Shown here: piece by piece, positions 1 to 64,000 of the stretch
Layout of the letters: the number at the start of each line of letters is the position of its first letter
Position numbering within the stretch: the stretch's first letter is position 1
From: a virus
Virus record (IMG/VR): IMGVR_UViG_3300045988_149268
Span: 1 to 64,000 of that record
Length of the DNA stretch: 64,000 bases
Strand: one strand, 5' to 3'
Program-made: the position numbers and the translations under genes
Notes under the pieces: model-generated
Told to the model about the DNA's origin: nothing
Database searches by the model: none
Seen by the model: the letters and a program-made list of their open reading frames with translations, nothing else

Positions 1-37
1 ATTTTTTATTTGGGTTCGAATCCTACCGCTTCCGCCA
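1..37 (+). tRNA. 3-prime fragment of a tRNA (T-arm with TTCGAAT loop, acceptor 3-prime strand, CCA); body lies left of window, anticodon unknown
   Basis: ggttcgaatcc T-loop/stem followed by acceptor strand and CCA directly abutting the next tRNA; tandem tRNA array. Confidence 0.55.
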
Positions 38-38
38 T

Positions 39-114
39 GCTTTGATAGCTCAATCGGTAGAGCAGTGGTTTCGTAAACCACAGGTTGTGAGTTCAAATCT
101 CACTCGAAGCTCCA
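39..114 (+). tRNA. tRNA-Thr (anticodon CGU), CCA encoded
   Basis: Cloverleaf: acceptor GCTTTGA/TCGAAGC, D-arm GCTC..GAGC, anticodon stem GTGGT/ACCAC with loop TTCGTAA (anticodon CGT), T-arm GTGAG TTCAAAT CTCAC, terminal CCA. Confidence 0.75.
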
Positions 115-119
115 ATTAA

Positions 120-146
120 AGCGATGCAAAAGCATCGCTTATTTTA
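120..146 (+). terminator. Rho-independent terminator after tRNA array
   Basis: Perfect 8-bp stem AGCGATGC/GCATCGCT with AAAA loop followed by T-run. Confidence 0.7.
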
Positions 147-225
147 TTGCCGATTGGTCGCGCCGGTGGTGAGCGTAAGTGCCGAAAACCCAAATAAAAA
201 ATGGTTTTAGTATTTTTTGGAGCAA

Positions 226-254
226 TTGACAGAGTTCGAAAATTTTGATATAAT
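226..254 (+). promoter_or_regulatory. Consensus sigma-A/sigma-70 promoter (TTGACA-N17-TATAAT)
   Basis: TTGACA at 226-231, 17-nt spacer with TG, TATAAT at 249-254; followed by GGAGG RBS and TTG start at 286. Confidence 0.6.
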
Positions 255-285
255 AAACATATAAGAGATAAGGAGGAAAAGGAGC

Positions 286-1164
286 TTGATTAATTTAAAT
301 TTACCTGATTTTGATCTTGGTTATAATGCTTATCGCACGTTATTTGAATTAACTGCTCAACATCCAGAAATTGTATATGATGATACTAAAATCGCTGCAA
401 TTTTTGGTATGTTTAATGGAGCGATTTGGAATGGTGGCGGCATTGTTCTAGGCGGATCTGTTACAAAACAATATGTTGAAGAGATTGTGCATTTTTATAA
501 CGATATTATGCGAGTGCCGATTCGTTTTACTTGCACTAATTCTTTAATTACTGAAAAGCAATGTTATGATACATATTGCAATATGATTCTTAAAACTGCC
601 CATAATGGCAAAAATGAAGTTTTGACCTCTTCACCAATTTTGGAGCAATATCTGCGCACAGAATATCCACATTATAAATTCTGTAAGAGCATTATTACAA
701 CCGCCAATGAGCCATATGATACAAGTGGTAAATATGATTTGGTAGTTATGAAACGTCGTATGAATAATAATTGGGAATTTTTAGATACTATTCCTATTGA
801 AATGCGAGGCAAAATTGAATTTTTATGTTGTGATCCTTGTCCGGATAATTGCCCACGTATTTATAGCCACTATAGGGATTTTGCAAGAGCACAAGTTGAA
901 TTTGATGTAGGTTCATCTAATGTTAAATGCTCAATGATGGATGTAAAAGGTCAATTTACTGATTATTATACAAAACATTTGGAAACTTATATTTCACGAG
1001 AAATGATTGAAAAAGAATATGCACCTCGTGGTTTTACTCAATTTAAATTAAGTGGAAGAACAAATATTGGAGCAATTATTATGGATATTGCTAATTATTA
1101 CATTAAACCAGAATATAAGGATGATATGATCCAATATTTATATGGCTCCTATATAGGAGGTTAA
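286..1164 (+). CDS. Hypothetical protein (Cys-rich, CCDPCPDNCP motif); TTG start
   Basis: 292-aa ORF with strong RBS aaggaggaaaagg upstream; no TAG codons; no recognisable family. Confidence 0.6.
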   Translation: MINLNLPDFDLGYNAYRTLFELTAQHPEIVYDDTKIAAIFGMFNGAIWNGGGIVLGGSVTKQYVEEIVHFYNDIMRVPIRFTCTNSLITEKQCYDTYCNMILKTAHNGKNEVLTSSPILEQYLRTEYPHYKFCKSIITTANEPYDTSGKYDLVVMKRRMNNNWEFLDTIPIEMRGKIEFLCCDPCPDNCPRIYSHYRDFARAQVEFDVGSSNVKCSMMDVKGQFTDYYTKHLETYISREMIEKEYAPRGFTQFKLSGRTNIGAIIMDIANYYIKPEYKDDMIQYLYGSYIGG

Positions 1165-1165
1165 T

Positions 1166-3379
1166 ATGTTTGATATTGTAATTCCAACTTATAATACCCC
1201 AGAAAATTTGTTATTAGATTGTTTAAATGGCATTTAGCAATAGCAAATTGATCATTCACTAATTAATGTTATTTTAATTAATGATGCTGGTCAAGCAATT
1301 GATATAGATAGTATTAAATCTTTATATGATTTTCAAATATCATATTATATCAACGATACGAATGTCGGCCCAGGTATTTGTCGGCAATTTGGAGTAGAAA
1401 AAGCATCAGATTGGATTGTTTTTTGCGATGCTGATGACATCTTATTAAAAGACGCTTTATCACAATATTTTAATTTTATTCAACAGGATAAAGACATTGA
1501 CATTATTTATCCCGCACAGATTAATTTGTTGGATGAATTTTTAGCGCAATAGATTGTGTCAAATAATTTTCCAGATGGTTTATATGCAGTATGTGTCAAT
1601 AAGCATTTTTTAACACAACATCCTGATATTAAATTTTTGCCGTATTATTATCACGAAGATGGCTTATTTACTATGTAGTGTGCAATTCATAATCCTCGTG
1701 CAGTCGGCGCAAATGGAGAAATTATAGCTCATAGAATTGGCAGATATGAGTCTTTAGCAACTTTTAAAAACACAGCTATTTATGATTTAAGCTTGATGGC
1801 AAGCGCATATGCGATTTATCATCATTTTTTAAATGAGCAAGAACAACTATACCTATATAATGATTAGAGAAATTTTTATATAGAAATATTATTAAGTCGT
1901 TTGACATTTTCTGATGCTCTTGAGAATAAAGATAATCAAACATTTGTAAATCTACTGTCATTTTTTATCACTTGTATTAAAAGAGCTTTACCTTATGAAA
2001 TAGTAGAATATTTTATACAAAATTTTAGTGAAACGATTTTTAATTGTAATATTTATGATTACTATCCATCTAATTTTTTAAATGATTTAACGCAATTCTG
2101 TGAAAATGACAATCAGACAATTTTTAATTATTTATCTCAAATGGGCAAATTGGCGTTTGAGACATATGTTAAATTAAATAATATTGCATTGCCAGAATGT
2201 ACAATCACTATTCCAACTTATAATAACTCTAAACAATAGATTGAAAGAATTTTAAATCATTTTAGTAGATAGAGTGCCGCAAAGTATATTAATATTTTAA
2301 TTATAGATGATGGCTCAACAAATAATGAACTATCTCTTGTTGAATACCCAGAAAATTTGAAGATATAGATAATTAGATCTAAATTTAATAAGGGTGTTGG
2401 ACGAGCCAGACAAATTGGGCTTGATAATGTTCATACCCCATATGTAATGTTTTTTGATATGGACGATGATATTATTTATGACGACATCGTTTGGCATTAT
2501 CTTGCATTTTTCATGGCACACCCTGATTATACCGGTATTCGAGGAAAAGAAATTTGGAGAAATCCAGCGCAAAATGATAAATTACAAGAAGATGTCTCAT
2601 TAAATAGTTTACACGGACTGTGCTGTAAAGTAGACACATTAAGAGAATATGATATTAAATTTAAACCTTGGCAATATGCTGAAGATGGAATGTTTACTTG
2701 CACAATACTTTTATATGGCTTAAAAATAAAATCTTTAGAAAAAGAGACATTTTATTTCAGAGATCGTGGTTATTTAACTGAAAATATTGAAAGCACTGTT
2801 GGTAATTTAAATTTTGCCACAGATTCTTGTTTGATTATAAGAGCGCTTTTGGAAATTATGGATAGTGCAAAAGCGAATCTTGAAATTATAGAAAATTGTA
2901 AAGATTGTCTTATTAATGAAGTTTAGAATTTAAGTAATTCTATGTTTCCATATGGAAAAAATGAAGAACTTGATACGATAAAAACACAATTTTTACGCGA
3001 TCACGTAATAGATCCAAGAATTAAAAATATTTTATCTATTTATTATTTATATGAGGCAGTTCGTGTTATACCCTTTGCCATATTAAAAGCTATAAAACAA
3101 TAGCCTTGGGCTTGGGAAAATTCATCTTTAATAATGGCTATAGATAATTTACTCGCTAATGATGACTGTTATTATATAAAAATGGCATCAGGCACCGAGA
3201 ACAAAATTTATACAATAGATGGATTAGAAAAAGAAACAATAGAATGGTTTCATGACTATTTGGACTATTGTAAAAATTTACAATAGGAATGTAAAGATTT
3301 AATAATAAATCTTCCACCTTAGGCTATAAAACATTAGCCTTGGAACTATAAAACATATCAATGGAAAGGAAGAAACTAA
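1166..3379 (+). CDS. Tandem family-2 glycosyltransferase (two GT2 domains plus C-terminal extension), read through ~13 in-frame TAG codons
   Basis: Frame is open from ATG 1166 to TAA 3377 except for TAG; two copies of the GT2 signature (IPTYN...IND/DDGS...DADD and ITIPTYNN...IIDDGST...FDMDDD); track fragments 1901-2239 and 2447-2926 are in this same frame. Confidence 0.65.
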
Positions 3380-3685
3380 ATGTATAGTGTAAAATTATAT
3401 GACAACGATGGCGTTGTCAGCACAATTAATGCTGATACTATTTATTATAATAACGCCGAAAATGGCGTATATCTTATTATAACTTGTTTGAACAAGGATA
3501 ATATCGGTATTAATTTTAATGATTTTCGGGGTGCTGGTTATACTCTTATTGAAGCAGAAAATGAAGATACCGTTATTCCTTTTAATAATTTCAATTATTG
3601 CTCTTCTGTTTCCTGTATGATGAGCGAAAAAATTGTATGGTCATTACAATTTTCTGAAAATGAAGGAGCTTTAACAGTTGAATAA
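3380..3685 (+). CDS. Hypothetical protein
   Basis: 101-aa ORF, RBS ggaaaggaag upstream, followed by terminator. Confidence 0.5.
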   Translation: MYSVKLYDNDGVVSTINADTIYYNNAENGVYLIITCLNKDNIGINFNDFRGAGYTLIEAENEDTVIPFNNFNYCSSVSCMMSEKIVWSLQFSENEGALTVE

Positions 3686-3690
3686 AATAA

Positions 3691-3717
3691 TAACCACCAA
3701 TGGTGGTTATTATTTTA
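3691..3717 (+). terminator. Rho-independent terminator
   Basis: ATAACCACC-AAT-GGTGGTTAT hairpin followed by T-rich tract. Confidence 0.65.
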
Positions 3718-3732
3718 ATTGGAGGAATTAAA

Positions 3733-4791
3733 ATGTCTACTTTAAAGATAGGGCCTGGAGCAGCATCTTTAGGCAATGGTGACAGAAAGGCCGGAGTGCG
3801 ATGTAATTTTAATGCCAGTGGAACCGCAGTTGGTTATGATACAAATACTTATAATTATTCGTTATTTTCTGTAACAATGAATATTTCTCTTTGTAAATAT
3901 TATTCTGTATACGGATATTTTGACGTATATAATCAAGCGGGCACCTTAATTGGAAGAACTAAATAGTGGAATGTGGCAGAAAATGCTGGTTCTGTTAAAG
4001 CCTCCGGTGCATCAGCTATATCTTGTACTTTTACTTTAATTAATACCAATCTCGCTGCAGCAATGTAGACGAGTAGCTTTTATTTAATTATTCGTAGAAG
4101 TGGCGGAAGTGGCAACTGCTGTAATATTAGATCTGGTTGTACTGGCACGCTTACTATTAATTATACAAGAACTACTAAAAATAGCCCCCCAGTTCATCCT
4201 ACTACAATTTATTATCCGGCCACAAACGGTGTAAAGACATATAATACAAAACCATACTTTTCATCTTTAACTGGCACAGACCCCGATGGGAATAATGTGC
4301 AATTAGGTTATGCAATTTATGATACAACTACAAAAACATGGCCACAAGCGACAAAATGGTTAGATGGATGGCATAGTGGAGGAACAAGAGTATATTGGTC
4401 ACATTAGACTGCGCTAACCACTGGTCATTATTATTAGCTTTATACATATGCAAGAGATACAAGTTATACCGTTGGAACGGGCAGTTCTGGTCTTCGTGGT
4501 TTTTATGTTTTAGATAATGGGCTATCTATTGGCAGTATAATTGATGACGCGACGATAGATACGTTATAGACAAAAATTAATAATGTTCAAGCATATTACG
4601 GACAAACAAAAAAAATTTTTACTGTTTGTGATAATGGCACAAAATTAAACCGTTCACAAATAGTTGAATTAGAAAATGCAATTGAAGGAACCCCATATAT
4701 TGCTACTACTGCCTATACATCTCCTGCGGTAGGAGACAAAGCGATTGCCAGTCAATTATCTTCCATTAACACAATTATTGGAAATGCTTGA
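3733..4791 (+). CDS. Hypothetical Thr/Gly-rich protein (possible surface or structural protein), 5 in-frame TAG
   Basis: ATG 3733 after RBS ggaggaattaaa; frame open to TGA 4789 apart from 5 TAG; track piece 3700-3966 is its N-terminus. Confidence 0.6.
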
Positions 4792-4816
4792 TTTTTATAA
4801 AAATTTTTGTTATAAT
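4788..4816 (+). promoter_or_regulatory. Sigma-A type promoter TTGATT-N17-TATAAT
   Basis: Member of the repeated promoter family; 30 nt upstream of RBS/ATG 4846. Confidence 0.6.
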
Positions 4817-4845
4817 ATTTATAGAAAGTTAAGGAGGAATAAAAT

Positions 4846-5094
4846 ATGGAACAGCGTCATGATAGAGCATTTATTCGTAAAATGGCTAAAAAGAAGGCTC
4901 GTCGTAAGCAGTGGATTGTAAAACATTGTTATGGCTGGGACTATTATGATAATCTCCATCAGTATTCTAAAAATAAAATTCATTGTAGTTGTCCTTTGTG
5001 CCGAGCAAAACGCATGGGCAATCGTATGAGTTATCTGAGTATTGCAGAACAGAAAAAAATTTCTGCTATGGAAGAACAGCTTCTTGACTTTTAA
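4846..5094 (+). CDS. Hypothetical basic protein
   Basis: 82-aa ORF with RBS aaggaggaataaaat. Confidence 0.55.
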   Translation: MEQRHDRAFIRKMAKKKARRKQWIVKHCYGWDYYDNLHQYSKNKIHCSCPLCRAKRMGNRMSYLSIAEQKKISAMEEQLLDF

Positions 5095-5112
5095 AAAATT
5101 TTATGATATAAT
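5084..5112 (+). promoter_or_regulatory. Sigma-A type promoter TTGACT-N17-TATAAT; -35 overlaps the stop of the upstream gene; drives ~200-nt leader and tRNA-Val
   Basis: TTGACT 5084-5089, TATAAT 5107-5112. Confidence 0.55.
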
Positions 5113-5323
5113 AATATTGTAATAAAGAGAGCCTTACAGCAAAATTTAATTGTGTATCAGCACAAATACAAGATTTGATTTAAAAAGTTATAAATGACTG
5201 CAAGATAGTCCCCTGTATATATTGTGTGGCTCTCGCAATAAAAACATAATATATGCAACGGATTTGAGCAGTTATTTCCTCTCTTTTCTTCCCTTCAATT
5301 GGACGCCTTTAATGCGTCCTTAT

Positions 5324-5399
5324 GCGGGATTAGCGCAGTTGGTAGCGCAACTGGCTTACATCCAGTCGGTCGGCAGTTCGAGTCTGTCATTCCGCACCA
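5324..5399 (+). tRNA. tRNA-Val (anticodon UAC), CCA encoded
   Basis: Acceptor GCGGGAT/ATTCCGC, D-arm GCGC..GCGC, anticodon stem ACTGG/CCAGT with loop CTTACAT, T-arm GGCAG TTCGAGT CTGTC, ACCA end. Confidence 0.75.
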
Positions 5400-5401
5400 T
5401 A

Positions 5402-5432
5402 AAGCAGGATTGGTTACAATCCTGCTATTTTA
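5402..5432 (+). terminator. Rho-independent terminator after tRNA-Val
   Basis: AGCAGGATTG-GTTA-CAATCCTGCT hairpin then ATTTTAA. Confidence 0.65.
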
Positions 5433-5450
5433 ATATCGGAGGTACATGAT

Positions 5451-6074
5451 ATGGCCGACAATCTGTTAAATATTAGTATTCCAAAAGCGGTAGAAAATCT
5501 TTAGCTTCCAGATCCAACTCTTTTATTTTATTATTAGAATTTGGAAAAACGAATTTTTTGGTTGGATGAAGAAGTTAGTGATTATACTCTCGATTTAATC
5601 AAATATATTATCAAATGGAACGAAGAAGATGACAATATCGAACCAGAAAAACGTAAACCTATTAAAATTTTCTTTTTCTCTCCTGGTGGTGATCTTGAAG
5701 TTAATAATGCGCTCATTGACACCATTCAACTAAGCACAACTCCCATTTGGGGCATTAATGTTGGAAAATGTTTCAGCGCTGCGGCATATATTTTCTTATC
5801 TTGCCATAAGCGTTTTACAATGCCACGAGCGCAACTTTTACTCCACCAAGGCTCAGGCACTTTTTCTGGAACCTATCAAGAAATATTGCCACAAGTTATG
5901 TCGTATCAGCAACAAATTGATGATTTGGCGACTTTTGTTGCTAGCCGCACGCAATATACAGAAGAAGAAATAGCAGAAAATATCACCAGTGATTGGTATA
6001 TTCCAGTAGAAGAAGGTTTAAAAAAGGGAGTATATCATGAATTAATCATAGATATGATGATATTTTTTAATTGA
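5451..6074 (+). CDS. clpP: ClpP-family serine protease (2 in-frame TAG near N-terminus)
   Basis: S14 signature: FFFSPGGDL, catalytic Ser in GKCFSAAA, His in LLLHQGSG; ATG 5451 with RBS ggaggtacat; track ORF 5541-6074 is the same frame. Confidence 0.7.
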
Positions 6075-6093
6075 AATTAAGGAGGAATGAATT

Positions 6094-6915
6094 TTGTATC
6101 AAGGATATAAAATTATTCAACCAACAGACATCGAATTGGCCGCGTTTTATATGGAGAAAAACTTTAATCATTTTAGTTGTTTAGAAAATGAATATGTCAT
6201 TTTTAAGAACGAAGATAATGAAATAATTGATAAATATCGTTGGACAGGCACTGAGTATAAGCAAGTAAGATATGAACCTATTAAGAATATTTATACTGGC
6301 TGTATTCGCCCACGCAATCCCCAACAGTGTTTGGCTTTTGATATGCTTCAAGATAACAAAACAACTATCAAACTATTGACTGGTGTGTTCGGAAGCGGAA
6401 AAACTATGTTGATGATATTGCACGCGATTGATATGATTCAACGCGGTTTCGCTGATAAGATTGTATGGGTGCGCAATAATATTGAGGTTAAAGACTCTGT
6501 GCCACTGGGTGCATTGCCTGGCACCGCAGATGAAAAACTTCTTCCTTTTGCTGGCCCACTTCTTGACCATATTGGCGGTTTAGAAGGTATGTATGCAATG
6601 ATGGATAATAATCAATTAGAACTACAGCATCTTGGTTACATTCGTGGCAGAGATATTAAAAATTCGATTATTATTGCCAGCGAGGCAGAGAATTTAACGA
6701 CTCAGCATATTCAGCTTTTAATTGGTCGTGTAGGTGAAGGTTCTCAACTTTGGCTTGATGGCGACCATAAACAAGTTGATAAGCAAGTTTTTAAAGATAA
6801 TAGCGGGCTATTGAAAGCTGTCGAGAGATTGGCTGGACAATCCTTATTTGGTTATGTTGATTTACCAATTAGTGAACGTTCTGCCACAGCTAAACTTGCG
6901 GATTTATTAGATTAA
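6094..6915 (+). CDS. phoH: PhoH-like ATPase
   Basis: Walker A GVFGSGKT, PhoH-type C-terminal region (IIIASEAENLTTQ, LDGD); TTG start after aaggaggaatg. Confidence 0.7.
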   Translation: MYQGYKIIQPTDIELAAFYMEKNFNHFSCLENEYVIFKNEDNEIIDKYRWTGTEYKQVRYEPIKNIYTGCIRPRNPQQCLAFDMLQDNKTTIKLLTGVFGSGKTMLMILHAIDMIQRGFADKIVWVRNNIEVKDSVPLGALPGTADEKLLPFAGPLLDHIGGLEGMYAMMDNNQLELQHLGYIRGRDIKNSIIIASEAENLTTQHIQLLIGRVGEGSQLWLDGDHKQVDKQVFKDNSGLLKAVERLAGQSLFGYVDLPISERSATAKLADLLD

Positions 6916-6922
6916 AAATTTT

Positions 6923-6946
6923 GGGGAGTAGCATATGCTACTCCCC
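6923..6946 (+). terminator. Rho-independent terminator (perfect palindrome)
   Basis: GGGGAGTAGCAT/ATGCTACTCCCC followed by T-rich tract. Confidence 0.7.
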
Positions 6947-6948
6947 AT

Positions 6949-6977
6949 TTGCTTTTTATAAAAATAAATGATATAAT
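6949..6977 (+). promoter_or_regulatory. Sigma-A type promoter TTGCTT-N17-TATAAT
   Basis: Promoter-family member upstream of 6999 gene. Confidence 0.55.
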
Positions 6978-6998
6978 ATAAATAAAGAAGGTGAGAGA

Positions 6999-7787
6999 AT
7001 GGGATATTGGGAAAGAAAACATGAAATGTCCGCAAAAGCAATAGCACATACAGAAGAAATGAGTTTAAAGTTTGCGCGAGAAATTGAAAATAGCGTAAAA
7101 AATACTAAAATGTATCGTGGCGATATTAAGCGTGAAGAATATGTTAATGCTCCTTATAGACGAATAATTTTAGATCCAGAAACTACGACTCAGGCATTGG
7201 AAACATACTTAAAAGATGGTGAAAAGATTGCGATTCTAAATTTTGCCAGTTATAAAAATCCAGGTGGTTGTTTCATTGATGGCTCAACAGCACAAGAAGA
7301 ATGCTTATGTCATAGTTCTTTTTTGTATAATGTGCTTAAAGAATTTCAAAAATCTTATTATGATGTTAATGCTCAACAATTAAATCATTCTTTGTATACA
7401 AATGCCGGTCTTTATACGCCAAATGTAGCATTTAACTTCAACGGCTTTGACTGGATAAAAACGAATGTTATTACTTGCGCGGCGCCGAATTTTAAATCTG
7501 CTTATCGCTATTGCGACATATCCAAAGAAGAAAATTCCAAAGTTCTTAGAGAACGTTGTCGTTTTGTATTGGATATTGCTTATGATAATCAGATAGAAAC
7601 TTTAATTCTTGGTGCTTTTGGTTGCGGTGTTTTTGGGCAAGACCCAGAAGAAGTTTGCACTATTTTCCTTGAGGAAAATAATAAAATGAATCGTCCTTTT
7701 CATAAAATTGTTTTTGCCGTCCCCCAAGGGACAGGACTTAATGCTATGGCAAATTATTACGCTTTTAAGAGAATCATTTTCGGATAA
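6999..7787 (+). CDS. Bacterial-type PARG / DUF2263 (TIGR02452-like) macrodomain ADP-ribose hydrolase
   Basis: PARG signature GG(G)-X6-QEE present as NPGGCFIDGSTAQEE; size ~260 aa. Confidence 0.55.
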   Translation: MGYWERKHEMSAKAIAHTEEMSLKFAREIENSVKNTKMYRGDIKREEYVNAPYRRIILDPETTTQALETYLKDGEKIAILNFASYKNPGGCFIDGSTAQEECLCHSSFLYNVLKEFQKSYYDVNAQQLNHSLYTNAGLYTPNVAFNFNGFDWIKTNVITCAAPNFKSAYRYCDISKEENSKVLRERCRFVLDIAYDNQIETLILGAFGCGVFGQDPEEVCTIFLEENNKMNRPFHKIVFAVPQGTGLNAMANYYAFKRIIFG

Positions 7788-7816
7788 TTGATTTTCTTTA
7801 AAAAAAATGATATAAT
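7788..7816 (+). promoter_or_regulatory. Sigma-A type promoter TTGATT-N17-TATAAT, overlapping stop of upstream gene
   Basis: TTGATT 7788-7793, TATAAT 7811-7816. Confidence 0.55.
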
Positions 7817-7840
7817 ATTTATAGAAAGTGAGGGAAAAGT

Positions 7841-8645
7841 GATGACAGGAGAAATTCAAATTCAAGATGTAAGTAAATATACTACGTCTATGTCAAAAAG
7901 TATGATTGATAAAATGTTTTTTATGGATAAAATTAATAGTTCCATAAAAGTCATTTTTGATTATGGATGTGCTGATGGAGCATTGATTAATTTCCTTGCA
8001 CCACTTTTTCCAGATATTGCCTTTATCGGATATGATGCCAGTGCAGAAATGATAGAACATGCAATTAGCAATAAGACATATGAGAATGTTTCATTTATAG
8101 ACAATTTGGACAATTTTTCTGCTTGGCTGTCTGAAAATCATTTTGCACCGAATCAATGCGCAATTAACCTTTCTTCATTGATTCACGAAGTTTATAGTTA
8201 TTCTTCAGTTCAAGAAATTGAAAAATTTTGGAATTTTGTAAACAAGAGTGGATTCGAATATATTATTATCCGTGATATGTGCTTGGATGCGGCGGCGCAT
8301 CGACCAGCACTGAAAGAAGATTTGATTAAGGTGCGTAGTCGATATGCTGCGGATAAAATTCGTGAATTTGAAAACATTCATGGTAGTATATGCGATAATT
8401 ATAATTTAATTCACTTTCTATTGAAATATCGCTATACTGAAAATTGGAACAGAGAAGTTCACGAAAATTATCTCCCACTTGCTGTTGAGGATATTGCTGG
8501 AAAAATTGATACTCATTATGAGTTAATTTATTTTGACCATTATATTCTTCCTTTTTTGGCAAACATTGTCCAAGTTGATTTTGATATTACGATAAAAGAT
8601 TACACCCATATCAAATTTATCTATCGACAGAAAGGAAATAAATAA
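7841..8645 (+). CDS. Class I SAM-dependent methyltransferase (substrate unknown; no DNA-MTase motif IV)
   Basis: Motif I VIFDYGCADGAL; start ATG 7841 after RBS agtgagggaaaag (track shows N-terminal over-extension from 7788). Confidence 0.55.
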
Positions 8646-8646
8646 T

Positions 8647-8946
8647 ATGGATGAAACTCTTGTTCTTTGGACGCATGGTGGCTGGATTCCTTATGCAGGA
8701 ATTTACGCAACAGATGTTAGCCGTATTCAAGATTTTAACGTAGTGATTGATGCTTTATGTTCTTCTGCAGGGCGTGAAATGTATAATCGCATTATTGTTT
8801 CAAGTTTTAATGAAATGCAACTATCTTTTGGGCTGGGAACTACAGGAGAATTGCTTCAAAAGCTTCATGAGCTGGAAGTAAAATATGATTATACGGTAAT
8901 TGTACTTCCTCATTCAATAGAAATTGAACATTATTTGGGAGTTTAA
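8647..8946 (+). CDS. Hypothetical protein
   Basis: 99-aa ORF tightly packed between neighbours. Confidence 0.45.
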   Translation: MDETLVLWTHGGWIPYAGIYATDVSRIQDFNVVIDALCSSAGREMYNRIIVSSFNEMQLSFGLGTTGELLQKLHELEVKYDYTVIVLPHSIEIEHYLGV

Positions 8947-8947
8947 G

Positions 8948-9748
8948 ATGCCAAAATTTACAAAATGGGAGCAGGCAATGATGTGCTTGCGACCTCAATA
9001 TAAAACAAAAAATTTTACTTATGAAGAAGCAAAATTATATCTGTTGAACACCGGCTTTGGTAATTTTACTAAAACTTCATGGAATGCGGCAATTAAGCAT
9101 AATATTATTAAAATTGATAATAATAATACTGCTTATTTTCTTTCAGAAAAAAATGAAGCAATTGATTCAGATTGGACGACTTCGCATCGTAAATATTTTA
9201 TATGCGAGCAAGATAAAACAAAAAAAGGATATGGAGATTTCTTTACAAAAGATGAGTTAATTTCTATTAACAATATTTATTTTAATTGGAAGTCAACTTG
9301 TGAGACATATCAATATTATGGATTTCGTAGACCAAATTTGCCTGAACCTATTAGCGAAGGTTTACCTAGCGCACTTTTTGGCTGGGCACGAACAAATAAT
9401 ATGCCACTTGAAAACATTGATGGTTCAGCAGATCTTGTCGATACAGTTAATGGGGATGCTATTCAAATTAAAGGTATTTCTGCTTATGATGAAAAAGATT
9501 GCGGTCCCACTTCATTTGGTCCTAATTCTAAATTTGACAGATTAATTGTTTTGTATGTTCGCCTGGACGAAGATAAAGTGTATTTTTATGAATTTCCAGA
9601 TGCTCAAGATTATAAGAAATGGAAAGTTAATGGAAATCAAACTGTTGCAGATCAACAATTTCAAAATAAACGACCAAGATTAAATTTAATTCCAATCTTG
9701 AAGGAGAGAGGGATTCAACCTTTCTTTGTATATAATTTTAATGTTTGA
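8948..9748 (+). CDS. Hypothetical protein; candidate restriction endonuclease partner of adjacent C5-MTase (unproven)
   Basis: ATG 8948 with RBS tgggagtttaag; immediately upstream of a DNA cytosine-5 MTase; no confident nuclease motif. Confidence 0.4.
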   Translation: MPKFTKWEQAMMCLRPQYKTKNFTYEEAKLYLLNTGFGNFTKTSWNAAIKHNIIKIDNNNTAYFLSEKNEAIDSDWTTSHRKYFICEQDKTKKGYGDFFTKDELISINNIYFNWKSTCETYQYYGFRRPNLPEPISEGLPSALFGWARTNNMPLENIDGSADLVDTVNGDAIQIKGISAYDEKDCGPTSFGPNSKFDRLIVLYVRLDEDKVYFYEFPDAQDYKKWKVNGNQTVADQQFQNKRPRLNLIPILKERGIQPFFVYNFNV

Positions 9749-9773
9749 CTTATTATAAAATTTTTGATATAAT
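9745..9773 (+). promoter_or_regulatory. Sigma-A type promoter TTGACT-N17-TATAAT
   Basis: Consensus hexamers, upstream of MTase gene. Confidence 0.55.
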
Positions 9774-9796
9774 TATAAAAAAGGAGCTGAGAAAGA

Positions 9797-18411: not shown

Positions 18412-18852
18412 ATGACTATTGAAATGCTACATGATGAAATGGTCGCTGCTTGGAAGCATGGTGACATGACAATTAAAAACGTGCTTTCTAATGCTATTGC
18501 GCAAATTAAGAAAGCTGCTATTGATGCTGGATGCCGTGATAATGTATCTGAAGATTTTGTAAACGCACAACTGCTTAAAATTAAGAAAAATATCCAAGAG
18601 CAAATTGATACTTGTCCAACTAATCGCACTGAACTACTTAGTAAGTATAATGAGGAAATGGACATTATTAATCATTATGCACCGCATGTAATTACTTCAG
18701 AATCAGAAATTAAAAAGGCTATTATGAAAATTTCTGGCACAGATAAGATTGCAAAAAACCAGCGTGGTGCAATTATGAAAGTAATTAAGGCAAGCGGCGC
18801 GCTTTATGACATGGCTATTGTCAATAAGGTCATTAGCACAATGATGGAGTGA
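18412..18852 (+). CDS. GatB/YqeY domain protein
   Basis: 146 aa; ...ELLSKYNEEMDIINHY...KAIMKISGTDKIAKNQRGAIMKVIKASGALYD pattern typical of YqeY/GatB C-terminal domain. Confidence 0.55.
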   Translation: MTIEMLHDEMVAAWKHGDMTIKNVLSNAIAQIKKAAIDAGCRDNVSEDFVNAQLLKIKKNIQEQIDTCPTNRTELLSKYNEEMDIINHYAPHVITSESEIKKAIMKISGTDKIAKNQRGAIMKVIKASGALYDMAIVNKVISTMME

Positions 18853-19262
18853 TTAATTTGAATCGTGAATACCCAGATTTAAGAAGTTATTTCAATTCAA
18901 GAGATAAGAAATGGTTAAAAAAGTGCGCTAGTCAGCGGGCAAGGCTTGGACTTGCGTATTGTGATACTTGGAATTTTGATAGTTTTTTACTTGGTATTAT
19001 TATTCGTGGTTTGCGTCAATTAGCTGATAATAGCCATGGTTACCCTGGATTCGTTCCATTTGATACTTTTGAAAAATGGCAGATTTATCTTCTTGACTTG
19101 GCAGATAAATTTGAATTAGCAAGTCGTTATATTTATGATGAAGATGACTATTGGGAAACGCATAATCAACAAGAAACCGCCGTTCGACATGAACAAGGTA
19201 TGAAACTTTTAAAAGAAGCGTTTGTTGAATTGGCAGAAAATCTTCCGGCTATGTGGGACTAA
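18849..19262 (+). CDS. Hypothetical protein (GTG start overlapping upstream stop)
   Basis: 137-aa ORF, translationally coupled. Confidence 0.45.
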   Translation: MINLNREYPDLRSYFNSRDKKWLKKCASQRARLGLAYCDTWNFDSFLLGIIIRGLRQLADNSHGYPGFVPFDTFEKWQIYLLDLADKFELASRYIYDEDDYWETHNQQETAVRHEQGMKLLKEAFVELAENLPAMWD

Positions 19263-19275
19263 GGAGGTGTTGGGT

Positions 19276-20022
19276 ATGAAGCACTATGTTGCTACTGATA
19301 TACATGGCAATCTTGCTATGTATACAAAAATGATGAGTTGGTTAAATAGCCAAGACGAAGAGTTTGTATTATATTGTTTAGGTGATGCAGCAGATCGCGG
19401 CAAAGATGGCTATAAGATTATGGAGCTTTTGTTAAATGATCCAAAAGTTATTTATCTTAAAGGTAATCATGAAGATTTATTCGTACGTGCTGCGTTTGAA
19501 TATGCCGATTTAGCAATGGAATTGGATTGCACAAAACGAGAGTTAATGAAACGATTTAACAGTGATTTGGCTTCGCTTACAGATTATGGCGTAGATATGC
19601 GATTGCATTATTGTAATGGCGGAAAATATACGCTTAAAGCATGGATTGACGCTGGATGTAAAATGGATATTATCTATAAATTAAAAAAACTGCCTCTAAA
19701 AACGTCTTTTGAAAATTTTGATATGTGCCACGCTGGATGTGAAATTTCTGACTGGAACAAAGACAATGAATCTGCGCTTCTTTGGGATAGAACACATTTT
19801 AAAATGCCTTGGAAAACAGATAGAGTTTTGATTCATGGACATACGCCGATAAATCATGTTCCTGTTGATTTTAAAGATTGGCATGTAAAGTCTTATTGTA
19901 ATGGGCAGAAATATGATCTCGATACTATATGTTGGCGCACAAATATCTTGACTATGCTTTGTCTTGAAACGCAAGAAATTATAACTCTTACTAAAGATGA
20001 TACTGTATCATTTGATTTTTAA
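19276..20022 (+). CDS. Lambda-PPase/ApaH-like calcineurin-type metallophosphoesterase (2 of 3)
   Basis: TDIHGN, GDAADRG, GNHE motifs; ATG 19276 after aggaggtgttgggt. Confidence 0.65.
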   Translation: MKHYVATDIHGNLAMYTKMMSWLNSQDEEFVLYCLGDAADRGKDGYKIMELLLNDPKVIYLKGNHEDLFVRAAFEYADLAMELDCTKRELMKRFNSDLASLTDYGVDMRLHYCNGGKYTLKAWIDAGCKMDIIYKLKKLPLKTSFENFDMCHAGCEISDWNKDNESALLWDRTHFKMPWKTDRVLIHGHTPINHVPVDFKDWHVKSYCNGQKYDLDTICWRTNILTMLCLETQEIITLTKDDTVSFDF

Positions 20023-20040
20023 TTAAATTTTTGATATAAT
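20012..20040 (+). promoter_or_regulatory. Sigma-A type promoter TTGATT-N17-TATAAT overlapping upstream stop codon
   Basis: Promoter-family member. Confidence 0.55.
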
Positions 20041-20064
20041 ATATACATAAGATAAAGAAAGGAT

Positions 20065-20361
20065 ATGATTTTTATGGGAAAGAATTGTCGAGATTTTGAA
20101 ACGCATGATTTTTATTGTATTAATTGCGGTAACAAGGGTATCCCGTTGACTCGTCAAGGCAATAAGAAAAAGGGCGAAGGGCATCGTAAAAATATGTATT
20201 GTTATCATTGTAAACATACAGTAAATCATGTGGAATGTCGTTCAATGGATGAAGTCAAACAATTTCAATTTCAATTTGCAAATGGAGATTTTAAAGAAGA
20301 AGCAGAACGAGAGTTGGCTTATGAAAAAGTCGCTCCTCGACTTTCTACCCTATTGAGATAA
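20065..20361 (+). CDS. Zinc-ribbon protein
   Basis: CINCGN...CYHCKH motifs. Confidence 0.5.
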   Translation: MIFMGKNCRDFETHDFYCINCGNKGIPLTRQGNKKKGEGHRKNMYCYHCKHTVNHVECRSMDEVKQFQFQFANGDFKEEAERELAYEKVAPRLSTLLR

Positions 20362-20371
20362 GGAGTTAAAA

Positions 20372-20857
20372 ATGTCTTCTCATCTTTATGTTATGGTTGG
20401 CGCGCCTGGTAGTGGCAAAAGCACTTGGATTCGTAAGAATATGGGTATCTTATTCAAGGAATCTATGTGCGTTTATGTTAGCCGTGATGCCATTCGTTAT
20501 GGTATGCTTAATGATTCTGATGAATATTTTTCTCATGAAAAGGAAGTTTTTAATGAGATGATTTATCAGATTGTTGATGGGCTTAAAAAGGGATTTAATG
20601 TATTCGCCGATGCTTCTCATTTGAATCACGCGTCTCGCGCCAAGCTCATTAATGCGATTAATCGGCATTATATTGATTATGACGTGCGTTTCGTATTTTT
20701 TGATACTTGTTTAGCAACTTGCATTAAGCGTAATGCTCAGCGAACTGGGCGCGCACTTGTCCCTGAGTCAGTAGTTGGTCAGATGTTTGGTAATATGACA
20801 GTTCCAACCGTAGGTGAATTTCCAAATTGTGTTGGAGTTTGGATGGTGAGAGAATGA
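20372..20857 (+). CDS. pnk: Polynucleotide 5-prime-kinase, T4 Pnk kinase-domain-like (no HAD phosphatase domain)
   Basis: GAPGSGKSTWIRKN, SRDAIRYGM, ADASHLNHASR, RNAQRTGRALVPESVVGQMF all parallel T4 Pnk kinase motifs (recalled from memory, not searched). Confidence 0.6.
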   Translation: MSSHLYVMVGAPGSGKSTWIRKNMGILFKESMCVYVSRDAIRYGMLNDSDEYFSHEKEVFNEMIYQIVDGLKKGFNVFADASHLNHASRAKLINAINRHYIDYDVRFVFFDTCLATCIKRNAQRTGRALVPESVVGQMFGNMTVPTVGEFPNCVGVWMVRE

Positions 20858-21423
20858 TTTATTTTTCTTCAGATTATCATTTTAATCATGATAGAGAGTT
20901 TATTTATCAAGCGCGTGGTTTCCCGAATGTTGAAGAAATGAATGAAGCGATTATCCAGAGACATAATGAAATTGTGAAGCCAGAAGATATTATTTATGTG
21001 CTTGGTGATTTGTGTCTTGGTGGTGGTTCTGAGGAAGCACTTCAAAAAAATAAAGAACTAATTGAACGATTAAATGGCACTCTTTATATCATCCGTGGTA
21101 ATCATGATAGTGATAATAGATGTAAAATGTATCGCTCTTGTAAAAATGTTAAACGAGTTACTGCGGCGATGTATTTAAATTATAACGGTTATCATTTTTA
21201 TCTTAGCCATTACCCTACACTAACTGGTAATCTGGAAAAAGAATCTTTAAAGCAGTGCACGATTAACCTTTATGGGCATACGCATCAAGAAAAAAATTTT
21301 TACCGAGATATACCTTTTATGTATCATGTTGGTGTTGATTCCCACGATTGTTATCCCGTCTCTGTTGATGCTGCTATTGCTGAAATGAAAGCAAAAGTGC
21401 AAGAATGTTTAAACGAACTTTGA
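20854..21423 (+). CDS. Calcineurin-like metallophosphoesterase (3 of 3), overlapping/operonic with Pnk-like kinase; candidate 2-prime,3-prime-phosphate healing enzyme
   Basis: SDYHFNH, GDL, GNHD, GHTH motifs; start ATG 20854 after ggtgagaga. Confidence 0.6.
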   Translation: MIYFSSDYHFNHDREFIYQARGFPNVEEMNEAIIQRHNEIVKPEDIIYVLGDLCLGGGSEEALQKNKELIERLNGTLYIIRGNHDSDNRCKMYRSCKNVKRVTAAMYLNYNGYHFYLSHYPTLTGNLEKESLKQCTINLYGHTHQEKNFYRDIPFMYHVGVDSHDCYPVSVDAAIAEMKAKVQECLNEL

Positions 21424-21446
21424 AAACTATATAGAGGAGAATGTAA

Positions 21447-22901
21447 ATGACGTATATTATGATTGGTATTATTGTGCTCGCTGTTATTGCTGTTGCTACC
21501 CTTGCCAGTATGAGCTATGTTAAGGCTCCGCCGGATCAGGCGTTTCTAATTTCTGGTCCACGCAAGGATATGAAGATTATCTCTGGTCGAGCAGGTTTTA
21601 GAGTGCCATTTGTTGATCGACTTGATAAGTTGTATCTTGGCATTATTGGCGTAGATGTAAAGACCAAGAACTCTGTCCCAACTGCCGAATATATTAATGT
21701 ATATGTTGATGCAAACGTGAATGTTTGCGTTGGGAAGTCTAATACACTTATGGCGCTTGCGGCGAAGAATTTTCTTAATCAAAAGCCAGATGCCATTTCT
21801 CGTAAAGCACAGGAAGTCCTTGAGGGCAATATGCGTGAAATTGTTGGTCAGATGAAGTTGACTGATATGGTAACTGACCGCAAGGCTTTTGCAGAAAAGG
21901 TTATGGAAAATGCCGCGCCTGATATGGAAAAGCTGGGTCTTGAAATTATTTCTTTCAATATTCAGAATTTTAGTGATGAAAATAATGTCATTAATGATCT
22001 GGGTATTGATAATGTTGAGCAAATTAAGAAGAACGCAGCAATTGCTAAGTCTGATGCAGAACGTGATGTCGCTATTCAGAAGGCAGAAAACAAGAGAAAG
22101 GCTAATGAAGCTCAGGTTGAAGCTGCTACTCAGATCGCGCAACAAAATACCGCTCTTGACATTAAAACCGCAGAATTGAAGGCATCGAGTGAAGTTAAGC
22201 GTGCTGCTGCAGATATGTCGTATGATATTCATAAGGCAGATCAGCAAAAGGAACTTGATGTTGCTCGCACCAATGCGCAGATTGCTCAGGCAGAGCGTCA
22301 GGTTGAATTGAAGAATCAGGAAATTGCGCTGAAGGAAAAGGAGCTTGATGCTCTTGTGCGCAAGCAGGCTGACGCAGATTTGTATGCGGCGCAACAGAAG
22401 GCTCAGGCTGATTTGGTGCGTCGTCAGAAGGAGGCCGAAGCTAAGGCTTATGAGGAAATTCAGCGAGCTAAGGCCGCGAAGGAATCTATGGAACTTGAGG
22501 CTGAAGCTCGTAAGATTGTCGCGGAAGCTGATTTGATTACTGCGCAGAAGGCTGCGGAAGGTATTCGTGCTAAGGCGGAAGCTGAAGCAGAAGGAATTCG
22601 TCAGAAGGGCCTCGCCGAAGCTGAAGGTATTGATAAGAAGGCAGAAGCGCAGAAGAAAATGGGCGAAGCATCTGTTTTGGAAATGTATTTCGCTGCGATG
22701 CCGCAGATTGCACAGGCTGTTGCCGCACCTCTTGCTAATGTTGATTCTATTACCATGTATGGTGATGGTAATCAGGCAAAGATGGTGCAGGATATTACGA
22801 CTACGATTAATCAGATTATGAAGGGCGTTAATGACGCTACTGGTGTTGATTTGAATAGCGTTCTTGCTGGTTATATCGGTGGAAGAATGGCTGAAAAGTA
22901 A
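21447..22901 (+). CDS. Flotillin-like SPFH/band-7 domain protein (FloT/YuaG-like); GC-richer
   Basis: N-terminal TM, SPFH core, long Ala/Glu/Lys/Gln-rich coiled-coil (flotillin repeats), C-terminal region. Confidence 0.65.
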   Translation: MTYIMIGIIVLAVIAVATLASMSYVKAPPDQAFLISGPRKDMKIISGRAGFRVPFVDRLDKLYLGIIGVDVKTKNSVPTAEYINVYVDANVNVCVGKSNTLMALAAKNFLNQKPDAISRKAQEVLEGNMREIVGQMKLTDMVTDRKAFAEKVMENAAPDMEKLGLEIISFNIQNFSDENNVINDLGIDNVEQIKKNAAIAKSDAERDVAIQKAENKRKANEAQVEAATQIAQQNTALDIKTAELKASSEVKRAAADMSYDIHKADQQKELDVARTNAQIAQAERQVELKNQEIALKEKELDALVRKQADADLYAAQQKAQADLVRRQKEAEAKAYEEIQRAKAAKESMELEAEARKIVAEADLITAQKAAEGIRAKAEAEAEGIRQKGLAEAEGIDKKAEAQKKMGEASVLEMYFAAMPQIAQAVAAPLANVDSITMYGDGNQAKMVQDITTTINQIMKGVNDATGVDLNSVLAGYIGGRMAEK

Positions 22902-22902
22902 A

Positions 22903-22932
22903 AAGAAGGGCTAATGCCCTTCTTTTTTTATT
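22903..22932 (+). terminator. Rho-independent terminator
   Basis: AAGAAGGGC-TAAT-GCCCTTCTT then TTTTTTA. Confidence 0.75.
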
Positions 22933-23007
22933 ACCGCTTATTATCCTGAGCGGCCGTTGCTAAGCGGACATAGGCCCAGCAATTTTTTTGACTAAAATGT
23001 CCGATAT

Positions 23008-23036
23008 TTGACTTTCCAAAAATTTTATGATATTAT
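23008..23036 (+). promoter_or_regulatory. Sigma-A type promoter TTGACT-N17-TATTAT
   Basis: Promoter-family member. Confidence 0.55.
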
Positions 23037-23058
23037 AGAATTATAAAGGAGGTAGCAT

Positions 23059-23445
23059 ATGGCTATTAACGTAAAATTTAGAGTTATGGATAATTATAAT
23101 ATCCTTTGCACATTAACAATAGATGGTAAAAAATATTGTGGTCATGCTGAATGCCATCCTGATGATATTCCTATATTTTCTCAACGACTTGGAGAAAAAT
23201 TGGCATATGATAGAGCGTCAATGAATTATTTACGAGATGAACGTAATAAAATTAATGAACAAATTAAGAGTTTGAAGCACTTATTGAGCATATATAACCA
23301 AAGTCAAAAAACTAATAAAGAAAGCTATGAATATAAGATGCTTCAAAAACAAATTAATACCTATATAAGAGATTCAAAAGAATTATCAAGAGTAATTAAA
23401 GAAATTAAAGAAGAGGATATAAAATATGTTACAGAGCGTGCGTAG
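23059..23445 (+). CDS. Hypothetical coiled-coil protein
   Basis: 128-aa ORF with RBS aaggaggtagcat. Confidence 0.5.
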   Translation: MAINVKFRVMDNYNILCTLTIDGKKYCGHAECHPDDIPIFSQRLGEKLAYDRASMNYLRDERNKINEQIKSLKHLLSIYNQSQKTNKESYEYKMLQKQINTYIRDSKELSRVIKEIKEEDIKYVTERA

Positions 23446-23818
23446 CTACTTAAACGAACGAAAGCCGTTAATGATAACAGCTGATGCTTTTAAAATTTTA
23501 ATAAATAAATATAATTGCACGGATGCGCTATTCCAAAAATATTTTTTATATTTTTTAAATGCAGAATGGGATGCATTGGTGCGAGATGAAAATGGTGTGC
23601 CCTTATCTGCTGATGATAATGCAATAATGCAGTGCCTTAGAAATAATTGGATAAATTGGACTGTAACAGATAAATCTTTACAAGAACTAAACAATAAAGA
23701 CTATCCTGATGAAATATATTTTTGTGGAGCATCTTTAAATATTCTGTATAAAGCCAATTTGGTAATTGGTGATGACATGATTTTTTCTCCTGCCGAGTTA
23801 GCCAGTCAGCTTGTTTGA
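23426..23818 (+). CDS. Hypothetical protein
   Basis: 130-aa ORF overlapping upstream gene end. Confidence 0.45.
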   Translation: MLQSVRSYLNERKPLMITADAFKILINKYNCTDALFQKYFLYFLNAEWDALVRDENGVPLSADDNAIMQCLRNNWINWTVTDKSLQELNNKDYPDEIYFCGASLNILYKANLVIGDDMIFSPAELASQLV

Positions 23819-23855
23819 CTGGTTAATTTTATGAACTCGTTGCTTAAAATTTGAA

Positions 23856-23884
23856 TTGACTTTTTTTGAAAAATATGATATAAT
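23856..23884 (+). promoter_or_regulatory. Sigma-A type promoter TTGACT-N17-TATAAT
   Basis: Promoter-family member. Confidence 0.55.
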
Positions 23885-23915
23885 ATATGTAGAAAATAAA
23901 GAAAGGTGTTGGAGT

Positions 23916-25411
23916 ATGGCTGATTATAGCGTAAAAGATATAAAAACGCTGGAAGGTATTGAAGCTATTCGGCTTAGACCCGGTATGTATATTGGTTCAG
24001 TCGGGCCAGAAGGTGTTCGTCATATTACACTTGAAATTATTTCAAATGCTGTTGATGAGTATCTTAATGGTGCGTGTTCAGAAGTTCATGTCACTATTGA
24101 AAATAATAAAATTCAAGTTTCAGACAATGGTCGTGGTGTTCCTTTTGGTAAAGCAAAAGATGGCTCTGAAACACTTATTAATATTTATACAAAACTTCAT
24201 ACTGGCGCAAAATTTGATAGCGAAGGAAAAACTGGATATAATACATCTGGTGGTATGAATGGCGTAGGCGCAAAGGCAACGAATGCTCTATCATCTTGGT
24301 TCCATGTAACATCTATTCGAGATGGACAAATAGCCAATGCTTGGTTTGAAAAGGGTAAACTTAAAGAGTTTAAGACTGAAAAAACCGATGCGAAAAATAG
24401 TGGAACTACTGTTGAGTTCATTCCTGACGAAGAAATTTTTAAAGAAGGGACAGAACTCGACCCTGTTGCTTTGAAAAAGCAGTTGCAGGAACTTGCTTTT
24501 TTGTCTCCTGGTCTAAAATTTGTTCTATGTATCAATAGCAAGTGTGAAGAAATTTCAAGTAAAAATGGTCTTCTTGATTACTTGGATTACCTTTCCAAAG
24601 ATAAAGATGTATTGACATCAAAATTTTTTGCAGAGGCAAACGAGAATAGAATTGGCGTTAAAGTCGCTTTGCAGTATGTTAATGCGTATAGTGATGTCTA
24701 TAAACTATATACAAATAGCATTCCGAATAGTGGCGGCACGCATTTGACTGGTTTTAGAACCGCTTTAACACAATCTATTAACGTTTATGCCAGAAATAAA
24801 GGTTTTCTAAAAGAAAAGGATGAAAATTTTTCAGGAGAAGATTTAAAAGAGGGTCTAATTCTTGTCCTTTCTTTAACGATGCCAGATCCTGTTTTCTCTG
24901 GACAAACTAAAGATACTTTATCTTCAAGCGAGGGCCGCACCATTGTGCAGCGTTTGTGTGCTGCGAGTCTTGAGACATGGCTTAGCACGAATGAAAAAGA
25001 TGCAAAAGCAATTATTAATAAGGCACTCTTGGCACGAAAGGCAAGAGAAAATGCGAGAAAAGCAAAAGAAACAGTAAGAAATACTTCTAAGGCTTCTCGT
25101 ATCACTCTGCCTGGCAAATTGGCAGATTGTTCAAGCAAAAAGAGGCTTACGGATTGTGAGATTTTTATCGTTGAAGGCGACAGCGCCGCAGGTTCAGCTA
25201 AAGAAGCACGTGATCGTAATACTCAAGCAATTCTGCCAGTCCGAGGTAAAATTCTTAATGTATTAAAAGCGGATTTGCATAAAGCGATGAGCAATGCCGA
25301 AATTCAAAGTATGATTACCGCTTTTGGCCTTGAGATTAAAGATGGTAAAATTGTTTTGAACGAAGATAAATTACGCTATGGTAAAATTATTATTATGGCT
25401 GATGCAGACGT
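23916..25411 (+). CDS. Type IIA topoisomerase ATPase/TOPRIM subunit (GyrB/T4 gp39-like), exon 1
   Basis: GHKL ATPase N-terminus, TOPRIM EGDSAAGSAK, ends in MADADV (conserved DADVDGSHI interrupted); exon ends with T as required for group I 5-prime splice site. Confidence 0.75.
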
Positions 25412-26460
25412 CAACTAAAAATCGGCGTATGAAAAACTTTTCGCATATCAAGCGGGTCAGAATCTATTAATTATATGTAGAGGGTTCTCATATAATAATA
25501 GAAGATGGCTAACGGGAAACCCTAAACTGAAAAGCAAGGGAACCCCGTGGGAAACAAATATTAATCCATCTTCTAAGGAGATGGGAAAATGATTGGAATT
25601 TATAAAATTACCAATAAAATATCAGGAAAATCTTATATTGGTTAGTCTAATGATATTGAAAGAAGATTTAAAGAGCATTAGACAATAGGCAATAAAAGTA
25701 GAATTCCTGTTGATATCGCTATTCAAAAATATGGAAAAGAATCATTCACATATGAAATAATTGAACTTTGTTAGATTGAACAATTAAATGAAAAAGAAGA
25801 ATACTGGATTAAATTTTATGATTCATATAACAATGGTTATAATTGTAATCCTGGCGGAAATCAATCTTCAATAGGAGAAAACAATGGACGAGCGAAATTA
25901 ACTATTGAAGATGTAGAAATTATTCGGCAAGCCTACGCCACGCATAAAAAACAAAGGGAAATATATGAAAAATTTAAAGATAAAATTTCATTTAATTATT
26001 TTCAAAATGTTTGGGCGGGCAAAAGCTGGTCGCACATAATGCCAGAAGTTTTTACAGAAGAAAATAAACATTATTATATTTATGAAAATAGTAAAAACGG
26101 CAATGGTTTTAATTCTTAGTTTTCAGATGAAGAAATTGTTTATATTAGACAAAGATATGTGAATGAAAGTGCAAAACAGATATATAACGACTATAAAAAT
26201 AGAATTAAATTTCAAAGTTTTTAGGCAATATTATGGGGTCGTTCATATTCTGATTTGCCATTATACAAGAAAAAAGAAAAGCGATGGATTAATATTTGAA
26301 CCTGTATCGACTATCTCCTAAGCCTTATGGGCAGGAGAGTAGGGCTACTATTGATACGTAGTCTGGTTTTAGGAAACGAAGCCAGTTAAATGCCGAAATG
26401 GTTTCCTCTCTTTATGAGAGTAAAAGATAGTCAGCGCTCATAGAAATATGAGAATAAGTG
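25412..26460 (+). mobile_element. Group I intron interrupting topoisomerase subunit gene, carrying GIY-YIG homing endonuclease
   Basis: Exon1 stops right after DADV; downstream frame resumes with DGSHIRILFFTFIWKFCPELIEKGYIY; intron ends with G; internal free-standing ORF with own RBS. Confidence 0.7.
25589..26299 (+). CDS. GIY-YIG homing endonuclease (intron-encoded; 3 in-frame TAG)
   Basis: GIYKITNKISGKSYIG-Q-SNDIERRFKEH motif; RBS ctaaggagatggg. Confidence 0.7.
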
Positions 26461-26860
26461 TGATGGAAGTCATATTAGAATTTTGTTTTTTACCTTTATT
26501 TGGAAGTTTTGTCCAGAGCTAATTGAAAAAGGATATATTTATGCCGCGGTCCCGCCTCTATATCGAGTTATTAAAGGCACTAAATCTATCTACATTAAAG
26601 ATGATAATGCTCTTGCCGAATACCGTAAGAAACATAGTGGAGAAAAATATGAATTGCGTCGTTTCAAAGGATTGGGCGAGCAAAGTGTAGAGGAACTTGA
26701 AGAAAGCACAATGTCTCCTGCTACAAGAACTCTTAAACAAATTACTATGGAAGATGCCATCGCAGCGAGTCAAGTTTTTAACAACCTAATGGGTGAAACT
26801 GTAACGTTGCGTAAACAGTTTATTGAAAAAAATGCTTGGAGGGCAAACGTAGATGTCTGA
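26461..26860 (+). CDS. Type IIA topoisomerase subunit (GyrB-like), exon 2
   Basis: DGSHI..PELIEKGYIYAAVPPLY..FKGLGEQSVEELEESTM matches GyrB C-terminal region. Confidence 0.7.
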
Positions 26861-27140
26861 TTATATTAAGAAAGTTCCAACAGATGACTATCTTACTTGG
26901 ATAAATAAAAAGGGCGAAGTCTGCCCTCGGATGCCTAAAGATTGGAAAGATGAAGAGAAATATGGTAAGGACTATTTTGGAGCCTTTATGAATGCTGTAT
27001 GTATTAAATTAAACTCCTATGAAGAATATTATAAAAATCCTCTTCTAATGATTTCAGAAATGGTTAAGCTCCGTAGTGAGAACGAAAGACTCACTAAGGA
27101 AAATGATAGACTAATGCAGAGGTTGAAGAAACATGGATGA
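26853..27140 (+). CDS. Hypothetical protein
   Basis: 95-aa ORF overlapping upstream stop. Confidence 0.45.
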   Translation: MSDYIKKVPTDDYLTWINKKGEVCPRMPKDWKDEEKYGKDYFGAFMNAVCIKLNSYEEYYKNPLLMISEMVKLRSENERLTKENDRLMQRLKKHG

Positions 27141-27318
27141 ATCAATATTCTGTCCTAACTGTAAAACTGGTAAAATTGTAATAACACAGTTTAAAATAAT
27201 TATTCAAGAGATAAATAAAAATCAATTTCATATCATCGCAGATGCAGAATGTGAAAAATGTAAAACGCAATATAAGTTGGAAGGTGATTGCAATTCAAAA
27301 TATTTGGAAACATTTTAG
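27133..27318 (+). CDS. Small zinc-ribbon protein
   Basis: CPNCKTG...CEKCKTQ. Confidence 0.4.
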   Translation: MDESIFCPNCKTGKIVITQFKIIIQEINKNQFHIIADAECEKCKTQYKLEGDCNSKYLETF

Positions 27319-27448
27319 AAAAATTCAAACGCATAGAAAATGGGTTCGATATTATTGTTTTAAATGCGGAATTCCTTGGCAGGGGATTAAACATGATCTA
27401 TCTAAATATTCCCCAACAGAATTTTTTGAAAGCGTAAAATATTATTAG
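27242..27448 (+). CDS. Hypothetical protein (overlaps previous ORF in another frame; one of the two may be spurious)
   Basis: 68-aa ORF with CFKCG motif. Confidence 0.25.
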   Translation: MQNVKNVKRNISWKVIAIQNIWKHFRKIQTHRKWVRYYCFKCGIPWQGIKHDLSKYSPTEFFESVKYY

Positions 27449-27547
27449 GGAACTTCATCTCCAATTAATGCTGCAAAAGCAGACAAGGGATATTCTGATG
27501 CTTGGTTTCATCATAAAGGAAGGAATAAACATCATTATGAATATTGG

Positions 27548-27862
27548 ATGGACAATTTTGATGATGGCGGACAAAATATCATTATGCCATTTAAATATTG
27601 GGTTGAATTAATTTGTGATTATCTTGGAGCTAGTCATGCTTATAATGACAATGATTTTTCTTATTATAAAGAGTTTAAATGGTGGGAAGAAAAAAGTAAA
27701 CATTGCGCCATGAATCCAGCATTAATTAAAGCAACAACGGCAGTATTTGAAGCTTTGATGCGACAAGAAAATGCTTATTATCTTGATTTTTATTATCATC
27801 CGGATAAACTGTTAAGTAAAGCTTGGCTTAAACAGTATTATGACAAATATGTCAATTTATAA
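27548..27862 (+). CDS. Hypothetical protein
   Basis: 104-aa ORF. Confidence 0.45.
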   Translation: MDNFDDGGQNIIMPFKYWVELICDYLGASHAYNDNDFSYYKEFKWWEEKSKHCAMNPALIKATTAVFEALMRQENAYYLDFYYHPDKLLSKAWLKQYYDKYVNL

Positions 27863-28343
27863 TATTTATACAGATGGTAGCGCTACCAAAGAGCAATCGG
27901 GCTTTGGTTTTGTTGTCATAGACATAAATCAGACTATTATTCATATGGTTTCACAAGTTCTTCCTCCCTCTATTACAAATCAACAAGCTGAACTGCTGGG
28001 AGCAATTGCTGGATACCATTGGATAAAAAATAATATAAAAAATGTTTTTTAGATTAATATATATTCTGATAGTGCGTATTTAGTAAACTGCTATATGCAA
28101 CAATGGTATAAAAAATGGATTAATAACGGCTGGATTAATTCAAAAGGTCAAGATGTTGCCAATAAACCACTATGGTTAGAATTATTGCCTGCATTTAATG
28201 ATGAAACTGTTAATTTTTTAAAAATTGCTGGACATTCAGGAAAAGTATATAATGAATTGGCGGATGCCTTGGCAACACATCGACTTGACAAAGTAAAAAA
28301 AATATATTATAATATTGAAAGAGAAAAGGAGTTAAATGAATGA
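27840..28343 (+). CDS. rnh: Ribonuclease H (1 in-frame TAG)
   Basis: YTDGS...TNQQAELLGAI...IYSDSAYLVNC...KIAGHSGKVYNELADALA catalytic DEDD pattern; track pieces 27840-28052 and 28095-28343 share frame. Confidence 0.75.
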
Positions 28344-28573
28344 AAGAAAACATTATTCAAACACCAATAGTAGAAGAAACCGAACAATCATTTTTGGACT
28401 ATTCTCTTTCTGTAATTACTGATAGAGCTATTCCATCTGCGGAAGATGGATTTAAGCCTGTTGTGAGACGTATTCTTTATGATATGTCTGATAATGGTTA
28501 TGCAAGTAACAAACAATATGTTAAATGCGCTTCTCCTGTTGGCGATACAATGGGTCGTTTTCATCCTCACGGT
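28340..28573 (+). CDS. Type IIA topoisomerase DNA-cleavage subunit (GyrA/T4 gp52-like), exon 1
   Basis: N-terminus SFLDYSLSVITDRAIPSAEDGFKPVVRRILY..GRFHPHG(D); interrupted inside conserved HPHGD-SSIYDAL. Confidence 0.75.
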
Positions 28574-29485
28574 AAAAACTAACTATTGCCGTGGCTAAAT
28601 CGCGGAAAAAATCTGGAAGGCTGAGATGCTAATCAGAGGTGAAGGCTATACAAAGTATGGCCAGCCGCAACGCATAGAGAGTGAAAAGATATAATCTCTC
28701 CACGAGGCCGCGATAATTTGGTCAGAATTTTTTAAAGTATCTATTTGATAATTTCATACTTAATGGGGATGAAAAATCACCCACATTAAGGAGGAATTAT
28801 AATGATTGAATATAATCGACACGTTTTTGATACAATAAACACAAATGAAAAAGCATACTGGTTAGGATTTATCGTCGCTGATGGATATTTAAATGATAAT
28901 AAAAATATGTTAAGAATAAAACTCGGCGATAAAGATAAACGTCATTTAGAAAAATTCATTAAATTTTTAGATGGCGATGACTCAATGCTAAAAAAAGAAA
29001 TCAACAGTATAACTGGGAATGTTTAGTGGTATGTATCAACTTACGCGCCACAAATTCATGAGGCTTTAAAACAATTAAAAGTAGAGCAAGCAAAGAGTGG
29101 GAAAGAACATATCCCTCCTATCAGCTCCTGTTATTATAGAGATTTTATCAGAGGGTTGTGGGATGGAGATGGATTTATTAGAGAGAATTTAAGTGGTATT
29201 GGATTAGTTGGCTCTTATGAGTGTTTAGCTTTTGTTTAGGAAGTTTTTGAAACGGAGTTAAAAATTCAACCACTAAAAATTTATTCTCATTGCAATACGT
29301 ATAAAATTGAATATCGCTCTACAAAAAAATCAATTCCATTAATTATGAATTATTTATATCAAGATAAGGATGTAGCACTTGATAGAAAAATGGAATTAGC
29401 TGACCGAATTAAAAAGATATGCTAAACTTACATAAATAAAAATGTAAGAATTATAGGATAAAAAGCCTATAAGGTAATAATATTG
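28574..29485 (+). mobile_element. Group I intron in gyrA-like gene carrying LAGLIDADG homing endonuclease
   Basis: Exon1 ends HPHG (T at junction), exon2 begins DSSIYGALVGIAQ; intron ends in G. Confidence 0.7.
28802..29425 (+). CDS. LAGLIDADG homing endonuclease (intron-encoded; 2 in-frame TAG)
   Basis: Two LAGLIDADG motifs: LGFIVADGYL and LWDGDGFI; RBS aaggaggaattataatg. Confidence 0.7.
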
Positions 29486-31627
29486 GATAGTAGTATTTAT
29501 GGCGCTTTGGTTGGTATCGCTCAGCCATGGACAATGCGGTATCCATTGATTGATTTTCATGGCAATTGTGGTAGTCGTGATGGTGATGGGCCTGCTGCAT
29601 ATCGTTATACAGAATGTCGATTGGCTCCAATCGCAGAAGCGACTTTGGAAGATATTAAAAAGAATACGGTAGATTGGCAAACTACATATGCAGAAACAGA
29701 AAAAGAACCTGTTTATCTCCCGGGGCGGTTTCCGAATCTTTTGTGCAATGGAACAACGGGTATTGCTGTTGCAATGGCTTGTTCTTTTGCTCCACATAAT
29801 CTAAATGAAGTAATTGACGCAGCAATTTTTTATATGAATAATAGAGATGCTACCGCAGCAGATTTATGTGATTATGTTAAAGGTCCAGATTTTCCCACTG
29901 GCGGTGTAGTTATTAACAAAAATGAGCTAAAAACCGCATATACTACTGGTAGAGGAAAAGCTCGTATCCGCGGTGAATATATTGTAGAAACTGGAAGAAC
30001 ACATGATACTCTTGTATTTACAAGCATTCCATACAAAGTTTCAAAAGAAACCTTGGCAGAAGAAATCGACAAACTCTGTGAAACAAAAGAGATAGAAGGA
30101 ATTGCAGAAATTCGCGATGAAAGTAATAAAAAAGGCGTCCGATTTGTAATTGAAATTCAAAAAGGATATAGCGCCGAGGTTGTAGCGAATAAGTTATATA
30201 AATTAACTGATTTGGAAACTACTTATAGTTTTAATCAAGTTGCTCTTGTAAATAAAGCTCCAAAATTAATGACACTAAAAGACTTAATTCAAGAATATGT
30301 AAAACATCAAGAAGATGTTTTCAATAGACGTTGTAAATTTGAACTTGAAAAATTGAATACACGTATTCATATTCTACAGGGTCTTGTAAAAGCATCTGAA
30401 AATATTGATAAAATTATTCAAGTTATTAAACGTTCTGAAGACACGGCAAGAGCAAGAAATAATCTAATGGATGTATATCTTTTTACTGAGGCGCAGGCGC
30501 AAGCTATTTTGGATATGAAGTTAAGTAAATTAGCTCATATTGAAAAAGTAGCTTTGGAAAGAGAACTTGAAGATAAACAATCCACAGCGGAAAAACTACT
30601 TGTTATTTTAAACGATCCCGCTGTTGCACAAAAAACTTTGTGTGAAGAGTTGCTTAGTTTTAAATTAAGATTCGGCGATGCTCGTAGAACTAAAATCGAA
30701 CAAATTAATATTACACCAGAAGAAAAAGAAGTAATTGAAATTCAATCAGAAGATTGCGTAGTTTTGGTTACTGAAACTGGAAATATTAAGAGAATGACAA
30801 CGAGTGCATTTAAAGCACAAAAAAGAAATGGGCAAGGTGTAAAAACACAAAACGATATTACACATAGCATAATTTCTACCAATACTATTGATGCGTTAAT
30901 GGTATTTACAAATTATGGTAGAGTTTATAAAGTTTCAGTAAATGATATTCCCGCAGGTAATAATGTTTTTAGAGGCGTGCCAATTAATACTCTTGTTTCA
31001 ATGGACGCCAAAGAAAAATTCATTGCAATTGCTTCTGTTGAGCGTGGGACAAAAGAAGGGCAATATGTATGGTTCGCCACGAAAAATGGTCTTATTAAGA
31101 AAACCGCATTGTCTGAATATGCCGGAGTTAAACGTAAAACAGGTATTACAGCAACGAATATAAAAGATGGCGACGAACTTGTGAGTGTTTTTGTCGCTCC
31201 TGATTGTCAGCTTATGTTCTTTACTGAAAATGGAATGAGTCTTCGTATCAATGGTAAAGACATTGGCGCAACTGCGAGAACAAGCATCGGTGTTAAAGGT
31301 ATCGCATTAAAAGATGATGACAAAACCGCGGTTGTTATTCCTTGTTTTAATGAAACTGAAGTTATTTTGGCTTTTGATAATGGAACAATAAAACGAGTGC
31401 CGATTAAAGAATTTACAATTCAGAATCGAGCTGGTAAAGGTTTAATCTGCGCTAAAAATTGTAAAATTATTGATGCTGTTGCTATTAATGCTACGGATAA
31501 AATATTTGTTGCTGGGACAATATCTAATATTTGTCTTGCAGTATCAGAAATTACTTTGGGCTCTCGTGCTTCAACTGGAATTAAAGCAATTAAAAATGGT
31601 GACATTATCGCCATTACAAAGGTATGA
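29486..31627 (+). CDS. Type IIA topoisomerase GyrA-like subunit, exon 2
   Basis: DSSIY...RYPLIDFHGNCGSRDGDGPAAYRYTECRL... GyrA breakage-reunion domain and beta-pinwheel-like C-terminus. Confidence 0.75.
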   Translation, partial: DSSIYGALVGIAQPWTMRYPLIDFHGNCGSRDGDGPAAYRYTECRLAPIAEATLEDIKKNTVDWQTTYAETEKEPVYLPGRFPNLLCNGTTGIAVAMACSFAPHNLNEVIDAAIFYMNNRDATAADLCDYVKGPDFPTGGVVINKNELKTAYTTGRGKARIRGEYIVETGRTHDTLVFTSIPYKVSKETLAEEIDKLCETKEIEGIAEIRDESNKKGVRFVIEIQKGYSAEVVANKLYKLTDLETTYSFNQVALVNKAPKLMTLKDLIQEYVKHQEDVFNRRCKFELEKLNTRIHILQGLVKASENIDKIIQVIKRSEDTARARNNLMDVYLFTEAQAQAILDMKLSKLAHIEKVALERELEDKQSTAEKLLVILNDPAVAQKTLCEELLSFKLRFGDARRTKIEQINITPEEKEVIEIQSEDCVVLVTETGNIKRMTTSAFKAQKRNGQGVKTQNDITHSIISTNTIDALMVFTNYGRVYKVSVNDIPAGNNVFRGVPINTLVSMDAKEKFIAIASVERGTKEGQYVWFATKNGLIKKTALSEYAGVKRKTGITATNIKDGDELVSVFVAPDCQLMFFTENGMSLRINGKDIGATARTSIGVKGIALKDDDKTAVVIPCFNETEVILAFDNGTIKRVPIKEFTIQNRAGKGLICAKNCKIIDAVAINATDKIFVAGTISNICLAVSEITLGSRASTGIKAIKNGDIIAITKV

Positions 31628-31650
31628 GCAAAAACTCATACCTTTGACTT
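31624..31650 (+). terminator. Rho-independent terminator
   Basis: GGTATGAG-CAAAAAC-TCATACC hairpin then TTTGACTTT. Confidence 0.6.
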
Positions 31651-31672
31651 TATTAAAAATTTTTGATATAAT
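31644..31672 (+). promoter_or_regulatory. Sigma-A type promoter TTGACT-N17-TATAAT
   Basis: Promoter-family member. Confidence 0.55.
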
Positions 31673-31700
31673 AAATTATAAGAAAGAGAGAGGTTATGAA

Positions 31701-32846
31701 ATGCTCTGTATTCTTCCAATGAAAATTAATAAAATCCCAAAAGGGAAAGAGTCAATGCTTCCATCTCTTTGCGCGAGTGGCAATTATTTTGCAGAATTAA
31801 AGAAAGATGGATATTGGTATGAATTTGAAAAATCTGAAGATGGTTCTTTTTTGTTTAGTTCTAATATTAGTGCAACAACTGGAACTCTTGTGGAGAAATC
31901 TGCAAATGTTCCACACATTATGGAAGCTATGAATGTTCTTCCTATTGGCACAGTAATTGTTGGCGAAATTTATTATCCAGGCAAGACGTCAAAAGATGTA
32001 ACTCCAATTATGGGGTGTTTGCCTGAAAAAGCAATAGAAAGACAAAATGGTGAATTTGGTCAGCTTCATTATTATATTCATGATATTTTATTTTATGATG
32101 GAAAAGACTTGCGTGAATACGGTGCTTGGATTCGATACCAACTTTTGAAAAAAGTATATTTTAAACACGGATTAAATTATTGTGAATCTTTTATTGAGTT
32201 GGCGGATGCTATAACAGATAATATTGAAGAAGCTATTCATTCTGCTCTTGATGCAGGAGAAGAAGGAATGGTTCTTAAAAAGAAAACTTCTCCATATTAC
32301 ACTGGTAAGCGTTCACCGGTTTGGGAAACCATTAAGGTTAAAAAGTCAGATACTTGTGATGCTATTCTTATGGGCTATTGTTCTCCAACTAAATATTATG
32401 ATGGAAAACTTGATGTGCAGACCAACTATTGCGGAAAAGACGCTTCTGAATGGCCATATTGGGTAGTTGAACAACTTGATTTAAATACGCATAATTTACT
32501 ATCAGAGAAAAAGGTGCCAGTTGGTAAGTTTGAAGTCATCAAAGGCATAAATTTTAGAACTATGCCAGTAACAAAAGCATATTATTATGGCTGGGTTACT
32601 TCAATTCGTATCGGCGCTTTTGATAAAAATGGGCAAATAAGAGAAATCGGTACTGTTTCTTCTGGTTTGACTGATGAATTTGAAGCAGATTTTGCCCAAC
32701 ATCCAACCAAGTATTTGGGCAGAGTCGTTGAGTTAGCAGGTATGGAAAAGAATAATGATGACCATACTTTGCGGCACTTTTACTTTAAAGGATTTAGAGA
32801 AGATAAAAGTGCTAATGAGTGTTTGATTGATGAAATATTCTCTTGA
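31701..32846 (+). CDS. ATP-dependent DNA ligase
   Basis: Motif I ELKKDGYW, motif IV EGMVLKK, motif V TIKVKK; real start ATG 31701 after RBS gagagaggttat (track ORF over-extended from 31470). Confidence 0.7.
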   Translation: MLCILPMKINKIPKGKESMLPSLCASGNYFAELKKDGYWYEFEKSEDGSFLFSSNISATTGTLVEKSANVPHIMEAMNVLPIGTVIVGEIYYPGKTSKDVTPIMGCLPEKAIERQNGEFGQLHYYIHDILFYDGKDLREYGAWIRYQLLKKVYFKHGLNYCESFIELADAITDNIEEAIHSALDAGEEGMVLKKKTSPYYTGKRSPVWETIKVKKSDTCDAILMGYCSPTKYYDGKLDVQTNYCGKDASEWPYWVVEQLDLNTHNLLSEKKVPVGKFEVIKGINFRTMPVTKAYYYGWVTSIRIGAFDKNGQIREIGTVSSGLTDEFEADFAQHPTKYLGRVVELAGMEKNNDDHTLRHFYFKGFREDKSANECLIDEIFS

Positions 32847-32871
32847 TTTTTTAAAAAATTTTTGGTATAAT
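32843..32871 (+). promoter_or_regulatory. Sigma-A type promoter TTGATT-N17-TATAAT (first of two tandem promoters)
   Basis: Consensus hexamers. Confidence 0.5.
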
Positions 32872-32901
32872 TAATATATCAAAAGTGATTGAAGAAAGAA
32901 A

Positions 32902-32930
32902 TTGACTTTTGAAAAAATTTATTGTATAAT
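32902..32930 (+). promoter_or_regulatory. Sigma-A type promoter TTGACT-N17-TGTATAAT (second tandem promoter)
   Basis: Consensus -35, 17-nt spacer, extended -10. Confidence 0.6.
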
Positions 32931-32961
32931 ATACTTGTAAATTGAGGAAAGGAAAAATTTT

Positions 32962-33162
32962 ATGACTAAGAAGCAGATGAAGCAGCTTGCCACCAAGATT
33001 GCTAATCTTGAGACTATTATTCAGACCAGTAATGATGAAAACGCGATTCGAGAAGCAAAGAACAGAATGATTCAGTTAAATGAATCCGCAGAGCTTGATT
33101 TGAATGATATGATTAAGTTGGATGCTATGATTAGTGATTTGCTAAATAAAGAAAAAATTTGA
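32962..33162 (+). CDS. Hypothetical small protein
   Basis: 66-aa ORF with RBS gaggaaaggaaaaattttatg. Confidence 0.5.
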   Translation: MTKKQMKQLATKIANLETIIQTSNDENAIREAKNRMIQLNESAELDLNDMIKLDAMISDLLNKEKI

Positions 33163-33187
33163 CTTTCTAAAAAATTTATTGTATAAT
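33159..33187 (+). promoter_or_regulatory. Sigma-A type promoter TTGACT-N17-TGTATAAT, near-duplicate of 32902 promoter
   Basis: aaatttgactttctaaaaaatttattgtataat repeats the 32895-32930 sequence. Confidence 0.6.
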
Positions 33188-33278
33188 TAATATGGTTAAT
33201 AACTGATGAATAACGTCAGATTATTATAAATAAAAAAAATATTTTAGAATGCTCTAAGAGCAAAAGGAGAAATGAATT

Positions 33279-33551
33279 ATGGCTATGAAGGAAAATACTA
33301 AGCGCGTTATTACTTATCTACAGGGTCTCGATGCTAATACTGACGTTACTGCCGCTGATGTGGCTGAAGCTCTCGGAATGGAGAAACGTTCCGTTGATGG
33401 TGTGTTTACCTCTGCGATTCAGCGCAAGGAACTCGGTATTCGTGTAGAGGCTGAGATCGAGCTTGAGGATGGCACCCATAAGAAGGTTAAGTTCTTGAAG
33501 CTGAATGATGCTGGCATGGCGATTGATGTTAATGCCGAAGCTGCTGAGTAA
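33279..33551 (+). CDS. Hypothetical protein (GC-richer)
   Basis: 90-aa ORF with RBS aaaaggagaaatgaatt, followed by terminator. Confidence 0.5.
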   Translation: MAMKENTKRVITYLQGLDANTDVTAADVAEALGMEKRSVDGVFTSAIQRKELGIRVEAEIELEDGTHKKVKFLKLNDAGMAIDVNAEAAE

Positions 33552-33561
33552 TTAAATTATA

Positions 33562-33598
33562 TGGGGAGGATGAGTGAAATATTCGTCCTCCCTTTTTT
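33562..33598 (+). terminator. Rho-independent terminator
   Basis: GGGGAGGATGAGTG-AAATATTCG-TCCTCCC then TTTTTTAA. Confidence 0.65.
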
Positions 33599-33609
33599 AA
33601 GAGGTGCCT

Positions 33610-34593
33610 ATGCCAGCTATAATTTTAGGAATTATTTGCGGCTTACTCGTTTGTTGTAACTGCTTTTTAATTTTTCGGATTGGGAAAAATATAAAAGAAG
33701 AACAAAAAACTAAAGAAGCCGTAAATTATTAGAATAATAACTTACAGTAGTTAATAACTAATTGTAAGGATTTAGAAGAAAAACAAGATGATTTGTATGA
33801 ATATAAAAAATATTTGGATTCATAGGTGTCCGCGGCCAAAGAAGAATATAATATGCTTCAATAGTATTGTGAACACGCAAATCAAGAATATCATACAAAA
33901 ATATCGTTGATGGAATCTTCACAAAAGACAAAAGAATAGGAATTAATTCAAAAATATAATATTTTATGTGAAGAACAAGAAGAGCGTTTAGGAGAAGTCT
34001 CACGCGACTTTCTAACAGAATGGCGTAAAATAAGTGAAAAACTTTTAAATGATAAAAACGCTTTGGCGGCACAAGTTGAAGAGGAACGCGCCACTTTAAA
34101 TGCTGCTATTGATGCTGCAAAAAGGGCATAGCTTGAACAAATTAAAAAAGATTATTATAAAATTATGCTCGATTCAGTCGCGTAGAAAGATATTGAGCAT
34201 TTGCGCTCTATTGAACCATTATTAACTAGACCAGAGTCATTAAATAAAATTATTTGGAAAGTTTATTATGAAAAACCAGTCTCTGATATGATTGGTAGAG
34301 TTGTCGGCGACACAACTAAAACGGGTATATATAAAATAACGCATTGCGCGAGTGAAATGGCTTATGTTGGTTAGGCTGTTGATATTGCTTCACGTTGGCG
34401 TCAACATATAAAGCGAGGACTTGGTGCAGAAACGCCAACACAAAATAAATTATATCCAGCAATGAAAAAGTTTGGGCCAGAAGCATTTATGTTTGAAATT
34501 CTTGAAGAATGTGATAGAAGTAAATTAGATGAACGTGAAGATTATTGGCAAGATTTTTACCGAGTTAAAGAATTTGGATATAGTATAAAATAA
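33610..34593 (+). CDS. Membrane-anchored coiled-coil protein with C-terminal GIY-YIG nuclease domain (8 in-frame TAG)
   Basis: N-terminal TM IILGIICGLLVCC, long coiled coil, C-terminal GIYKITHCASEMAYVG-Q-AVDIASRWRQH GIY-YIG motif; frame open from ATG 33610 to TAA 34591 except TAG; not in ORF track because of TAGs. Confidence 0.55.
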
Positions 34594-34607
34594 GGAGCGT
34601 ATAAAAA

Positions 34608-34898
34608 ATGTATAGAATTATTGATGGGCGAGGAACGGGAAAGACCAGTCGCTTGATGCTTATAGCAAAAGAAAATAATGCTGTTTTTGTTTGCTCAAAT
34701 ACAAAAGCTATGGAGATAAAAGCGCACACATATGGCCTTACTGGGATACTTTTTATGTCTTATCGTGAATTTAATGAAGTAATACGTAACAAAGGCTACC
34801 TTGATCGTAACGTAGTTATTGATGACCTTGAAGCCTATATAAATTATACTATATCGCCAACTTTTAAATTTGTCGGATATGCAATTAATGAGGATTAA
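34608..34898 (+). CDS. Small P-loop (GxGKTS) protein, paralog A
   Basis: MYRIIDGRGTGKTSRLM...; tandem duplicate of next gene. Confidence 0.55.
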   Translation: MYRIIDGRGTGKTSRLMLIAKENNAVFVCSNTKAMEIKAHTYGLTGILFMSYREFNEVIRNKGYLDRNVVIDDLEAYINYTISPTFKFVGYAINED

Positions 34899-34937
34899 CT
34901 ATAAGATTCGAGTTAGTATAAATAAGGAGTATATGAA

Positions 34938-35240
34938 ATGTATAGAATAATTGATGGACGTGGCACCGGAAAAACAAGCAAATTAATGCGACTCGCAAAA
35001 GAGCGTAATGCAATATTCGTGTGCGCGGCTCCAAAAGCCATGGAAATTAAATCTCACGCTTATGGTATTACAGGTATTCGTTTTATTTCTTATCGTGAAT
35101 TTAAAAATATGCTTAATGACGAATTTCTTGATGAAGGTGGTTTCGTTGGAGATGTCGTTATCGATGAGCTAGAATCTTATATGAATTATACTTTAGGCAC
35201 AGCCTTAAAATTTGTTGGATATTCAATTAGTGAGGAATAA
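34938..35240 (+). CDS. Small P-loop (GxGKTS) protein, paralog B (more GC-rich codons)
   Basis: MYRIIDGRGTGKTSKLM...; ~60 percent identical to paralog A at protein level. Confidence 0.55.
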   Translation: MYRIIDGRGTGKTSKLMRLAKERNAIFVCAAPKAMEIKSHAYGITGIRFISYREFKNMLNDEFLDEGGFVGDVVIDELESYMNYTLGTALKFVGYSISEE

Positions 35241-35242
35241 TT

Positions 35243-35953
35243 ATGAAATTTGAAAATACAGAAGTTTTTAATTTTGAAGGTGCATTGAGAGGAATGCGCA
35301 ATCCAAAAGAAAGTTGGTCTAAGTCAGATAGCTCTTGGATACCAATGGATGATCCAGATTATAATAAATTTGCAGGTTATTACATCGGCGCAAATGATAT
35401 GAGACTCGCTTAGACTCTTATTAAAGGTGGTTCGGAGCACCGCAAATTTTTGAGACAAATTTTTGTCTCTGTTGACATTACTGCTCCATTATATTGGTGG
35501 AAGGAATTTGATACCTACAAGGTAGGCACAGTAGCAAATTCGACTTCTACTATGCACAAGCTCACTTCTAAACCAATTACTATTGATTGTTTTGAAATTG
35601 ATGATTATGATCCATTGACAACAGAAGAAATTGAAACTGGTGTAAATCTTCCTGGCGAAGAACTCATTATTCAATTTTGTGAGAGTTTGCGGCAAAAATA
35701 TCTTGAAACAAAAGAGAAAAGATATTGGAAAGAATTAGTGCGCTGGTTGCCAGAAGGATGGCTACAAACTCGCACTGTGACAATGAATTATGAAAATTTA
35801 TTTACAATGTATCATCAGCGTAAAAATCATAAACAAAATGAGTGGTCAGGAAAAGATAATCAATATTATACAAATTTTATTAGTTGGATAAAAGCCTTGC
35901 CTTATAGCAAAGAATTAATTTGGGGCATCCAAGAAAATGAAATTGACAATTAG
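35243..35953 (+). CDS. Hypothetical protein with weak ThyX(Thy1)-like pattern but lacking RHR..S..RY motif (1 internal TAG)
   Basis: GGSEHRKFLRQIFVSVDITAPLYWW resembles ThyX core hydrophobic pattern; no dUMP-binding signature; function unassigned. Confidence 0.3.
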
Positions 35954-35971
35954 TAAAATTTTTGATATAAT
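35943..35971 (+). promoter_or_regulatory. Sigma-A type promoter TTGACA-N17-TATAAT
   Basis: Consensus hexamers. Confidence 0.6.
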
Positions 35972-36004
35972 ATATGTATAAGGTAAGGAAAAGGAGTAAA
36001 TCGA

Positions 36005-36376
36005 ATGACTAAATGTGAAGAGTTTTTGGCATTTGTAGATTATTTGATGCAGAATTGTAAAGAGCCTGTTAATCCATCGGAGAATGTTCAGGCTTATCTT
36101 GATGCTTTGCGTTCTTCTGAGCGAACTGGTGAAAAGAAGGAGTTTACAAATAACGGTAAAGCTATCCTTCAGTGGCTTCAGGCAGCACCTGCTGGAATGT
36201 ATAAAGCACGAGATATTGCCGAAGGAATGGGCGCAGGTTCAAAAGCAGTTTCTGGTGCAATGCGTAAGCTAGTAATGGATGAATATGTTGAAAAGGTCGG
36301 TAAAGACCCGGTTGTTTATACTATTACAGAAAAAGGAAAAAATGTTATTTTTGAAAATGAAGGAGAAAATGAATAA
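36005..36376 (+). CDS. Hypothetical protein
   Basis: 123-aa ORF with RBS aaggaaaaggag. Confidence 0.5.
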   Translation: MTKCEEFLAFVDYLMQNCKEPVNPSENVQAYLDALRSSERTGEKKEFTNNGKAILQWLQAAPAGMYKARDIAEGMGAGSKAVSGAMRKLVMDEYVEKVGKDPVVYTITEKGKNVIFENEGENE

Positions 36377-36378
36377 TT

Positions 36379-37314
36379 ATGAAAAAGATGATTAATAAGG
36401 TACATATTGAAGGTTGGGTCTATGACCATAAGTTGACTTCCAAGGTATCTGGTGAAAAGGCTAAGAACCCCGGAGTTACTTTTATTAATGGCACAATTGA
36501 CATTGCAACAGATGACAATTGCTTGAATATTGTAACCATTCACTACAGTTATGTTACTCCTGTTACTAAGCAGAATAAGCCTAATGCAACTTATAATGCT
36601 CTTAATGCGATTCTTACCGACAATAAGACGGTAGTAAAGGTTGGTAAGGAGAATGCGGTTAAGGTTCGCGCCGATACTTCTATTGGTTTGAATGAGTTTT
36701 ATTCTGACCGCAATAGTAAGGAAGAGCTTGTAAGCGCAAAGCGTAATGAGGGTGGTTTTATTCATATTATCACTGATGCTCTTGGTGAGAAAGACACCGA
36801 CCGTAATAATTGGGAAGCTGATACTGTTGTAACTAAGGTTCGTGAAGTTGAAGCTGATCCAGAGCGTAATCTTTCTGCCAAGGTCGTAATTAGTGGTTAT
36901 ATGTTTGATTTTAAGAATGCGTTGCTTCCTGTTGATGTTGTGGCATATAAGGAAAGTGCGCAGAATTATTTCCTTGGTTTGGAAGCGTCTGAATCTAATC
37001 CCACTTTTATCAAGCTAAAGGGTCAGCAGATCTCTCAGGTAATTATTCGCACTGTTACTGAAGAGTCTGCATTTGGTGATGAACCTGATGTTAAGGAATT
37101 TAAGAATACTGTTCGTGAATTTGTTGTGACTGGCGCACTTCCTCCTTATGAATGGGATAGTGAAGAATCTATTACTGCTCAGGAAATGAAGGAAGCTCTC
37201 GCTAATCGTGAGATTACAAAGGCTGAAATTAAGCAGCGTCAGGATGAATATAATGCTTCTCGTAGCACTAAGGCCCCTGCAGCCGCAGCTACTGAAGGCG
37301 AATATCATTTCTAA
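36379..37314 (+). CDS. ssb: Single-stranded DNA-binding protein-like (OB fold N-terminus, acidic C-terminal tail ending in F)
   Basis: N-term MINKVHIEGWVYDHKL resembles SSB MxNKVxLxGRL; C-terminal ..EGEYHF; sits directly upstream of Sak4-like ATPase as in many phages. Confidence 0.45.
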   Translation: MKKMINKVHIEGWVYDHKLTSKVSGEKAKNPGVTFINGTIDIATDDNCLNIVTIHYSYVTPVTKQNKPNATYNALNAILTDNKTVVKVGKENAVKVRADTSIGLNEFYSDRNSKEELVSAKRNEGGFIHIITDALGEKDTDRNNWEADTVVTKVREVEADPERNLSAKVVISGYMFDFKNALLPVDVVAYKESAQNYFLGLEASESNPTFIKLKGQQISQVIIRTVTEESAFGDEPDVKEFKNTVREFVVTGALPPYEWDSEESITAQEMKEALANREITKAEIKQRQDEYNASRSTKAPAAAATEGEYHF

Positions 37315-37332
37315 TTTAAGGAGGATATGAGA

Positions 37333-38320
37333 TATGGCAATTAATCTTTTGAATATTCAACCCCATAAGGTTAGTCGTGATCTTAGCGGGTATATCACTT
37401 TCATTTATGGTCAGCCTAAGTGTGGCAAGACGACTTTTGCCACGCAAATGCCTTCTCATCTTCTTCTTGCCTTTGAAAAGGGCTATAATGCCTTGCCTGG
37501 AGTTATCGCATAGGATGTTAATTCTTGGGGCGAAATGAAGAGCGTTCTCCGTGAATTGAAGAAGCCTGAAGTCCAGCAGACATTTAAAAGTGTTATTATT
37601 GATACTGTTGACATCGCAGCAGAGCTTTGCCAAAAGTATATCTGTCAACAGCTTAATATTGAGAATGTTGGTGACGGCGGTTTTACCAATAATGGTTGGA
37701 GTAAGTATAAGAAAGAATTTGAAGATACTTTTCGCACTTTGACAATGCTTGGTTATGCTGTTGTATTTATTTCTCACGTTAAGCGCACTGAGGACAACAA
37801 GACTGGGGAAGTAACAATTAAGCCTTCTACTCAAAGTTCTGCACTTGCCATTATTGAAAATATGGCTGACTTATACGGCTACGCCCATCCAGTAAAGCAA
37901 AATGATGGCTCTTCTAAGGTTGTGCTTACTTTGCGTGGTCCTGATGGCGTGTCTTGCGGCGGACGTTTTAAGTATATTGATAATGAAGTTGATTTTAATT
38001 ATCCCGCAGTTGCCAAGGCTTTGACTGATGCTATTGATCGTGAAGCAAAGGCACATGACAATAAGTTTGTCACTGATGCTCGTGAAGTAGCAACCGTACA
38101 AAAGGAATATGATTATGACGCAATGATTGCTGATTTTAATAATATTACAAATGACTTGATGACCAAGGATAAGGCATATTATGGGCCTCGTATTATTCAG
38201 ATTATTGAACGGTATCTTGGTAAGGGCAAAAAGGTTGGCGATACAACTCGTGACCAGGCTGAACTGGTTTACCTTATCAATAGCGATATTCGCGCAGAGC
38301 TGATTGAAACCAAGGCTTAA
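37333..38320 (+). CDS. Sak4-like RecA-family recombination ATPase (AAA_24); 1 in-frame TAG
   Basis: Walker A YGQPKCGKTTFA; frame continuous from ATG ~37333 through TAG into track ORF 37535-38320. Confidence 0.6.
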
Positions 38321-38332
38321 AGTAATCAAAAA

Positions 38333-38365
38333 CCCCAAGTAGATAATACTTGGGGTTGATTTTTA
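38333..38365 (+). terminator. Rho-independent terminator
   Basis: CCCCAAGTA-GATAATA-CTTGGGG then TTGATTTTTATT. Confidence 0.7.
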
Positions 38366-38384
38366 TTAAAAAAAGTGATATAAT
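38356..38384 (+). promoter_or_regulatory. Sigma-A type promoter TTGATT-N17-TATAAT
   Basis: Promoter-family member overlapping terminator tail. Confidence 0.55.
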
Positions 38385-38407
38385 AATTATAGAAAAGGAG
38401 TGAGCGT

Positions 38408-38959
38408 ATGGCGCATATAGTAACGTGTACTATTTGTGGGCAAAAATTCGATAGAGATAAAATTGATGCTGTTAATACAAGTGCCAGAAGATATGCTCAC
38501 GCAACTTGTATATTAAGGCAAGGATCATTAGAAGACCAAGCAAAAGCGGAACAGATTCTCGCGGCGCAAGCCAAACAAGAACATGATTTAATCTCTCTTG
38601 AAGAATATATTAAAAAGATATTCGCCGTAGAAGATATTAATCTTAGAATAAAAAAACAAATTAATACTTTTCATGATGAATATAAATATAGTTATAGTGG
38701 AATATTAAAGTCTTTAATTTATTTTTATGAGATAAAAGGTAATTCCATTGATAAGGCTAATGGCGGAATTGGCATTGTGCCCTATATTTATGATGATGCA
38801 AATGCTTATTATAGACGATTGTGGAAGGCTCAGCAAATAAACCAGTCAAAACCAATAGAACAGTATATATCACAACCGCAGACAATAATCGCAATTTCTG
38901 TCCCAAAGCCGCCAAAACGCACTCGTCAAAAATTATTTACATTTTTAGATGAAGAATAG
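38408..38959 (+). CDS. Hypothetical zinc-finger protein
   Basis: CTICGQ...H..C motif; 183 aa. Confidence 0.5.
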   Translation: MAHIVTCTICGQKFDRDKIDAVNTSARRYAHATCILRQGSLEDQAKAEQILAAQAKQEHDLISLEEYIKKIFAVEDINLRIKKQINTFHDEYKYSYSGILKSLIYFYEIKGNSIDKANGGIGIVPYIYDDANAYYRRLWKAQQINQSKPIEQYISQPQTIIAISVPKPPKRTRQKLFTFLDEE

Positions 38960-38967
38960 GAGGCCAA

Positions 38968-40514
38968 TGATGGCATCTAAATATAATGATTCTGCGGCGA
39001 TGATGCAAGTTATTGGTTGTATTTATAAAGACCCAAACTACTATCTTGATTATAATGATAAATACGTTATAACAGAAGAAGATTTTGCAGATGATTTTCA
39101 TAGAATTGTATATGGAGTAATTTATAAATTACACGAATTAGGCGCATCGAAAATTACGCCAGAAGCGATTAATGATTTTCTTGAGACTCGCCCAAAAAGC
39201 AAAGGAATTTTTAATCTTAATAAAGGTATGGAATATCTATCAAAAGTAAAAGATATTGCGCAACCGCTTACTTTTGATTATTATTATAGCCGTTTGAAAA
39301 AAATGAGTTTATTACGAGCCTATGACAATATTGGCTTGGATGTTAGTGAATATTATGACCCAGATAATATTCTTGATTTAAAAAAGAAACAACTTCAAGA
39401 GGAATGGTTTGATAATACTTCTATTGAACAAATGGCAGATATTATCAATAAAGAGATTGAAGAAATTTATCAAACTCATGTGAAAAACGATGTTTATGGA
39501 ACAGCGTCAAAAGCGGGTGACGGTCTTGAAGAACTAATTATTCAGTTTGAAAAAAGTCCTGATGTTGGTGTTCCTCTTTATGGTAATTATATTAATACTG
39601 TAACAAGAGGAGCAAGACTTGGTAAATTTTATCTACGTTCTGCGCCTACCGGTGTAGGCAAAACTCGTTCTATGATTGCTGACGCTTGTAATATTGCTTG
39701 CTCAAGTATTTATGATACTCAATATGAACGATGGATCAATAATGGAAAAACCTTCCCTACTTTGTTTATTACAACAGAACAGAGTAAAGATGAAGTTCAG
39801 ACAATGATGCTTGCTTTTTTGTCTGCGGTAAATGAAGAGCATATTACAGCAGGTAAGTATGAAGCAAATGAGCGTGAGAGAGTAATGAAAGCTGCGCAAC
39901 TTATTAAAGAGGCTCCTTTATATATAGAAGAATTGCCTGAATTTAATCTTCAAGATATTGAAAATACTATTAAGCGTAATATTAGAGAAAATCATATTTT
40001 ATATTTTTTTCATGATTATATTCACACAAGTATTAAAATTCTTGAAGAAATTAGCCAACGTGCAGGAAAAATTGCTTTACGAGAAGATAATATTCTTTTT
40101 ATGCTAAGCACAAGACTCAAAGATATTTGTGTGAAGTATGGTGTATTTATTATGTCGGCAACTCAGCTGAATGGACAATATAACGATTCAGAAACACCTG
40201 ATCAAAATTTGTTGCGAGGAGCAAAAGCAATAGCAGATAAAATTGACTATGGGTCAATTCTTTTGCCGGTTAAAGATGATGATTTGGTTGCTCTTGAACC
40301 AGTAATAGCAAAAAATCCTGGATGGATGGGCCCGACGATAAAATTATCAGTATATAAAAATCGTCGTGGAAGATATAAAGGAGTTTATTTGTGGTGTAAA
40401 GCCGATCTTGGCACTTGTCGTATTGAGCCAATATTTTTAACTAATTATCAGTATGAGTTACAAAATATTGAAGATATAAAAGTTACTTTTAAAGAAGAAG
40501 AATCAGTATTTTAA
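38968..40514 (+). CDS. DnaB-family replicative DNA helicase
   Basis: N-terminal DnaB-like helical domain, Walker A SAPTGVGKT, RecA-like core; start ATG 38968 after taggaggcca. Confidence 0.7.
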
Positions 40515-40717
40515 TGGAGGGAATTTTTATGAATAACGTATATTACTCTAAGACAAATAAGGATAAGATTTGGGGTCGTGAATTGTCTTATACAATGACA
40601 AAAAGTGAATTTAAGGAAATTTGTGGCGATAACTTTAATCCGCAGAAAGTGATTGACTATATTAATGATACTTATGGTCTGCTTGGCACGGTGACGGAGC
40701 TGCATCTGGAGGGCTAA
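40514..40717 (+). CDS. Small hypothetical protein
   Basis: 67-aa ORF coupled to helicase stop. Confidence 0.4.
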   Translation: MEGIFMNNVYYSKTNKDKIWGRELSYTMTKSEFKEICGDNFNPQKVIDYINDTYGLLGTVTELHLEG

Positions 40718-40724
40718 TTTTTTA

Positions 40725-41831
40725 ATGCGATATTATGACAAGGACGAAATCAAAGAAAAATTAACGACTGATATGGTATTTGATATAGTTTATGAGTTTG
40801 GTGGTGAGCCAAGAATAACAAATTTTGGCTTTATCGCAGCGACTATTTGTCATAACATCGCAGGAGAAGGCTCTCATAAATTATATTATTACGAAAACAC
40901 AAAATTATTTAGATGCTATACTGGCTGTGATAGTACGTTTGATATTTTTGAACTAATTCAAAAAATAAAATTATTATCACAGCCTCAAAGTAATTGGGGT
41001 TTATATGATTCTGTTAGATGGGTGGCAGCGAGATATAATTGGGCGTCGTCAACAGAAAAAGAAGAAGCAGCCGATATTTTGCCAGATTGGGCTATTTTAG
41101 ATAAATATGAAAAATTATTGCAAGATAATATTACCACTGCACAAACAATTCAACTAAAAGAATATGATGATATTATTTTACAGCGACTTTCATATCCTCG
41201 TATTAGCTCTTGGTTAGCAGAAGGCATTAATCAAGAAATTTTAACAAAAAATAAGATTGGTTATTATCCAGGCGGAGAACAAATAACCATTCCGCACTAT
41301 GATGTTAATGGTCGTTTTATTGGTTTACGAGGTCGAACAATCTCAAAAGAAAATGCTGATTTATATGGAAAATATCGACCAGTTCTAATCGGCGGAGTTT
41401 TATATAATCATCCTCTTGGATTAAATCTATATAACTTAAATAATAGTAAAAACAATATCGCTTTGGCAAAAAAAGCTATTATATTTGAAGGTGAAAAAAG
41501 CTGTTTAAAATATGCGTCTTATTTTGGAATAGATAATGATATATCAGTTGCTTGTTGTGGTTCAGCTATTAGTTTTGTTCAAATTAAATTATTATTGGAG
41601 GCTGGCGCCACGGAAATTATTATAGGATTTGATAAGCAGTTTCAAGAAAAAGGCGATATTGAGTTTAAACATTTAATAAAAAATTTAAAAAATATTCATC
41701 GCAAATATAGTTCATATGCGACGATAAGTTTTTTATTTGATAAATGGAATTTACTTGGCTATAAAGACTCTCCTGTTGATAAAGGGCCAGAGATATTCCA
41801 GAAATTATATAAACAAAGAATCTTTTTATAA
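40725..41831 (+). CDS. DnaG-like TOPRIM DNA primase
   Basis: TOPRIM region IIFEGEKS...IIIGFDKQ; position between helicase and nuclease genes. Confidence 0.55.
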   Translation: MRYYDKDEIKEKLTTDMVFDIVYEFGGEPRITNFGFIAATICHNIAGEGSHKLYYYENTKLFRCYTGCDSTFDIFELIQKIKLLSQPQSNWGLYDSVRWVAARYNWASSTEKEEAADILPDWAILDKYEKLLQDNITTAQTIQLKEYDDIILQRLSYPRISSWLAEGINQEILTKNKIGYYPGGEQITIPHYDVNGRFIGLRGRTISKENADLYGKYRPVLIGGVLYNHPLGLNLYNLNNSKNNIALAKKAIIFEGEKSCLKYASYFGIDNDISVACCGSAISFVQIKLLLEAGATEIIIGFDKQFQEKGDIEFKHLIKNLKNIHRKYSSYATISFLFDKWNLLGYKDSPVDKGPEIFQKLYKQRIFL

Positions 41832-41843
41832 AGTAGGGATAAA

Positions 41844-43589
41844 ATGAATTATAAGGTATATACAAGAAATCAAGAATTTAATATATTAGAGCAGGTTTTA
41901 TATAACAGAGGAATTGTTGCTCCTCAACAGATGAGAGAATTTATCGCACCTGATGAAAAAGTCGTTCAAAGTGAATATGCTTTATCCAATATCGAGGAAG
42001 CAGCAAAAGAGTTATGTAGAAATTTAGCTCATCAAAATAAGATTTATATTCAGGTTGATAGCGACTGTGATGGGTATACATCATCTGCAGTTTTAATTAA
42101 TTATTTGCATCGTATTTTTCCAGCTACCGTTGAAAACAATATTATTTATAATGTACATGGAGATAAGCATCATGGAATAAATATTGATGCTATTCCTAAA
42201 GATGTTAAACTTGTTATAGCACCAGACTCATCTTCAAATGAAAATGATTTGCATAAGAAATTAGTCGAACGAGGAATACATATTATTGTTTTAGATCATC
42301 ACCAAGCAGTAGCGGATGAATCAGATCCAACAATTATTGTCAATAATCAGATGTGCAATTATCCGAATAAAGCGCTGTCTGGCGTCGGTATTGTGTATAA
42401 ATTTTGTAAGGTGCTTGACAATATTTTTCATGTTTCATATGCCGACGATTATCTTGATTTGGTGAGTTTAGGTATGACCGCGGATATGATGGATTTGCGC
42501 GAGCCAGAAACACATTATTATGTTATTAAAGGCGCAGAAAATATCAAAAACATTTTTTATAATAAAATGATTGAAAAGCAAGAATATTCGATGAAAGGTG
42601 CTGTAAATCCTTTTACAATTAGTTGGTATATCGCTCCATTAATTAACGCTGTTACTCGAAGTGGTACATTGGATGAAAAGAGACTGGTGTTTGAAGCCTT
42701 CCTTGATTATCAAGCGATTCAAGTAATTCCTTCTACAAAGCGTGGAGCAAAAGGTCAAGATGAATTAAAAGTTGAACAAGCATTGCGACTTGTAACGAAT
42801 ATTAAAAGCCGCCAAGAAAAAACAAAAAAAGACATTCTTGATAAAATTTTACCCACTATTGATGCAGAATCGACCGATCCAATTCTTGTAATTTTATTTC
42901 CCGAACCAATAGATGAAAATTTAAATGGTTTGCTTGCTAATCAGTTAATGGGAATGTTTCATAAACCAACTTTTGTTTTAAACGGATATTACGATGAAAC
43001 AAAGGATAATGATTTATATTTTAGAGGTTCGGCAAGAGGATTTGAATCAGCAAAAGTTCATGATTGGCGTAAATATGTTGAAGATAGCGGTTGCGCCGAA
43101 TATGCAGAAGGACATGAGTTTGCTTTTGGTGTATCTTTTGAAGCCGATTCTCTTGAATATTTTATCGAAAAGACAAAACAAGATTTAGGCACAGATAATC
43201 AATCATTTTATCAAGTTGATTTTTCATATTTAACTTCAGATAAATTTGATAAGGACATACTTGATTTAGGACATTTGCAAGGATTATGGGGACAAAATGT
43301 ACAAGAACCACTGGTTGTAATTGAAAAAGTAGCTTTAACTCAAAATGATATTCAGCTATTGGGAAAAGGTACATTAAAAATTACTATTCCCGGTCATAGC
43401 ACAAGCTGTATTAAATTTGGTGGAGAAGATGCTTATAATGATTTAATTAAGCATTTGCCAGAAGTGGATTCTCGTATTTATGTTTCTTTACTTGGAACGT
43501 GCGCGGTTAATGAATATTATGGCAATGAATATCCACAAATTAAATTGAAAGATTATGAAATTACTGGTATAATGGAATGGTACTTTTAA
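41844..43589 (+). CDS. RecJ-like DHH-family single-strand exonuclease
   Basis: DHH motifs DSDCDGYTS, DHH; 581 aa. Confidence 0.65.
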   Translation: MNYKVYTRNQEFNILEQVLYNRGIVAPQQMREFIAPDEKVVQSEYALSNIEEAAKELCRNLAHQNKIYIQVDSDCDGYTSSAVLINYLHRIFPATVENNIIYNVHGDKHHGINIDAIPKDVKLVIAPDSSSNENDLHKKLVERGIHIIVLDHHQAVADESDPTIIVNNQMCNYPNKALSGVGIVYKFCKVLDNIFHVSYADDYLDLVSLGMTADMMDLREPETHYYVIKGAENIKNIFYNKMIEKQEYSMKGAVNPFTISWYIAPLINAVTRSGTLDEKRLVFEAFLDYQAIQVIPSTKRGAKGQDELKVEQALRLVTNIKSRQEKTKKDILDKILPTIDAESTDPILVILFPEPIDENLNGLLANQLMGMFHKPTFVLNGYYDETKDNDLYFRGSARGFESAKVHDWRKYVEDSGCAEYAEGHEFAFGVSFEADSLEYFIEKTKQDLGTDNQSFYQVDFSYLTSDKFDKDILDLGHLQGLWGQNVQEPLVVIEKVALTQNDIQLLGKGTLKITIPGHSTSCIKFGGEDAYNDLIKHLPEVDSRIYVSLLGTCAVNEYYGNEYPQIKLKDYEITGIMEWYF

Positions 43590-43590
43590 T

Positions 43591-43619
43591 TGACATTTTT
43601 AATTAAATTTGATATAATA
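43591..43619 (+). promoter_or_regulatory. Sigma-A type promoter TTGACA-N17-TATAAT
   Basis: Consensus hexamers. Confidence 0.6.
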
Positions 43620-43642
43620 TAATTAGAAATGGAGGAGTTCAT

Positions 43643-44821
43643 ATGGAACTTACAGAAAAACAGAAACAAGGATTGGACATTGCAATTAAAAGATACCGTG
43701 CCGGTGAAGCATATACAGTTATTAGCGGTTATGCTGGAACTGGTAAAAGCACTCTTGTAAGAGTTATCGTTGGGTCACTTGGTCTTGCGCCAGGACAAGT
43801 GGCCTATATTGCATATACAGGAAAGGCTGCACAAGTTTTGCGTTCTAAAGGATGTTCAACAGCAAAAACAGCGCATAAACTATTATATAAATCAATTTTA
43901 AATGAAAAAACCGGAAAATTTTACAATATTCCTCGTGTTTATTTAGATGGCCCATACAAACTTATTGTTGTTGATGAAGTTTCTATGCTACCAAAAGAAT
44001 TATGGGATTTATTGCTTTCACATCATATTCATGTATTGGCACTCGGCGATCCCGGACAGTTGCCGCCAGTTAAAGCAGAAAGTAATGGAGTTTTAGATAA
44101 CCCACATATTTTCCTTGACGAAATTATGCGACAAGCAAAAGACAGTGAAATCATTCGTTTAACAATGAATATTCGTGCTGGAAAGCCTCTTGAATTATTT
44201 AGCGGACAAGACGTGCGAATTGTTGATCAAGATGAACTTAATAAGCCTGGTATTTGGAGATGGCCAGATCAAATTTTAGTCGCAAAAAATGCTACAAGAC
44301 ATTCTATTAATACTTTTATTCGTAAAGAGCTTTATAATAGAATAAATCCTTTTCCAGAAGAAGGAGATAAAATTATTTGTCTAAGAAATGATTGGAATAC
44401 AGCAAATGCAGCGGGAGATGCTTTAGTTAATGGTTTAACTGGCACTATTGAGAATATCAGAGAACAAGATCCAGTTAATCCTTTTGCCGAAGCTACTTTT
44501 AAAGCAGATTTTATGCCTGATTTTGAAGGTTCTGGAATTTTTACTGATTTAGAAATGGATGAATGTATTTTTACTACACATAAACAAAGTAAAAATAAAG
44601 TCCATCCAGATTGGTCTCTTCCTAAAGAATACGCACCAGAACAATTTGATTATGGATACGTGATTACAACTCATAAATCTCAAGGTAGCGAATATAATAA
44701 AGTATTAGTTCTTGAAGAATTTTTAAGAAGTCAAGGTTCTGAAGACCATATTCGTTGGCTATATACGGCCGCAACAAGAGCAAGTCAAAAATTAATTATT
44801 GTGAGGGACTATCGTTTATGA
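43643..44821 (+). CDS. SF1 Dda/RecD-like DNA helicase
   Basis: Walker A GYAGTGKST, DEVSM, GDPGQLPPV, C-terminal VITTHKSQGSEY. Confidence 0.7.
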   Translation: MELTEKQKQGLDIAIKRYRAGEAYTVISGYAGTGKSTLVRVIVGSLGLAPGQVAYIAYTGKAAQVLRSKGCSTAKTAHKLLYKSILNEKTGKFYNIPRVYLDGPYKLIVVDEVSMLPKELWDLLLSHHIHVLALGDPGQLPPVKAESNGVLDNPHIFLDEIMRQAKDSEIIRLTMNIRAGKPLELFSGQDVRIVDQDELNKPGIWRWPDQILVAKNATRHSINTFIRKELYNRINPFPEEGDKIICLRNDWNTANAAGDALVNGLTGTIENIREQDPVNPFAEATFKADFMPDFEGSGIFTDLEMDECIFTTHKQSKNKVHPDWSLPKEYAPEQFDYGYVITTHKSQGSEYNKVLVLEEFLRSQGSEDHIRWLYTAATRASQKLIIVRDYRL

Positions 44822-45306
44822 TTCATTTTGCAACGAGTTATTTTTATCAAATTAGATTTTTTCGACCAGATATGATTCCTCTAAGCACAGCAAAATTTGA
44901 TCCAAAATGGTTCCATCAGAATAAAGGGCATAATTTTACTTTTTTTGATAAAAATTATGTGCTTAATGGTTTACGATTTGAAGAATTTGCGCCTGGGCCA
45001 ATGTGTGAAGGATTATGTTGTGGGCCAGAAACTTGTTCTAAAAATGTAAATAATTGCGACTTTCTTAGTGCTTATCGTCGCCAGCTTGAAAAGGTTTCTT
45101 TTGAAAATTTAATTCATAGATGTGAAGATTGTTTGGCTTGGTATAAAATTAAACACAATATAGAATTTACAGAACCGACTTTCGTGATGATAGTTTATGA
45201 AACTCCGACAAATCCTTGTAGTGAGCGTTCAGCCATTCAAGACTGGTTTAAATTAAAAGGTATTGAATGTAAAGAGCTTTCTATTGACAAATCATTAAAA
45301 ATATGA
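44817..45306 (+). CDS. Hypothetical Cys-rich protein
   Basis: ATG overlapping helicase stop (ATGA); track ORF begins earlier at 44755. Confidence 0.45.
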
Positions 45307-45312
45307 TATAAT
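45284..45312 (+). promoter_or_regulatory. Sigma-A type promoter TTGACA-N17-TATAAT
   Basis: Consensus hexamers. Confidence 0.6.
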
Positions 45313-45355
45313 ATTATATAGAAAAGGAGCTCTTCAAGGAGGTGGAATTAAAGTA

Positions 45356-48300
45356 ATGGGATTTTTTAATGGACATAATCATACCCATTACTCTTAGGGT
45401 CTAACCTAAGAATTGTCGATTGTATTATTAAGCCAAAAGACCTAATTGATAGAGCGATTCAATTGGGTCTTTCTGGTATTGCTATCACTGATCATGAATG
45501 TTTAAGTGCGCATATGGAAATAAATTTATATGCACAAAAAATTCATGAACAATATCCAGATTTTACAATTGCTCTCGGTAATGAGATTTATTTAACTGAA
45601 ACAAGAGAAAAAGGACAGCCGTATTATCATTTTATTTTAATTGCAAAGGATGCTATTGGTCACAAAGCATTGCGTGAACTTAGTTCAACTGCTTGGTATA
45701 ATTCTTATTTTGACCGTGGCATGGAACGTGTGCCGACGCTTAAAAGTGAATTATCAAATATTATAAATAAATATAAGGGGCACCTAATAGCAACGACAGC
45801 CTGTATTGGTGGAGAATTGCCAAAATTATTGCTGGCTCGTAACAGTTTAAAGATGGCAAATTTGAACACAAATGAAGTAGATGAAAAAATTAATGATTTT
45901 ATTACATTTTGTATAAATACTTTTGGACAAGATAACTTTTTTATTGAATGTGCGCCATCTACTGCAAGTGATCAGATTCTTGTGAATAGACTTCTTGCTG
46001 CAATTAGTAAAGAATATAATCTTAAACTTGTTGTGGCAACAGATAGTCATTATCTTAGTAAAGAAACAAGATTCGCGCATAAGGCTTATTTGAATTCAAA
46101 AGATGGCGAACGTGAAGTTGACGCTTTCTATGAATTCGCCAGATTGATGGATGAAAAAGAAGTAAAGGAATTGCTTCATTACTCTTTTCCATATGAAGAA
46201 AAAATTGGTGATGCAAGATGCTACATTAAGAATCTAGAAAAAGATTTTGTTGATGTAATTTTAGAAAATACTGAATATGTTCGTCAGCAAATTACATATT
46301 ATTCATTGGCTCAAAATCAACATATTCCTACTGTTAATTTACCTGAATATCCTGCTTATATTCAAGCTGGTATTGAAAAGTATCCAACACTAACTAAACT
46401 ATTTAGCTCTTCTAATAATCAAGAGAGATATTGGGTGAATGAGTGCTGGAAAGCGCTTATTGAAAAAAAGTTAATAGATAATGATGAATATGTTGCGCGC
46501 CTTGAAACAGAAGCGGATGTAATTGATTTTATCGGTAATAAACTTGGGACTTGTCTGTTCGCATATTTCAATACTTTTAAACACTATATTGATTTGTTCT
46601 GGGAGTGCGGCAGTATCGTTGGCCCAGGTCGTGGTTCAGCCACCGGCTTTTTAAGCAATTATCTTTTGGGTATTACTCAGCTTGATCCAATTCGTTGGAA
46701 ACTCCCTTGGTTCAGATTTTTGAATAAAGAGCGTGCAGAATTGCCTGATATTGATATTGATTTGGCGCCCTCAAAAAGACCCGCAATTTTCAATGCGATT
46801 AGACAAGAGCGTGGAGAACTTGGCTTAGTTCAGGTCGTAACTTTTGGCACAGAAGGCACCAAAAGTGCAATTCAAACTGCTTGTCGTGGATATCGACATC
46901 AAGATGAGAATGGAATTGAACTATATCCAAATGGCATTGATGTTGACATTGCGTTGTATATTAGCTCTTTGATTCCTCAACAGCGTGGTTTTCTTTGGTC
47001 TATTCATGATGTTGTATATGGAAATGAAGAGCTTGGTCGAGCGCCAGTTAAAGAATTTATAAAAGAAGTTAATCAATATGATGGTCTTTTGAGTATTATC
47101 GAGAATATTGAAGGTCTTATTAAGCAACGTGGTATTCATGCTTCTGGTGTTATGTTATATGATGTAAATCATATTTATGATACTGCGGCGATTATGAAAG
47201 CACCTTCTGGAGATTTGGTAACAGCTTATGATCTTCATATGGCAGAAGCCGCCGGAGATACGAAATATGATTTTCTTGTAACAGAAGTTTCAGACAAAAT
47301 TATTGAAACATTAAAATTAATGGAAGATGATTCTGTTATTCCGACCGATTCTTTAAGAAATATCTATAACAAATATCTCCATCCAGAAATAATTGATACA
47401 GATACGTCAGATATTTGGCAAGCTCTTGCGAATGGTTCTGTTTTGGACGTTTTTCAATTCGGCACTGGTGTTGGATTAGCAATGGCTAAAAAACTTCAGC
47501 CTAAAAATCCTATTGAAATGACTGCGGCGAACGCTATGATTCGTTTGATGTCTGAGCCAGGAGTAGAAAGTCAGCAAGATAGATACTATCGTATTAAAAA
47601 TGGTGGTATTAAAATTTTTGATGATGAAATGCGCCAACATAAGTTGCCTGAACATATGATTCAAGCTCTTCATAAATATTGTGATGAATATTATGGATGC
47701 GTTCCGATTCAAGAGCAAATGATGATGATTCTTATGGATAAAAATATTTCTTCATTTACTCTTGCCGAAGCAAATGATGCACGTAAAATCGTTGCTAAAA
47801 AACAAATGAAACGGATTCCAGAATTAAGAGAGCATTTCTACAGAACGATGGAAAAAGAATATGCTGATTATGTTTGGGAATTAGCAATCGCACCACAATT
47901 GGGTTATGCTTTTAGTTTGAACCATTCACTTCCATATTCTTTTGTTGGTATTCAGACTCTTATCTTAGGCACACGATTTAATCCAGTGTATTGGAATACC
48001 GCTTGTCTTATTGTAAATAGTGGTGCGACAGATCCAGAAATGGATGGAACTACAAATTATGGTAAAATAGCAAAAGCAATTGGTGACATTACAAGCCGAG
48101 GGATTATAATTAAACCAGTTGATATTAATATTTCTGAATATGGGTTTAAACCTAAAGCAGATTCTGGTGAAATTTTCTTCGGACTAAAAGGACTTTTGAA
48201 TGTCGGCGATGATGTAATTGATATGATTTGTAAAAATCGTCCATATGTCAATTTTGCAGATTTTTTGCTAAAAGTGCCAGCAAATAAACAAGCGATTATT

Positions 48301-49269
48301 TCATTGATTAAAAGTGGAGCTTTTGATACTTTTGATGAGCGTAAAAAAATTATGGCTCAATATATTTGGAAAACTTGTGACAAAAAAGTTCGTTTGAATC
48401 TGCAAAATATGTCAACTCTTTTAAAACGTAATCTTATTCCTGATACTCTAAAAAAAGAGCGTTCTGTTTTTGAATTTAATAGATATTTAAAAGATATTTG
48501 CGGTAAAACAGATACGTTAGAGTTTTGTCTTGATGAACGAGCTATGCGTTTTCTTGAAGCTAATTTTTGTGATGCACCGATTAATATGCACGATAATTGT
48601 TACTGGCTGAATAAAAAGGCATGGGATAAGGTTTATCAAAAGGTTATGGACAAGATTCGTGATTATATTAAAGAAAATCAACAAGAAATGCTCTATCAGC
48701 TAAATAAAATGATTTTTGCCGATGATTGGCAAAAATATGCCAAAGGAACATATTCAGCTTGGGAAATGGAAGTAATGTGTTATTATTATCATGACCATGA
48801 GCTTAAAAATGTGAATAAAATTCGTTATGGATTAAGTGATTTCAATAAACTTCCAGAAGAGCCTATTGTTGATACTGTTATTCATAGAAAAGGTGTAATT
48901 ATTCCAATTTATAAATTAACTCATATTTGTGGTACTGTTATTGCAAAGAATAAAACAAAAGGCGATATTAGTCTTTTAACCACTGATGGAGTTGTTCATG
49001 TTTGGTTTAGAAAAGAATATTTCGCTTTATTCGATAAGCAAATTTCTGCTCGTGGTGAAGATGGAGCAAAACACGTTATTGAAAAAAGCTGGTTCAATAG
49101 AGGTAATATGTTAATTATAACTGGTATGCGTCGTGGTGATGATTTTATTCCAAAGAAGTATGCTTCAACGCAGGGACATCAATTATATCGTATTACTGAA
49201 ATCAAAGATGATGGAAGTTTGACTTTACAGTATGAACGAGCAAAGGGCGAACAAGAAGATGACGAATGA
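45356..49269 (+). CDS. DNA polymerase III alpha-like replicative polymerase (PHP + pol core); N-terminal 13 codons in a different frame, -1 shift needed at an in-frame TAG (45395-45397)
   Basis: ATG 45356 after caaggaggtgg RBS encodes MGFFNGHNHTHYS (PHP HxH motif) then TAG; -1 frame continues LGSNLRIVDCIIKPKDLIDRAIQLGLSGIAITDH = rest of PHP motif I/II and the 1268-aa track ORF. Confidence 0.6.
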
Positions 49270-49465
49270 TTTAATGAAAGTCAATGACGTTTTGGCGTGG
49301 CGAGAACGCCACCCAAAATGTCTTTATTGTGTATATGCACGACATCGCTGTATTAACGAAAGTGATTGGTGGGAGTGCCTTGCTAAACAAAAGTTTATAC
49401 ATAGTGCAGGCATACCGCGCTATTTTTGTAAAATATATGAACCGCATTGTGAGGATTTAAAATGA
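49259..49465 (+). CDS. Hypothetical Cys-rich small protein
   Basis: Overlaps polymerase stop; 68 aa from ATG 49259. Confidence 0.4.
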   Translation: MTNDLMKVNDVLAWRERHPKCLYCVYARHRCINESDWWECLAKQKFIHSAGIPRYFCKIYEPHCEDLK

Positions 49466-50061
49466 AAATTATAATTGCTTTAATGGGAAAGGCTGGGGCA
49501 GGAAAAGATACTTTGCTCAATAAAATTTGCGCCGAACACCCAGAATATCATAAAATTATTAGTTGCACTACTCGACCAATAAGAGAAAATGAAAGAAATG
49601 GACAAGATTATCACTTTCTATCACACGAAGATTTTATTCAAAAGGTATTAAATGGAGATATGTTAGAGGCCACAGAATTTAATGGTTGGCATTATGGGAC
49701 AATGAAATCAAGTCTTATTGATGGAATTAATATCGGTGTTTTTAATCCAGAAGGCTATGATTGTTTGACGCAATTTCCGATTAAAGACATTTGTGTTATT
49801 GGATTTTATATTAAATGTAATGATAAAGAAAGATTACTGCGACAGCTTAATAGAGAACAAAATCCAAGTGTAAAAGAAATTATTAGACGGTATAGCACAG
49901 ATGAAGCTGATTTTTGGGAACTTGATAAAGGAAATTTGCCATTGGTGTATTGTCTTAGTAACGACACTAAAGATCAATTTAACCAACTTATATCTCTTAT
50001 ACCAGAACTTGTGGGGAAGAAATCGCCAATACAAAACTTGGACAAAACTATTAAAATATAA
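49462..50061 (+). CDS. Guanylate-kinase-family nucleoside monophosphate kinase
   Basis: P-loop GKAGAGKDT plus TTRPIRENERNGQDYHF guanylate kinase signature. Confidence 0.6.
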   Translation: MKIIIALMGKAGAGKDTLLNKICAEHPEYHKIISCTTRPIRENERNGQDYHFLSHEDFIQKVLNGDMLEATEFNGWHYGTMKSSLIDGINIGVFNPEGYDCLTQFPIKDICVIGFYIKCNDKERLLRQLNREQNPSVKEIIRRYSTDEADFWELDKGNLPLVYCLSNDTKDQFNQLISLIPELVGKKSPIQNLDKTIKI

Positions 50062-50109
50062 TTTCTGAAAAATTATATATTATATACACTCGTCTAAGGA
50101 GGAATTTAA

Positions 50110-51855
50110 ATGACTACGGTGTTGAAAAGAAACGGCGATTATGTACCATTTGATAAAAATAAAATTATTTCTGCAATTAGTAAAGCATTTTTAGATGTTG
50201 ATGGTTGTTTGTATGAAACAGATACAATTACTGATATTGCCGTAGATATTGAAAGATATTGTTCAGATAAAGATATTATTTCAATTGAATAGATTCAAGA
50301 TAAAGTAGAAGAATATCTAATGCGCTCAGAAAGACCTGATGTTGCTCGTGCTTATATTCGTTATCGCTATAAAAGACAAATTGCCAGATCGGCGAGCGAT
50401 ACTTTTATGAAAGCAATAGGAGAAAAGCTCAATGGCGCGAATATTGAGAATCAAAATGCCAATGTTGATGAACATTCTTTTGGTGGTCGCAAAGGCGAGG
50501 CCGATAGTATTTTAATGAAGAAATATGCACTTGACAATATTGTGTCAGATATGGCTCGTCGCAATCATGAAAATAATAGAATTTATATCCATGATTTAAG
50601 TGATTATGCAGTTGGCTCACATAATTGTCTATCTATTCCTTTTGATCATTTGCTGGCGGATGGATTTAATACAAGACAAACTGATATTCGTCCTGCCAAT
50701 AGTATTAATACTGCTTTTCAGCTTTTAGCTGTAATTTTTCAACTTCAATCACTTCAACAATTTGGTGGAGTAAGTGCGACGCATCTTGATTGGACGATGG
50801 TTCCTTATGTAAGAAAAAGTTTTAGAAAACATTATATTGATGGTTTAAAATATATTGAAAATATAAATGACGAAGAATTATTTCAACATATTCCAATGAC
50901 CGCTGGAATTCAAGATGGAGAATATAAAATTTATAAAAGTGCATATGATTACTCAATGGAAATGACAGAACGTGAACTTCAACAAGCTGTTGAAGGTATG
51001 TACCATAATCTTAATACTTTACAATCACGTTCTGGTAATCAATTACCTTTTACTTCTATTAATTATGGCACTTGCACTTTACCAGAAGGTAGAATGGTTA
51101 TCAAGGCTTTGCTCGAAGGCTCATTAAAAGGCATTGGTAAGCATCATAGAACACCAATTTTCCCTTGCGGTATCTTCCAAATTGGAGAAGGAATTAATAA
51201 ACGACCTGGTGATCCAAATTATGATTTATTTAGACTTGCTTTAAAATCAACCGCAAAAAGATTATATCCAAATTATGCTAATATTGACTGGTCTGGTAAT
51301 ATTGGATATGATCCCAGCCGACCCGATACTTATTTCAGCACGATGGGGTGCCGCACGGCAAATGGTTGGGATATAAATGGTCTTGGCCAGCAGAAAGATG
51401 GCCGTGGTAATATTTGTCCAGTGACGATCATTCTTCCTACTCTCGCCATGGAAGCAAAAGAAGGAATTGACTTCTTATTTCCTGTTGACGAAACTCCTGG
51501 CTATATTGATACTTTTATGAAAATTTTAAATAAAGCTATTGATGATGCTAAAGATATGTTGTTAGAACGTTTTAATTATATTTGTTCTCAAAATCCAGAA
51601 TCTGCAAGATTTATGTATGAAAATGGATTAATGGCTGGTTATATCCCAGAAGAAGGCATCATTAGCGCTTTAAAACACGGCACATTAGCGATCGGGCAAT
51701 TGGGACTAGCTGAAGCACTTCAAATTCTAATTAATTGTAATCAAACAACAGAAGAAGGAATGATTTTAGCTAAAAGAATTGAGTCTCTATTTAAAACAAA
51801 AGCAAGTGAATTTAAAGAACAGTATAAATTAAATTTTGGTGTATATTATACGCCT
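50110..51855 (+). CDS. nrdD: Anaerobic ribonucleoside-triphosphate reductase NrdD, exon 1 (1 in-frame TAG)
   Basis: ATP-cone VLKRNGDYVPFDKNKI, class III RNR core; track ORFs 50110-50292 and 50320-51891 share the frame; exon ends ..GVYYTP. Confidence 0.75.
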
Positions 51856-52818
51856 AAGATTGAATTGGGCGTCGTACAAGTAATTGTATGAAAAAATAAC
51901 CTTGTTAAACGGGCAATCGTAATAAGATGGTAAGAAAGCCTAAACCCTCATGGGCATGGTAATCCCGTAGGATAAAATCTATTGGACAGAAGTGAAAATT
52001 TGTGTTTCATAAAAATTTATGTTATAATAGAACAAGAAAGTGAGGTTTTATTATGGCACGAAGAAAAATGACAGAGAGATTAATTAATCGCAACGATATA
52101 AAAGAAGAGATGCGATTAATTAAAGGAAGTAACACAGATTATATCACTCCAACCGGAAATATATATAAAGATTATGGCAATAATATGTTTTATCATAAAT
52201 CTGTTTTTCCTAATAAAAATAATGGATATTTGTATTGTGGAATTACTTATATTAATGGATAGCGACAACGAAGAGTGCATATCTTAGTTGCAGAAGCATA
52301 TTTGCCAAATCCAGATAATTTACCTATTGTATTGCACTTAGATAATGATAAAAAAAATTGTAATATAAATAATTTAAAATGGGGAACCGTAAAAGAAAAT
52401 ACTTAGCAAGCATTCAATGATAACCTACAAATTAATGATAAGAGTTGGAAAGACTCTCAGTCTATTCATGTGTGTAGTTTTGATTTACAAGGAAATTTGT
52501 TAAATAAGCATGGGTCTATCGGAGAAGCATCTCGAATGTTGCAAGTAACAAAAACAACTATTTTAAATTAGTGTAATCATAATTTAAAGACTAAACCAAG
52601 ATGCGGTTACTATTTTAGGTATTTATCTGAATATGAGTCCAAGGGTTTTGTTCTCTAACGACTATCGAAAATATAGTTATAGAGAAATACTATAATGAAT
52701 AAATGAGTAGAGTAGGCAATAGCCGAAAGACAAGGCTCTTATTATTTGGTAACAGAATAATAAGATGATAATATAGTCTAACCCTCTTAAAAATATCGGG
52801 AAACCGAAGGTAGAAGTG
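51856..52818 (+). mobile_element. Group I intron in nrdD carrying HNH homing endonuclease
   Basis: Upstream frame ends ..NFGVYYTP then stop after 12 codons; downstream exon resumes AENLCYTS.. giving conserved TPAENLC junction; exon1 ends with T, intron ends with G; internal promoter-like aaaaatttatgttataat. Confidence 0.65.
52053..52658 (+). CDS. HNH homing endonuclease (intron-encoded; 3 in-frame TAG)
   Basis: HLDNDKKNCNINNLKWGTVKEN HNH motif; frame open through TAGs to TAA ~52656. Confidence 0.6.
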
Positions 52819-53301
52819 GCTGAAAATCTTTGCTATACGTCAATGAAGAAATTTAAAGATAAATATGGGATTATTCCAAAAGTTTCTGATAAAGAGTATT
52901 TTACAAATAGCATTCACGTTCCAGTTTGGGAAAAAGTTGATATGTTAAAGAAAATTGACATAGAAGCTCAATTAACTGGATATAGCTCCGCTGGATGTAT
53001 TACTTATGTTGAATTGGACGCAGGTATGGAAAATAATTTGGATGCTATGGAAGAAATTGTTATATATGCTATGAATAAAGATATTCCTTACTTTGCCATT
53101 AATGTGCCGAATGATACTTGCCTTGATTGTGGCTATACTGGAGAATTTAACAATCATTGTCCAGAATGTGGCAGTCCGCATATTCAGCAATTAAGACGTG
53201 TAACTGGTTATTTAACTGGTAACTATAAAACTGCTTTTAATAAAGGCAAAATTCAAGAAACAGATATGCGAGTTAAACATACAGGATTAATGGAGGATTA
53301 A
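52819..53301 (+). CDS. nrdD: NrdD exon 2 (glycyl-radical and Zn-ribbon C-terminal domain)
   Basis: CLDCGYTGEF..CPECGS zinc ribbon and glycyl radical motif RRVTGYL. Confidence 0.75.
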   Translation, partial: AENLCYTSMKKFKDKYGIIPKVSDKEYFTNSIHVPVWEKVDMLKKIDIEAQLTGYSSAGCITYVELDAGMENNLDAMEEIVIYAMNKDIPYFAINVPNDTCLDCGYTGEFNNHCPECGSPHIQQLRRVTGYLTGNYKTAFNKGKIQETDMRVKHTGLMED

Positions 53302-53303
53302 TT

Positions 53304-53789
53304 ATGAAATATGCAGGTATTATATATAACGATGTTGCCGCAGCGCCAGGAATTAGTCTTTCATTTTACACCCAGGGTTGCCCCAATCACTGCCCTGGGT
53401 GTCATAATCCTTAGACTTGGGATTTCAATGGAGGCAAAGAATTTACACCAGAAGTGTTAGATTCTATCGTAACTGGGCTTCACGCTCATGGGATTAATCA
53501 TTCCCTTTGTATTATGGGTGGAGAACCATTGTGCCCAGAGAATCAATTTTTAACGCGATTGATTATTGATACGGTTAAACAGAAAAGTCCATTTACTCCA
53601 ATTTATGTATGGACTGGATATACATATGAAGAATTAAAAACAATGACTTCAAATCATTTAACCGCCATTCTTTCATCTATTGATTTTTTGATTGACGGCC
53701 CATATAAACAAGAACTTAGAGATGTTACGCTACCAATGCGAGGCAGTTCAAATCAAAGAATTATTGATATGAGAAATATTGACAATTAA
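53304..53789 (+). CDS. nrdG: Anaerobic RNR activating protein NrdG (radical SAM; 1 in-frame TAG)
   Basis: CPNHCPGC = CxxxCxxC cluster; MKYAGIIYNDVAAAPGISLSFYTQGC N-terminus typical of NrdG; track piece 53454-53789 in same frame. Confidence 0.7.
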
Positions 53790-53807
53790 AAAAATTTATG
53801 ATATTAT
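53779..53807 (+). promoter_or_regulatory. Sigma-A type promoter TTGACA-N17-TATTAT overlapping nrdG stop
   Basis: Consensus -35. Confidence 0.55.
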
Positions 53808-53829
53808 TTATATAGAAAAGAGGGATGAT

Positions 53830-54327
53830 ATGAAACGTACAGATAAAGCTATTTTTATGGAACAAGATGAATTTAATAATCTTGAAAAAACTTTTTCAAA
53901 AGAGTAGCGTGAAGCGTTTGAAAAGTATAAACAAGAGCATAAAGATGAAAAATTAGCAGAAATGTCTTTATATGAATGTAATCGCATGTTGATGGCAAAA
54001 CAGCCAGATTTTACAATTGAAGATATTGAAGCGAAAGTGCCATATCTTGAAAAATGGTTTGAAGAAAATCCAGATAAATATTTTATGCTTTTATGCAATG
54101 AATTAAATTATTATACGGTATTTCATCAATGTACAACAACTTTCGGCTCATTCACAAAGCTCGCTAAAGAAGTATTAGATTTAGCTATGAAATATATTGG
54201 CAATATCAAAGCAATTGAGACTGACACGAATGGCGTAATTGCCATTTGGGGTTGGCAGCAGGAAAAGGATGAATTGCCGCATTGTTTTTATTTATTCCCA
54301 TATGGGCAAGGAGTTGTTGAAGTTTGA
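53830..54327 (+). CDS. Hypothetical protein (1 in-frame TAG)
   Basis: ATG 53830 after RBS aaagagggatgatatg; frame joins track ORF 53962-54327. Confidence 0.45.
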
Positions 54328-54593
54328 CTTTATATTTTGAAACTTACGCAGGTTCGTTATGTGGTAAAGCTGTATTAGCAGATAACGACCAAATTATAGC
54401 ACAAATAAATATTCGTGCGAAAGATAATGTAGAACTTATTAATACCCTCGCTCATTATGCTTCTCAACATAACGTAGATTGTATTCAAACTAATAATCCT
54501 TCCTATTCAGCGCCTATCGTAGAACAAAAAATAAATGAAATTTTAGCTAATGAATATAATTATAATAAATATATAAGGATGGTATGTAAATAA
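54324..54593 (+). CDS. Hypothetical protein
   Basis: 89-aa ORF. Confidence 0.4.
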   Translation: MTLYFETYAGSLCGKAVLADNDQIIAQINIRAKDNVELINTLAHYASQHNVDCIQTNNPSYSAPIVEQKINEILANEYNYNKYIRMVCK

Positions 54594-54826
54594 TGAAATA
54601 TTTGCTGAACGTGGTTGAAACTTATCGAGTTGATACTGTAAATGAAGCGCTTGAAATGCGCGATGAAGCAAATGACCAGTCTGAGTATGAACTTGAATCT
54701 TTTCAATATACTACTAAATTTAATAAGAAAACTGAAGAAGAATATCAAGTAGTAAAAATGAAAAAGAAGATTAATGTGGAAAAGGAGCCGGCGAGCGTAG
54801 TGAATATCGCCTATACATTTGGATGA
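54593..54826 (+). CDS. Hypothetical acidic protein
   Basis: 77-aa ORF. Confidence 0.4.
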   Translation: MKYLLNVVETYRVDTVNEALEMRDEANDQSEYELESFQYTTKFNKKTEEEYQVVKMKKKINVEKEPASVVNIAYTFG

Positions 54827-55428
54827 AAATTGAAGCAGGTTTTGAAAGAATTACAAAATATCAAGAGGATAATGATGTAAAAATCCCTAATCGCAAGACC
54901 GCAGCGTCTGCAGGTTATGATTTTTATGCCGCGGAAGATACTATCGTTCCAGCTTATGATATTATGTTGTCTGATTTTCAAAATAGTCTTATTCAAGAAG
55001 AAATTTCAGACAAGGAACGCTTTAAGACAATTGAAGACGTAGATAAGGCATTTAATCCGATCTCTCTTGCGGATTTTGCCACTTTAACAAAAAAGTATAA
55101 ATTTAAACCAACTCTTGTTCCTACTGGTATTAAATGTAAAATGCCAGAAGATATCTATCTACAGTTAAGTGTGCGCAGCTCTTTGCCACTAAAGGATTGG
55201 CTTGTTTTAGCAAATGGTGTTGGTATTATTGATGCCGATTACTATAACAATCCAGACAATGAAGGACATATTTATTTTCAACTAATCAACTTTTCTCCAT
55301 TTCCGATTTTGATTAAAAAGGGAGATTGCTTTGGATAGGGCATTCTTCTTCCATATAATACTTGTGCTAACGAAGACAAAGTGACAGCAACTCGCGAAGG
55401 TGGCTTTGGTTCTACAAGTGGCAAGTAA
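54823..55428 (+). CDS. dut: dUTP diphosphatase (1 in-frame TAG near C-terminus)
   Basis: dUTPase motifs RKTAASAGYDFYA, RSSL, GVGIIDADY, C-terminal RGGFGSTG-like (TREGGFGSTSGK). Confidence 0.7.
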
Positions 55429-55935
55429 AAGAAAAATTTTAGCCTTAGATCAGAGCACGCGTGTGTCTGGCTGGGCTATTTTTTATGGAGATTAGTTAGA
55501 AAGTTTTGGACATTGGACGCATACCGCAGAAGATATTTCTATACGTATCCATGGTCTTTGTTAGGAAATTCAAGAGAAAATAGAAGCAGAAGATATAGAC
55601 TTCGTAGTGATTGAAAATATTCAGCTGGAAATGAAAAATAAGGATAAACCATTATTAAACGTTGCGACTTTTTAGAAATTAGCTTGGGTTCAAGGTGCAA
55701 TTATGGAACTATGTAATGAAATGAGTATTCCATTCACTCTTGTTTATCCAAATGAATGGCGCAAAGCATGTAATTTTTTAAAGGGGCAAAGTCCAAATCG
55801 TGATGCTTAGAAAAAAATTGCTCAATAGTGGGTGTTAAATACATATAATAAAAAATGCACACAAGATGAATCTGATGCAATTTGTATTGGCTGGGGTTAT
55901 ATACATTTAGAACCAGAAGAAATTGTTTTTGATTA
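55418..55935 (+). CDS. RuvC-like Holliday junction resolvase (5 in-frame TAG; GTG start)
   Basis: N-terminal KILALDQSTRVSGWAIF matches RuvC ILGIDPGSRVTGYAV; acidic catalytic residues later (DESDAICIG). Confidence 0.5.
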
Positions 55936-55999
55936 ATGGGCTGTTCTCAATAATCCTTCTTTCATAGAATTGAAATAATTTGTGAAGGGAGGAATTTTT

Positions 56000-56500
56000 A
56001 TGCCATTTGAACAACAAGTTTTTGATTATTTTCTTAAATGGTTCATTCCTTTTTTATGTGCAGGATTATTTTCTGCAATTTTTATACCTCTACGGAACAA
56101 ACTTAAAAAAGGACAAGAAGTGGCAGATCAAACTGAATGGGACAATCACGCTTAGGCAATTCAATAGCAAATAGATAATTTAAAAAATGAAACACAATTA
56201 TTATCTAAGCGAATTGACTTTTTACAAAAAGATGTAATCGAAAAAATTGATGAAAATACAAAAGGCATACGAACGGCGATGCTGCAATAGCAATTAAGAG
56301 GCTTAATCATTGATGGAAAGTCTTATTTAAGACGTGGTAAGATTACCATTGATCAATTAACTGATTATAATGAACGATATTCTACTTATAAAACACTTGG
56401 CGGTAATGGTCATGCTGATATTTGGGTATCAAAAATTCGTGAATTAAATATTGTACAATCGCTTAATGACAATGAAGAACTTGAAGGCTCAAATGAATAA
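56000..56500 (+). CDS. Membrane + coiled-coil protein (3 in-frame TAG)
   Basis: ATG 56000 after gaagggagga; N-terminal TM FLKWFIPFLCAGLFSAIFI; frame open to TAA 56498. Confidence 0.45.
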
Positions 56501-56545
56501 AAAAAATGGGGCGTCCGTAAAAGGACGCCCCATTTTTTTTATTTG
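56501..56545. terminator. Bidirectional rho-independent terminator between convergent + and - strand transcription units
   Basis: A-run, TGGGGCGTCC-GTAAAA-GGACGCCCCA stem-loop, T-run. Confidence 0.8.
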
Positions 56546-57060
56546 TACATTTCGCAGAATTCTTTTTGTAATGTTTGAATAAATATTGGACTAAAACTTG
56601 TTATTTGAATTTTTTGTCTTAATGCTTCAACCATCGCTAATTCGCATTCAACATCTTCAATTAGTTCTTCGATTTCTTCTTTATCGCTAATTTGTTCTAT
56701 TTCTGCCCATTCTGTATATAATGCTTTTTTTGTTTCTTCTTCCCATTTAATGTATTTGTCTAATGCCATTTTTAATGTATTCGTAACATCAGTTTGAGAT
56801 ACTTCGAGCGCGGAACGAGAATACCACTCATTTGGAATTAGATTCTCTGCATATTGGACATTTTGTAAATTAATTAGCATATGATGATATTTCAATATGT
56901 GACATTTAAAATTTTGTAAATGTTCGGCTTCTTCGCACATTTGACATTTTTGCCATTTATAAAATCCTTTCAATCCTAAAAAATGAAAGAGATCTGCCAT
57001 TTCAGTGTGGAACATAACACCAGCCAATAGATGTTCACCAATTTTTACTAAATGGGTCAT
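56539..57060 (-). CDS. Hypothetical protein (last gene of - strand operon)
   Basis: 173-aa ORF ending at bidirectional terminator. Confidence 0.5.
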   Translation of the reverse strand: MTHLVKIGEHLLAGVMFHTEMADLFHFLGLKGFYKWQKCQMCEEAEHLQNFKCHILKYHHMLINLQNVQYAENLIPNEWYSRSALEVSQTDVTNTLKMALDKYIKWEEETKKALYTEWAEIEQISDKEEIEELIEDVECELAMVEALRQKIQITSFSPIFIQTLQKEFCEMYK

Positions 57061-57470
57061 ACAGGTTTAACTGTTACAGCGGCGTTAGAAACAATCGCCG
57101 CATTTGCTCCTGTATTTACTACTGTTAATTGCGCAATGTTATTGATTGCTGGGCAAGAGGGAAGAACTCTAATTGCCGCGGTAAAGCTATAATTATCAAT
57201 ATTATTCGCTGTTGCTACGGTTGTCGTAGCCAATGCGCCTTTAACAGCGGTTCCATTATTATATAAAGAAAATTGTGACGTTCCAGTCGTGGCTGATGTA
57301 GCATCTAAATTTACTGATATAATATATGTACCAGCTTTATTAATTGTAATCGTCGGAGTTCCAGCAATATGAGTAATTCCATCGCAAGAACATTTAACAC
57401 CATTTGTATTTAAAACAACATCGCTATTAGCATTTACAGTTTGACTGTCAAGAGAGTAGGTATATAACAT
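57057..57470 (-). CDS. BclA-C-terminal/C1q-like beta-sandwich domain protein (Thr/Ala/Asn-rich)
   Basis: Start MLYTYSL after RBS gagaggaggctaacgtaatg; composition and pattern of BclA-like C-terminal domains. Confidence 0.45.
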   Translation of the reverse strand: MLYTYSLDSQTVNANSDVVLNTNGVKCSCDGITHIAGTPTITINKAGTYIISVNLDATSATTGTSQFSLYNNGTAVKGALATTTVATANNIDNYSFTAAIRVLPSCPAINNIAQLTVVNTGANAAIVSNAAVTVKPV

Positions 57471-57487
57471 TACGTTAGCCTCCTCTC

Positions 57488-58177
57488 TTAGACTCCGCAT
57501 CCACAATAATTATTCGTCGCCGCATATGGTGAAGAAGTTACATAGGCTGGACGTGGAACAGGCTGTAAAGCACCCAAGATATTTTGCGTTTGTAAGTTGT
57601 TAGACAATGCAGAGCGGGTAGTAGAAAGTTCATCTCTAAGAGTCTGAATTTGATTCTGCATCATAGCGTCTAAAATGCGTTGTGTATTTTCATTCTAAGC
57701 AGTAATAATATCGCAAGTATTTTTTGCATTTTCATAGCGCACTGCATCAATATTGCGGTTAGTGGTGCAGCAGCACTCTTGCTGAGCGAAACGATTTTCA
57801 TTCAGCTGTGTGCCAAGACCATAGAAACCATTGGTCATGGCCGATTGTAGATTAGTAAGATTCTGTAAATTATCATATTTCACAGAACCCCAGTTGTTTG
57901 CCGCATCGCGCTCAAAAGCACGAAGTTCAGAAGCGATTTCGCTCTGATTGCGGAAAACATCTTGCTGGCCGAGTCCTTGATATAATTCGGCTCTTGTCAA
58001 CGCTCCTTCCACAGCGTTGTTGTTGCCACCAAAGAATCCGCCACCGCCCCAGGCGAGTAAGAAGAACAAGAAGAAAACCCAAATCCAGGTTCCTCCTGCT
58101 CCACCAAAACCATTATTATTGCCATTTGTCATTGCCATTGCGTCTGCTAAGCTAAATCCGCCGTTTTCAAGTGCCAT
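57488..58177 (-). CDS. Glycine-rich membrane protein (1 in-frame TAG)
   Basis: GG-rich segments flanking TM WIWVFFLFFLLAW; frame continues through TAG to TAA at 57488. Confidence 0.45.
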
Positions 58178-58209
58178 TTTGATTTCCCCTTTGCTTTATT
58201 TTAGATTAT

Positions 58210-58401
58210 TTATTTATTAAACATGGATTGAAACTGCTTAAATTGTTGAAGCATTTGATTCATGTCTAAACCTTTTTCTTTGCAGATATTTAGTGCTATT
58301 TGTTGTAATTCTTCAGGTGTTTTGCCTTCCGCCATTTGCTGGGCCCTTGCGAATAGTGGATTATTAGAAAATAGGCTTAGTGGGTTGTTGTTGTTTGTCA
58401 T
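58210..58401 (-). CDS. Small hypothetical protein
   Basis: RBS aaggaggaggaactgcaaatg. Confidence 0.5.
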   Translation of the reverse strand: MTNNNNPLSLFSNNPLFARAQQMAEGKTPEELQQIALNICKEKGLDMNQMLQQFKQFQSMFNK

Positions 58402-58489
58402 TTGCAGTTCCTCCTCCTTGTTTAATCTAAGTTAATTGAGCACTAAGGTCATTAATCGCCTAATTAAATTCTTCTTTACTCACAAAATC

Positions 58490-58768
58490 CTAAGTGCTCG
58501 TCGGTTGAGGTGTTGATGGTAAGTCTGTTAATTCATACATTCTAAAAACTGCCTGACCATTTAGCCCGATTTGTTTTGTATAAATTCGATTATTTGAAAC
58601 ATCAGGAAAATAGAATGTCGTACCATCAAAATCAATTGGTATTGCGCGTACCTCATCAAGTGAAGCAACGGGACGACCGCGTAACAAATTTTGCTACGTC
58701 GCCATCTGCGATTCCAAATAATTTAACCGTTGCTATTGTTGAGGATACATTCCGTAATTTGGAATCAT
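58490..58768 (-). CDS. Small hypothetical protein (2 in-frame TAG)
   Basis: Start MIPNYGMYPQQ-Q-.. after RBS aaaggagagacaaat; extends track ORF 58490-58687 upstream through TAGs. Confidence 0.45.
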
Positions 58769-58863
58769 ATTTGTCTCTCCTTTGCTGAAATATTGAACTT
58801 TCTTTACCCTCCACTTTATATATAGAAGAGGGTAAAGAAATTATCCACATTTGCCCAACGGCG

Positions 58864-59265
58864 TCATTTAGCCGGGGTCTTATTTTCTTTTACTTGAGCC
58901 TCTATTAAATTCATAATATAACTCTGTAAATCACCAGTTGCGTTTGATAAATAATCTTTTGCATCTTCAGATAAAATTGCCATAATAGCGCTATATGTCT
59001 TTTGAAGTGCTTCTTTTTGAGCTTCTTCAGTAAAGGCGTTTTTGTCTTTTAGCGCATCAACATAAGTTTGATTTGTCGCAATAACACAATTTGTAACCGT
59101 CTTATTCAACATATCAAAATACTTCTTAAAAATTTCATTATCTGTCTTTTCTTTAAGTTCTTCATTTTTAACAGCAAAAAATTGAACCATATACTTTGTA
59201 ATAAGCCCCAATAGAGGAATAATTACAACCACAAAAAGATTTTGTAAAATTTCAGTCCAGTCCAT
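58864..59265 (-). CDS. Holin, phiLC3/Phage_holin_1-like
   Basis: 133 aa, single N-terminal TM VVVIIPLLGLITKYMV, long charged C-terminus; immediately upstream (in transcript order downstream) of lysin; RBS aagggagtatgattt. Confidence 0.55.
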   Translation of the reverse strand: MDWTEILQNLFVVVIIPLLGLITKYMVQFFAVKNEELKEKTDNEIFKKYFDMLNKTVTNCVIATNQTYVDALKDKNAFTEEAQKEALQKTYSAIMAILSEDAKDYLSNATGDLQSYIMNLIEAQVKENKTPAK

Positions 59266-59278
59266 AAATCATACTCCC

Positions 59279-60232
59279 TTATTTATAAAAAATAAAATAT
59301 TGTTTTGCTTGTGATCTTAGGTTAGATTTTTTTGATTTTGCGCGGGCCGCAGAACTTCCACCTGGGTCACAAATATAAACATAGGTATCGTCAACTTTCC
59401 ACCAACAGATGTAATGACCATGCTTTGTCCATACTCCTGGACCAACAGAACAAACAACATAGGCGCCATTTTTAATAGCCTTCTCCGCTGTTGCATATGA
59501 GCTTGTCTAAACAAAATTTGATGCTTTATATTTTTTAGCAACATATTTAAAGAAGCTCCAAGAAGTGCCATTGTTTTCTGTGCGGAATCCAGCATCAACT
59601 GCTAAAGCACACATTTCAACTGGTGTTATTTTTTTATCCCACCATGTAGCTACAATATCCGCCATTGCAGTTGGGCCACAACCAGAATTACCAATATTTT
59701 GTGTTTTATTATATGTATTATTTTTTGTGAAAACAACTTTTTTCCATTTAGAATCATATTGTTTGTAATTTACTGGCTGTTTAGTATTTGTGCCTCCACT
59801 GCTAACTGAATTAGAGCTATTGCTAGCAGAAGCTGTTCCAGATAAACCAAACAATGCCGCCCACGTTTTTTGTCCTATGATTCCGTCAGCAACAAGATTT
59901 GCGGTTGTCTAAAAGGTTTTGACATGAGCTTTTTCGTCAACTTTAAATATACCATCTTGAGCCATAGTCTATAGTAAACATTCTAAAACATTAACCCATT
60001 TACCAGAGGAACCAACTTTAAGTGTAGGGGCATCTTTTACAATTGCAGCATAAGTATTTTTTCCAACAATACCATCCGCTATTAATTCTTTACTTTTTTG
60101 ATATGCTCGAATAGCTTGCTCAGTATTTTTACCAAAAATACCATCAGCATCAATTTCTAAAATATATTGTAGAGCTTTGACATATTCATTTTTTGAGCCT
60201 TTTTTAAGAGTTACCATGTGGATTATCCTCAC
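59279..60232 (-). CDS. Peptidoglycan hydrolase: 2x PG_binding_1 repeats + Ser-rich linker + C39-like cysteine peptidase (3 in-frame TAG)
   Basis: PG-binding repeats ADGIFGKNTEQAIRAYQ / ADGIVGKNTYAAI / ADGIIGQKTWAAL; C-terminal GNSGCGPTAMADI (Peptidase_C39_2-like Cys) and GHYICWW His; track ORFs 59969-60232 and 59507-59854 are one frame; 59317-59598 is spurious. Confidence 0.6.
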
Positions 60233-60652
60233 TTTCTGTTAAAATAAATTCTTCAGAAGTCCAAAATACTTCTGGCTCTTTTTTAACGAGCAAATTATGA
60301 ATCCAATCCATTATCTTCTTCAACATCGTCATAATCCTCCTATATTTCGCCATTAAGCACTTTTTCTAAAATTAAACGACGAGTTTCAAGTTTAATTTTA
60401 TTTTCAGTTTTTGCTTTATAAGAATAAAAACCTGAAATTACAGATGCTTCAACAAAGACTGATGGAATTAAATACTCTAATGGCGATAAATCATTAGTCA
60501 TAACCATTAAAATAATTGTAAAAATTACAACCAAAATAGTTATAGCCATAATTACAATACACAGTAATTTACTAAAAGAAGTGCCGCGACTGCTATCTGC
60601 GCGCATTGCATCTTGAATATATGGATATGCCAATCGCGGCAAGTCTTCTTCA

Positions 60653-62350
60653 TTATACTGTTGCTGCTCCGAGAGCCTTCCACGTCGCTTTACCAACGAT
60701 ACCATCTACTTTCAAATTTTTATCTTTCTAAAAATTTCTTACAGCTTGTTGGGTCTTAGAACCAAAATTACCATCAATTCCAGTTTTACCAACATCGTAG
60801 CCAAGAGCAACAAGAATGGTCTATAATTCTTTTACATAATCATTAATCATTCTTTTTTTAAGCATTGGATAATTTGTAAAATCTTTTCCTTCCGCTGGTT
60901 TTGTTTCTTCTGGCTTATCTTTTCCTTGCGCCGCAATTAAAGCTGCAAAAGTTTTCTTACCAGCTAAGCCATCTACTTTTAAATCATTATCTTTCTAAAA
61001 AAGTTTTACTGCATTGATGGTTTCATCCTAATAATATCCATCTGTTGGAGCTTTATAATCTAACTCGCACAATAATTCTTGTAGTTCTTTAACATCAGTC
61101 CCAGAATAACCTTTTCTTAAAGTTCGAGATCCAAATTTATATTCTTTCAATGAATCATTAGAATCAGTATCTGGTTTTTGCACAGAACCTGAAACATATT
61201 CTACACCTGGAAACTCATACCAGTCAGTCCAAGGTCTATCTTTCAATTTGGTAATAATAATTCCTTTTGCAAAGCCATAGGCTTCAACAACTTCTCCATT
61301 GCCAATATAATATCCAACATGTCCATCTTTACGAACAGCAAGGCCAGGAATTTCAGGAATTGTATTAATTGGACCGTAATTTTTCTTTTTACTTTTAGCA
61401 TATGTAAACATTCCATTTGCACTTCTGTCAGGACATCCGTTGGAACCATATTTACTAACAATTTTTTTACCAGTTCCAATAGCTTCAATAACACCAACGC
61501 CACCGTTTGTCCAAACAAAACCTTTGCCCAGCCCAACGCAATCAGCACATACACATTTATTCGCTATTGCTTTATTATACTTCGCCATACGGCTTGAAGT
61601 GTAATGGCTTGGATATTGTCTAGATTTAGATTTTAATACAGAAGCTGTGCAATTATATACACAAGTTCCATACCAATATGGCTGTCCAACCATCTACTTT
61701 AAAAAATTAACAAAATCAATATTCGTAAGTCCCATAGTTTTCTTTCCTCCATTAAGAGTCGAGGTGTTCTCACCATAGTTGTTACGGATGTCAGTACCTG
61801 GATAATAAAAATTTAAAATCTCAATATAAGTTTTACCAATAGACGCAGCGTATTTGGCGCCAGCTTGGCTCATACCAACTCCGTGGCCGTTCTTTTTGCC
61901 TTGGGAAGCGGCCCGGTCCCATGGGTCATCGCGCGCAATTAAGTATGGTCTATCCCCTCCCCATACTTCTTTTGATGAATACGTGCGACCGCCATTTGTT
62001 GCAGCATAATTAGCATTTGTGATTAAAGAATTTTTATAAAATAGAACTTGCCCTTCTGTATCAGAAACAGCTTGATGTGCTTTGTCATAAGCGGCAGAAA
62101 AACGTGAAGCTCTAAATGCCTAATCTATACTACTTTTATCTGTAATATAGCCTTGTCTTTTATACTTATTTAAAGCAAAAGTTCTAGCAGCTATTGCTTG
62201 CGCTTTCCCAGCTTCTAAGGGCGCATTACCAATTTCTGATGGAACAACTCCTTTTAAATATTCTTCAATATCAATTTCAATTAGATTTTTATGATAATAA
62301 TTAATATTTTCTGAACGACTTAATTTTACTTTAATTATCATAACAATCAA
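60653..62350 (-). CDS. Multidomain cell-wall hydrolase: SpoIID/LytB-like domain + NlpC/P60 peptidase + 2x PG_binding_1 (4 in-frame TAG)
   Basis: SpoIID-like AQAIAARTFAL..NGGRTYSSKEVWGG..GHGVGMSQAGA; NlpC/P60 Cys ADCVGLGKGFVW and His GHVGYYIG; C-terminal PG_binding_1 repeats where TAG sits at conserved Gln (F-Q-KD..L.VDG); track ORFs 62120-62350 and 61028-61693 share frame; 60340-60705 spurious. Confidence 0.6.
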
Positions 62351-62365
62351 TCCTAAAAAAAATAA

Positions 62366-62387
62366 GCCGCATTTGCGGCTTATTTTT
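62366..62387 (-). terminator. Hairpin ATAAGCCGCA-TT-TGCGGCTTAT between - strand genes (possible attenuator/terminator)
   Basis: Perfect 10-bp inverted repeat followed (on - strand) by T-run. Confidence 0.5.
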
Positions 62388-62712
62388 ATTTTATCTCACT
62401 AAATTCAACTTCAATATTGCGATTAGCATTCTCAGCTCTATCATTAATCTGAGAAACGCTTAATGAAACGGGGATATGATCATAAAGCACATTATCAGAA
62501 TTGCCAATTAAATGAAAATCAATAATTTGAGTTCCATTCTCAACAAGAGAAAGTAAATAAGTAATCGCCAAATTCGCTTTATCTGGACTTAAAGAAACTG
62601 AAATCGTTTTATTGATTTCACCATCTCTTAAATAAGCATAATTAACAGATAAAACCTCAATCTTATTATTCGTGTCCTTGTTTAATATAAGCTGCATAAA
62701 AAGTCTCCTCAC
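62386..62712 (-). CDS. Hypothetical protein (likely start at MQLILNK ~62697)
   Basis: RBS aagtgaggagactttttatg precedes second Met. Confidence 0.45.
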   Translation of the reverse strand: MRRLFMQLILNKDTNNKIEVLSVNYAYLRDGEINKTISVSLSPDKANLAITYLLSLVENGTQIIDFHLIGNSDNVLYDHIPVSLSVSQINDRAENANRNIEVEFSEIK

Positions 62713-63293
62713 TTTTCTTTATAAAAATCAAGAGCTTGTAAGTATGCTTCTGAAAGACGCAATGAAGTTGGTCGAGAATCTTTCCAAGTTTTTACTTCAT
62801 CAAGAATAGATGATGTAGCATTAATTAAGTCAATATAAGATACTCCAACTGTAATCAATCTTATTACTGATCCAAGACCTTGCTGAATGTCAATAATACC
62901 GTGTAAATATTCATCGAATTCAGGACGATTTTCTGGCTCTTGCGTAACCTTATCTTTAATAATATCGCAGAAATTATCACACATACATAGCCAAGCATTT
63001 AAGAAATCTTCCCAAGCCATACAATTAAGATCTCTCAACATATAAGATGGCATAGCATTTGTAATCTCTTTTAATGTATACACAGTGCTAAAATCTGGGT
63101 ATTGGACAGAGCCTAAACCACCATCTCCACAACTCATTGCGGATTCAATCACTTTACTAACTTCGCCCATAGTATTTAAAAGTTGAGGATAATCGTTTAA
63201 TAGGATTACCCCAATTTCATCTCTTGTATCAAGAGATTTAAGAATAATATATCGTGCGTCTCCATAAGACATATTTTTAATCTGCATAATCAT
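62709..63293 (-). CDS. Hypothetical protein
   Basis: Start MIMQIKNMSYGD overlapping upstream gene stop (ATGATTATGCAGATTAA); track ORF over-extended to 63380. Confidence 0.45.
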   Translation of the reverse strand: MIMQIKNMSYGDARYIILKSLDTRDEIGVILLNDYPQLLNTMGEVSKVIESAMSCGDGGLGSVQYPDFSTVYTLKEITNAMPSYMLRDLNCMAWEDFLNAWLCMCDNFCDIIKDKVTQEPENRPEFDEYLHGIIDIQQGLGSVIRLITVGVSYIDLINATSSILDEVKTWKDSRPTSLRLSEAYLQALDFYKEK

Positions 63294-64000
63294 AATTCGC
63301 AAAAACTTCCTTTCTAATGCGTTCAAGTTCAAGGGTTTTATCTTCACCAATCTGTGATAAAATATAGTTATATGCGTCATATTTTAACAAGCATTCAATA
63401 CTCGTTGCAACAACAGCATACATTACGATACAAACAGATGGAATTGGTACAAATAAATTACGAGTCGCTTCGTATTGCGCACCAAGACAAGTACCGACAC
63501 AGCAGTGTCTAATTGCGCAATTAGCGCAGTATGGGAACGCTTCTTTATGTGCAAAATAGGTAGCACTCAATAATTCGGCATTAATGTTTTTAAATTTTAA
63601 AATCTTTTCATCATCTTCTACCAATTGCCCAAAATAGAAATCTTTATAGCCGGTGCGGTGACACGGATATAACATTAAGTCACTAAGTCTAACAGTAAAC
63701 TGGCTTTGAATGCCGCAAGTTAATCCGCGTCCTGTGCTACTAAAAGGTTCAGCCAAAAGATTAAAGCCACCACCCTTTAGGATAAAATCTACCATTTGAT
63801 AGGGATTGTGTTCGCACTTCTCCCAAACAAAAGCATAAAGATGACGAATAAATTTCTGTAATTCCCATACATCTTCTTGTTTCCACTCTTCATTTCTAAC
63901 TTGTAACAAATAAATTGTTTCCCAAGGAATATCATATTCTGCCATTTTTTCTTGGAACCAATCGAAATTTTTAATCCAATTTTTTATATTCTTACTATAA
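63277..64000 (-). CDS. Radical-SAM family protein, SPASM-domain C-terminal portion (partial; N-terminus beyond window)
   Basis: CANCAIRHCCVGTC = CxxCx5Cx3C SPASM motif plus upstream Cys (CHRTGY); reading frame stays open to window edge with no RBS at the 63945 ATG. Confidence 0.4.
   Translation of the reverse strand, partial: YSKNIKNWIKNFDWFQEKMAEYDIPWETIYLLQVRNEEWKQEDVWELQKFIRHLYAFVWEKCEHNPYQMVDFILKGGGFNLLAEPFSSTGRGLTCGIQSQFTVRLSDLMLYPCHRTGYKDFYFGQLVEDDEKILKFKNINAELLSATYFAHKEAFPYCANCAIRHCCVGTCLGAQYEATRNLFVPIPSVCIVMYAVVATSIECLLKYDAYNYILSQIGEDKTLELERIRKEVFANYDYAD

Follow-up and report, generated by a model that had tools for sequence, protein, structure and literature searches.

Gene-selective use of TAG as a glutamine codon in a large gut phage and its possible gating by a suppressor tRNA

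The 64,000-nucleotide stretch of phage DNA analysed here (the window) contains two sharply separated groups of genes, a minority in which TAG is a common glutamine codon and a majority in which selection acts against it. The window is best explained as an approximately 64-kb part of a large phage (approximately 170-200 kb) that infects a Gram-positive gut host, has a replication module of the SPbeta type and applies genetic code 15 (TAG = Gln) gene-selectively; no terminase or capsid gene was found in these 64 kb. Open reading frames of 100 or more codons cover 78% of the window when it is translated with the standard code and 94% when TAG is read as sense. TAG encodes glutamine: relative to genomes 91-95% identical, 15 of 16 TAG substitutions were to CAA or CAG, and the commonest residue partner of TAG in distant orthologues was Q.

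Among 77 curated genes of the window, 82 of 768 Gln-type codons are in-frame TAGs, and their distribution is bimodal. Fourteen rich genes hold 69 of them, at 32% of their 213 Gln-type codons, while the other 63 genes hold 13, at 2.3% of 555. TAG is absent from 50 genes, while 20,000 random reallocations gave 32.4 such genes on average and 44 at most; the heterogeneity chi-square of 179 (simulated, 74 +/- 12.6) was reached in 0 of 20,000 simulations, and the rich/poor split was unmatched in 20,000 permutations. A preliminary description had proposed gene-selective recoding and named uniform TAG density as evidence to the contrary; the observed density is far from uniform. Poor genes contain 13 in-frame TAGs versus 370 out-of-frame, and thus in-frame avoidance is not compositional; PolIII-alpha has TAG at 0 of 45 Gln codons in frame and 28 TAGs out of frame. 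The TAG/CAG ratio in poor genes is 0.07 versus 4.5 for TTG/CTG, an approximately 65-fold depletion of TAG. Codon bias does not explain the split, since among genes of similar A-ending bias (A3 of at least 0.8) TAG accounts for 59/176 in rich and 5/158 in poor genes. Furthermore, 32 TAGs of rich genes were shared with close relatives and 6 were not, versus 3 and 10 for poor genes (Fisher p = 1e-4 overall, 0.03 with L001 alone). These analyses support gene-specific and strongly selected avoidance of TAG.

Every gene listed in the preliminary description as TAG-free has no in-frame TAG (DnaB, primase, RecJ, Dda, PolIII-alpha, ligase, SHMT, spliced gyrB and gyrA, Pnk, RNA ligase, the TROVE-like gene and flotillin). 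All of the classes that it called TAG-rich are rich, including the holin-proximal protein, although small corrections to its counts were needed for GT2 (14), the Zn-ribbon nuclease (6), the holin neighbour (5) and the lysins (3 and 6). The two groups do not divide cleanly into early and late genes: a tail-like gene and several other minus-strand genes are TAG-free, besides the holin. Thirteen genes of the poor group have a single TAG, namely Dcm, NrdD, NrdG, dUTPase, RNase H, AAA_24, YorH-like and DUF5662, membrane proteins at 57488-58177 and 60295-60705, and three unknowns. Because nucleotide-metabolism and other replication-phase genes are among those with single TAGs, suppression must already work when they are expressed. 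The single-TAG genes had been overlooked previously, as had the TAG-free holin and the TAG richness of the intron endonucleases, the membrane (TM) protein at 55982-56500 and ClpP.

Four homing endonucleases are TAG-rich, three of which lie within group-I-like introns of gyrB, gyrA and nrdD (Table 1). In-silico splicing restored the motif IIIMADADVDGSHIR in gyrB, whose intron had no Rfam match, and GRFHPHGDSSIYGAL in gyrA. The nrdD intron is missing in the 91%-identical L001, which has a GIY-YIG gene instead, between nrdD and nrdG. Together, the endonucleases, RuvC and the membrane GIY-YIG nuclease account for 29 of the 82 TAGs. TAG-rich and TAG-free genes are co-transcribed. As noted previously, TAG-rich genes are found on the plus strand behind consensus sigma-A promoters, for example in the GT2 cluster; GT2 overlaps the TAG-free g1, and three endonuclease genes reside inside introns of TAG-free genes. 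Since the two kinds of gene share transcripts, any difference in their expression acts at translation, in agreement with the earlier proposal of translational rather than transcriptional control.

Table 1. Features of the window, with in-frame TAG counts of protein-coding genes
Position	Strand	Feature	TAGs	Remarks
1-37	+	tRNA-Ser(UGA), 3' end		Second-to-last gene of tRNA array running upstream of window; aligns with L002 491-580, L018 6216-6305
39-114	+	tRNA-Thr(CGU)		Terminator-like hairpin 119-140 follows
226-254	+	Perfect (12/12) sigma-A-type promoter, TTGACA-17-TATAAT with TG		Heads operon g1/GT2/3380/3700
286-1164	+	Conserved first gene (g1), function unassigned	0	0/8 Gln codons
1142-3379	+	Tandem GT2 glycosyltransferase	14	34% of Gln codons; overlaps end of TAG-free upstream gene
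3700-4791	+	Beta-sandwich/FN3-like protein (u3700)	5	TAG-rich in all relatives found
5324-5399	+	tRNA-Val(UAC)		Sigma-A-type promoter 5084-5112 upstream
5451-6074	+	ClpP-like protease	2	
16168-17028	+	Free-standing homing endonuclease (Zn-ribbon repeats + nuclease domain)	6	6/10 Gln codons; PHROG 374/559/9084
18412-18852	+	YqeY/GatB-tail-like protein	0	Own promoter 18355-18383
23856-25411	+	gyrB exon 1	0	
25412-26460	+	gyrB group-I-like intron		Exon ends in U, intron ends in G
25589-26299	+	GIY-YIG homing endonuclease in gyrB intron	5	
26461-26860	+	gyrB exon 2	0	
28340-28573	+	gyrA exon 1	0	
28574-29485	+	gyrA group-I-like intron		P1 pairs CACGGU with GCCGUG; ends in G
28802-29425	+	LAGLIDADG endonuclease in gyrA intron	2	
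29486-31627	+	gyrA exon 2	0	0/20 Gln codons
33604-34593	+	Membrane-anchored coiled-coil protein, C-terminal GIY-YIG nuclease domain	8	
38949-49269	+	SPbeta-like replication block (DnaB, primase, RecJ, Dda-like helicase, PolIII-alpha)	0	
50110-51855	+	nrdD exon 1	1	Codon 61 (CAG in L001)
51856-52818	+	nrdD group-I-like intron		
52053-52658	+	HNH_3 endonuclease in nrdD intron	3	
52819-53301	+	nrdD exon 2	0	
55400-55936	+	RuvC-like resolvase	5	
55982-56500	+	Membrane (TM) protein	3	PHROG 4105
58364-58768	-	Holin-adjacent protein u58364, function unassigned	5	
58864-59265	-	Holin	0	0/7 Gln codons; PHROG 13712
59279-60232	-	Endolysin (PG_binding_1 + C39-like peptidase)	3	
60653-62350	-	Endolysin (SpoIID + PG-binding domains)	6	

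The TAG-rich status of RuvC, u3700 and u58364 is conserved at 34-63% amino acid identity, with TAG positions differing. RuvC is rich in all lineages examined, with counts of 6, 4, 5 and 3 TAGs and positions that shift, and u58364 has 3 and 8 TAGs in relatives; the TM protein, like these two vertically inherited and syntenic, is also rich in all lineages, with positions that turn over. The syntenic neighbours dUTPase, NrdG and holin (1 and 0 TAGs in relatives) remain TAG-poor across lineages. GT2 has 15 TAGs in L002 and 12 in L018, both close relatives, and its L004 and L009 homologues lack TAG; as these are only approximately 30% identical, versus 59-71% for the flanking genes, their orthology is doubtful. 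In L015, TAG is used in DnaB, RecJ, PolIII-alpha and NrdD, with 3-4 TAGs each in replication genes.

A suppressor tRNA(CUA) was not seen within the window. It is present in L018, which is 95% identical in nucleotide sequence to positions 11-6036, and lies there in a tRNA array, approximately 3.4 kb upstream of the point corresponding to window position 1. Approximately 130 nt upstream of the L018 suppressor is TTGAAA-17-TATAAT with TG (11/12, near-consensus sigma-A), which by consensus match, rather than expression measurement, belongs to the same class as the promoters preceding TAG-free genes. The suppressor also occurs in L008-L010 and in L011. Its acceptor features are tRNA-Gln-like and its D-arm resembles that of tRNA-Gln(CUG); the array that contains it comprises approximately 15-30 tRNA genes behind a sigma-A-type promoter. 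This arrangement comes close to the immediate-early suppressor expression that the preliminary description had itself considered incompatible with late timing. With no distinct late control visible at the suppressor, any delay would need accumulation kinetics.

The explanation favored here, held to be probable though far from secure, is that translation is gated by the suppressor and that the genes evolve under two regimes. Genes needing unmodified host translation machinery would be kept TAG-free by purifying selection, that is, those for replication, RNA repair, most nucleotide metabolism and host takeover, usually directly behind sigma-A extended -10 promoters. In the minority class, consisting of the four homing endonucleases, the membrane GIY-YIG nuclease, RuvC, both endolysins, the holin neighbour, GT2 and a few unknowns, TAG would be an ordinary Gln codon at approximately one third of Gln sites. 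The host presumably terminates at TAG, and full-length products of these genes would need a phage tRNA-Gln-like suppressor (anticodon CUA) from the array just upstream of the window. They would arise only after this tRNA, probably building up gradually, out-competes RF1. The chief beneficiaries would be DNA-cutting and wall-cutting enzymes, harmful if active too early, and the delay may be adaptive rather than merely tolerated. The late-timing switch of the preliminary description, a published hypothesis of Borges et al., is only partly supported by the sequence data: gene-specific avoidance and co-transcription favor it, while the suppressor promoter, the TAG-free holin and minus-strand genes, the single-TAG replication-phase genes, the TAG-free GT2 homologues and the TAG-using replication genes of L015 do not. 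The YqeY/GatB-tail-like protein, as a possible tRNA-Gln accessory factor, is only a lead.

An alternative that is less likely, yet deserves serious consideration, is that suppressor production begins as soon as infection does and that TAG has no timing role, being merely a Gln codon of slightly reduced efficiency, purged where fast, accurate and high-level translation is strongly selected and drifting to compositional equilibrium in weakly constrained or selfish genes. In rich genes the TAG/CAG ratio (4.9) is near the unconstrained level given by TTG/CTG (6.7); being at, not above, neutral expectation, it does not demonstrate selection for TAG. The TAG fraction also tracks A-ending codon bias (rho 0.43; Mann-Whitney p = 3e-4), early genes swap single TAGs with CAA/CAG, and the sigma-A-type promoter ahead of the suppressor, the TAGs of L015 replication genes and the TAG-free GT2 homologues of L004 and L009 are in line with such tolerance. 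However, depletion is near-absolute (3/214 in replication genes), even at equal codon bias. The rich genes also fall into coherent functional classes, such as endonucleases and lysins, instead of being a random sample of low-expression genes, and weak expression is not typical of endolysins. The status of RuvC, u3700 and u58364 across deep divergence also argues against simple tolerance.

Ancestry rather than regulation could produce the pattern if TAG-rich genes, such as the mobile endonucleases and GT2, came from more fully recoded phages and TAG-free genes from standard-code phages or bacteria. The mobility of endonuclease genes, exemplified by the nrdD intron, the low identity of GT2 relative to its flanks, and three foreign-looking TAG-free genes (10844-12340, 21447-22901 and 36005-37314; CAG only, higher GC) agree with this idea. 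It is nevertheless improbable, because RuvC, the TM protein and u58364 are vertically inherited and TAG-rich in all lineages beside TAG-poor syntenic neighbours, the composition of most TAG-free replication genes is phage-typical (GC 0.30-0.35), and the transient TAGs of poor genes indicate ongoing selection, not history alone. That TAG-interrupted frames are decaying pseudogenes or were mis-called has nothing in its favor beyond stop codons under the standard code. This reading was rejected as extremely unlikely: only TAG, never TAA or TGA, interrupts the frames, matches to Pfam or PHROG domains extend in full across the TAGs, TAG exchanges with CAA/CAG, and public gene calls for relatives are intact proteins that read through TAGs.

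The pattern is real and of a kind already described for recoded gut phages. Alternatively coded clades include Lak, crAss-like, Jade, Sapphire, Agate, Garnet, Amethyst and Topaz phages, in which 26-71% of genes per clade are recoded and a translational block on late/lytic genes was proposed (Borges et al., bioRxiv 10.1101/2021.08.26.457843; Nat Microbiol 2022). The present phage shares with them TAG read as Gln, a phage-encoded suppressor tRNA (here seen in relatives) and partial recoding (35% of window genes), as well as recoded lysis genes and, with several clades, standard-code replication genes. The sample of L004, JS_HF2_S141, is also the source of the Jade representative. In contrast to those phages, the holin is TAG-free here, and no release factor/aminoacyl-tRNA synthetase "code-change module" was seen within the window; in Jade the suppressor adjoins the lysis cassette rather than lying in a tRNA array. 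In TGA-recoded Agate phages, a recoded group I intron endonuclease resides in an early gene, and its stops were proposed to delay the endonuclease (Borges et al., section 8, 10.1101/2021.08.26.457843). In both systems an early gene in standard code has an intron whose endonuclease gene contains many of the recoded stop codons, but the codon is TAG (Gln) here and TGA (Trp) there, and the present phage has three such introns, three endonuclease families and a free-standing endonuclease. The homing endonuclease I-TevI of phage T4, borne by an intron of an early gene, is likewise transcribed yet untranslated early; RNA structure that sequesters its ribosome-binding site, together with a late promoter, restricts it to late infection. 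Codon meaning, through which control would operate here, is not known to play a part in that restriction.

Phage phAss-1 (proposed Phassvirus; OQ749652) is a TAG-recoded gut phage with a 136 kb genome, 28% of ORFs recoded, and 36 tRNAs including CUA suppressors, without a dedicated synthetase (PMC10607447). Annotated phage records yielded no better match to PolIII-alpha, yet at 39% identity it represents a different group. The SPbeta-like Bacillus phages SPBc2 and phi3T have the same replication module (YorF, YorH, DnaB, primase, RecJ-like, helicase and YorL PolIII-alpha). In GenBank, these phages are annotated with the standard code. Their PolIII-alpha is 38% identical, and kinship with them is limited to the replication module.

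Taking TAG as sense raises the share of the window covered by open reading frames of 100 codons or more from 78%, the standard-code value, to 94%, and the 76 complete genes obtained in this way end in TAA (51 genes) or TGA (25 genes). Matches to Pfam and PHROG domains run across in-frame TAGs, and the explanation that the TAG-interrupted frames are pseudogenes was rejected. A nucleotide search of the phage collection, an exact DnaB look-up, a viral-contig scan with PolIII-alpha and one with the 3' end of the truncated tRNA did not recover the genome to which the window belongs. Close relatives of the window include the contigs L001 (~91% identical to 35.3-58.6 kb), L018 (95.2% identical to 11-6036), L002, L016 and L017; the closest contigs come from the samples SRR25936442, SRR17704072, ERZ27271063 and ERZ28616156. 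Codon-by-codon comparison with the 91-95%-identical relatives revealed that 15 of 16 TAG substitutions were to CAA or CAG, the other being to TAT, and in distant orthologues Q was the most frequent partner of TAG. As judged from these alignments, TAG is read as glutamine. A tRNA-like gene with an ochre-type anticodon (UUA; 44 bits, 27% GC), which adjoins a TAG-rich HNH gene in L018, hinted at read-through of TAA as well, but this is unsupported in the window, where same-frame neighbours are not enriched after TAA (12:8:7).

The gene list was built with TAG as sense and annotated with Pfam and PHROGs, which yielded 77 curated genes in a window of 34% GC. The plus strand begins with an unknown conserved gene, followed by a tandem GT2 glycosyltransferase, ClpP, PhoH, PARG/macro, methyltransferases and a TROVE/vWA-like gene. 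An RNA-repair set (RlaP, phosphoesterases, RNA ligase, Pnk) is next, then SHMT, YqeY, flotillin, gyrB, gyrA, RNase H and ligase, an SPbeta-like replication block (YorF, AAA_24, YorH, DnaB, primase, RecJ, SF1 helicase, PolIII-alpha) and, lastly, guanylate kinase, NrdD/NrdG, dUTPase, a RuvC-like resolvase and a membrane protein. The 64-kb window contains neither a terminase nor a capsid gene. The two features that suggest a Firmicutes host are the sigma-A extended -10 promoters and distant homologues labelled Lachnospiraceae.

Coordinates of the features discussed (window positions unless a relative is named)
Feature	Position	Strand	Remarks
Early-type region	1-56.5 kb	+	
Minus-strand block	56.5-64 kb	-	tail-like gene, holin, two endolysins, several unknowns
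tRNA-Ser(UGA), 3' end	1-37
tRNA-Thr(CGU)	39-114
Promoter upstream of GT2	226-254	+	perfect
Unknown gene u3700	3700-4791	+	TAG-rich
tRNA-Val(UAC)	5324-5399
Bsp6I-like restriction endonuclease	8948-9748		weak match
Promoter of this pair	9745-9773
Dcm-type C5 methyltransferase	9797-10765
Segment absent from L002/L016/L017	8937-10749
TROVE/vWA-like gene	10844-12340		almost CAG-only
Free-standing homing endonuclease	16168-17028		PHROG 'HNH/homing/intron-encoded endonuclease' families
yqeY promoter	18355-18383		sigma-A-type
YqeY	18412-18852		TAG-free
Promoter of PHROG 1257 gene	20012-20040
PHROG 1257 gene	20065-20361		TAG-free
Flotillin	21447-22901		almost CAG-only
gyrB insertion	25412-26460		P1 pairing ACGU/GCGU
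GIY-YIG endonuclease	25589-26299		within gyrB insertion
gyrA insertion	28574-29485		P1 pairing CACGGU/GCCGUG
LAGLIDADG endonuclease	28802-29425		within gyrA insertion
wHTH plus YorF	36005-37314		almost CAG-only
nrdD insertion	51856-52818		P1 pairing ACGCCU/GGGCGU
Extended -10 element and Shine-Dalgarno	52000-52052		upstream of HNH_3 gene
HNH_3 endonuclease	52053-52658		within nrdD insertion
Holin neighbour u58364	58364-58768	-	TAG-rich
tRNA(CUA), L018	2845-2933
tRNA-like gene (UUA), L018	3456-3529
tRNA(CUA), L008	3823-3913
Major-vault-protein-like gene, L008	15792-18263		CAG only

The 77 genes contain 82 in-frame TAGs among 768 glutamine-type codons (TAG, CAA and CAG). When these were reallocated at random in 20,000 trials, the number of genes without TAG averaged 32.4 and never exceeded 44, as against 50 observed, and the heterogeneity statistic of 179 (simulated, 74 +/- 12.6) was reached by none of the simulations. 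Fourteen TAG-rich genes hold 69 TAGs, which make up 32% of their glutamine-type codons; the other 63, TAG-poor genes hold 13 (2.3%), and 27 of the 77 genes (35%) carry an in-frame stop. Avoidance is restricted to the reading frame, the poor genes containing 370 TAGs out of frame; 28 of these are in PolIII-alpha, none of whose 45 glutamine-type codons is TAG. TAG occupies 24/61 such codons in homing-type endonucleases, 14/41 in GT2, 5/13 in RuvC and 9/39 in lysis genes, 3/214 in replication genes and 0/35 in RNA repair genes. Besides the endonucleases and RuvC, the rich genes are the two lysins, the holin neighbour, GT2, u3700, a membrane protein, ClpP and a ThyX-like gene. Within the rich genes there is no 5' bias of TAGs (quartile counts of 19, 15, 13 and 22). 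TAG is enriched in lysis and late genes and avoided in early ones, the exceptions being the TAG-free holin (PHROG 13712) and single TAGs in nucleotide-metabolism genes. The claim of the preliminary description that recoding is selective by gene was borne out by the concentration of TAGs in 14 genes, and its lists of TAG-free and TAG-rich genes agree in essence with the 77-gene table; they had missed that the holin is TAG-free, that three further rich genes are intron endonucleases and that 13 otherwise poor genes have one TAG each, including Dcm (where it falls within the domain match), NrdD, NrdG, dUTPase, RNase H and AAA_24.

Four of the rich genes encode homing endonucleases, one of them free-standing and three within insertions in gyrB, gyrA and nrdD. 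With the membrane-anchored GIY-YIG protein (8 TAGs) and RuvC (5 TAGs) added, endonucleases account for 29 of the 82 TAGs. All three interrupted genes regain their reading frame upon in-silico removal of the intron, and splicing of gyrB and gyrA restores the conserved motifs IIIMADADVDGSHIR and GRFHPHGDSSIYGAL and leaves both genes TAG-free. In L001 (91% identical) nrdD is uninterrupted and the intron is absent; a GIY-YIG gene is found there instead, between nrdD and nrdG. The 5' exons all end in U, able to pair with G in a P1 helix of 4-6 bp, and the last base of each intron is G. Because Rfam recognises no intron core, they are termed group-I-like: searches for group I/II introns gave no match at gathering thresholds and at E <= 1, and no covariance model recognised the catalytic core (P3-P9) of any of the three, although ORF insertions of 0.6-0.7 kb may defeat such models. 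Just upstream of the HNH gene of the nrdD intron are an extended -10 element of its own (TGTTATAAT) and a Shine-Dalgarno sequence, and transcription of this gene may not depend on nrdD alone.

TTG/CTG, the corresponding synonymous T/C choice among leucine codons, served as a comparator for TAG/CAG. In the rich genes the TAG/CAG ratio of 4.9 is near the TTG/CTG ratio of 6.7, whereas in the poor genes 0.07 stands against 4.5, a deficit of ~65-fold; TAG therefore behaves as an unconstrained codon in the rich set and is purged elsewhere. Its use in the rich genes is near-neutral, and the ratios do not demonstrate selection for TAG. The density of CAA plus CAG is equal in both sets (~34.5 per 1000 codons), with ~16 TAG per 1000 on top in the rich genes; this extra glutamine was set aside as a sign of selection for TAG, as GT2 has 41 glutamines in total and the TAG-free GT2 of L004 has 40. 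At other codon pairs the rich genes are more A-ending (Mann-Whitney p = 3e-4), but this bias fails to explain the pattern because genes matched for it still have TAG counts of 59/176 in the rich set and 5/158 in the poor set. Furthermore, TAGs persist between close relatives in rich genes (32 shared, 6 not) and much less so in poor genes (3 shared, 10 not; Fisher p = 1e-4 overall, 0.03 with L001 only).

Homologues of PolIII-alpha number in the thousands, many on contigs of 170-205 kb, more than 100 of which are related to the window, and conservation was compared in loci of four more distant lineages. For four genes TAG status is kept across lineages while TAG positions differ, the counts in the window and then in relatives being 5, 6, 4, 5 and 3 for RuvC, 5, 8, 5 and 6 for u3700, 5, 3 and 8 for the holin neighbour, and 0, 1 and 0 for the holin. 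The replication genes proper of two loci, L012 and L013, are TAG-free, and TAG occurs only once in each of the two replication blocks, namely in the YorH-like gene of L012 and in the PolIII-alpha ORF, as called, of L013. Because DnaB, RecJ, PolIII-alpha and NrdD of a further locus, L015, have 3-4 TAGs each, and the L004 and L009 homologues of GT2 lack TAG, the partition depends on lineage for some genes, although the orthology of these GT2 homologues, which are only ~30% identical to the window GT2, is doubtful. For u3700 there was no match in Pfam or PHROGs; its AlphaFold model (pLDDT 75.6) has beta-sandwich/FN3-like domains and C-terminal helices, and matches only generic beta-sandwich/FN3 folds and, weakly, phage minor-tail/structural proteins (TM <0.3).

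About 25 strong sigma-A-type promoters, with a 17-nt spacer and mostly an extended -10 TG, were found on the plus strand, mostly in intergenic positions 12-35 nt (occasionally as far as ~90 nt) 5' of TAG-free genes; the minus-strand block has no promoter of comparable strength. Because the TAG-free first gene, which follows a perfect promoter, overlaps GT2 at its end, and the intron endonuclease genes lie within TAG-free genes, any difference in expression must be translational, as had been proposed. TAG-free and TAG-rich genes on the same transcripts are under two selection regimes, ~65-fold depletion and near-neutral use.

The window begins at the end of a tRNA array, as its first bases are the end of tRNA-Ser(UGA), and the only tRNAs found in it by ARAGORN and Rfam are tRNA-Thr(CGU) and tRNA-Val(UAC), with no CUA tRNA. 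In L018 the array includes a CUA tRNA (53.9 bits) ~3.4 kb upstream of window position 1 and ~130 nt downstream of TTGAAA-17-TATAAT with TG, and a homologous CUA tRNA is present among the 27-30 tRNAs of the array in the more distant L008-L011. This tRNA has a D-arm like that of tRNA-Gln(CUG), an A1.C72 mismatch, G2-C71, G3-C70 and G73; its variable region contains an insertion of 16-18 nt, which two divergent versions of the tRNA retain. It is 89-91 nt long and is labelled 'Pyl' by ARAGORN. The preliminary description had assumed translation that waits for a suppressor to accumulate and would have been contradicted by an immediate-early promoter; the promoter found is of the same class as those of TAG-free genes and comes near to that, although a consensus match is no measure of expression. 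A host-type suppressor promoter speaks against the simple view that late genes are switched on by a late suppressor, and shifts the question of timing to tRNA accumulation and competition with RF1. YqeY, encoded in the window as a free-standing protein with its own promoter, is a homologue of GatB's tRNA-binding tail and could assist Gln-tRNA formation on the suppressor; no literature linking phage YqeY to recoding was found.

Most likely, full translation of the TAG-rich genes has to wait for an active phage suppressor, and selection keeps TAG out of the genes that are needed earlier. The earlier reading of TAG as a late switch is supported in part and is not new, and the sequence is compatible alike with an adaptive timer and with mere tolerance. 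It is conceivable, if rather improbable, that recoding is mainly a means of containing or licensing DNA- and wall-cleaving enzymes, rather than a late-gene switch. The enzymes concerned would be the homing endonucleases of the three introns, the free-standing endonuclease, the membrane GIY-YIG nuclease, RuvC and the lysins. Host RNA polymerase would transcribe the suppressor early, and the delay would depend on how the unusual tRNA-Gln-like suppressor, with its A1.C72 mismatch and variable-arm insertion of 16-18 nt, accumulates and is charged, perhaps with the aid of the YqeY/GatB-tail-like protein. The switch would in that case come no later than DNA replication, and not at lysis.

Gut phages were found to be partially recoded, with early genes in standard code and lysis genes preferentially recoded, and recoding was proposed to keep late and lytic genes from being translated too early; for Agate phages, the same explanation was given for a recoded group I intron endonuclease that lies within an early gene (Borges et al., bioRxiv 10.1101/2021.08.26.457843). 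In those phages 26-71% of genes have an in-frame stop, a range that includes the 35% of the window. The Jade representative of that study shares a sample name with a relative of the window and has a similar genome size, which are only circumstantial pointers to membership of a clade of that study (such as Jade or Sapphire). In the TAG-recoded phage phAss-1 (PMC10607447), which provides the best annotated PolIII-alpha match (39% identity), 28% of ORFs are recoded. The present findings leave the published framework unchanged, the pattern being of a kind already known, and offer a clear, quantitative case of mixed genetic coding in a Firmicutes-type phage whose replication genes are SPbeta-like. 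The new details are the TAG-free holin, the near-neutral TAG use in the rich set, the suppressor behind a host-type promoter and the recoding of several families of endonuclease within a single genome, where one recoded intron endonuclease had been published before.

Several further observations concern individual genes. The Bsp6I-like restriction endonuclease and Dcm-type methyltransferase genes, which lie behind a promoter, are an insertion relative to close relatives. A small protein matching PHROG 1257 ('ribosome associated inhibitor A; zinc finger domain') has its own promoter. Finally, the TAG-free TROVE/vWA-like, flotillin, and wHTH plus YorF genes use almost exclusively CAG for glutamine and are richer in GC (0.38-0.44); major-vault-protein-like genes of relatives use CAG only. 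Such codon use hints at another origin or at another regime of expression.

Follow-up and report, generated by a model that had tools for sequence, protein, structure and literature searches.

Host-type promoters heading early or replication blocks are the usual early-gene switch of large phages. The 'very strong' early promoters of phage T5 and of the T7 A class, which serve E. coli hosts, carry a conserved A-rich (UP-like) upstream block, and their conservation beyond the hexamers has been taken to adjust promoter strength and escape. SPO1, a large Bacillota phage, has early promoters that are used by the host polymerase. The early genes of Kayvirus are preceded by near-consensus sigma-70-like promoters, also read by the host polymerase (PMC8952766), and in the T4-like phages RB49/phi1, PST and nt-1 the promoter-early stem-loops (PeSLs) have been described (Arbiol et al. 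2010, PMC2839356; Comeau et al. 2014, PMC4122927). In this study, we have analyzed a repeated promoter-like motif in a 64,000-nt stretch (the window; 33-34% G+C) of a TAG-recoded, SPbeta-like phage from the human gut with a genome of 165,752 bp and an SPbeta-like replication module. Most of its relatives are placed in bins together with Bacillota MAGs. The promoter block encodes functions in replication and nucleotide metabolism, gyrase, ligase, restriction-modification systems, ORFans and homing endonucleases. Large unannotated proteins are encoded in the region adjoining the window, and the ~95 of 166 kb of the phage genome that were inspected revealed no sigma factor gene.

A search for the exact hexamers (TTGACW-N17-TATAAT) on both strands of the window gave 11 matches, all on the + strand, against 0.06 expected; allowing up to one mismatch, 21 family sites were found, all on the same strand and every one with a 17-nt spacer. 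A 42-nt position weight matrix trained on those 21 sites recovers exactly 24 sites in the window (23-46 bits, all on the + strand), three of which (6949, 10753 and 52000) lie outside the training set. The distribution of scores is bimodal: no minus-strand site and no other match above 6.8 bits was found in the window, and the best score over 20 Markov shuffles was 10.6 bits. The dominant direct repeat returned by an independent repeat finder is this same family (unit length 47-54 nt). The estimate of about 24 near-consensus copies in the initial annotation is thereby confirmed, together with most of its positions, with the sites given at 14012 and 43591 being located at 14021 and 43590. Its entries '~52010' and 'inside the nrdD intron' correspond to a single real site at 52000, the copy listed at ~50055 is no family member (best score there -14.5), and the site at 28285 had been overlooked.

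The unit, of 42-54 nt overall (~45 nt), has the layout TTGAYTTTT-(A/T spacer)-TRTGaTATAAT-ATATATAGAAA-RBS. The -35 hexamer is close to TTGACA, being TTGAC(A/T) or TTGATT in 20 of the 24 sites, with TTGCTT, TGGAAA, TTGAAA and TTGTGT as weaker forms; the -10 hexamer is TATAAT in 22 sites and TATTAT in 2, and the spacer between them is exactly 17 nt throughout (24/24). TG at -15/-14 (TGnTATAAT) is present in 21/24 sites, within the T/A pattern of the Gram-positive '-16 region' (TRTG), the exceptions being 28285 and the pair 32902/33159, which reads TTGTATAAT and whose members are, as first noticed, near-identical (27/29 positions in the core). Information amounts to 0.5-1.4 bits per position from the spacer through ~+10 and falls to ~0 upstream of the -35, where there is no conserved block. 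The shared spacer had been recognized before, but since conservation extends to ~+10, the unit is ~45 nt long and not the ~30 nt originally assigned. Exact identity between promoter copies reaches at most 23 nt. The spacer and positions +1 to +10 are more conserved than sigma-A contacts need, and a phage regulator or leader RNA function could be superimposed.

All 24 promoters are co-oriented with the genes (Table 1) and head ~24 co-oriented transcription units of 1-6 genes each, with a start codon 21-33 nt past the -10 in 19/24 sites (including the TTG at 286 of P226). The spacing between the motif and the ribosome-binding site, as well as the start codon, is fixed. The overlap of -35 elements with upstream stop codons is more common than had been claimed, as 12 promoters overlap and 2 abut such a stop; in four sites a TGA stop is contained in the TTGA of the -35. 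Next to 5/24 promoters there is a strong hairpin (-14 kcal/mol or lower), in agreement with the earlier remark that several directly follow a terminator, while the remainder are at background level; among relatives, -10 kcal/mol is reached by 38% of promoter sites versus 22% of background. The packaging of genes into promoter-gene-terminator cassettes had, however, been overstated. The window has 9 convincing + strand terminators versus 24 promoters, and single cassettes of this kind account for 3 of the 24 units (P5084 with tRNA-Val, P10753 with the DUF2828 gene and P33159 with the 90-aa gene), whereas most units continue directly into the following promoter, with which their final stop codon overlaps. 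Nor does each GC-rich, foreign-looking gene sit in its own cassette: this is true of 2 of the ~5 GC-richer genes, and one of these two, the DUF2828 gene, belongs to the core genes of the clade (80 relatives have it at 55-74% identity) and is therefore not foreign. The tandem promoters (32843/32902) and the promoter within a coding region (28285) are unusual, although not contradictory to a promoter reading.

Table 1. Promoter sites, terminators and a strain-variable cassette in the 64,000-nt window (scores from the 42-nt matrix).
Feature	Position	Strand	Sequence, score or basis	Context
Stand-alone terminator	119..140	+		after tRNA-Thr
P226	226..267	+	-35 TTGACA, TG-extended -10, exact hexamers; 33.5 bits	start 31 nt past -10; heads 292-aa ORF (TTG 286), glycosyltransferase, further genes
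P4788	4788..4829	+	TTGATT; 45.4 bits	-35 holds TGA stop of upstream 352-aa gene; heads 82-aa ORFan
P5084	5084..5125	+	38.0 bits	followed by 210-nt non-coding leader, tRNA-Val(TAC) 5324-5399, terminator 5403-5426, ClpP, PhoH
Stand-alone terminator	5403..5426	+		after tRNA-Val
Terminator hairpin	6922..6947	+	11 bp, -21.7 kcal/mol	T-tail continues into -35 of P6949
P6949	6949..6990	+	TTGCTT; 35.2 bits, outside training set	heads PARG-like gene 6999-7787
P7788	7788..7829	+	43.5 bits	abuts TAA stop of PARG-like gene; heads methyltransferase, 99-aa gene, RE_Bsp6I
Restriction-modification cassette	8938..10748	+	strain comparison	RE_Bsp6I, internal P9745, C5 DNA methylase; missing in strain L089/L091
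P9745	9745..9786	+	37.6 bits	TTGA of -35 holds TGA stop of restriction enzyme gene; heads C5 methylase
P10753	10753..10794	+	35.2 bits, outside training set	degraded -35 TGGAAA, resulting from the R-M insertion, intact TTGAAA in L089; heads DUF2828/DUF7788 core gene
Terminator hairpin	12344..12374	+	13 bp, -19.6 kcal/mol	fused to -35 of P12373; 5' arm is insertion point of 143-aa gene in L089/L091/L181
P12373	12373..12414	+	46.5 bits	heads RlaP-like gene and metallophosphatase
P14021	14021..14062	+	41.8 bits	heads small ORFs, RNA ligase, HNH homing endonuclease
Stand-alone terminator	17138..17163	+		upstream of SHMT; no promoter after it
Terminator hairpin	18334..18359	+	-14.4 kcal/mol	3' of SHMT, overlaps -35 of P18355
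P18355	18355..18396	+	45.1 bits	heads YqeY-like gene, 134-aa gene, metallophosphatase
P20012	20012..20053	+	42.1 bits	spacer holds upstream stop; heads 95-aa gene, kinase, phosphoesterase, flotillin
P23008	23008..23049	+	-10 TATTAT; 37.5 bits	heads two ORFans
P23856	23856..23897	+	46.0 bits	heads gyrB, itself interrupted by insertion with GIY-YIG endonuclease
P28285	28285..28326	+	28.6 bits	within 3' end of RNase H gene, heads gyrA; promoter at matching place in L175, L177, L179
Terminator hairpin	31617..31646	+	-17.3 kcal/mol	3' of gyrA, fused to -35 of P31644
P31644	31644..31685	+	36.7 bits	heads DNA ligase; single copy in window
P32843	32843..32884	+	40.7 bits	-35 holds TGA stop of ligase; tandem with P32902
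P32902	32902..32943	+	TTGTATAAT subtype; 36.8 bits	heads 66-aa ORFan
P33159	33159..33200	+	34.3 bits	near-duplicate of P32902; -35 holds TGA stop of 66-aa gene; heads 90-aa ORFan
Stand-alone terminator	33563..33593	+	14 bp	closes P33159 / 90-aa cassette
P35943	35943..35984	+	41.0 bits	heads 123-aa gene, YorF-like, AAA_24
Terminator hairpin	38331..38357	+	-18.5 kcal/mol	3' of AAA_24, fused to -35 of P38356
P38356	38356..38397	+	41.2 bits	heads YorH-like, DnaB, primase, RecJ
P43590	43590..43631	+	36.5 bits	abuts RecJ stop; heads SF1 helicase
P45284	45284..45325	+	27.0 bits	heads dnaE; leader contains 3' remnant of free-standing HNH endonuclease gene
P52000	52000..52041	+	23.2 bits, outside training set	inside nrdD insertion, heads its HNH endonuclease; missing with insertion in six strains
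P53779	53779..53820	+	-10 TATTAT; 44.2 bits	spacer holds nrdG stop; heads 165-aa gene, dUTPase, further genes

The motif is not confined to the window. Five further sites lie within 10 kb upstream of it, and the adjoining convergent minus-strand lysis/late region has no motif site except one weak candidate of 21 bits. In 80 relatives (1.4 Mb), TTGA-N19-TATAAT occurs 236 times on the gene (+) strand versus 4 times on the other, with the clade consensus TTGActttt...aaaAa.TaTG.TATAATAtataTA.Aaaa, and the motif is kept in sequence and position among distant relatives at only 46-74% protein identity. At four orthologous junctions a promoter is found in 38/38 (DUF2828-RlaP, P12373), 28/31 (P38356), 26/39 (RecJ/SF1 helicase, P43590) and 6/6 relatives. 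The presence of the motif in distant relatives, often at the same gene junctions, argues therefore for a selected class of primary-sigma promoters.

We consider it highly probable (roughly 0.85) that these repeats are early/middle promoters for the host RNA polymerase with its primary sigma factor (sigma-A/sigma-70 type), with an extended -10 ('TRTGnTATAAT') and the optimal 17-bp spacer. Strand, geometry and conservation in relatives give good support to the sigma-A-type assignment already made in the initial annotation. The promoters would head ~24 co-oriented units forming the early/middle block of the phage, with transcription predicted to start at the A ~7 nt past the -10, in the conserved ATATATAGAAA, so that the leaders would measure 14-26 nt and contain nothing but the Shine-Dalgarno sequence. 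The AT-rich spacer and the discriminator probably make these promoters very strong. Packing appears tight, the promoter overlapping or abutting the preceding stop at 14 sites, and at five sites the -35 plus its T-run may serve as the T-tail of a terminator. Because there are only 9 terminators for 24 promoters, most units are likely to be read through, the repeated promoters re-boosting transcription along the block rather than insulating genes. As a secondary property, the ~45-nt modules might act as joining places of non-endonuclease accessory cassettes, since every unit opens with the same ~45-nt sequence.

This secondary property bears on the analogy with the PeSLs that had been drawn for the unit. 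The comparison of related phages showed ~26 strain-level indels, of which ~20 involve homing endonucleases, introns or inteins and lie away from promoters; for each of the three strain-level indels of non-endonuclease cassettes, a junction falls within a promoter/terminator module. The junction of the restriction-modification cassette splits the -35 hexamer of P10753, the promoter of the DUF2828 gene, and the 143-aa gene of L089/L091/L181 is inserted in the 5' arm of the terminator fused to P12373. At the position of P31644, L177 has a 1.3-kb two-gene cassette (177 aa and an MTase-like gene) bracketed by two promoter copies, 27/29 identical, each of which aligns with the one chimeric copy in the window, P31644, reproducing the pattern of ORF192 in RB49/phi1 (PMC2839356); L268 also carries this cassette, its locus starting inside it, and L273 retains the end of the 177-aa gene. 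Moreover, the DUF2828-to-RlaP junction is a clade-wide insertion hot spot (36/38 relatives), where the number of promoters rises with insert length (rho 0.64), and mobile endonuclease genes carry promoters of the same family. The family may thus mark accessory-cassette junctions, although the evidence is limited, with 3 informative events only. A role of the modules chiefly as PeSL-like mobile regulatory cassettes, the ~45-nt repeat being kept because it mediates the recombination by which accessory genes, each with its own promoter (and terminator), are inserted, deleted and swapped, is conceivable but doubtful. Two of the three junctions show microhomology (TTG, AGGAGGA) without a promoter copy on the other side, and therefore these two events are not promoter-promoter exchanges; in the IMG/VR comparison of replication modules a promoter is touched by 2/14 clean indels, and the low proportion of sites with stem-loops and the short exact identity between copies also count against such a role. 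Several promoters do head ORFans (82, 66, 90 and 141 aa), but promoter density is alike in variable DNA (0.47 per kb) and in the core replication module (0.44 per kb). The P38356 junction has an insertion in 0/31 relatives, whereas the primase-to-RecJ junction, which has no promoter, has insertions in 20/38, and promoter positions are kept at core junctions across distant relatives. The analogy with T4-like phages thus has partial support, from the three junctions and the cassette flanked by two copies; the scarcity of stem-loops, most of the indels and the conserved positions at core junctions speak against it.

With lower probability still, the spacer AAAATTTTTGA and the +1 region ATATATAGAAA might constitute, beyond sigma-A recognition, an operator for a phage regulator (e.g., an early shut-off repressor) or a leader RNA signal co-regulating the class. 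The information retained through the spacer to ~+10 is consistent with this idea, and much of the extended conservation persists in the consensus of distant relatives, so that recent duplication cannot explain it; however, no candidate regulator has been identified, the clade consensus lacks a clear dyad symmetry, and AT-rich spacers and discriminators are also typical of very strong promoters without a regulator. Recognition by a phage-encoded sigma factor or RNA polymerase instead of the host primary sigma seems very improbable. SPbeta-type phages encode the YonO polymerase, the present phage is SPbeta-like, and the large unannotated proteins of the adjoining region could be cited in its favor, but the motif matches the primary-sigma consensus of textbooks, including the 17-bp spacer and the TG extension, it heads replication/early genes that are needed before any phage polymerase exists, and it does not occur in the lysis/late block, the expected place of action of a phage polymerase. 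As to chance matches, loose hexamer scans do yield ~100 'promoters' per 20 kb in DNA of this G+C content, close to the number in shuffles. We reject this explanation, whose probability is minimal, on the excess of exact matches, the matrix scan with its bimodal scores, the 24:0 strand bias and the motif in relatives.

With respect to known systems, the primary-sigma promoters described here resemble those of T5 and the T7 A class in that conservation reaches the AT-rich spacer and the initially transcribed region, but they have no conserved A-rich (UP-like) upstream block. In common with PeSLs, there are many near-perfect TTGACA-N17-TATAAT promoters between the upstream stop codon and the downstream Shine-Dalgarno, some of them combined with a terminator stem-loop; they are located next to ORFans, nrdD and the DNA polymerase gene, and between close strains one cassette with two flanking copies is found versus a single copy in the other genome. 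Unlike in PeSLs, where it lies between or over the hexamers, the stem-loop is found at 5/24 sites only, always upstream, its T-tail supplying the -35. Further differences are that a conserved AT-rich block is lacking ahead of the -35, that conservation spans ~45 nt instead of ~100 bp, that site density is equal in variable DNA and in the conserved replication core, that endonucleases or introns account for most strain-level indels, and that the lineage is SPbeta-like and TAG-recoded, with a probable host in the phylum Bacillota. Compared with the early promoters of Kayvirus and SPO1, the sequence shared here is longer (spacer and +1 region), compaction with upstream stops is extreme, the phage is TAG-recoded and the timing is read from sequence. 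Nevertheless, as in Kayvirus phage K/SAM1 (PMC8952766), near-consensus promoters for the host primary sigma are repeated on one strand at the head of early units, while late genes use something else. All together, this is an ordinary phage promoter family of an already known kind, with the modest twist that the few non-selfish accessory cassettes differing between strains appear to join precisely at its promoters.

An exact search for TTGACW-N17-TATAAT returned 11 matches, all on the plus strand, against 0.06 expected from dinucleotide shuffles, and permitting one mismatch gave 21 sites with a common AT-rich spacer of 17 nt. When these sites are aligned, conservation spans from the -35 element to about +10, with none upstream of the -35, and the consensus reads TTGAYTTTTnnnAAAAtTTTnTGATATAATATATATAGAAA, followed by a GGAGG-type ribosome-binding site. 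A 42-nt weight matrix trained on the 21 sites finds 24 sites in the window (23-46 bits), including those with -35 elements at 6949, 10753 and 52000, which were outside the training set, and none on the minus strand; the runner-up in the window scores 6.8 bits and the maximum over 20 Markov shuffles is 10.6. A repeat finder independently returns the same family as the dominant direct repeat, in units of 47-54 nt. The matrix scan and this independent recovery indicate that the promoter list of the initial annotation is essentially right, with some corrections: the sites placed at 14012 and 43591 lie at 14021 and 43590, the site at 28285 had been omitted, and the one at ~50055 (score -14.5) is not a member of the family. 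Hexamer-only matches at 24214, 43545, 48083, 51284 and 57441 do not have the spacer of the family and fall below threshold.

The same element is found in a number of relatives. Two scans of IMG/VR yielded 160 loci on phage contigs of up to ~200 kb (the longer ones mostly 100-200 kb), whose proteins share 46-74% identity with the window helicase or DUF2828 protein. In the first 80 loci (1.4 Mb), TTGA-N19-TATAAT occurs 236 times on the gene strand vs 4 on the other, the consensus retains the TG, the A-rich spacer and a TATAATAtataTA.Aaaa tail, and the window-trained matrix finds matches in 77 loci, never on the minus strand. A promoter is present at the DUF2828-RlaP junction in all 38 relatives compared, before YorH in 28 of 31, before the helicase in 26 of 39 and before dnaE in 6 of 6, and window junctions without a promoter rarely have one in the relatives either. 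At ~50% protein identity, such conservation of sequence and position shows a regulatory element under selection, not the product of recent duplication.

By exact protein matches, the window belongs to a human-gut scaffold of 165,752 bp (ENA ERZ5855723, run SRR1761717). Its plus-strand block encodes SPbeta-type replication proteins (YorF, YorH, DnaB, primase, RecJ/YorK, SF1 helicase, PolIII alpha), together with gyrase A and B, DNA ligase, NrdD/NrdG, guanylate kinase, dUTPase, a type II restriction-modification (R-M) pair, ClpP, PhoH, a PARG-like enzyme, phosphoesterases, RNA ligase, SHMT, flotillin and many homing endonucleases. Among cultured phages, SPbeta relatives and Geobacillus E3 come closest, at ~35% protein identity; a 6-kb nucleotide query had no match among INPHARED phages, the hits being at the protein level only, and the relatives fall mostly into bins of Bacillota MAGs. 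In seven window genes, the database calls run across in-frame TAG codons (1-13 per gene), and the GIY-YIG motif appears as YIG*S vs the canonical YIGQS, which together identify the phage as TAG-recoded; judging from this motif, TAG is most likely decoded as Gln. The gene map was accordingly rebuilt with stops restricted to TAA and TGA. Per 1000 codons, in-frame TAG occurs ~19 times in homing endonuclease genes, ~2.6 times in other plus-strand genes (1.5 without the glycosyltransferase and a 352-aa gene) and ~7 times in the minus-strand lysis block. No suppressor tRNA is found in the window, which has tRNA-Thr and tRNA-Val only, the sole Rfam matches at gathering score.

The 24 sites are spread over 54 kb, on average one every 2.2 kb, and all share the orientation of the genes. 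At 19 of them, a start codon follows 21-33 nt past the -10; with transcription starting ~7 nt past the -10, this would give a leader of 14-26 nt, containing little beyond the Shine-Dalgarno sequence. Overlap with the upstream gene, proposed for several sites, is commoner than that: 12 overlap its 3' end and two abut its stop, and at 4788, 9745, 32843 and 33159 the TGA stop is contained in the TTGA of the -35. A strong hairpin (-14 to -22 kcal/mol) precedes five sites (6949, 12373, 18355, 31644 and 38356), the T-tail being formed by the -35 plus its T-run, and the remaining 19 show structure at background level only. With four stand-alone terminators, the window holds 24 promoters vs 9 terminators, so the proposed packaging into promoter-gene-terminator cassettes describes three single-gene units and fails for the others. 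Near-duplicate copies at 32902 and 33159 do flank a 66-aa gene; the GC-richer genes do not all sit in cassettes of their own, as RNA ligase and flotillin lie within longer units, and DUF2828 is not foreign but a core gene of the clade. Upstream, the 10 kb adjoining the window hold five further sites. None lies in the minus-strand lysis block, which is convergent and extends over 56.5-64 kb and beyond, one weak candidate excepted (table).

Coordinates and composition of features in the window and in related loci (L numbers)
Feature	Position	Observation
Gene with alternative start	286-1164	Database start 409; TTG at 286 lies 31 nt past the -10, after GGAGG, fits promoter geometry better and suggests a longer, 292-aa product
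Leader of promoter P5084	5113-5323	210 nt, non-coding, before tRNA-Val(TAC); hairpin 5302-5320; no Rfam match, even at E = 1
Single promoter-gene-terminator units		P5084 + tRNA-Val; P10753 + DUF2828; P33159 + 90-aa ORFan
Stand-alone terminators		After both tRNAs, before SHMT, after 90-aa gene
In-frame-TAG regions	1166-3379, 3733-4791, 16168-17028, 25589-26299, 27242-28343, 28802-29425, 33610-34593, 52053-52658, others	
Endonuclease, intron or intein indels		In or beside gyrB, gyrA, thyX-like, AAA_24, dnaB, primase, recJ, helicase, dnaE, nrdD (three sites), nrdD/nrdG junction
Window insertions	25411-26461, 28573-29492, 51854-52819	In gyrB, gyrA and nrdD, respectively
Insert in gyrB 5' end	L179 9066-9962, L184 5016-5914 (window ~23975)	GIY-YIG/NUMOD endonuclease gene with its own family promoter
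dnaE start insertion	Window 45333-45410; L273 14849-15600; L269 14803-14870	
Tandem paralogues (96 and 100 aa)	34599-34774, 34929-35104	74% identity over 176 nt
Weak late-side candidate	L090 4618 (outside window, contig ~58.6 kb)	21 bits, upstream of a 364-aa gene, same direction as local genes; sole family-like site in this locus

The motif corresponds to the primary-sigma consensus: its -10 is extended by the Gram-positive TRTG, its spacer is of optimal length and its discriminator is AT-rich. The promoters head genes needed before phage-made machinery exists while avoiding the lysis block. The sites are best read as very strong promoters of one class that depend on the host polymerase and drive early/middle genes, with starts, strength and timing inferred. 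Read-through would be frequent, with periodic re-initiation along the block. The same pattern is known for other large phages relying on the host polymerase, Kayvirus among them (PMC8952766). Repeats of this kind might also be origin iterons, packaging signals or transposon ends, readings that we reject because the copies are strand-specific, tied to gene starts and without inverted partner or target duplication; nor does the clade consensus, inspected by eye, support dyad symmetry in the core.

A further proposal was that the repeats resemble the promoter-stem-loop modules that mediate cassette shuffling in T4-like phages (promoter-early stem-loops, PeSLs), so that gene gain and loss should coincide with them. 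All-against-all breakpoints of the IMG/VR loci were noisy, as divergent stretches break megablast alignments; a clean-indel filter was therefore applied, followed by alignment to the window of 29 strain-level contigs (83-97% nucleotide identity) that together cover it. A 62-aa protein is encoded on at least 25 contigs of 50-200 kb at strain level. Of ~26 distinct indels in the plus-strand block, ~20 stem from a homing endonuclease, intron or intein gained or lost, the 286-aa gene at 16168 among them; three of these elements carry their own copy of the family promoter. One further indel is of 145 bp and another reflects unequal crossing-over of the paralogous genes that lie in tandem at 34608 and 34938; some strains (L175, L268) have a single paralogue, consistent with such an event. 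Only three indels are gene cassettes of another kind, and all three are joined within a promoter/terminator module. The 243-aa gene after P45284, a candidate for a fourth, proved to be an HNH endonuclease gene.

The loci L089/L091 lack the R-M cassette (8938-10748) and have in its place an intact promoter, TTGAAA-N17-TATAAT, overlapping the stop of a 99-aa gene; in the window, the insertion divides the -35 into a left part, TTG, and a right part, GGAAAA, which explains the weak -35 of P10753. The terminator fused to P12373 has, in L089/L091/L181, a 143-aa gene within its 5' arm, flanked by AGGAGGA and AAGAGGA repeats. In L177, a 1.3-kb cassette of a 177-aa gene and a methyltransferase-like gene (both also in L268) has a promoter copy on each side, 27/29 identical and both aligning to window 31643-31688, and in P31644, the window's lone copy, the part through the spacer matches the left copy and the -10 the right one. 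Three of three junctions at modules gives p ~0.03 under a null of ~75 equally likely gene junctions, 24 with promoters; the enrichment is suggestive, although the sample is small. At the clade level, insertions >250 bp account for 48% of observations at promoter junctions vs 19% elsewhere, a difference driven by two hot spots; one promoter junction never shows an insertion and one promoterless junction often does. Inserts at the DUF2828 hot spot carry 0.47 promoters per kb, as densely as elsewhere in the block, and their promoter number grows with length (rho 0.64). In the replication modules of the IMG/VR loci, a promoter is touched by 2 of 14 clean indels. A PeSL-like junction role is a reasonable secondary reading with limited support, which we consider less likely than not.

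The mobile elements themselves deserve comment. Their load is very high, also in loci L267-L286, and the window insertions in gyrB, gyrA and nrdD have no Rfam group I or group II intron match at gathering score. In several strains the gyrB 5' endonuclease gene is present, and after it the first ~20 codons of gyrB occur again as a divergent copy; the insert looks like a free-standing endonuclease that brought flanking gyrB sequence from another phage. Relative to L269, both the window and L273 carry an 8-nt insertion (TCTTAGGG) within dnaE codons 1-17, frame-shifting the N-terminal HxH region. The insertion accompanies, in L273, a free-standing gene for an HNH endonuclease located between P45284 and dnaE, and in the window a 24-nt 3' remnant of that gene, and may be a homing scar or a change protecting the target site. 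A candidate dnaE start at 45356 was rejected, since its frame differs and runs into an in-frame TAA.

All together, the sites form a real, well-defined family of host-type promoters, and the phage lineage is new; elements of this kind are known, and the main result as it stands is expected biology. For a large clade of uncultured gut phages, it provides a promoter model that is clean and transferable, dividing the early block into transcription units, correcting several database gene starts and setting the host-polymerase genes apart from the lysis/late block. It is possible, although the odds are against it, that in these Bacillota phages of gut and rumen (100-200 kb, some at least being TAG-recoded) the promoter(/terminator) module is a portable junction for the insertion, deletion or exchange of ORFans and defence-type cassettes, of which the comparison found two, both restriction-modification-like. 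Such PeSL-like shuffling would have evolved independently of T4-like phages; if true, it would be the first promoter-mediated modular shuffling outside them and would help to explain the movement of restriction-modification cassettes between phage strains.

PeSLs are defined by a strong promoter with a stem-loop, an AT-rich upstream block and conservation over ~100 bp, as well as by their concentration in hyperplastic regions next to ORFans, motif-bounded indels between close phages and recombinant mini-circles (PMC2839356). The window sites do not share the upstream block, the 100-bp conservation or, outside five of them, a strong stem-loop, and the R-M and 143-aa junctions show microhomology without a second promoter copy, whereas the two-gene cassette of L177 reproduces the PeSL pattern exactly. 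The window motif also matches the promoter part of the T4-type PeSLs (PMC2839356, PMC4122927).

Follow-up and report, generated by a model that had tools for sequence, protein, structure and literature searches.

A bacterial-type PARG carried by a gut phage, in a gene context that points to nucleic-acid end repair

Why should a phage carry an ADP-ribose hydrolase? The question is raised by a gene in a 64,000-nucleotide stretch of the IMG/VR record IMGVR_UViG_3300045988_149268 (the window, below), for which an initial annotation had proposed a PARG-like macrodomain and a part in counter-defence. The carrier of the gene is a ~165 kb gut phage: that the PARG is phage-encoded is borne out by two endolysins, matches to primase and RNA-ligase PHROGs, SPbeta-like replication genes and relatives in IMG/VR. 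The host is probably a Firmicute. TAG is read as a sense codon in the window, and in alignments of homologues glutamine is the residue most commonly aligned to it (16 of 71), without being dominant. A nucleotide search of positions 5500-12500 against deposited phages gave no match; the phage therefore belongs to a lineage without a cultured or deposited close relative. The features on which the assignment of the gene depends are as follows.

6999..7787, + strand: PARG coding sequence, 262 aa, ATG to TAA, without in-frame TAG (open reading frame, profile and structure matches)
7239..7301, + strand: PARG signature N81-E101 (NFASYKNPGG-C-FIDGSTA-QEE) with the predicted catalytic pair E100/E101 (conservation, alignment to DrPARG)
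7611..7634, + strand: diphosphate-binding loop G205-A-F-G-C-G-V-F212 (conservation; aligned to GAWGCGVF of DrPARG)

The intact 262-codon frame coincides exactly with 6999-7787 (+), and its product is almost certainly a PARG-family enzyme. It matches the bacterial-type PARG family under each of its names: Pfam PF10021 (PARG_cat_microb, formerly DUF2263) at 5.4e-29 and 101.9 bits (cut-off 23.5), and NCBIfam TIGR02452 at 3.2e-55 and 187.5 bits (cut-off 50) over residues 19-257 of 262, that is, over its full length. Among solved structures, phmmer against the PDB returns the PARGs of Deinococcus radiodurans (DrPARG, 5.5e-25) and Thermomonospora curvata (TcPARG, 1.1e-20), in alignments that end before the C-terminal helix. 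At the level of sequence the match to the family is thus well beyond chance. The AlphaFold model (AF2; pLDDT 95.5, pTM 0.93), in which N-terminal helices 3-24 and 26-35 precede an alpha/beta macrodomain core, leads to the same family: the top 13 Foldseek matches are all TcPARG or DrPARG (E 4e-19 to 7e-15), and TM scores are 0.78-0.82 to 3sig/5zdb as against at most 0.55 for MacroD types, for which E reaches only ~1e-6. The best matches, then, are PARG crystal structures rather than some non-macrodomain fold.

The motif quoted in the initial annotation, NFASYKNPGGCFIDGSTAQEE, is present as residues 81-101 (nt 7239-7301), while the spacing given for it (GG-x6-QEE) needs correction: it is GG-x8-QEE, equivalent to GGC-x7-QEE in the canonical GGG-X6-8-QEE notation. 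The signature G89-G90-C91-x7-Q99-E100-E101 fits that notation, with two consecutive glutamates, and aligns with the GGG...QEE of DrPARG; its third 'G' is naturally variable in the PARG subfamily (M/G/K/R/A/C) and is C91 in the phage protein. Conservation of the catalytic QEE, singled out beforehand as the point on which the assignment should stand or fall, is complete: G89, G90, G95, Q99, E100 and E101 are invariant among 127 diverse homologues. In the diphosphate loop G205, A206, G208, G210 and F212 are likewise invariant and C209 and V211 more than 90% conserved, and from the motif we infer that F212 is the equivalent of TcPARG F227. With its catalytic Glu-Glu pair intact the phage PARG is, as far as its residues tell, apparently active.

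The phage protein is a new sequence in an already known, structurally characterised and very large enzyme family (7,279 clusters at 50% identity), for which PHROGs holds no family of its own. PARG homologues are present in 337 IMG/VR contigs. Beyond its own clade the closest homologues are ~50% identical, and those with names are Lachnospiraceae/Blautia proteins. Long homologues include one tandem PARG and one fusion to a YAcAr SLOG domain, and otherwise carry no added Pfam domain; the fusion points towards soluble ADP-ribose derivatives instead of nucleic acids. Three diverged relatives keep the gene in a common slot: the window phage, L004 (82%) and L008 (47%). Within the ClpP-PhoH-PARG block it has changed more than its flanking genes when related phages are compared: its product is 47% identical, theirs 73-76%. 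A clean cassette swap of the PARG between the window and L008 is unsupported, divergence on the left side being graded; the sharp boundary at 7845 in this comparison belongs to an unusually similar MTase-hyp99 cassette.

The PARG appears, on the strength of its upstream sequence, to have its own promoter. The immediate surroundings comprise:

5451/5541-6074: ClpP-like (Pfam)
6094/6151-6915: PhoH (Pfam)
6922..6957, + strand: terminator-like hairpin with an 11-bp stem (7 GC pairs) and a T-run, between PhoH and PARG
6969..6977, + strand: extended -10 promoter-like element TGaTATAAT (found by reading the sequence)
6988..6995, + strand: Shine-Dalgarno AAGGTGAG upstream of the ATG at 6999
7788/7842-8645: SAM-MTase (Pfam)

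The ClpP, PhoH and SAM-MTase neighbours named at the outset are thus real, and the further statement that each has its own promoter can be kept in part. Candidate sites precede the PARG, where a weak -35 (TTGCTT at 6949-6954, 3/6 match) leaves the promoter-like site below the scan threshold, and the MTase (TTGATT-17-TATAAT, 7788-7816); the region upstream of PhoH holds no comparable site. The absence of TAG from the PARG was also considered as a sign of 'early' expression and rejected, with 1.2 expected, P(0) = 0.30, and 45 of 79 ORFs free of TAG.

The gene context, on a scale unnoticed in the initial annotation, points to RNA or nucleic-acid end repair. Beyond a methyltransferase/restriction-like island (7842-10765), and 3-14 kb downstream of the PARG, lie:

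10844..12340, + strand: Ro/TROVE-like DUF2828+DUF7788 protein (Pfam; phrog_850 'RNA-binding protein', 2e-128)
12428..13198, + strand: RlaP-family nucleotidyltransferase, an RNA-ligase-associated Pol-beta NTase (PF10127 1.1e-5, above cut-off; phrog_388)
13183..13896, + strand: calcineurin-like phosphoesterase 1 (PF00149 6.4e-12)
14781..16094, + strand: Rnl5-type RNA ligase, N-terminal OB and adenylyltransferase domain (PF21189 2.6e-7, PF09414 7.5e-5; phrog_968 'RNA ligase', 1.4e-68; weak PDB matches to Naegleria RNA ligase)
19276..20022, + strand: calcineurin-like phosphoesterase 2 (PF00149 4.7e-11)
20372..20857, + strand: AAA_33 P-loop kinase, candidate polynucleotide kinase (PF13671 2.7e-19)
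20854..21423, + strand: calcineurin-like phosphoesterase 3, Metallophos_2 (PF12850 9.2e-10)

These genes form no tight operon with the PARG: PARG, ligase and kinase are spread over 14 kb, the PARG being 7 kb from the ligase and 13 kb from the kinase. In the relative L004, the PARG directly adjoins the Ro-like DUF2828 gene, and in phage L085 a tight operon runs PARG, Rnl5 ligase, AAA_33+HD, a 71-aa ORF and NAD-dependent DNA ligase (LigA), with a 26-nt gap and an 8-nt overlap. Rnl5, AAA_33, RlaP or DUF2828 occurs within 10 kb of the PARG in 7 of 17 viral lineages and in 5 of 80 bacterial loci (Fisher p = 7e-4), a statistic that is rough since the 17 lineages are not phylogenetically independent and large phages cluster accessory genes anyway. 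The viral count rises to 10 of 17 when the CCA-adding enzyme is included; removal of the window's own clade and of a phage-like 'bacterial' contig leaves p = 0.005. Bacterial PARG contexts are heterogeneous, and in 6 of 80 loci the gene adjoins KptA/Tpt1, the enzyme type that produces 5'-P-ADPr ends. Apart from two tRNAs, scans against Rfam found neither a Y-RNA-like partner for the Ro-like protein nor any other ncRNA.

The likeliest role of the phage PARG, to which we give somewhat less than even weight, is de-ADP-ribosylation of RNA or DNA ends coupled to repair, because an RNA-repair context coincides with published PARG activity on RNA 2'-OH and 5'-phosphate groups; we infer from this its substrate, its link with repair and its benefit in counter-defence. 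Published biochemistry has bacterial PARGs taking ADP-ribose off the 2'-OH and the 5'-phosphate ends of RNA; of the hydrolases tested, none but SCO0909 and DRB0099 undo the 2'-OH ADP-ribosylation of RNA by RhsP2; and repair of ADP-ribosylated RNA or DNA ends by bacterial-type PARGs was proposed in a 2025 study. RlaP extends the 3' ends of damaged RNA with NMPs (PMC12776372). The pathway might run as follows. The PARG would be transcribed from its own extended -10 promoter, after the terminator, giving a macrodomain with an N-terminal helical extension in which E100/E101 would hydrolyse O-glycosidic bonds at C1'' of ADP-ribose. Host ADP-ribosyltransferase toxins or defences may place ADP-ribose on the ribose 2'-OH or on 5'/3'-phosphate ends of RNA, from which the PARG would remove it; the AAA_33 kinase, the phosphoesterases, RlaP, the nick-sealing Rnl5 ligase and the Ro-like protein could then make the damaged RNA, or a nicked nucleic acid, whole again. 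A stronger form of this proposal is possible, though on the doubtful side: that phage PARGs are a previously unrecognised step of RNA repair, 'de-capping' host-ADP-ribosylated 2'-OH/5'-phosphate RNA ahead of Pnk/phosphoesterase, RlaP and Rnl5. If this is true, they would constitute a new enzymatic anti-defence class against RNA-targeting ADP-ribosyltransferases, and RNA-ADP-ribosylating defences would be common in gut Firmicutes. For the end-repair idea itself the L085 and window loci offer independent comparative support, and compact gene sets for its direct test; if it is right, phages would use enzymes to undo host attack by RNA ADP-ribosylation as they do for RNA cleavage. The literature searched gave no biochemistry of a phage PARG.

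A role in counter-defence is plausible. The initial annotation had proposed one with reversal of DarT-type ADP-ribosylation of DNA bases as its leading example; the hydrolase identity underlying that proposal holds, whereas the example finds little favour, since base-linked ADP-ribose is in published work the substrate of DarG/TARG1 or NADAR enzymes. DarTG does defend bacteria against phages, and phages in turn carry orphan antitoxin-like hydrolases against it (PMC11825919), yet in the literature searched it is DarG/TARG1-type macrodomains that undo thymidine-ADPr and NADARs that undo guanine-ADPr, PARG-type enzymes not figuring among the reported reversers of base-linked ADPr, and the macrodomain hydrolases tested on guanosine-ADPr RNA, the bacterial PARG SCO0909 included, had no activity. 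The phage protein is, moreover, PARG-type and not TARG1/DarG-type in both fold and sequence (Foldseek, PDB sequence search), and PADLOC, DarG models included, gives no match to it; nor does any PADLOC-DB family match the MTase, hyp99, DUF2828, RlaP, Rnl5 or AAA_33 proteins. Action on DarT products is thus highly improbable, and cleaning ADP-ribose off damaged RNA is more likely. Classical de-(poly)ADP-ribosylation of proteins – trimming PAR or ADP-ribose laid down by a host PARP-like or ART defence, or tempering a phage ART in an Alt/Mod-like takeover – is unlikely rather than far-fetched. The family was founded on this activity (TcPARG, DrPARG), and among jumbo phages ARTs are common and PARPs occasional (PMC7824862); the ART search covered the window, and ~100 kb of the phage genome lies outside it. 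However, no ART or PARP family is found in the window (Pfam; tblastn with KptA), canonical PARGs leave the protein-proximal ADP-ribose, so that a PARG alone would not fully reverse protein modification, and the window contains no MacroD, ARH or TARG1 partner. The partner search comprised precomputed Pfam annotation from ~-3 to 53.6 kb, Pfam on the remaining ORFs, and tblastn with proteins of bacterial PARG islands, among which KptA, Nudix, ARH, MacroD, NADAR and TROVE gave no tblastn match in the window.

Soluble ADP-ribose-derived immune signals, such as the 1''-2' gcADPR of Thoeris, offer another substrate, on which the PARG would act as an enzymatic anti-signalling factor. This molecule has the same ribose-ribose O-glycosidic linkage as PAR, and chemical analogy therefore favours such a reading. 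So do the YAcAr SLOG fusion of one homologue, a cRec-domain gene 9.5 kb upstream of the PARG (L001 344-658), a domain that Aravind and colleagues tie to ADPr/cyclic-nucleotide processing, and the prediction in the literature that soluble ADPr derivatives are targets of phage Macro domains. But an active site shaped for terminal ADP-ribose may be unable to accommodate a cyclic substrate, the literature searched links no PARG with gcADPR and phage, no experimental precedent exists, and no Nudix, NADAR or NAD-synthesis genes lie near the PARG, the neighbourhood pointing to RNA repair and not to NAD/ADPr salvage; we regard this activity as quite improbable. It is also decidedly unlikely, if somewhat less so, that the gene is an accessory one drawn from the host pool without a dedicated anti-defence role (in ADP-ribose/NAD housekeeping, for instance) and kept in a variable region. 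The Lachnospiraceae/Blautia affinity of its nearest named homologues outside the clade, its divergence relative to the ClpP/PhoH flanks and the heterogeneity of bacterial PARG contexts would suit such an origin; against it stand the retention of the slot in all three relatives, the intact catalytic residues, and the number of IMG/VR contigs with a PARG, which argues for a selected function.

For nucleic-acid end repair, the closest parallel is D. radiodurans PARG (DR_B0099; PDB 5ZDA-5ZDG), which shares family, fold, signature and diphosphate loop with the phage protein at ~30% identity, differs in having glycine at the third GGG position where the phage has Cys, and removes 2'-OH-linked ADP-ribose from RNA. 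Genes for a polynucleotide ligase and a 5'-OH polynucleotide kinase are linked to its own, as they are in the window phage and above all in L085: the Deinococcus operon is LigB-PARG-Pnk (DR_B0100-DR_B0099-DR_B0098), with the Rnl5 founder DraRnl at the nearby-numbered DR_B0094 (PMC5397189), and the L085 operon PARG-Rnl5-Pnk/HD-LigA mirrors it. DrPARG, however, is chromosomal/megaplasmid, DNA-damage-induced and part of a tight three-gene operon, whereas the window PARG is phage-borne, with a putative promoter of its own and 7-13 kb from ligase and kinase. The best structural match is T. curvata PARG (3SIG/3SIH; Foldseek E 4e-19, TM 0.80-0.81; ~30% identity), which has the GGG-X6-8-QEE signature and whose catalytic E114/E115 have equivalents in the phage protein. 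TcPARG is exo-only owing to a C-terminal 'ribose cap', while the open site of DrPARG, with T267 as the endo/exo determinant, allows endo and exo activity. Streptomyces coelicolor SCO0909, placed in the same family by name without sequence comparison, has the best-documented de-ADP-ribosylation activity on RNA 2'-OH and 5'-phosphate; it is a cellular enzyme, with a proposed role in immunity against RhsP2-like toxins, where the window PARG is a phage gene.

In its kinase, phosphoesterases, RNA ligase, RlaP and Ro/TROVE-like protein the window resembles the repair systems of jumbo phages (PMC7824862) and the T4-type Pnkp with Rnl1/Rnl2, although its ligase is of the Rnl5 type (DraRnl/NgrRnl-like) in place of their Rnl1, Rnl2 or RtcB; the literature searched does not list a PARG-type macrodomain among the components of such systems. 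That large phages often carry macrodomain hydrolases is already established, and the value of the window PARG lies in its context. Carriage of this family by phages is itself already in public records, though unannotated: Prevotella Lak phages (37-42% identity) and Bacillus phage G (gp114, 32.5%) encode full-length homologues. Their lineages and hosts differ from those of the window phage, and within 10 kb of the PARG custom HMMs detect no RNA-repair gene in Lak-A1, Lak-B1, Bacillus phage G or LR756502. Bacillus phage G carries, in addition, a separate Appr-1-p macrodomain 4 kb from its PARG.

The open reading frame at 6999-7787 (+) is intact (262 codons, ATG to TAA), and the proposal of the initial annotation that it encodes a PARG-like ADP-ribose hydrolase is borne out by profiles, PDB matches and fold. 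Profile searches place the protein in Pfam PF10021 ('Microbial-type PARG, catalytic domain', 5.4e-29) and, over its full length, in NCBIfam TIGR02452 (3.2e-55); the match to the Pfam Macro profile is marginal. A sequence search against the PDB retrieves the PARGs of Deinococcus radiodurans (DrPARG; 5.5e-25) and Thermomonospora curvata (TcPARG; 1.1e-20), with which both the PARG signature and the GAxGCGVF loop align. The motif originally quoted, NFASYKNPGGCFIDGSTAQEE (residues 81-101), does contain GG and QEE, but the spacing is GG-x8-QEE (GGC-x7-QEE in GGG-X6-8-QEE notation) rather than GG-x6-QEE; the third 'G' of the textbook motif, Cys in the window protein, varies across the subfamily.

Residues G89, G90, G95, Q99, E100, E101, C104 and R186 do not vary among 127 aligned, diverse homologues (39-83% identity), nor do G205, A206, G208, G210 and F212. 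An AlphaFold2 model made from this alignment (pLDDT 95.5, pTM 0.93) was compared to known structures with Foldseek: the top 13 PDB matches are to TcPARG or DrPARG only (E 4e-19 to 7e-15, TM 0.74-0.82), while MacroD-type macrodomains reach only ~1e-6 (TM <=0.55). Since QEE is invariant and the best folds are PARG structures, the two outcomes named in advance as refuting (QEE unconserved, or a best match outside the macrodomains) are both excluded. The molecular interpretation as a bacterial-type PARG is thus supported. The protein is a further member of a known, very large family (2,593 matches in a word-indexed search; 7,279 clusters at 50% identity in an exhaustive search), whose closest members outside the phage's own clade are ~50% identical, those with names being from Lachnospiraceae and Blautia. 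Two homologues have unusual architectures: P0121 (512 aa) is a tandem double PARG, and P0181 (396 aa) joins a PARG to a YAcAr (SLOG) domain.

The window is phage: it encodes DNA polymerase III alpha, DnaB, primase, RecJ, gyrase and NrdD, SPbeta-type YorF/YorH proteins, and two endolysins on the minus strand. The host is probably a Firmicute. An identical PARG protein is found on two human-gut metagenome contigs of 165,752 and 165,708 bp (the window differs from the former at 9 of 17,787 positions), and an 82%-identical relative on a 167,692-bp contig (L004). Deposited gene calls read through in-frame TAG (13 in a 737-aa double glycosyltransferase, five in a 352-aa gene), and therefore TAG is a sense codon in this genome. 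Of the window's 79 ORFs, 34 contain in-frame TAG, 92 codons in total, with 13-14 in the double glycosyltransferase and 3-6 in each endolysin; in-frame TGA or TAA was not seen in window ORFs. Examples containing TAG are:

1166-3379
3733-4791
16168-17028
59279-60232
60653-62350

The PARG ORF has no in-frame TAG, which is uninformative because only 1.2 are expected (P(0) = 0.30). A suppressor tRNA is not among the ARAGORN predictions for the window, which consist of tRNA-Thr(CGT) at 39-114 and tRNA-Val(TAC) at 5324-5399. In homologue alignments the residue most often aligned to TAG is Q (16/71), a share that does not fix the amino acid.

The neighbours first named for the gene (a ClpP-like protease, PhoH and a SAM-dependent methyltransferase) are real. 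That each has its own promoter is only partly supported: there are promoter-like sites ahead of PARG and the methyltransferase (the latter good, 7788-7816), but a search ahead of PhoH, which ends at 6915 upstream of PARG, found none. Features around and downstream of PARG are as follows:

6922-6957, hairpin (11 bp, 7 GC) with T-run, between PhoH and PARG
6969-6977, extended -10 (TGaTATAAT), ahead of PARG
6988-6995, Shine-Dalgarno AAGGTGAG, ahead of the ATG at 6999
7842-10765, variable island downstream of PARG and before the Ro-like gene: SAM-dependent methyltransferase, 99-aa ORF, Bsp6I-like endonuclease, C5 DNA methylase
8948-9748, Bsp6I-like restriction endonuclease (weak)
9797-10765, C5 DNA methylase
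beyond the island, Ro/TROVE-like DUF2828 protein (phrog_850 'RNA-binding protein', 2e-128)
beyond the island, RlaP nucleotidyltransferase
beyond the island, three calcineurin-like phosphoesterases
beyond the island, Rnl5-type RNA ligase with N-terminal OB fold (phrog_968 'RNA ligase', 1.4e-68; weak PDB matches to the Naegleria Rnl5 ligase)
beyond the island, YqeY
beyond the island, AAA_33 kinase

Because the hairpin and T-run, the extended -10 and the Shine-Dalgarno precede its ATG, PARG plausibly heads its own transcription unit. The island is missing altogether from L004, where PARG directly adjoins the next gene. A more distant relative, L008, has only the methyltransferase and 99-aa pair, at 81-91% DNA identity as against ~70% in the flanks; recent exchange of this pair is suggested. 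The phage may also carry its own type II restriction-modification system. Beyond the island lies the group of RNA-repair-type genes. Within the window no ADP-ribosyltransferase, KptA, NADAR, MacroD, ARH or Nudix was found; PADLOC gave no match, and Rfam nothing but the two tRNAs.

PARG relatives are encoded on 337 IMG/VR contigs, the best 80 of which, together with L004 and phage G, fall into 17 lineages at 85% PARG identity. A homologue of the Rnl5 ligase, AAA_33 kinase, RlaP or DUF2828 lies within 10 kb of PARG in 7/17 lineages (10/17 if the CCA-adding enzyme is included), and a calcineurin-like phosphoesterase accompanies PARG in 10/17. With the same custom HMMs, only 5/80 bacterial PARG loci have an RNA-repair-type neighbour (7/17 vs. 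5/80, Fisher's exact P = 7e-4; P = 0.005 without the window's own clade and L092), figures that are rough, given that viral lineages are non-independent and accessory genes cluster in large phages. L092, one of the five (CANRPF010000006.1, 52,965 bp, from an 'uncultured Bacilli bacterium' MAG), shares with the window homologous genes for PhoH, RlaP, three phosphoesterases, AAA_33, Band7 and PARG; it almost certainly comes from a related phage and was binned into the bacterial MAG.

The linkage is clearest in L085, a 112 kb IMG/VR contig with a tight operon at 9983-15332: 26 nt after PARG comes an Rnl5 RNA ligase, which an AAA_33+HD kinase/phosphohydrolase overlaps by 8 nt, and then come a 71-aa ORF and an NAD-dependent DNA ligase. 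This operon corresponds, in a phage, to LigB-PARG-Pnk of Deinococcus. Not every PARG shows the linkage: those of Lak-A1, Lak-B1, Bacillus phage G and LR756502 lack it. Recurrent neighbours in bacteria differ from those in phages, and include KptA/Tpt1 in six loci (directly 3' of PARG in the closest Lachnospiraceae contig, L088), NrtR-like Nudix, ARH, MacroD, NADAR and TROVE. In four bacterial loci (L137, L142, L148, L164) PARG belongs to an 'NAD/ADPr island' together with NrtR-like Nudix, NADAR, ARH, MacroD and KptA/Tpt1.

What might such an enzyme act upon? In a panel of hydrolases, RNA 2'-OH ADP-ribosylation catalysed by RhsP2 was reversed only by PARG-type enzymes (S. coelicolor SCO0909, D. 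radiodurans DRB0099 and human PARG), SCO0909 was the most active towards 5'-phospho-ADPr RNA, and bacterial PARGs shielded cells from the RhsP2 toxin (Lu et al. 2025, PMC11833690). DRB0099 lies within the LigB-PARG-Pnk operon (PMC11833690; Schmier et al. 2017, PMC5397189), and DR_B0094 is DraRnl, founder of the Rnl5 family (PMC5397189): the phage loci repeat this Deinococcus combination. RlaP extends damaged RNA 3' ends by one or two NMPs (PMC12776372). The evidence best supports a role for the phage PARG in de-ADP-ribosylation of RNA or nicked nucleic-acid ends: it would strip ADP-ribose from the ribose 2'-OH or terminal phosphates, in concert with the end-healing and sealing enzymes of the phage and against host RNA-targeting ADP-ribosyltransferases. 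What the analysis shows of this is the enzyme's identity and its gene context; its substrate and its benefit to the phage are inferred from them. The counter-defence role originally proposed is plausible but unproven, while its example of DarT reversal is unlikely given known substrate specificities and the PARG-type fold: the macrodomain hydrolases tested had no activity on guanosine-linked ADPr, which NADARs remove (PMC11833690).

Classical protein de-PARylation fits less well: PARGs do not take off the final, protein-attached ADP-ribose, and the window yielded no partner ART. Alternatively, PARG may hydrolyse soluble signals derived from ADPr, 1''-2' gcADPR for instance. This is chemically attractive; support for it is limited to the PARG-YAcAr fusion and a nearby cRec gene, and no paper in the literature searched links PARG with gcADPR. 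That cRec gene (PF20274 cREC_REC) lies at 344-658 of L001, a locus of the same phage, ~9.5 kb upstream of PARG and beyond the window, with a PDDEXK_5 nuclease at 1449-1880; the pair is upstream in L004 too. In the jumbo-phage literature cRec domains are proposed to process cyclic ADPr or 2'-3' cyclic phosphates. That PARG is an accessory gene without a dedicated role is less likely, as it keeps the same slot across diverged relatives. Within the ClpP-PhoH-PARG block, PARG is nevertheless the most diverged (47% protein identity between window 6999-7787 and L008 10001-10753, where ClpP and PhoH have 73-76%). Similar divergence is seen in the AAA_33 kinase (40%) and third phosphoesterase (49%), so turnover of these accessory enzymes is quicker than that of the genes beside them.

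The modest interest of the gene lies in the PARG-RNA-repair linkage, which gives independent support to a recent hypothesis on bacterial-type PARG function and supplies compact operons for testing it. Published surveys of NAD/ADPr systems in phages put the share of jumbo phages with Macro domains at 56% and also treat RNA repair; PARG is not named in them, and the linkage may have been noticed earlier elsewhere.

Several other features of these genomes deserve record. A Band_7/flotillin-like protein (484 aa, 21447-22901) has conserved counterparts, 42-43% identical, in two related phages, L087 and L092. Homing-endonuclease ORFs interrupt each of gyrB, gyrA and nrdD (23916-31627; 50110-53301) and resemble insertions of intron or intein type into essential genes:

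25589-26299, GIY-YIG homing endonuclease
28802-29425, LAGLIDADG homing endonuclease
52053-52658, HNH homing endonuclease

In L004 (7767-9918, corresponding to 6094-6915 of the window) PhoH is called as two fragments of 90 and 108 aa, the matching halves of the gene being separated by ~1.1-1.5 kb of additional DNA: phoH carries an insertion, possibly a mobile element or intron.

Follow-up and report, generated by a model that had tools for sequence, protein, structure and literature searches.

The 64,000-nucleotide stretch of viral DNA analyzed here (positions 1 to 64,000 of IMG/VR record IMGVR_UViG_3300045988_149268; hereafter, the window) encodes a small P-loop protein that resembles the kinase half of T4 polynucleotide kinase (Pnk), followed at once by a gene for a metallophosphoesterase (MPE). 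Does this pair constitute an end-healing enzyme divided between two genes and, if so, what kind of phosphoesterase has been recruited? Healing of broken RNA ends by a 5' kinase and a 2',3' phosphoesterase, followed by ligation, allows phages to evade the anticodon nucleases and other ribotoxins of their hosts, and T4 Pnkp acts in this way with RNA ligase against tRNA restriction. To our knowledge, the phosphoesterases characterized together with a Pnk kinase so far number three: the HAD type, the lambda-type MPE and the HD domain.

The kinase gene begins with an ATG closely preceded by AAGGAG, and its product carries the motifs GAPGSGKSTW, SRDAIR, DASHLNHASR and RNAQRTGRALVPESVVGQM. Over the 148 residues that could be aligned, it is 26% identical to T4 Pnk (the reference used is identical to the PDB 1ltq sequence), with K16/S17, D39/R42, D80 and R120/R124 matched to T4 K15/S16, D35/R38, D85 and R122/R126, respectively; these catalytic positions are invariant or nearly so across 16 homologues. 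The motif-by-motif parallel with T4 Pnk proposed in a preliminary description of this DNA is therefore borne out, as is its view that the protein ends before the T4 phosphatase: the alignment stops at T4 residue 143 of 301, and the HAD phosphatase is absent because the kinase protein ends at the domain boundary. A search of the window with the C-terminal half of Karimac Pnk, which does detect HAD fusions in loci L063/L064 and L083-L086, gave no match to a HAD phosphatase.

Profile comparisons place the protein in the same family (E-values in parentheses). It scored against AAA_33 (2.7e-19) and KTI12 (4.6e-6) in Pfam and against phrog_505, "polynucleotide kinase" (8.5e-22), in PHROG, whereas TIGR04075 (bacter_Pnkp) was matched in its kinase region only, at 41.7 bits (cut-off 750). 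The best PDB match of the kinase family profile was the Clostridium thermocellum Pnkp kinase (4jst, 3.3e-19), followed by PSTK (4e-15), Pnkp1 (9e-15), T4 Pnk (9e-14) and mammalian PNKP (5e-9). Full-length matches were solely to polynucleotide/tRNA kinases (1e-13 to 1e-19), so that the protein groups with 5'-OH kinases of this type and not with small-molecule kinases, gluconate kinase being reached at only 2e-3 and through the P-loop region. Together, the comparisons confirm the 161-residue protein as a predicted Pnk-clade 5'-OH polynucleotide kinase in which all residues essential in T4 Pnk are kept.

Table 1. Features of the window discussed in the text.
Feature	Position	Strand	Details
DUF2828/DUF7788 TROVE/vWA-like "RNA-binding protein"	10844-12340	+	DUF7788 1.1e-35, DUF2828 6.6e-30, phrog_850 2e-128
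RlaP-family Pol-beta nucleotidyltransferase	12428-13198	+	PF10127 1.1e-5 (25.7 bits, cut-off 23), phrog_388 2.4e-17
MPE1, third metallophosphoesterase	13183-13896	+	237 aa; Metallophos 6.4e-12, phrog_1649 7.4e-23
ATP-dependent RNA ligase, DRB0094/Naegleria (Rnl5-like) type	14781-16094	+	437 aa; N-terminal OB domain; phrog_968 1.4e-68
MPE2, lambda-phosphatase/ApaH/Pnkp-phosphatase-like metallophosphoesterase	19276-20022	+	248 aa; opens conserved block
Promoter-like site TTGATT-17-TATAAT with TG	20012-20040	+	Consensus scan only; 5' of zinc-ribbon gene
Zinc-ribbon protein, possible RNA-binding accessory subunit	20065-20361	+	About 95-98 aa; phrog_1257 1.5e-11
Stand-alone Pnk-clade 5'-OH polynucleotide kinase (predicted)	20372-20857	+	161 aa; phosphatase domain absent
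MPE3, aq_1665-like binuclear metallophosphoesterase	20854-21423	+	189 aa; coupled to kinase via ATGA overlap
Flotillin-like SPFH/Band_7 protein	21447-22901	+	484 aa; Band_7 2e-18, Flot 6.6e-9

The start codon of the adjoining phosphoesterase, MPE3, shares the tetranucleotide ATGA with the TGA of the kinase gene, giving the 4-nt overlap noted previously, and GGTGA lies just 5' of it; the overlap and the Shine-Dalgarno sequences of the two genes indicate that they are likely to be co-translated. A longer MPE3 reading frame starting from TTG at 20827 gained no support from homologue alignments. As expected from the preliminary description, the DYH (D7-H9), GD (G51-D52), GNHD (G82-N83-H84-D85) and GHTH (G141-H142 and H144) motifs are present, together with H119, and all six metal- and phosphate-binding motifs are intact and invariant across the MPE3 family. 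MPE3 scored against Metallophos_2 in Pfam (8.2e-10, 39.3 bits, cut-off 27) and phrog_547 in PHROG (6.2e-42), and it fits the aq_1665/phrog_547 type: a single domain of ~190 residues with an N-terminal SDxHFxH. Its best match by both sequence and fold is aq_1665 of Aquifex aeolicus (PDB 1xm7), a structural-genomics protein to which it is only about 20-25% identical.

MPE3 had been expected to share the phosphatase chemistry of bacterial Pnkp, and this holds to the extent that an analogous MPE accompanies the kinase; the two are not orthologous, since MPE3 belongs to the aq_1665/Metallophos_2 clade. It carries GDLCLGG in place of the lambda-phosphatase-type GDxxDRG, its profile matched aq_1665 and GpdQ and neither 4j6o nor 1g5b, and comparison with the C. 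thermocellum Pnkp phosphatase (4j6o) gave no match by sequence or by Foldseek. A homologue of the lambda phosphatase NinI, the other identity considered for this gene, is likewise not what was found. The phrog_547/aq_1665-like family is very large, comprising about 17,000 representatives of clusters at a threshold of E ≤ 1e-3, and we know of no member of the clade with an established function.

Conservation of the gene pair was examined in 43 related IMG/VR loci, retrieved with an alignment-based scan (the kinase used as a single-protein query gave no matches), in which the kinases are 33-45% identical. MPE3 lies within ~1 kb downstream of the kinase in 42 of these 43 loci, many of which share ancestry and are hence not independent observations, and in 36 of the 42 linked loci the genes overlap or are separated by no more than 110 bp. 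The same kinase-then-MPE3 order is kept in metagenome contigs, and one locus (L012) retains the pair even though its members are separated by an inserted gene for a GIY-YIG homing endonuclease. More distant loci show independent arrangements of the pair: the order is reversed, with MPE3 5' of the kinase and overlapping it, in L061 and L078, it is kinase-MPE3 in L073, and in L090 the pair forms the end of a four-gene operon, MPE-Rnl-kinase-MPE3. An MPE gene also lies 5' of a kinase-Rnl1 fusion in L066, L069 and L070. The pairing of kinase and MPE3 is not due to chance.

Natural fusions provide a further link. Single-chain kinase-MPE3 proteins were found as five cluster representatives of 341-348 residues that are <50% identical to each other, and the kinase and MPE3 have been fused in at least two lineages, with verification at the DNA level in one case. 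One gene call for MPE3 (L006) proved to be a stop-codon read-through artefact; the same explanation was rejected for fusion P0308, found on 114-kb phage contigs, because it occupies an uninterrupted table-11 ORF (L120:10001-11044), and for fusion cluster P0344, which has 101 members from many assemblies, nearly all of 341 residues among the members listed. The fusions were confirmed in Logan and ENA assemblies only; in IMG/VR, searches with the fused proteins as queries returned no fusions and every relative was split.

Sampled from the MPE side, a kinase neighbor was present in 11 of 80 MPE3-family loci, so the partnership is true of a subclade of phrog_547 and not of the family as a whole; phage K, for example, has a family member with no kinase beside it. 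In cultured bacteria (Butyrivibrio and C. beijerinckii), the neighbors of family members were uninformative (another MPE, an AbiE toxin-antitoxin pair and ankyrin proteins). The pair itself is common in 100-180-kb phages from human and animal gut metagenomes.

Gene structure, family membership, catalytic residues, coupled and conserved adjacency, and natural fusions were each observed directly, and the kinase and MPE3 probably each supply one half of an enzyme that heals nucleic-acid ends and serves RNA repair. As the kinase lacks a phosphatase half, is coupled to MPE3 and is fused to it elsewhere, the pair most likely readies broken RNA ends for ligation. The kinase would transfer a phosphate from NTP to a 5'-OH polynucleotide end, presumably RNA rather than DNA, using its P-loop, Asp39 as the general base and Arg42, Arg120 and Arg124, and the two-metal center of MPE3, perhaps in complex with the kinase, would strip a 2',3'-cyclic or 3'-phosphate from the opposite broken end. 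The healed 5'-PO4 and 3'-OH ends could then be sealed by the Rnl5-type ligase, the presumed sealing enzyme, after RlaP had refilled whatever nucleotides the 3' end had lost. The system would likely serve to undo host ribonuclease attack on tRNA or rRNA during infection. We infer all of the enzyme activities in the region, as well as the tRNA substrate, from the genes present; for MPE3, it is only linkage to and fusion with a Pnk kinase that suggest an RNA 2',3'-cyclic phosphodiesterase/3'-phosphatase. In bacterial Pnkp, the kinase is joined to an MPE 2',3'-phosphatase (PMC3675462), the lambda phosphatase also acts as a 2',3'-cyclic phosphodiesterase (PMC2190708), and calcineurin-like and HD phosphatases have been put forward for the RNA repair systems of some jumbo phages (PMC7824862).

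The reaction attributed to MPE3 could differ from that proposed. After aq_1665, its structural neighbors are LpxH, MJ0936, YfcE, Mre11/SbcD and PolD DP1, all diesterases or nucleases and not RNA 3'-phosphatases, and fold searches did not discriminate between phosphatase and diesterase/nuclease chemistry, using a structure model that is poor at residues 122-151, where the GHTH motif lies. MPE3 might thus be a nuclease or end-trimming phosphodiesterase that excises the damaged 3'-terminal nucleotide together with its cyclic phosphate, or processes 3' ends as Mre11 or PdeM do, after which RlaP would refill the end, the kinase phosphorylate the 5' end and the ligase seal, so that the outcome is still RNA repair. 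We consider this unlikely: the resemblance to nucleases is one of general fold, the capping and nuclease-specific domains of Mre11/SbcD are lacking, and MPEs of similar size (MJ0936 and YfcE) are generic phosphodiesterases.

Whether the ends are those of RNA or DNA is addressed by the surrounding genes, which, as judged from their predicted products, form an RNA-repair island that includes a TROVE/vWA-like protein, RlaP, an Rnl5-type ligase, three MPEs, a zinc-ribbon protein and a flotillin. The Pol-beta nucleotidyltransferase and the RNA ligase listed in the preliminary description are both real, the former being of the RlaP type, a family linked to 3'-end nucleotide restoration whose biochemistry has been published (PMC12776372), and the latter scoring against PHA02142 OB (2.6e-7), RNA_ligase (7.5e-5), TIGR02306 RNA_lig_DRB0094 (1.3e-15) and NgrRnl 5cot (0.013). 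In many loci, the DUF2828/DUF7788 gene recurs close to either the kinase or RlaP. When the 10.8-23 kb region of the window was compared by megablast with 50,697 phage records, no match was returned, hence there is no annotated close relative among them, and literature full text yielded nothing useful on DUF2828 with RNA ligase, or on flotillin/SPFH with RNA ligase in phages.

The pair could instead heal DNA ends (5'-OH and 3'-PO4) in phage replication, recombination, repair or recycling of host DNA. Both in the window and in its relatives, genes for gyrase and DNA ligase follow shortly after the block; the fused gene of L120 has gyrB/gyrA and the gene for an NAD-dependent DNA ligase as neighbors, and its 10-kb flanks contain no RNA ligase; and both T4 Pnkp and the Runella HD-Pnk act on DNA as well as RNA (PMC6097658). 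However, an RNA ligase, RlaP and/or TROVE/vWA-like gene is found within a few kb in most loci, the kinase is joined to RNA ligases in the L090 operon and the kinase-Rnl1 fusions, and its closest solved relatives (CthPnkp, PSTK and Pnkp1) act on RNA. A role confined to DNA ends therefore appears distinctly unlikely.

A second candidate for the phosphoesterase partner is MPE2, located two genes upstream within the same conserved block. MPE2 matched phrog_246 (2.4e-29) and carries GDxxDRG and GNHE, and its family profile found the bacteriophage lambda Ser/Thr phosphatase NinI as its closest solved relative (1g5b, 1.6e-22), followed by ApaH (1.7e-7) and the CthPnkp phosphatase (4j6o, 1.8e-6), making it the sole MPE of the three to match both the lambda and Pnkp phosphatases. 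A further match was to the MPE part of phrog_8238, a kinase-MPE-ligase family. By these comparisons, the predicted lambda/Pnkp-like enzyme of the region is MPE2 and not the kinase-adjoining MPE3. MPE2 might then be the true 2',3'-phosphatase partner, with MPE3 merely co-expressed, for instance to hydrolyze host immune-signaling nucleotides or other phosphodiesters; the MPE3 family is widespread without any kinase, and there is a weak match to an "anti-phage phosphoesterase" model. Nevertheless, it is MPE3 that overlaps the kinase stop codon, stays beside the kinase in 42 of the 43 loci and forms a single chain with it in at least two lineages that are well documented, whereas MPE2, which precedes the zinc-ribbon and kinase genes in many loci, is in many others either missing or distant from the kinase; partnership with MPE2 is consequently very unlikely. 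The third enzyme, MPE1, overlaps the RlaP stop by 16 nt, an arrangement repeated in L004. MPE1 and MPE2 had been described as paralogs of MPE3; both genes are real, yet recent paralogy was rejected, as the three proteins share only short motif matches in pairwise BLASTP and belong to different clades and PHROG families (547, 246 and 1649).

Finally, despite the breadth of AAA_33, weak P-loop-only matches to gluconate and uridine kinases and a window rich in genes of nucleotide metabolism (e.g. SHMT and NrdD), it is extremely improbable that the P-loop protein is a small-molecule/nucleotide kinase and that the pair serves such metabolism, because its full-length profile matches are confined to polynucleotide/tRNA kinases and its acceptor-binding SRDxxR (T4 D35/R38) is invariant.

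The preferred reading, a split RNA end-healing enzyme, can be set against known systems. T4 Pnkp/PseT (1ltq) has a homologous, phage-encoded kinase module, but in T4 this is followed by a C-terminal DxDxT (HAD) phosphatase in place of a separate binuclear MPE gene, and the T4 ligase is Rnl1 whereas that of the window is Rnl5/DRB0094-like. Bacterial Pnkp (C. thermocellum, Pnkp-Hen1) follows the same logic of Pnk kinase, binuclear MPE and RNA ligase, but as one 870-residue kinase-MPE-ligase chain with a lambda-Pase-type phosphatase (GDxxDRG, GNHE) rather than one of the aq_1665 type; its partner, the Hen1 methyltransferase, did not appear among the genes of the window that were scanned. In the HD-Pnk of Runella slithyformis, the Pnk kinase likewise has a swapped 2',3'-phosphoesterase partner (PMC6097658), there a fused HD domain and here an MPE that is usually encoded separately; HD-kinase fusions also occur among relatives of the window kinase, a phage example being Campylobacter phage CPt10 gp054. 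Phage RNA-repair sets known from comparative genomics (Iyer et al. 2021, PMC7824862; RlaP, PMC12776372) share this toolkit, namely tRNAs, a TROVE-like protein, RlaP, a Pnk kinase and an ATP-dependent RNA ligase, and the accessible text of that work does not mention the aq_1665/phrog_547 clade, translational coupling, kinase-MPE fusions or the zinc-ribbon/flotillin block. Relative to the systems compared here, what is new within this known repair theme is a large human-gut phage with a T4-like kinase that has no phosphatase half and is coupled to a separate phosphoesterase.

If the pairing is functional, it would give a first function to part of the very large phrog_547/aq_1665-like family of phage "phosphoesterases" and extend the end-healing repertoire by a fourth module. 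Because the pair is common in gut phages, it is relevant to the ways in which abundant phages of the gut resist RNA-targeting immunity, and the small, separable kinase and MPE3 could serve as reagents in RNA-end chemistry.

The genes that flank the pair invite a broader, doubtful proposal, in which the kinase and its aq_1665-clade MPE would represent a fourth end-healing architecture within a multi-protein RNA-repair machine: the zinc-ribbon protein would recruit tRNA or rRNA, the flotillin would provide a scaffold, and the three MPEs would divide the labor between cyclic-phosphate opening, 2'/3'-monoester removal and 3'-end preparation for RlaP. The zinc-ribbon gene is directly 5' of the kinase, and often overlaps it, in most related loci, and the flotillin-like gene is directly 3' of MPE3 in the window and in >20 related loci. 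The zinc-ribbon protein has an invariant FYCINCG...HRKxMYCxxC, and residues 11-58 of its AF2 model weakly match a bacterial large-ribosomal-subunit chain of ~48-50 residues (Foldseek E 0.04, TM 0.75) that, judged by size, is probably the zinc-ribbon protein bL33. A promoter-like site 5' of the zinc-ribbon gene could possibly, on the weak indication of its hexamers, start a zinc-ribbon/kinase/MPE3/flotillin transcription unit; two further occurrences of the same hexamer pair are at 12373 and 18355, and downstream no other promoter-like site comes before the one at 23008.

The kinase gene begins with an ATG preceded by AAGGAG, and its TGA overlaps the ATG of the adjoining metallophosphoesterase gene (MPE3) as ATGA, with GGTGA ahead of the second start; such a stop/start overlap is the classic layout for translational coupling. 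A TTG at 20827 was rejected as the MPE3 start, as homologue alignments begin at the ATG of the overlap. The two genes belong to the part of a large phage genome that serves replication and nucleotide metabolism (DnaB, primase, RecJ, Dda, DNA polymerase, NrdD, gyrase, DNA ligase and two tRNAs), on a ~166-kb contig from a human gut metagenome; comparison with 50,697 deposited phage genomes yielded no close relative.

The kinase matched AAA_33 (2.7e-19) and KTI12 (4.6e-6) in Pfam and phrog_505, 'polynucleotide kinase' (8.5e-22), in PHROGs. Used as a single-sequence query, it retrieved as full-length solved relatives only L-seryl-tRNA(Sec) kinase, Capnocytophaga Pnkp1, the C. thermocellum Pnkp kinase domain and T4 Pnk. 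A family profile built from 16 members ranked the CthPnkp kinase first (3.3e-19), followed by PSTK (4e-15), Pnkp1 (9e-15), T4 Pnk (9e-14) and mammalian PNKP (5e-9), with gluconate kinase matching at 2e-3 through the P-loop only. Because the family groups with polynucleotide kinases and not with adenylate, shikimate or gluconate kinases, the kinase assignment stands. Direct alignment with T4 Pnk (the sequence of PDB 1ltq) gave 26% identity over 148 residues and placed K16/S17, D39/R42, D80 and R120/R124 opposite T4 K15/S16, D35/R38, D85 and R122/R126, positions that are invariant or nearly so across the family. The alignment stops at T4 residue 143, just ahead of the HAD domain, confirming the preliminary description of a kinase that matches the T4 catalytic residues and ends before the phosphatase. 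Similar stand-alone kinases of 150–181 residues are common on metagenomic contigs of 100–170 kb.

The overlapping gene does encode a metallophosphoesterase, as had been proposed (Metallophos_2, 8.2e-10; Metallophos, 1.3e-7; phrog_547, 6.2e-42), predicted from its motifs to be binuclear: D7xH9, G51-D52, G82-N83-H84-D85, H119, G141-H142 and H144 are all intact, and invariant among homologues. The overall quality of the AF2 model is good (pLDDT 78), with residues 122–151 poorly modelled. The phosphatase was originally likened to that of bacterial Pnkp; this does not hold for MPE3, which belongs to the aq_1665/phrog_547 clade, but it does for MPE2, the lambda-phosphatase-like protein upstream. MPE2 carries the PPP signatures GDxxDRG and GNHE, its family profile matched lambda phosphatase (1.6e-22), ApaH (1.7e-7) and the CthPnkp phosphatase domain (1.8e-6), and a further match is to the MPE portion of the 737-residue kinase-MPE-ligase family phrog_8238. 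Nor are the three metallophosphoesterases of the window paralogues, as first suggested: MPE1 belongs to the distinct family phrog_1649, and pairwise BLASTP among the three returned matches of motif length only, leaving three clades. In a 502-residue metagenomic protein (P0268), an N-terminal MPE of the MPE3 clade is fused to a TatD-family nuclease domain, another hint that this clade acts on nucleic-acid ends. One public MPE gene call (L006:6238-7014, 258 residues) reads through an in-frame stop, the table-11 ORF being 192 residues; either an alternative genetic code was applied in gene calling or the phage recodes the stop codon.

The linkage of the two genes was examined in 80 IMG/VR loci gathered with the kinase profile and annotated by HMMs from the window's proteins. 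The kinase was clearly of the same family (33–45% identity) in 43 loci, and in 42 of these a phrog_547-type MPE lies ≤1.05 kb downstream, bearing out the co-occurrence expected in related phages; in 36 the genes overlap or lie within 110 bp. A GIY-YIG homing endonuclease gene separates them in one locus (L012), and the wider gaps elsewhere are consistent with such small inserted genes. Metagenome contigs with kinases 43–62% identical show the same layout. As many of these phages share ancestry, 42 of 43 overstates the independence of the observations, but other arrangements, other phosphoesterase partners and gene fusions provide three lines independent of shared synteny. Among more distant loci, L061 and L078 have the MPE upstream of the kinase and overlapping it; L073 has the order kinase-MPE; L066, L069 and L070 each have an MPE ahead of a kinase-Rnl1 fusion; and L090 has a four-gene MPE-Rnl-kinase-MPE operon. 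The same kinase module is fused or adjacent to HAD (L063/L064, L083–L086, Streptomyces phage Karimac) or HD (Campylobacter phage CPt10, L059, L068, Bacillus phage C30-3) partners; as a rule, then, this kinase comes with a phosphoesterase.

When 1.84 billion representative proteins were searched exhaustively with the MPE3 profile, the top 150 matches included five fusions of 341–348 residues, mutually <50% identical, with the AAA_33 kinase N-terminal and an MPE3-clade MPE C-terminal. The fused genes are genuine: one cluster comprises 101 near-identical proteins drawn from many assemblies, another is found on 114-kb phage contigs, and the fused gene of locus L120 is an uninterrupted table-11 ORF that occupies the corresponding place in the genome, immediately ahead of the gyrase genes. 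Such natural fusions argue strongly that the kinase and the MPE work jointly.

Sampling that starts from the MPE gives a much weaker link: a kinase gene neighbours the MPE in only 11 of 80 loci drawn from genome and MAG contigs, and no Pnk lies near the MPE in Staphylococcus phage K and numerous other cultured phages. A neighbour-joining tree separates a large, mostly kinase-linked clade that includes MPE3 from a bacterial/prophage clade that is never kinase-linked and a small basal group with reversed gene order. The kinase partnership thus marks a subclade, not the entire phrog_547 family.

Features of the kinase-MPE3 block and the surrounding RNA-repair island
Feature	Position	Strand	Remarks
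DUF2828/DUF7788 TROVE/vWA-like protein	10844-12340		upstream in island
Terminator-like hairpin	12344-12374		
Promoter-like site	12373-12401		
RlaP nucleotidyltransferase	12428-13198		upstream in island
MPE1	13183-13896		phrog_1649
RNA ligase	14781-16094		DRB0094/Naegleria type, N-terminal OB domain
Terminator-like hairpin	17138-17163		
SHMT and YqeY/GatB-like genes	17180-18852		
Terminator-like hairpin	18334-18359		
Promoter-like site	18355-18383		
MPE2	19276-20022		lambda-phosphatase-like
Promoter-like site	20012-20040		extended -10; consensus scan
Zinc-ribbon protein	20065-20361		phrog_1257; ~95-98 aa; invariant FYCINCG...HRKxMYCxxC...NHxE
Kinase ORF	20372-20857	+	161 aa
MPE3 ORF	20854-21423	+	189 aa
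Flotillin-like SPFH/Band_7 protein	21447-22901		484 aa, 3' of MPE3
Gyrase B and A genes	23856 onward		

The conserved block runs MPE2, zinc-ribbon, kinase, MPE3, flotillin-like protein. In most related loci the zinc-ribbon gene immediately precedes the kinase gene, in many cases with an overlap, and in two loci that lack the kinase (L118, L145) it abuts the MPE. The AF2 model of its product (pLDDT 84) shows a weak match, over residues 11–58, to a ~48–50-residue chain of the bacterial large ribosomal subunit (Foldseek E 0.04, TM 0.75), which from its size is probably the zinc-ribbon protein bL33; the product may be an RNA-binding accessory subunit, although zinc-ribbon matches are generic. The flotillin-like gene follows the phosphoesterase in >20 related phage loci, often with a PIN-PhoH protein next; its product, a membrane-scaffold type inside an RNA-repair block, matched no PHROG family. 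In the consensus scan the next promoter-like site after that preceding the zinc-ribbon gene is at 23008, so the genes from zinc-ribbon to flotillin may form a single transcription unit. The three tabulated promoter-like sites, each ahead of a gene group, repeat TTGATT, a 17-nt spacer with TG, and TATAAT, and may represent a class of early or middle phage promoters; two terminator-like hairpins end at or inside the first two.

Further upstream, MPE1 overlaps the RlaP stop by 16 nt (4 nt for the same pair in L004), which suggests a second coupled module for 3'-end cleaning before nucleotide addition; RlaP enzymes extend damaged RNA 3' ends by one or two nucleotides (PMC12776372). Relatives carry extra Thg1, NAD-salvage and NADAR genes. 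On one 182-kb contig (L011, ENA ERZ27227505, 1-10000), genes for Thg1 (a 3'-5' tRNA repair polymerase), NAMPT, NAD synthase, NADAR and an isochorismatase-family protein lie immediately upstream of the kinase-MPE pair, linking genes of RNA repair with those of NAD salvage.

In the scheme we infer, including its substrates, the exact MPE3 reaction and complex formation, the kinase would restore the 5'-phosphate and co-translated MPE3, possibly with MPE2, would remove a cyclic or 3'-phosphate; RlaP would replace lost nucleotides, and the Rnl5-type ligase, which requires 3'-OH and 5'-PO4 ends, would seal the break. The structural neighbours of MPE3 are diesterases and nucleases, which makes it just as plausible that MPE3 acts as a cyclic phosphodiesterase or trims ends as that it acts as a monoesterase. 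DNA end healing is also a live alternative, because T4 Pnkp and HD-Pnk act on DNA too (PMC6097658) and gyrase and DNA ligase genes border the block. Overall, the end-healing interpretation is supported, with the MPE clade and the supposed paralogy corrected. The pair shares its functional theme with T4 Pnkp, bacterial Pnkp and HD-Pnk, but the kinase lacks the HAD domain of the T4-type family, and the absence of a single chain and a ligase domain, together with the wrong MPE3 clade, sets the pair apart from bacterial Pnkp. The general idea is not new; the aq_1665/phrog_547-clade partner, translational coupling, natural two-domain fusions and conserved zinc-ribbon and flotillin neighbours appear to be, as far as could be checked. 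The logic will not surprise a specialist, yet a very large orphan family of phage phosphoesterases thereby gains a first function that can be put to the test.

The SHMT (serine hydroxymethyltransferase) and YqeY/GatB-like genes that separate the RNA ligase from the kinase block look like an auxiliary metabolic gene insertion, as the same interval in L004 lacks both. Homing-endonuclease genes of the GIY-YIG and LAGLIDADG types interrupt gyrase B and A in several relatives (L004, L005, L010, L012).

Follow-up and report, generated by a model that had tools for sequence, protein, structure and literature searches.

Ring- or cage-like SPFH assemblies have been solved for flotillin-1/2, HflK/C, stomatin and prohibitin, and the classical SPFH system tied to phage biology is HflK/C, by way of the stability of lambda CII. 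FloT/YuaG of Bacillus subtilis and flotillin-1/2 (cryo-EM structures 9BQ2 and 9L3G) have the same order of parts as the phage protein described here, i.e. a membrane anchor, an SPFH domain, EA-rich helices and a C-terminal domain. The role of bacterial flotillins and other SPFH proteins is still debated, and that of SPFH proteins in phages has been termed unclear (PMC13239085, PMC7760394). Phage-borne SPFH proteins of flotillin length have already been annotated, in the T5-like Vibrio phage KIT04 (LC487410) and in phage csAssE-Sib (OR575929). The protein encoded in the 64,000 nt stretch analysed here (hereafter the window; positions 1 to 64,000 of IMG/VR record IMGVR_UViG_3300045988_149268) is a further case of this known type, for which a large natural data set makes the question of a phage role testable. 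We consider it probable that this protein, a true flotillin, is encoded by the last cistron of an early transcription unit and forms a membrane scaffold for a TAG-recoded phage.

The scaffold, 165,752 bp in length, stems from human gut and belongs to an uncultured phage. That the gene is phage-encoded, as a first sequence-only reading had proposed, is borne out by the size of the scaffold, a holin gene, SpoIID/PG_binding endolysin-type genes, homing endonucleases interrupting both gyrB and gyrA, the two tRNAs of the window (tRNA-Thr(CGU) and tRNA-Val(UAC) only) and TAG recoding; genes for Pol III alpha, DnaB, primase and gyrase are also present. A megablast search of window positions 15-35 kb against GenBank phages returned no match, i.e. 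no close sequenced relative there. At the protein level, Pol III alpha shares 38-39% identity with its counterparts in Phass-1, Enterococcus phages and SPbeta-like phages. The host is probably Gram-positive, of the Clostridia, and the SpoIID domain carried by the endolysin fits a spore-forming host lineage. In-frame TAG codons (65 in 12 genes of the window, with TAG unused as a terminator) follow the pattern of TAG-recoded (code-15-type) gut phages of the 'Agate'-like clade (Borges et al.), and the residue opposite TAG in homologs is most often Gln (74/275). Scaffold size (165.7 kb, compared to 154 +/- 27 kb for this clade) and sample sets (Matses people of Peru, giant tortoise) are both consistent with the same clade, a likeness that rests on TAG pattern, size and sample sets since terminase and the remaining scaffold fall outside the window.

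On the evidence of profile, alignment and fold searches, the phage protein is a flotillin of FloT/YuaG architecture, yet no FloT ortholog. The sequence-only reading had described a full-length FloT/YuaG-like flotillin with transmembrane and SPFH parts, and had named a coiled coil devoid of an SPFH core as the finding that would speak against it. Such a core is clearly present (Pfam Band_7 PF01145, 67.5 bits vs a cutoff of 23.6, E 2e-18), as is the C-terminal Flot domain (Pfam PF15975, 36.4 bits vs a cutoff of 27, E 6.6e-9), and the SPFH fold scores a target-normalised TM-score of 0.76-0.80 in Foldseek against the SPFH domains of flotillin-2 (1WIN) and stomatin (4FVJ). The N-terminal anchor is the sole strongly hydrophobic segment of the protein (19-residue mean up to 2.7). 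Residues 27-472 align nearly end to end with residues 5-419 of the 422-residue human flotillin-1 (9BQ2_B; phmmer E 7e-48 to flotillin-1/2), with a second aligned stretch pairing residues 364-472 with 307-419, at about 28% identity to human flotillins. In Foldseek, flotillin complexes 9L3G and 9BQ2 rank first (E ~1e-17), ahead of stomatin, prohibitin and HflK/C. The FloT equivalog model NF058507 (NCBIfam) is covered from profile position 31 to 475 of 477, but at 266.6 bits its cutoff of 700 is not reached, and the nearest cellular relatives are Clostridia-type flotillins at 50-52% identity; the likeness to FloT thus holds for architecture and not at the level of orthology.

Between the SPFH core and the C-terminus, residues 201-400 have no Pro, Gly only beyond residue 372, and an A/E/K/Q content of 47-65%. 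This Ala/Glu/Lys/Gln-rich stretch of about 230 residues is modelled by AlphaFold2 as helices 190-245 and 259-426, corresponding to the wall-forming helices of flotillins, in a monomer model of mediocre quality (pLDDT 64.5, pTM 0.31). The repeats reported earlier for this region are compositional, with an EA-type periodicity, and Tandem Repeats Finder detected no real DNA repeat in the gene.

Table 1. Features of the flotillin locus and its predicted transcription unit (window positions).
Feature	Position	Strand	Basis
Promoter-like site TTGATT-17-TATAAT with TG (extended -10)	20012..20040	+	consensus scan, 10/12 matches
Small zinc-finger protein, first gene of predicted unit	20065..20361	+	PHROG 1257 E 1.5e-11
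AAA_33 P-loop kinase (polynucleotide-kinase-like)	20372..20857	+	Pfam AAA_33 E 2.7e-19
Metallophos_2 phosphoesterase, directly upstream of flotillin	20854..21423	+	Pfam Metallophos_2 E 9.2e-10; 189-aa start of the source gene call (longest ORF from 20827)
Ribosome-binding site GAGGAG, 7 nt before flotillin ATG	21434..21439	+	direct sequence reading
Flotillin CDS	21447..22901	+	intact ORF, 484 aa, ATG start, TAA stop, 0 in-frame TAG
N-terminal hydrophobic membrane anchor, residues 1-25	21447..21521	+	Kyte-Doolittle; AlphaFold2 helix 2-22
SPFH/Band_7 core, residues 50-205	21594..22061	+	Pfam Band_7; Foldseek
Long Ala/Glu/Lys/Gln-rich alpha-helical region, residues 190-426	22014..22724	+	composition, AlphaFold2, flotillin-1 alignment
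Flot (flotillin C-terminal) domain, residues 366-446	22542..22784	+	Pfam PF15975
Intrinsic terminator, 12-bp stem, TAAT loop, T-run, overlaps stop codon	22900..22930	+	folding
Promoter-like site TTGACT-17-TATTAT with TG, starts next unit (gene 23059-23484)	23008..23036	+	consensus scan

As far as sequence signals can tell, the flotillin gene seems to close a unit of four genes (zinc-finger, AAA_33, Metallophos_2, flotillin) with a host-type promoter (Table 1). The genes of this unit overlap or are separated by gaps of 10-43 nt, with 23 nt between Metallophos_2 and flotillin; the zinc-finger gene has a homolog at the same position in relatives, where the AAA_33 kinase is also kept immediately upstream. 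The putative promoter ahead of the zinc-finger gene is the likely start of transcription, and its TTGATT-17-TG-TATAAT form recurs intergenically at 12373-12401 and 18355-18383. The terminator of its own previously attributed to the flotillin gene consists of a hairpin, AAAAAGAAGGGC-TAAT-GCCCTTCTTTTT, at 22900-22927, and a T-run (dG -17.6 kcal/mol, z = -5.1), with a hairpin and T-run at the equivalent position in loci L012, L014, L006 and L016 and in Vibrio phage KIT04. A simple consensus terminator scan reported none near the gene, a false negative overruled by reading and folding the sequence. The first gene of the next unit has the ribosome-binding site AAGGAGG before its ATG at 23059. Around flotillin lie several genes of RNA-repair type (AAA_33 kinase, phosphoesterases, RNA ligase, RlaP and DUF2828-vWA); comparison of DUF2828-vWA with PDB sequences, with a Ro60/TROVE link in mind, gave no match at E up to 1.

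The distribution of TAG codons bears on the time of expression. None is present in replication genes, RNA-repair-type genes or flotillin, whereas late lysis and structural genes contain up to 8 each, and their lack among the 31 Gln codons of flotillin has P ~3e-6 at the TAG share of recoded genes. The published pattern is one of recoded stops building up in genes for structure and lysis but not in those for replication (bioRxiv 10.1101/2021.08.26.457843). Being free of TAG, flotillin could be translated by the host machinery as it stands, ahead of the change to the late code, which groups it with early/middle genes. From this, together with the promoter and terminator consensus, we infer early timing: the flotillin would be made early in infection, from a host-type promoter and under the unmodified code. 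That it is instead a virion-associated or late structural protein appears extremely improbable, given its location without TAG in the replication/early region, against late genes with up to 8 TAG, and its membrane anchor; an SPFH-domain protein has nevertheless been found by mass spectrometry of Erwinia jumbo phages (PMC7760394). The window also provides a well-bounded case of TAG recoding, where each gene in turn can be read as falling on the early or the late side of the divide.

The flotillin gene also stands out by base composition, and its description as GC-rich with atypical codon usage is accurate. Its GC content is 0.441, compared to about 0.34 in the window, and amino-acid composition (including 16.7% Ala) accounts for a rise to 0.394 only. 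The remaining excess is synonymous, with an observed GC3 of 0.38 (0.257 expected) and 25 CAG vs 6 CAA codons for Gln in a genome that prefers CAA. The same GC3 excess is found in the flotillin orthologs of L012, L014 and L006 despite saturated synonymous sites, which led us to reject a recent horizontal transfer as the origin of the high GC. In contrast to these raised values of the phage copies, GC3 of the closest cellular flotillin, of Clostridia type, equals the genomic background at 0.256.

Relatives from human and tortoise guts share the gene order around flotillin. Flotillin identity in L012/L014 is 72-78%, similar to that of GyrB (78-79%) and above those of GyrA (59-61%) and of adjacent genes (37-45%). 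Across 14 flotillin sequences of 42-76% identity, 47 columns are invariant. The dN/dS ratio of flotillin, about 0.03, is the lowest among the eight genes with a usable estimate, all ratios being approximate at dS of ~1.3-2.7 for genes other than SHMT and the zinc-finger gene. The SHMT value was left out as a codon-register error at odds with 86% identity, and synonymous sites of the zinc-finger gene were too saturated for dS. Synteny, GyrB-like conservation and the GC3 excess of orthologs argue that, as judged from these comparisons, the gene is no recent insert; the earlier notion of a GC-rich cassette finds no support in this sense for this phage family, since position, sequence and GC3 excess are all kept in orthologs with saturated synonymous sites. 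Flotillin identity fails to track that of GyrB across IMG/VR loci, a discrepancy ascribed to mosaicism and to the existence of two gyrase lineages, and not to replacement of the flotillin.

Outside the phage family, the closest relatives are cellular flotillins of Clostridia type, 50-52% identical over full length, from a Velocimicrobium sp. MAG (JBGUEO010000001, L008) and contig MT836322 (L019, where the gene lies beside lgt); by sequence relationship, such flotillins are the likely source lineage of the phage gene. The phage family is monophyletic in 100/100 bootstraps of a neighbour-joining tree (Kimura distances, 100 bootstraps, taxon labels from two MAGs only). An exhaustive search of representative proteins and a look-up of their clusters yielded nothing but unnamed metagenome proteins on short contigs, which were of no use for labelling this tree. 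The proteins of KIT04 and csAssE-Sib are 22-26% identical to the window flotillin and form a separate deep branch, both of which point to independent acquisitions, and flotillin relatives have entered phages at least 3 times. Small unannotated records labelled 'Enterococcus phage' and 'Listeria phage' (2.5-20 kb) that matched the query were left out, as they may be host DNA. The closeness to cellular flotillins, and the terminator of its own, would also suit a host-derived passenger or a lysogenic-conversion gene that plays no part in lytic growth. This is very improbable for a gene that is without its own promoter, 23 nt from the gene upstream and fixed in position in the early/replication region across human and tortoise gut relatives, and whose conservation is GyrB-like, with strongly constrained dN/dS and a monophyletic family.

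Relatives of this flotillin are encoded on at least 108 IMG/VR contigs, many of which share one dataset and are not independent. Among 80 IMG/VR loci chosen by their Metallophos_2 protein, flotillin lies directly downstream of Metallophos_2 in 47, a short Band_7-only protein lies within 4 kb of it in 15, and the two never occur together (0/80). The short SPFH proteins in the slot after Metallophos_2 (e.g. in L137, L108 and L103) are 236-309 aa long. A clean swap between the two types is seen in loci L135 and L137, whose flanks are 93% and 97.5% identical, and a single cluster at 90% nucleotide identity comprises 5 flotillin loci and 6 short-SPFH loci. At this broader scale the term cassette is apt, for flotillin and short SPFH protein replace each other in the slot among phages whose flanking sequences are 93-97% identical. 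Since related phages carry either a flotillin or a shorter SPFH protein at this position, the group seems to require its own membrane scaffold. Nevertheless, when clusters anchored on Metallophos_2 are made non-redundant, 16 of the 40 lack any SPFH gene within 4 kb, and the function may therefore be dispensable in some relatives, or encoded elsewhere there.

Such a pattern invites explanation by an arms race, in which the SPFH protein counters a membrane-acting host defence (e.g. an abortive-infection effector that forms pores or depolarises the membrane) or keeps out superinfecting phages, and in which SPFH types alternate since hosts or competitors differ. Polymorphism in presence, absence and type at one slot, with both types in one cluster and a clean swap between them, is typical of accessory counter-defence loci, and repeated acquisition by large phages and the placement of flotillin amid genes of RNA-repair type, whose functions are classically those of counter-defence, point the same way. 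Selection within each allele is strongly purifying, not diversifying, however (dN/dS ~0.03), and no PADLOC model matches: searches of PADLOC-DB 2.0 gave no defence family at E up to 0.01 for flotillin, none for the short SPFH proteins, and sub-threshold noise only for the neighbours of flotillin. A literature search found no study that ties SPFH proteins to phage defence or counter-defence. We regard an arms-race gene as unlikely. Distinctly unlikely is a further reading in which the SPFH gene is no general membrane helper but the membrane arm of the conserved zinc-finger/AAA_33/Metallophos_2 unit, and itself an exchangeable, conflict-driven module that either anchors enzymes of RNA repair or nucleotide processing at a fenced-off patch of membrane or neutralises a membrane-acting immune effector of the host; flotillin and short SPFH protein would then be alternative alleles kept by an arms race.

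The sequence-only reading had suggested that a phage flotillin could remodel host membrane domains for replication or lysis timing, or interfere with membrane-associated defence and signalling systems of SPFH type. For the probable case of a true flotillin scaffold, a sequence of events may be proposed. The protein would embed in the cytoplasmic membrane of the host, on its inner face, and, by analogy with the solved SPFH assemblies, might oligomerise through its helices into a ring or cage of SPFH type. This cage could fence off or stabilise a patch of membrane to the benefit of the phage during infection. Candidate clients include the FtsH protease, replication or RNA-processing machinery bound to the membrane, and the integrity and fluidity of the membrane itself until programmed lysis. 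FtsH is the one client that would be common to long and short SPFH proteins, which would explain the interchange of flotillin and short Band_7 protein at the slot, and Bacillus flotillins have been reported to interact with it. Control in the manner of HflK/C, by a cage that encloses or titrates host FtsH, whereby labile phage proteins would be protected or host regulation, such as the sporulation or stress decisions of a Clostridia host, would be redirected, can be envisaged on this basis: HflK/C does enclose FtsH, 7WI3 and 9CZ2 are among the Foldseek fold matches, and the SpoIID domain of the endolysin fits a host that forms spores. We nevertheless hold this to be quite improbable, the phage protein being closest to flotillins, and not to HflK/C, by both sequence and fold.

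Scaffold formation by a true flotillin thus remains our preferred account of a gene that, in widespread large gut phages, is under very strong purifying selection and yet swapped for a short SPFH gene at a fixed slot. Discovery of its client, be it FtsH, a defence effector or the replication/RNA-repair machinery, would reveal the use of an SPFH cage in a system that is both minimal and strongly selected.

Comparison with known systems brings out what is particular to this locus. HflK/HflC with FtsH in E. coli likewise forms an SPFH superfamily cage and is among the fold matches, yet it is far more distant than flotillins by sequence and fold score, and differs from the phage flotillin in working as a periplasm-facing heterodimeric pair. 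FloT/YuaG and flotillin-1/2 are set apart by context, since the phage copy adjoins a kinase and a phosphoesterase, with which it is predicted to be co-transcribed, and not membrane-protein partners. It has no adjacent gene for NfeD, a partner that bacterial SPFH operons typically include; no Pfam match to the NfeD family flanks flotillin in the window or in L006, L008, L009, L010, L011, L016 and L019. Clostridia-type cellular flotillins, unlike the phage copy, have as neighbours genes for an HD hydrolase, GH3 and a nitroreductase, or else lgt. The short SPFH/Band_7 proteins of phages (PHROG 200 'lipoprotein', and those of N4-like and RaK2-like phages) have the SPFH core and the membrane anchor in common with the phage flotillin, but are without its long helical region and its Flot domain. 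In KIT04, which like the phage described here carries a terminator after the gene, an RNA ligase and a Metallophos_2 homolog are encoded 1.4-3 kb downstream of flotillin.

The window protein belongs to the flotillin family by every feature that could be tested, but it is not a FloT equivalog. The Band_7/Flot HMM search proposed in the sequence-only reading, for which a coiled coil alone was the contrary outcome, found an SPFH core: Pfam places Band_7/SPFH at residues 50–205 (E 2e-18) and the Flot C-terminal domain at residues 366–446 (36.4 bits, cutoff 27). The description as a full-length FloT/YuaG-like protein holds as to length and family, the NCBIfam FloT model being covered end to end (profile positions 31–475 of 477), but goes too far as to FloT itself, the score of 266.6 bits falling short of the 700-bit equivalog cutoff. 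Flotillins were the only phmmer matches among PDB sequences; for human flotillin-1 and -2 (cryo-EM complexes 9BQ2 and 9L3G; E 7e-48), query residues 27–472 aligned with 5–419 of the 422-residue chain. The single hydrophobic segment comprises residues 1–25, and residues 201–400 lack proline and contain 47–65% Ala/Glu/Lys/Gln. The "coiled-coil repeats" noted earlier thus survive as an EA-rich helical region, but no real tandem repeats were found in the DNA of the gene. Modelled as a monomer by AlphaFold2, using 30 family sequences and with moderate quality (pLDDT 64.5), the protein shows the expected order of a helix (2–22), an alpha/beta SPFH core (67–177) and very long helices (190–245, 259–426). 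Foldseek with this model ranks flotillin complexes first (E about 1e-17), followed by stomatin, prohibitin, HflK/C, QmcA-YbbJ and major vault protein.

Features of the window, by position (TAG, number of in-frame TAG codons)
Feature	Position	Strand	Remarks
tRNA-Thr(CGU)	39–114		
TAG-bearing gene	1142–3379		14 TAG
TAG-bearing gene	3700–4791		5 TAG
tRNA-Val(UAC)	5324–5399		
Promoter-like site	10753–10781		intergenic
RNA-repair-type gene set	10844–16094; 19222–21423		
Promoter-like site	12373–12401		same form as 20012–20040, before another unit
Promoter-like site	14021–14049		intergenic
TAG-bearing gene	16168–17028		6 TAG
SHMT (serine hydroxymethyltransferase)	17180–18328		Pfam SHMT E 1e-158
Promoter-like site	18355–18383		same form as 20012–20040, before another unit
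Promoter-like site	20012–20040	+	TTGATT-17-TATAAT with TG (extended -10), before four-gene unit
Flotillin ribosome-binding site		+	GAGGAG, 7 nt before ATG; read from sequence
Flotillin	21447–22901	+	intact, 484 aa, ATG start, TAA stop
Intrinsic terminator	22900–22930	+	perfect 12-bp hairpin, TAAT loop, then T-run; overlaps flotillin stop codon
Promoter-like site	23008–23036		intergenic
GyrB	23856–25418; C-terminal part 26390–26860		split by GIY-YIG endonuclease gene
GIY-YIG endonuclease	25589–26299		5 TAG
GyrA	29534–31627; short N-terminal piece 28340–28582		split by LAGLIDADG-like ORF
LAGLIDADG-like ORF	28802–29425		
TAG-bearing gene	33604–34593		8 TAG
TAG-bearing gene	58364–58768	-	5 TAG
Holin	58864–59265	-	late block
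PG_binding_1 + Peptidase_C39_2 protein	59279–60232	-	endolysin-type; 3 TAG
SpoIID + PG_binding_1 protein	60653–62350	-	endolysin-type, 565 aa; 6 TAG

The gene sits in a long plus-strand array of replication and nucleotide-metabolism genes (GyrB, GyrA, Pol III alpha, DnaB, primase, RecJ, Dda-like helicase, NrdD, SHMT, PhoH and two tRNAs). At about 56.5 kb, strand and GC skew flip to a convergent minus-strand late block (56500–64000), and past the window (locus L020) lie large TAG-rich ORFs without Pfam match, probably structural genes. A human gut metagenome from Peru contains a 165,752-bp scaffold that encodes exactly the window flotillin, and Pol III alpha shares 38–39% identity with its counterparts in the gut phage Phass-1, in Enterococcus phages and in SPbeta-like phages. 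Array, holin/endolysin block, scaffold and Pol III alpha relatives together identify the source as a large phage of a Gram-positive host, probably of the Clostridia. Both gyrase genes are split by homing endonucleases, and are uninterrupted in the relatives L012 (174 kb, human) and L014 (160 kb, giant tortoise). The SHMT gene is flanked by terminator-like hairpins (17138–17163, 18334–18359); near its flotillin, L012 has formate-tetrahydrofolate ligase, not SHMT. These phages therefore carry one-carbon/folate auxiliary genes.

There are 65 in-frame TAG codons in 12 genes, every gene stops with TAA or TGA, many fragments join into long ORFs when genes are re-called with TAG as sense, and where homologs align with TAG they have Gln at 74 of 275 positions, far more often than any other residue. 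These features show a TAG-recoded phage of the code-15 type, and standard-code ORF lists fragment many of its genes. Neither a suppressor tRNA(CUA) nor other Rfam families were found within the window. Genome size is consistent with the "Agate" clade of Borges et al. (bioRxiv 10.1101/2021.08.26.457843), as are the sources of the samples, the Matses people of Peru and giant tortoise. No TAG occurs in the replication genes, the RNA-repair-type genes or the flotillin. Since none of the flotillin's 31 Gln codons is TAG (P about 3e-6 at the rate of the recoded genes), it is grouped with these genes readable by the standard code.

The flotillin starts 23 nt after a Metallophos_2 phosphoesterase gene, itself preceded by AAA_33 kinase and small zinc-finger genes, with spacings of 10–43 nt or overlaps. 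A separate promoter-like site and ribosome-binding site precede the following gene, at 23059. This layout is best read as four genes forming one unit of about 2.9 kb with a host-type promoter, of which flotillin would be the last and largest product; a virion protein, placed within the replication array, is an unlikely identity for it. The TTGATT-17-TATAAT motif with TG is intergenic and often lies right behind a terminator hairpin. This arrangement suggests many short early units read by host polymerase. That the flotillin has its own terminator, as first proposed, was confirmed by reading and folding the sequence (dG -17.6 kcal/mol, z -5.1 relative to shuffles), a simple scan giving a false negative. 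A GC-rich hairpin with T-run occupies the same place in the relatives L012, L014, L006 and L016, and in Vibrio phage KIT04.

More than 100 protein clusters are 71–96% identical to the window flotillin, many on 160–175 kb contigs. In L012, L014 and the 48-kb contig L021, the order RNA ligase, phosphoesterase, zinc finger, AAA_33, Metallophos_2, flotillin is kept, followed by small ORFs, GyrB, RNase H, GyrA and DNA ligase. Identities to L012 and L014, respectively, are 72% and 78% for flotillin, 78% and 79% for GyrB, 59% and 61% for GyrA, 60% and 61% for RNA ligase, 40% and 45% for AAA_33, and 40% and 37% for Metallophos_2. Compared with L021 (90% amino-acid identity), and with dS saturated, the flotillin has the lowest dN/dS (about 0.03) of eight genes with usable estimates, which include Metallophos_2 (0.06), GyrB (0.07), RNA ligase (0.08), the Metallophos gene at 13183 (0.14), AAA_33 (0.16) and gene 18849 (0.23); the zinc-finger gene yielded no dS estimate, and the SHMT value was ignored as an artefact. 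The flotillin is not a recent insert in this phage family, and a gene conserved to this degree is unlikely to be a passenger.

The sequence-only reading was also right about a GC-rich gene of atypical codon usage. Its GC content is 0.441, that of the window about 0.34; amino-acid composition (16.7% Ala) predicts 0.394, and the remainder is synonymous, with GC3 of 0.38 (expected 0.257) and 25 CAG to 6 CAA codons for Gln in a genome preferring CAA. This GC3 excess spans the block from DUF2828 to flotillin. It recurs in orthologs (0.54 in L012, 0.49 in L014, 0.47 in L006), and the closest cellular flotillin has background GC3, which excludes incomplete amelioration after recent transfer as its source. 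GC3 reaches 0.31–0.47 in DUF2828-vWA (10844–12340), RNA ligase (14781–16094), flotillin and a minus-strand gene (57488–58177), above the 0.17–0.25 of the replication genes; the same contrast occurs in L012, L014 and L006 despite different overall GC.

The RNA-repair-type set comprises a vWA-containing DUF2828/DUF7788 gene (own promoter-like site at 10753, terminator at 12344–12374), an RlaP-like nucleotidyltransferase, three calcineurin-type phosphoesterases, an RNA ligase (PHA02142 OB fold + RNA_ligase) and the AAA_33 kinase; in relatives, Thg1-like and PIN-PhoH genes are present as well. Flotillin stays beside such genes even in rearranged phage groups: DUF2828-vWA lies immediately upstream and Thg1 downstream in L006 and L072, Metallophos_2 immediately downstream in L060, RlaP, DUF2828 and Thg1 within 10 kb in L068, L071 and L075, and RNA ligase and a Metallophos_2 homolog 1.4–3 kb downstream in T5-like Vibrio phage KIT04. 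No NfeD partner was found beside flotillin in the window or the relatives examined.

Flotillin directly follows Metallophos_2, in the same module, in the window family and in 31 of the best 80 IMG/VR loci. A reverse search anchored on Metallophos_2 (80 loci, 4 kb each side) yielded 47 loci with flotillin directly downstream, 28 without and 5 too short to tell. In flotillin-less loci the slot is often taken by a Band_7-only protein of 236–309 aa (E 2e-27, 8e-25, 2e-16). This short SPFH protein is encoded in the 4-kb flanks of 12 of the 28 flotillin-less loci, of 3 of the 5 short ones and of none of the 47 with flotillin, the two being mutually exclusive over this distance; among close relatives it fills the slot in L137 and also in L103, L108, L138–L140 and L145. 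Collapsing at 90% nucleotide identity gave 40 clusters: 16 with flotillin only, 5 with short SPFH only, 16 with neither, one with both types among near-identical genomes, one combining flotillin loci with a too-short locus, and one too short to tell. Within the cluster holding both types, loci L135 and L137 are 93% identical until about 130 nt beyond Metallophos_2, and their identity is 97.5% once the following gene begins; between these lie segments without similarity, 4682–6289 in L135 (1608 bp, flotillin) and 4682–5729 in L137 (1048 bp, short SPFH). The "cassette" first suggested is therefore no recent event in the window phage, given synteny and GyrB-like conservation, but an exchangeable slot in the wider group. 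What this group retains is an SPFH-type protein rather than flotillin as such.

Such allele swapping, beside RNA-repair-type genes, is what an arms-race or counter-defence gene might display; we regard this role as rather unlikely, as neither flotillin, short SPFH proteins nor neighbours matched known defence-system models. Control of FtsH, the only client that long and short SPFH proteins share, would also accommodate the exchange, and seems less likely still.

Flotillins entered large phages on at least three occasions, probably on six or more, since phage flotillins fall into separate groups with cellular relatives or deep divergence. The window family is monophyletic (100/100 bootstraps), and its nearest outside relatives are cellular-type flotillins (50–52% identity), one encoded among ordinary chromosomal genes in a Velocimicrobium MAG and one next to lgt on contig MT836322. 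At 44–45% identity, a second phage group, on IMG/VR contigs of 113–150 kb, joins a Eubacterium MAG protein (100/100 bootstraps) and never clustered exclusively with the window family; the flotillin of MT835492 (121 kb) branches elsewhere. Those of KIT04, phage csAssE-Sib and a 635-kb megaphage are only 22–26% identical to the window protein, and the first two records are already annotated "flotillin family protein". A profile-guided scan found flotillin relatives on at least 108 IMG/VR viral contigs; the best 80, most of them from contigs 80–200 kb long, collapse into 25 clusters at 70% identity. Flotillins about 30% identical occur in OR846627, PQ520226, OR847422 and OR849508 (1.5–20 kb, labelled Enterococcus/Listeria phages), which possibly represent host sequence filed under a phage name and were left out of the count.

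Identity, architecture, context, conservation, distribution and exchangeability of the flotillin are matters of observation; its role can be approached by analogy. In the structures solved for flotillin-1/2, HflK/C, stomatin and prohibitin, the subunits form a closed oligomeric cage on a membrane. Judging from gene context, the phage protein would be an early product translated by the unaided host machinery, its gene being the last in a unit that also encodes a kinase and a phosphoesterase. Like other SPFH proteins it might then anchor in the cytoplasmic membrane and assemble into a ring or cage, fencing off or stabilising a membrane patch. On balance we favour such an early-expressed membrane scaffold, which would serve the phage by reorganising or stabilising the membrane of its host.

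SPFH proteins of phages are already on record, from N4-like and RaK2-like phages and as PHROG 200, and their role has been called unclear or poorly understood (PMC13239085, PMC7760394). A search for phage-encoded flotillin or SPFH in anti-phage contexts found no functional study. Nor did we find descriptions of flotillin relatives on more than 100 viral contigs, of GyrB-like conservation of a phage flotillin, of its fixed slot beside a PNK-like gene pair, of its either/or exchange with a short SPFH protein, or of a flotillin in a TAG-recoded phage. As a flotillin the window protein is ordinary; the data set assembled around it allows the use of an SPFH cage to a phage to be tested directly.
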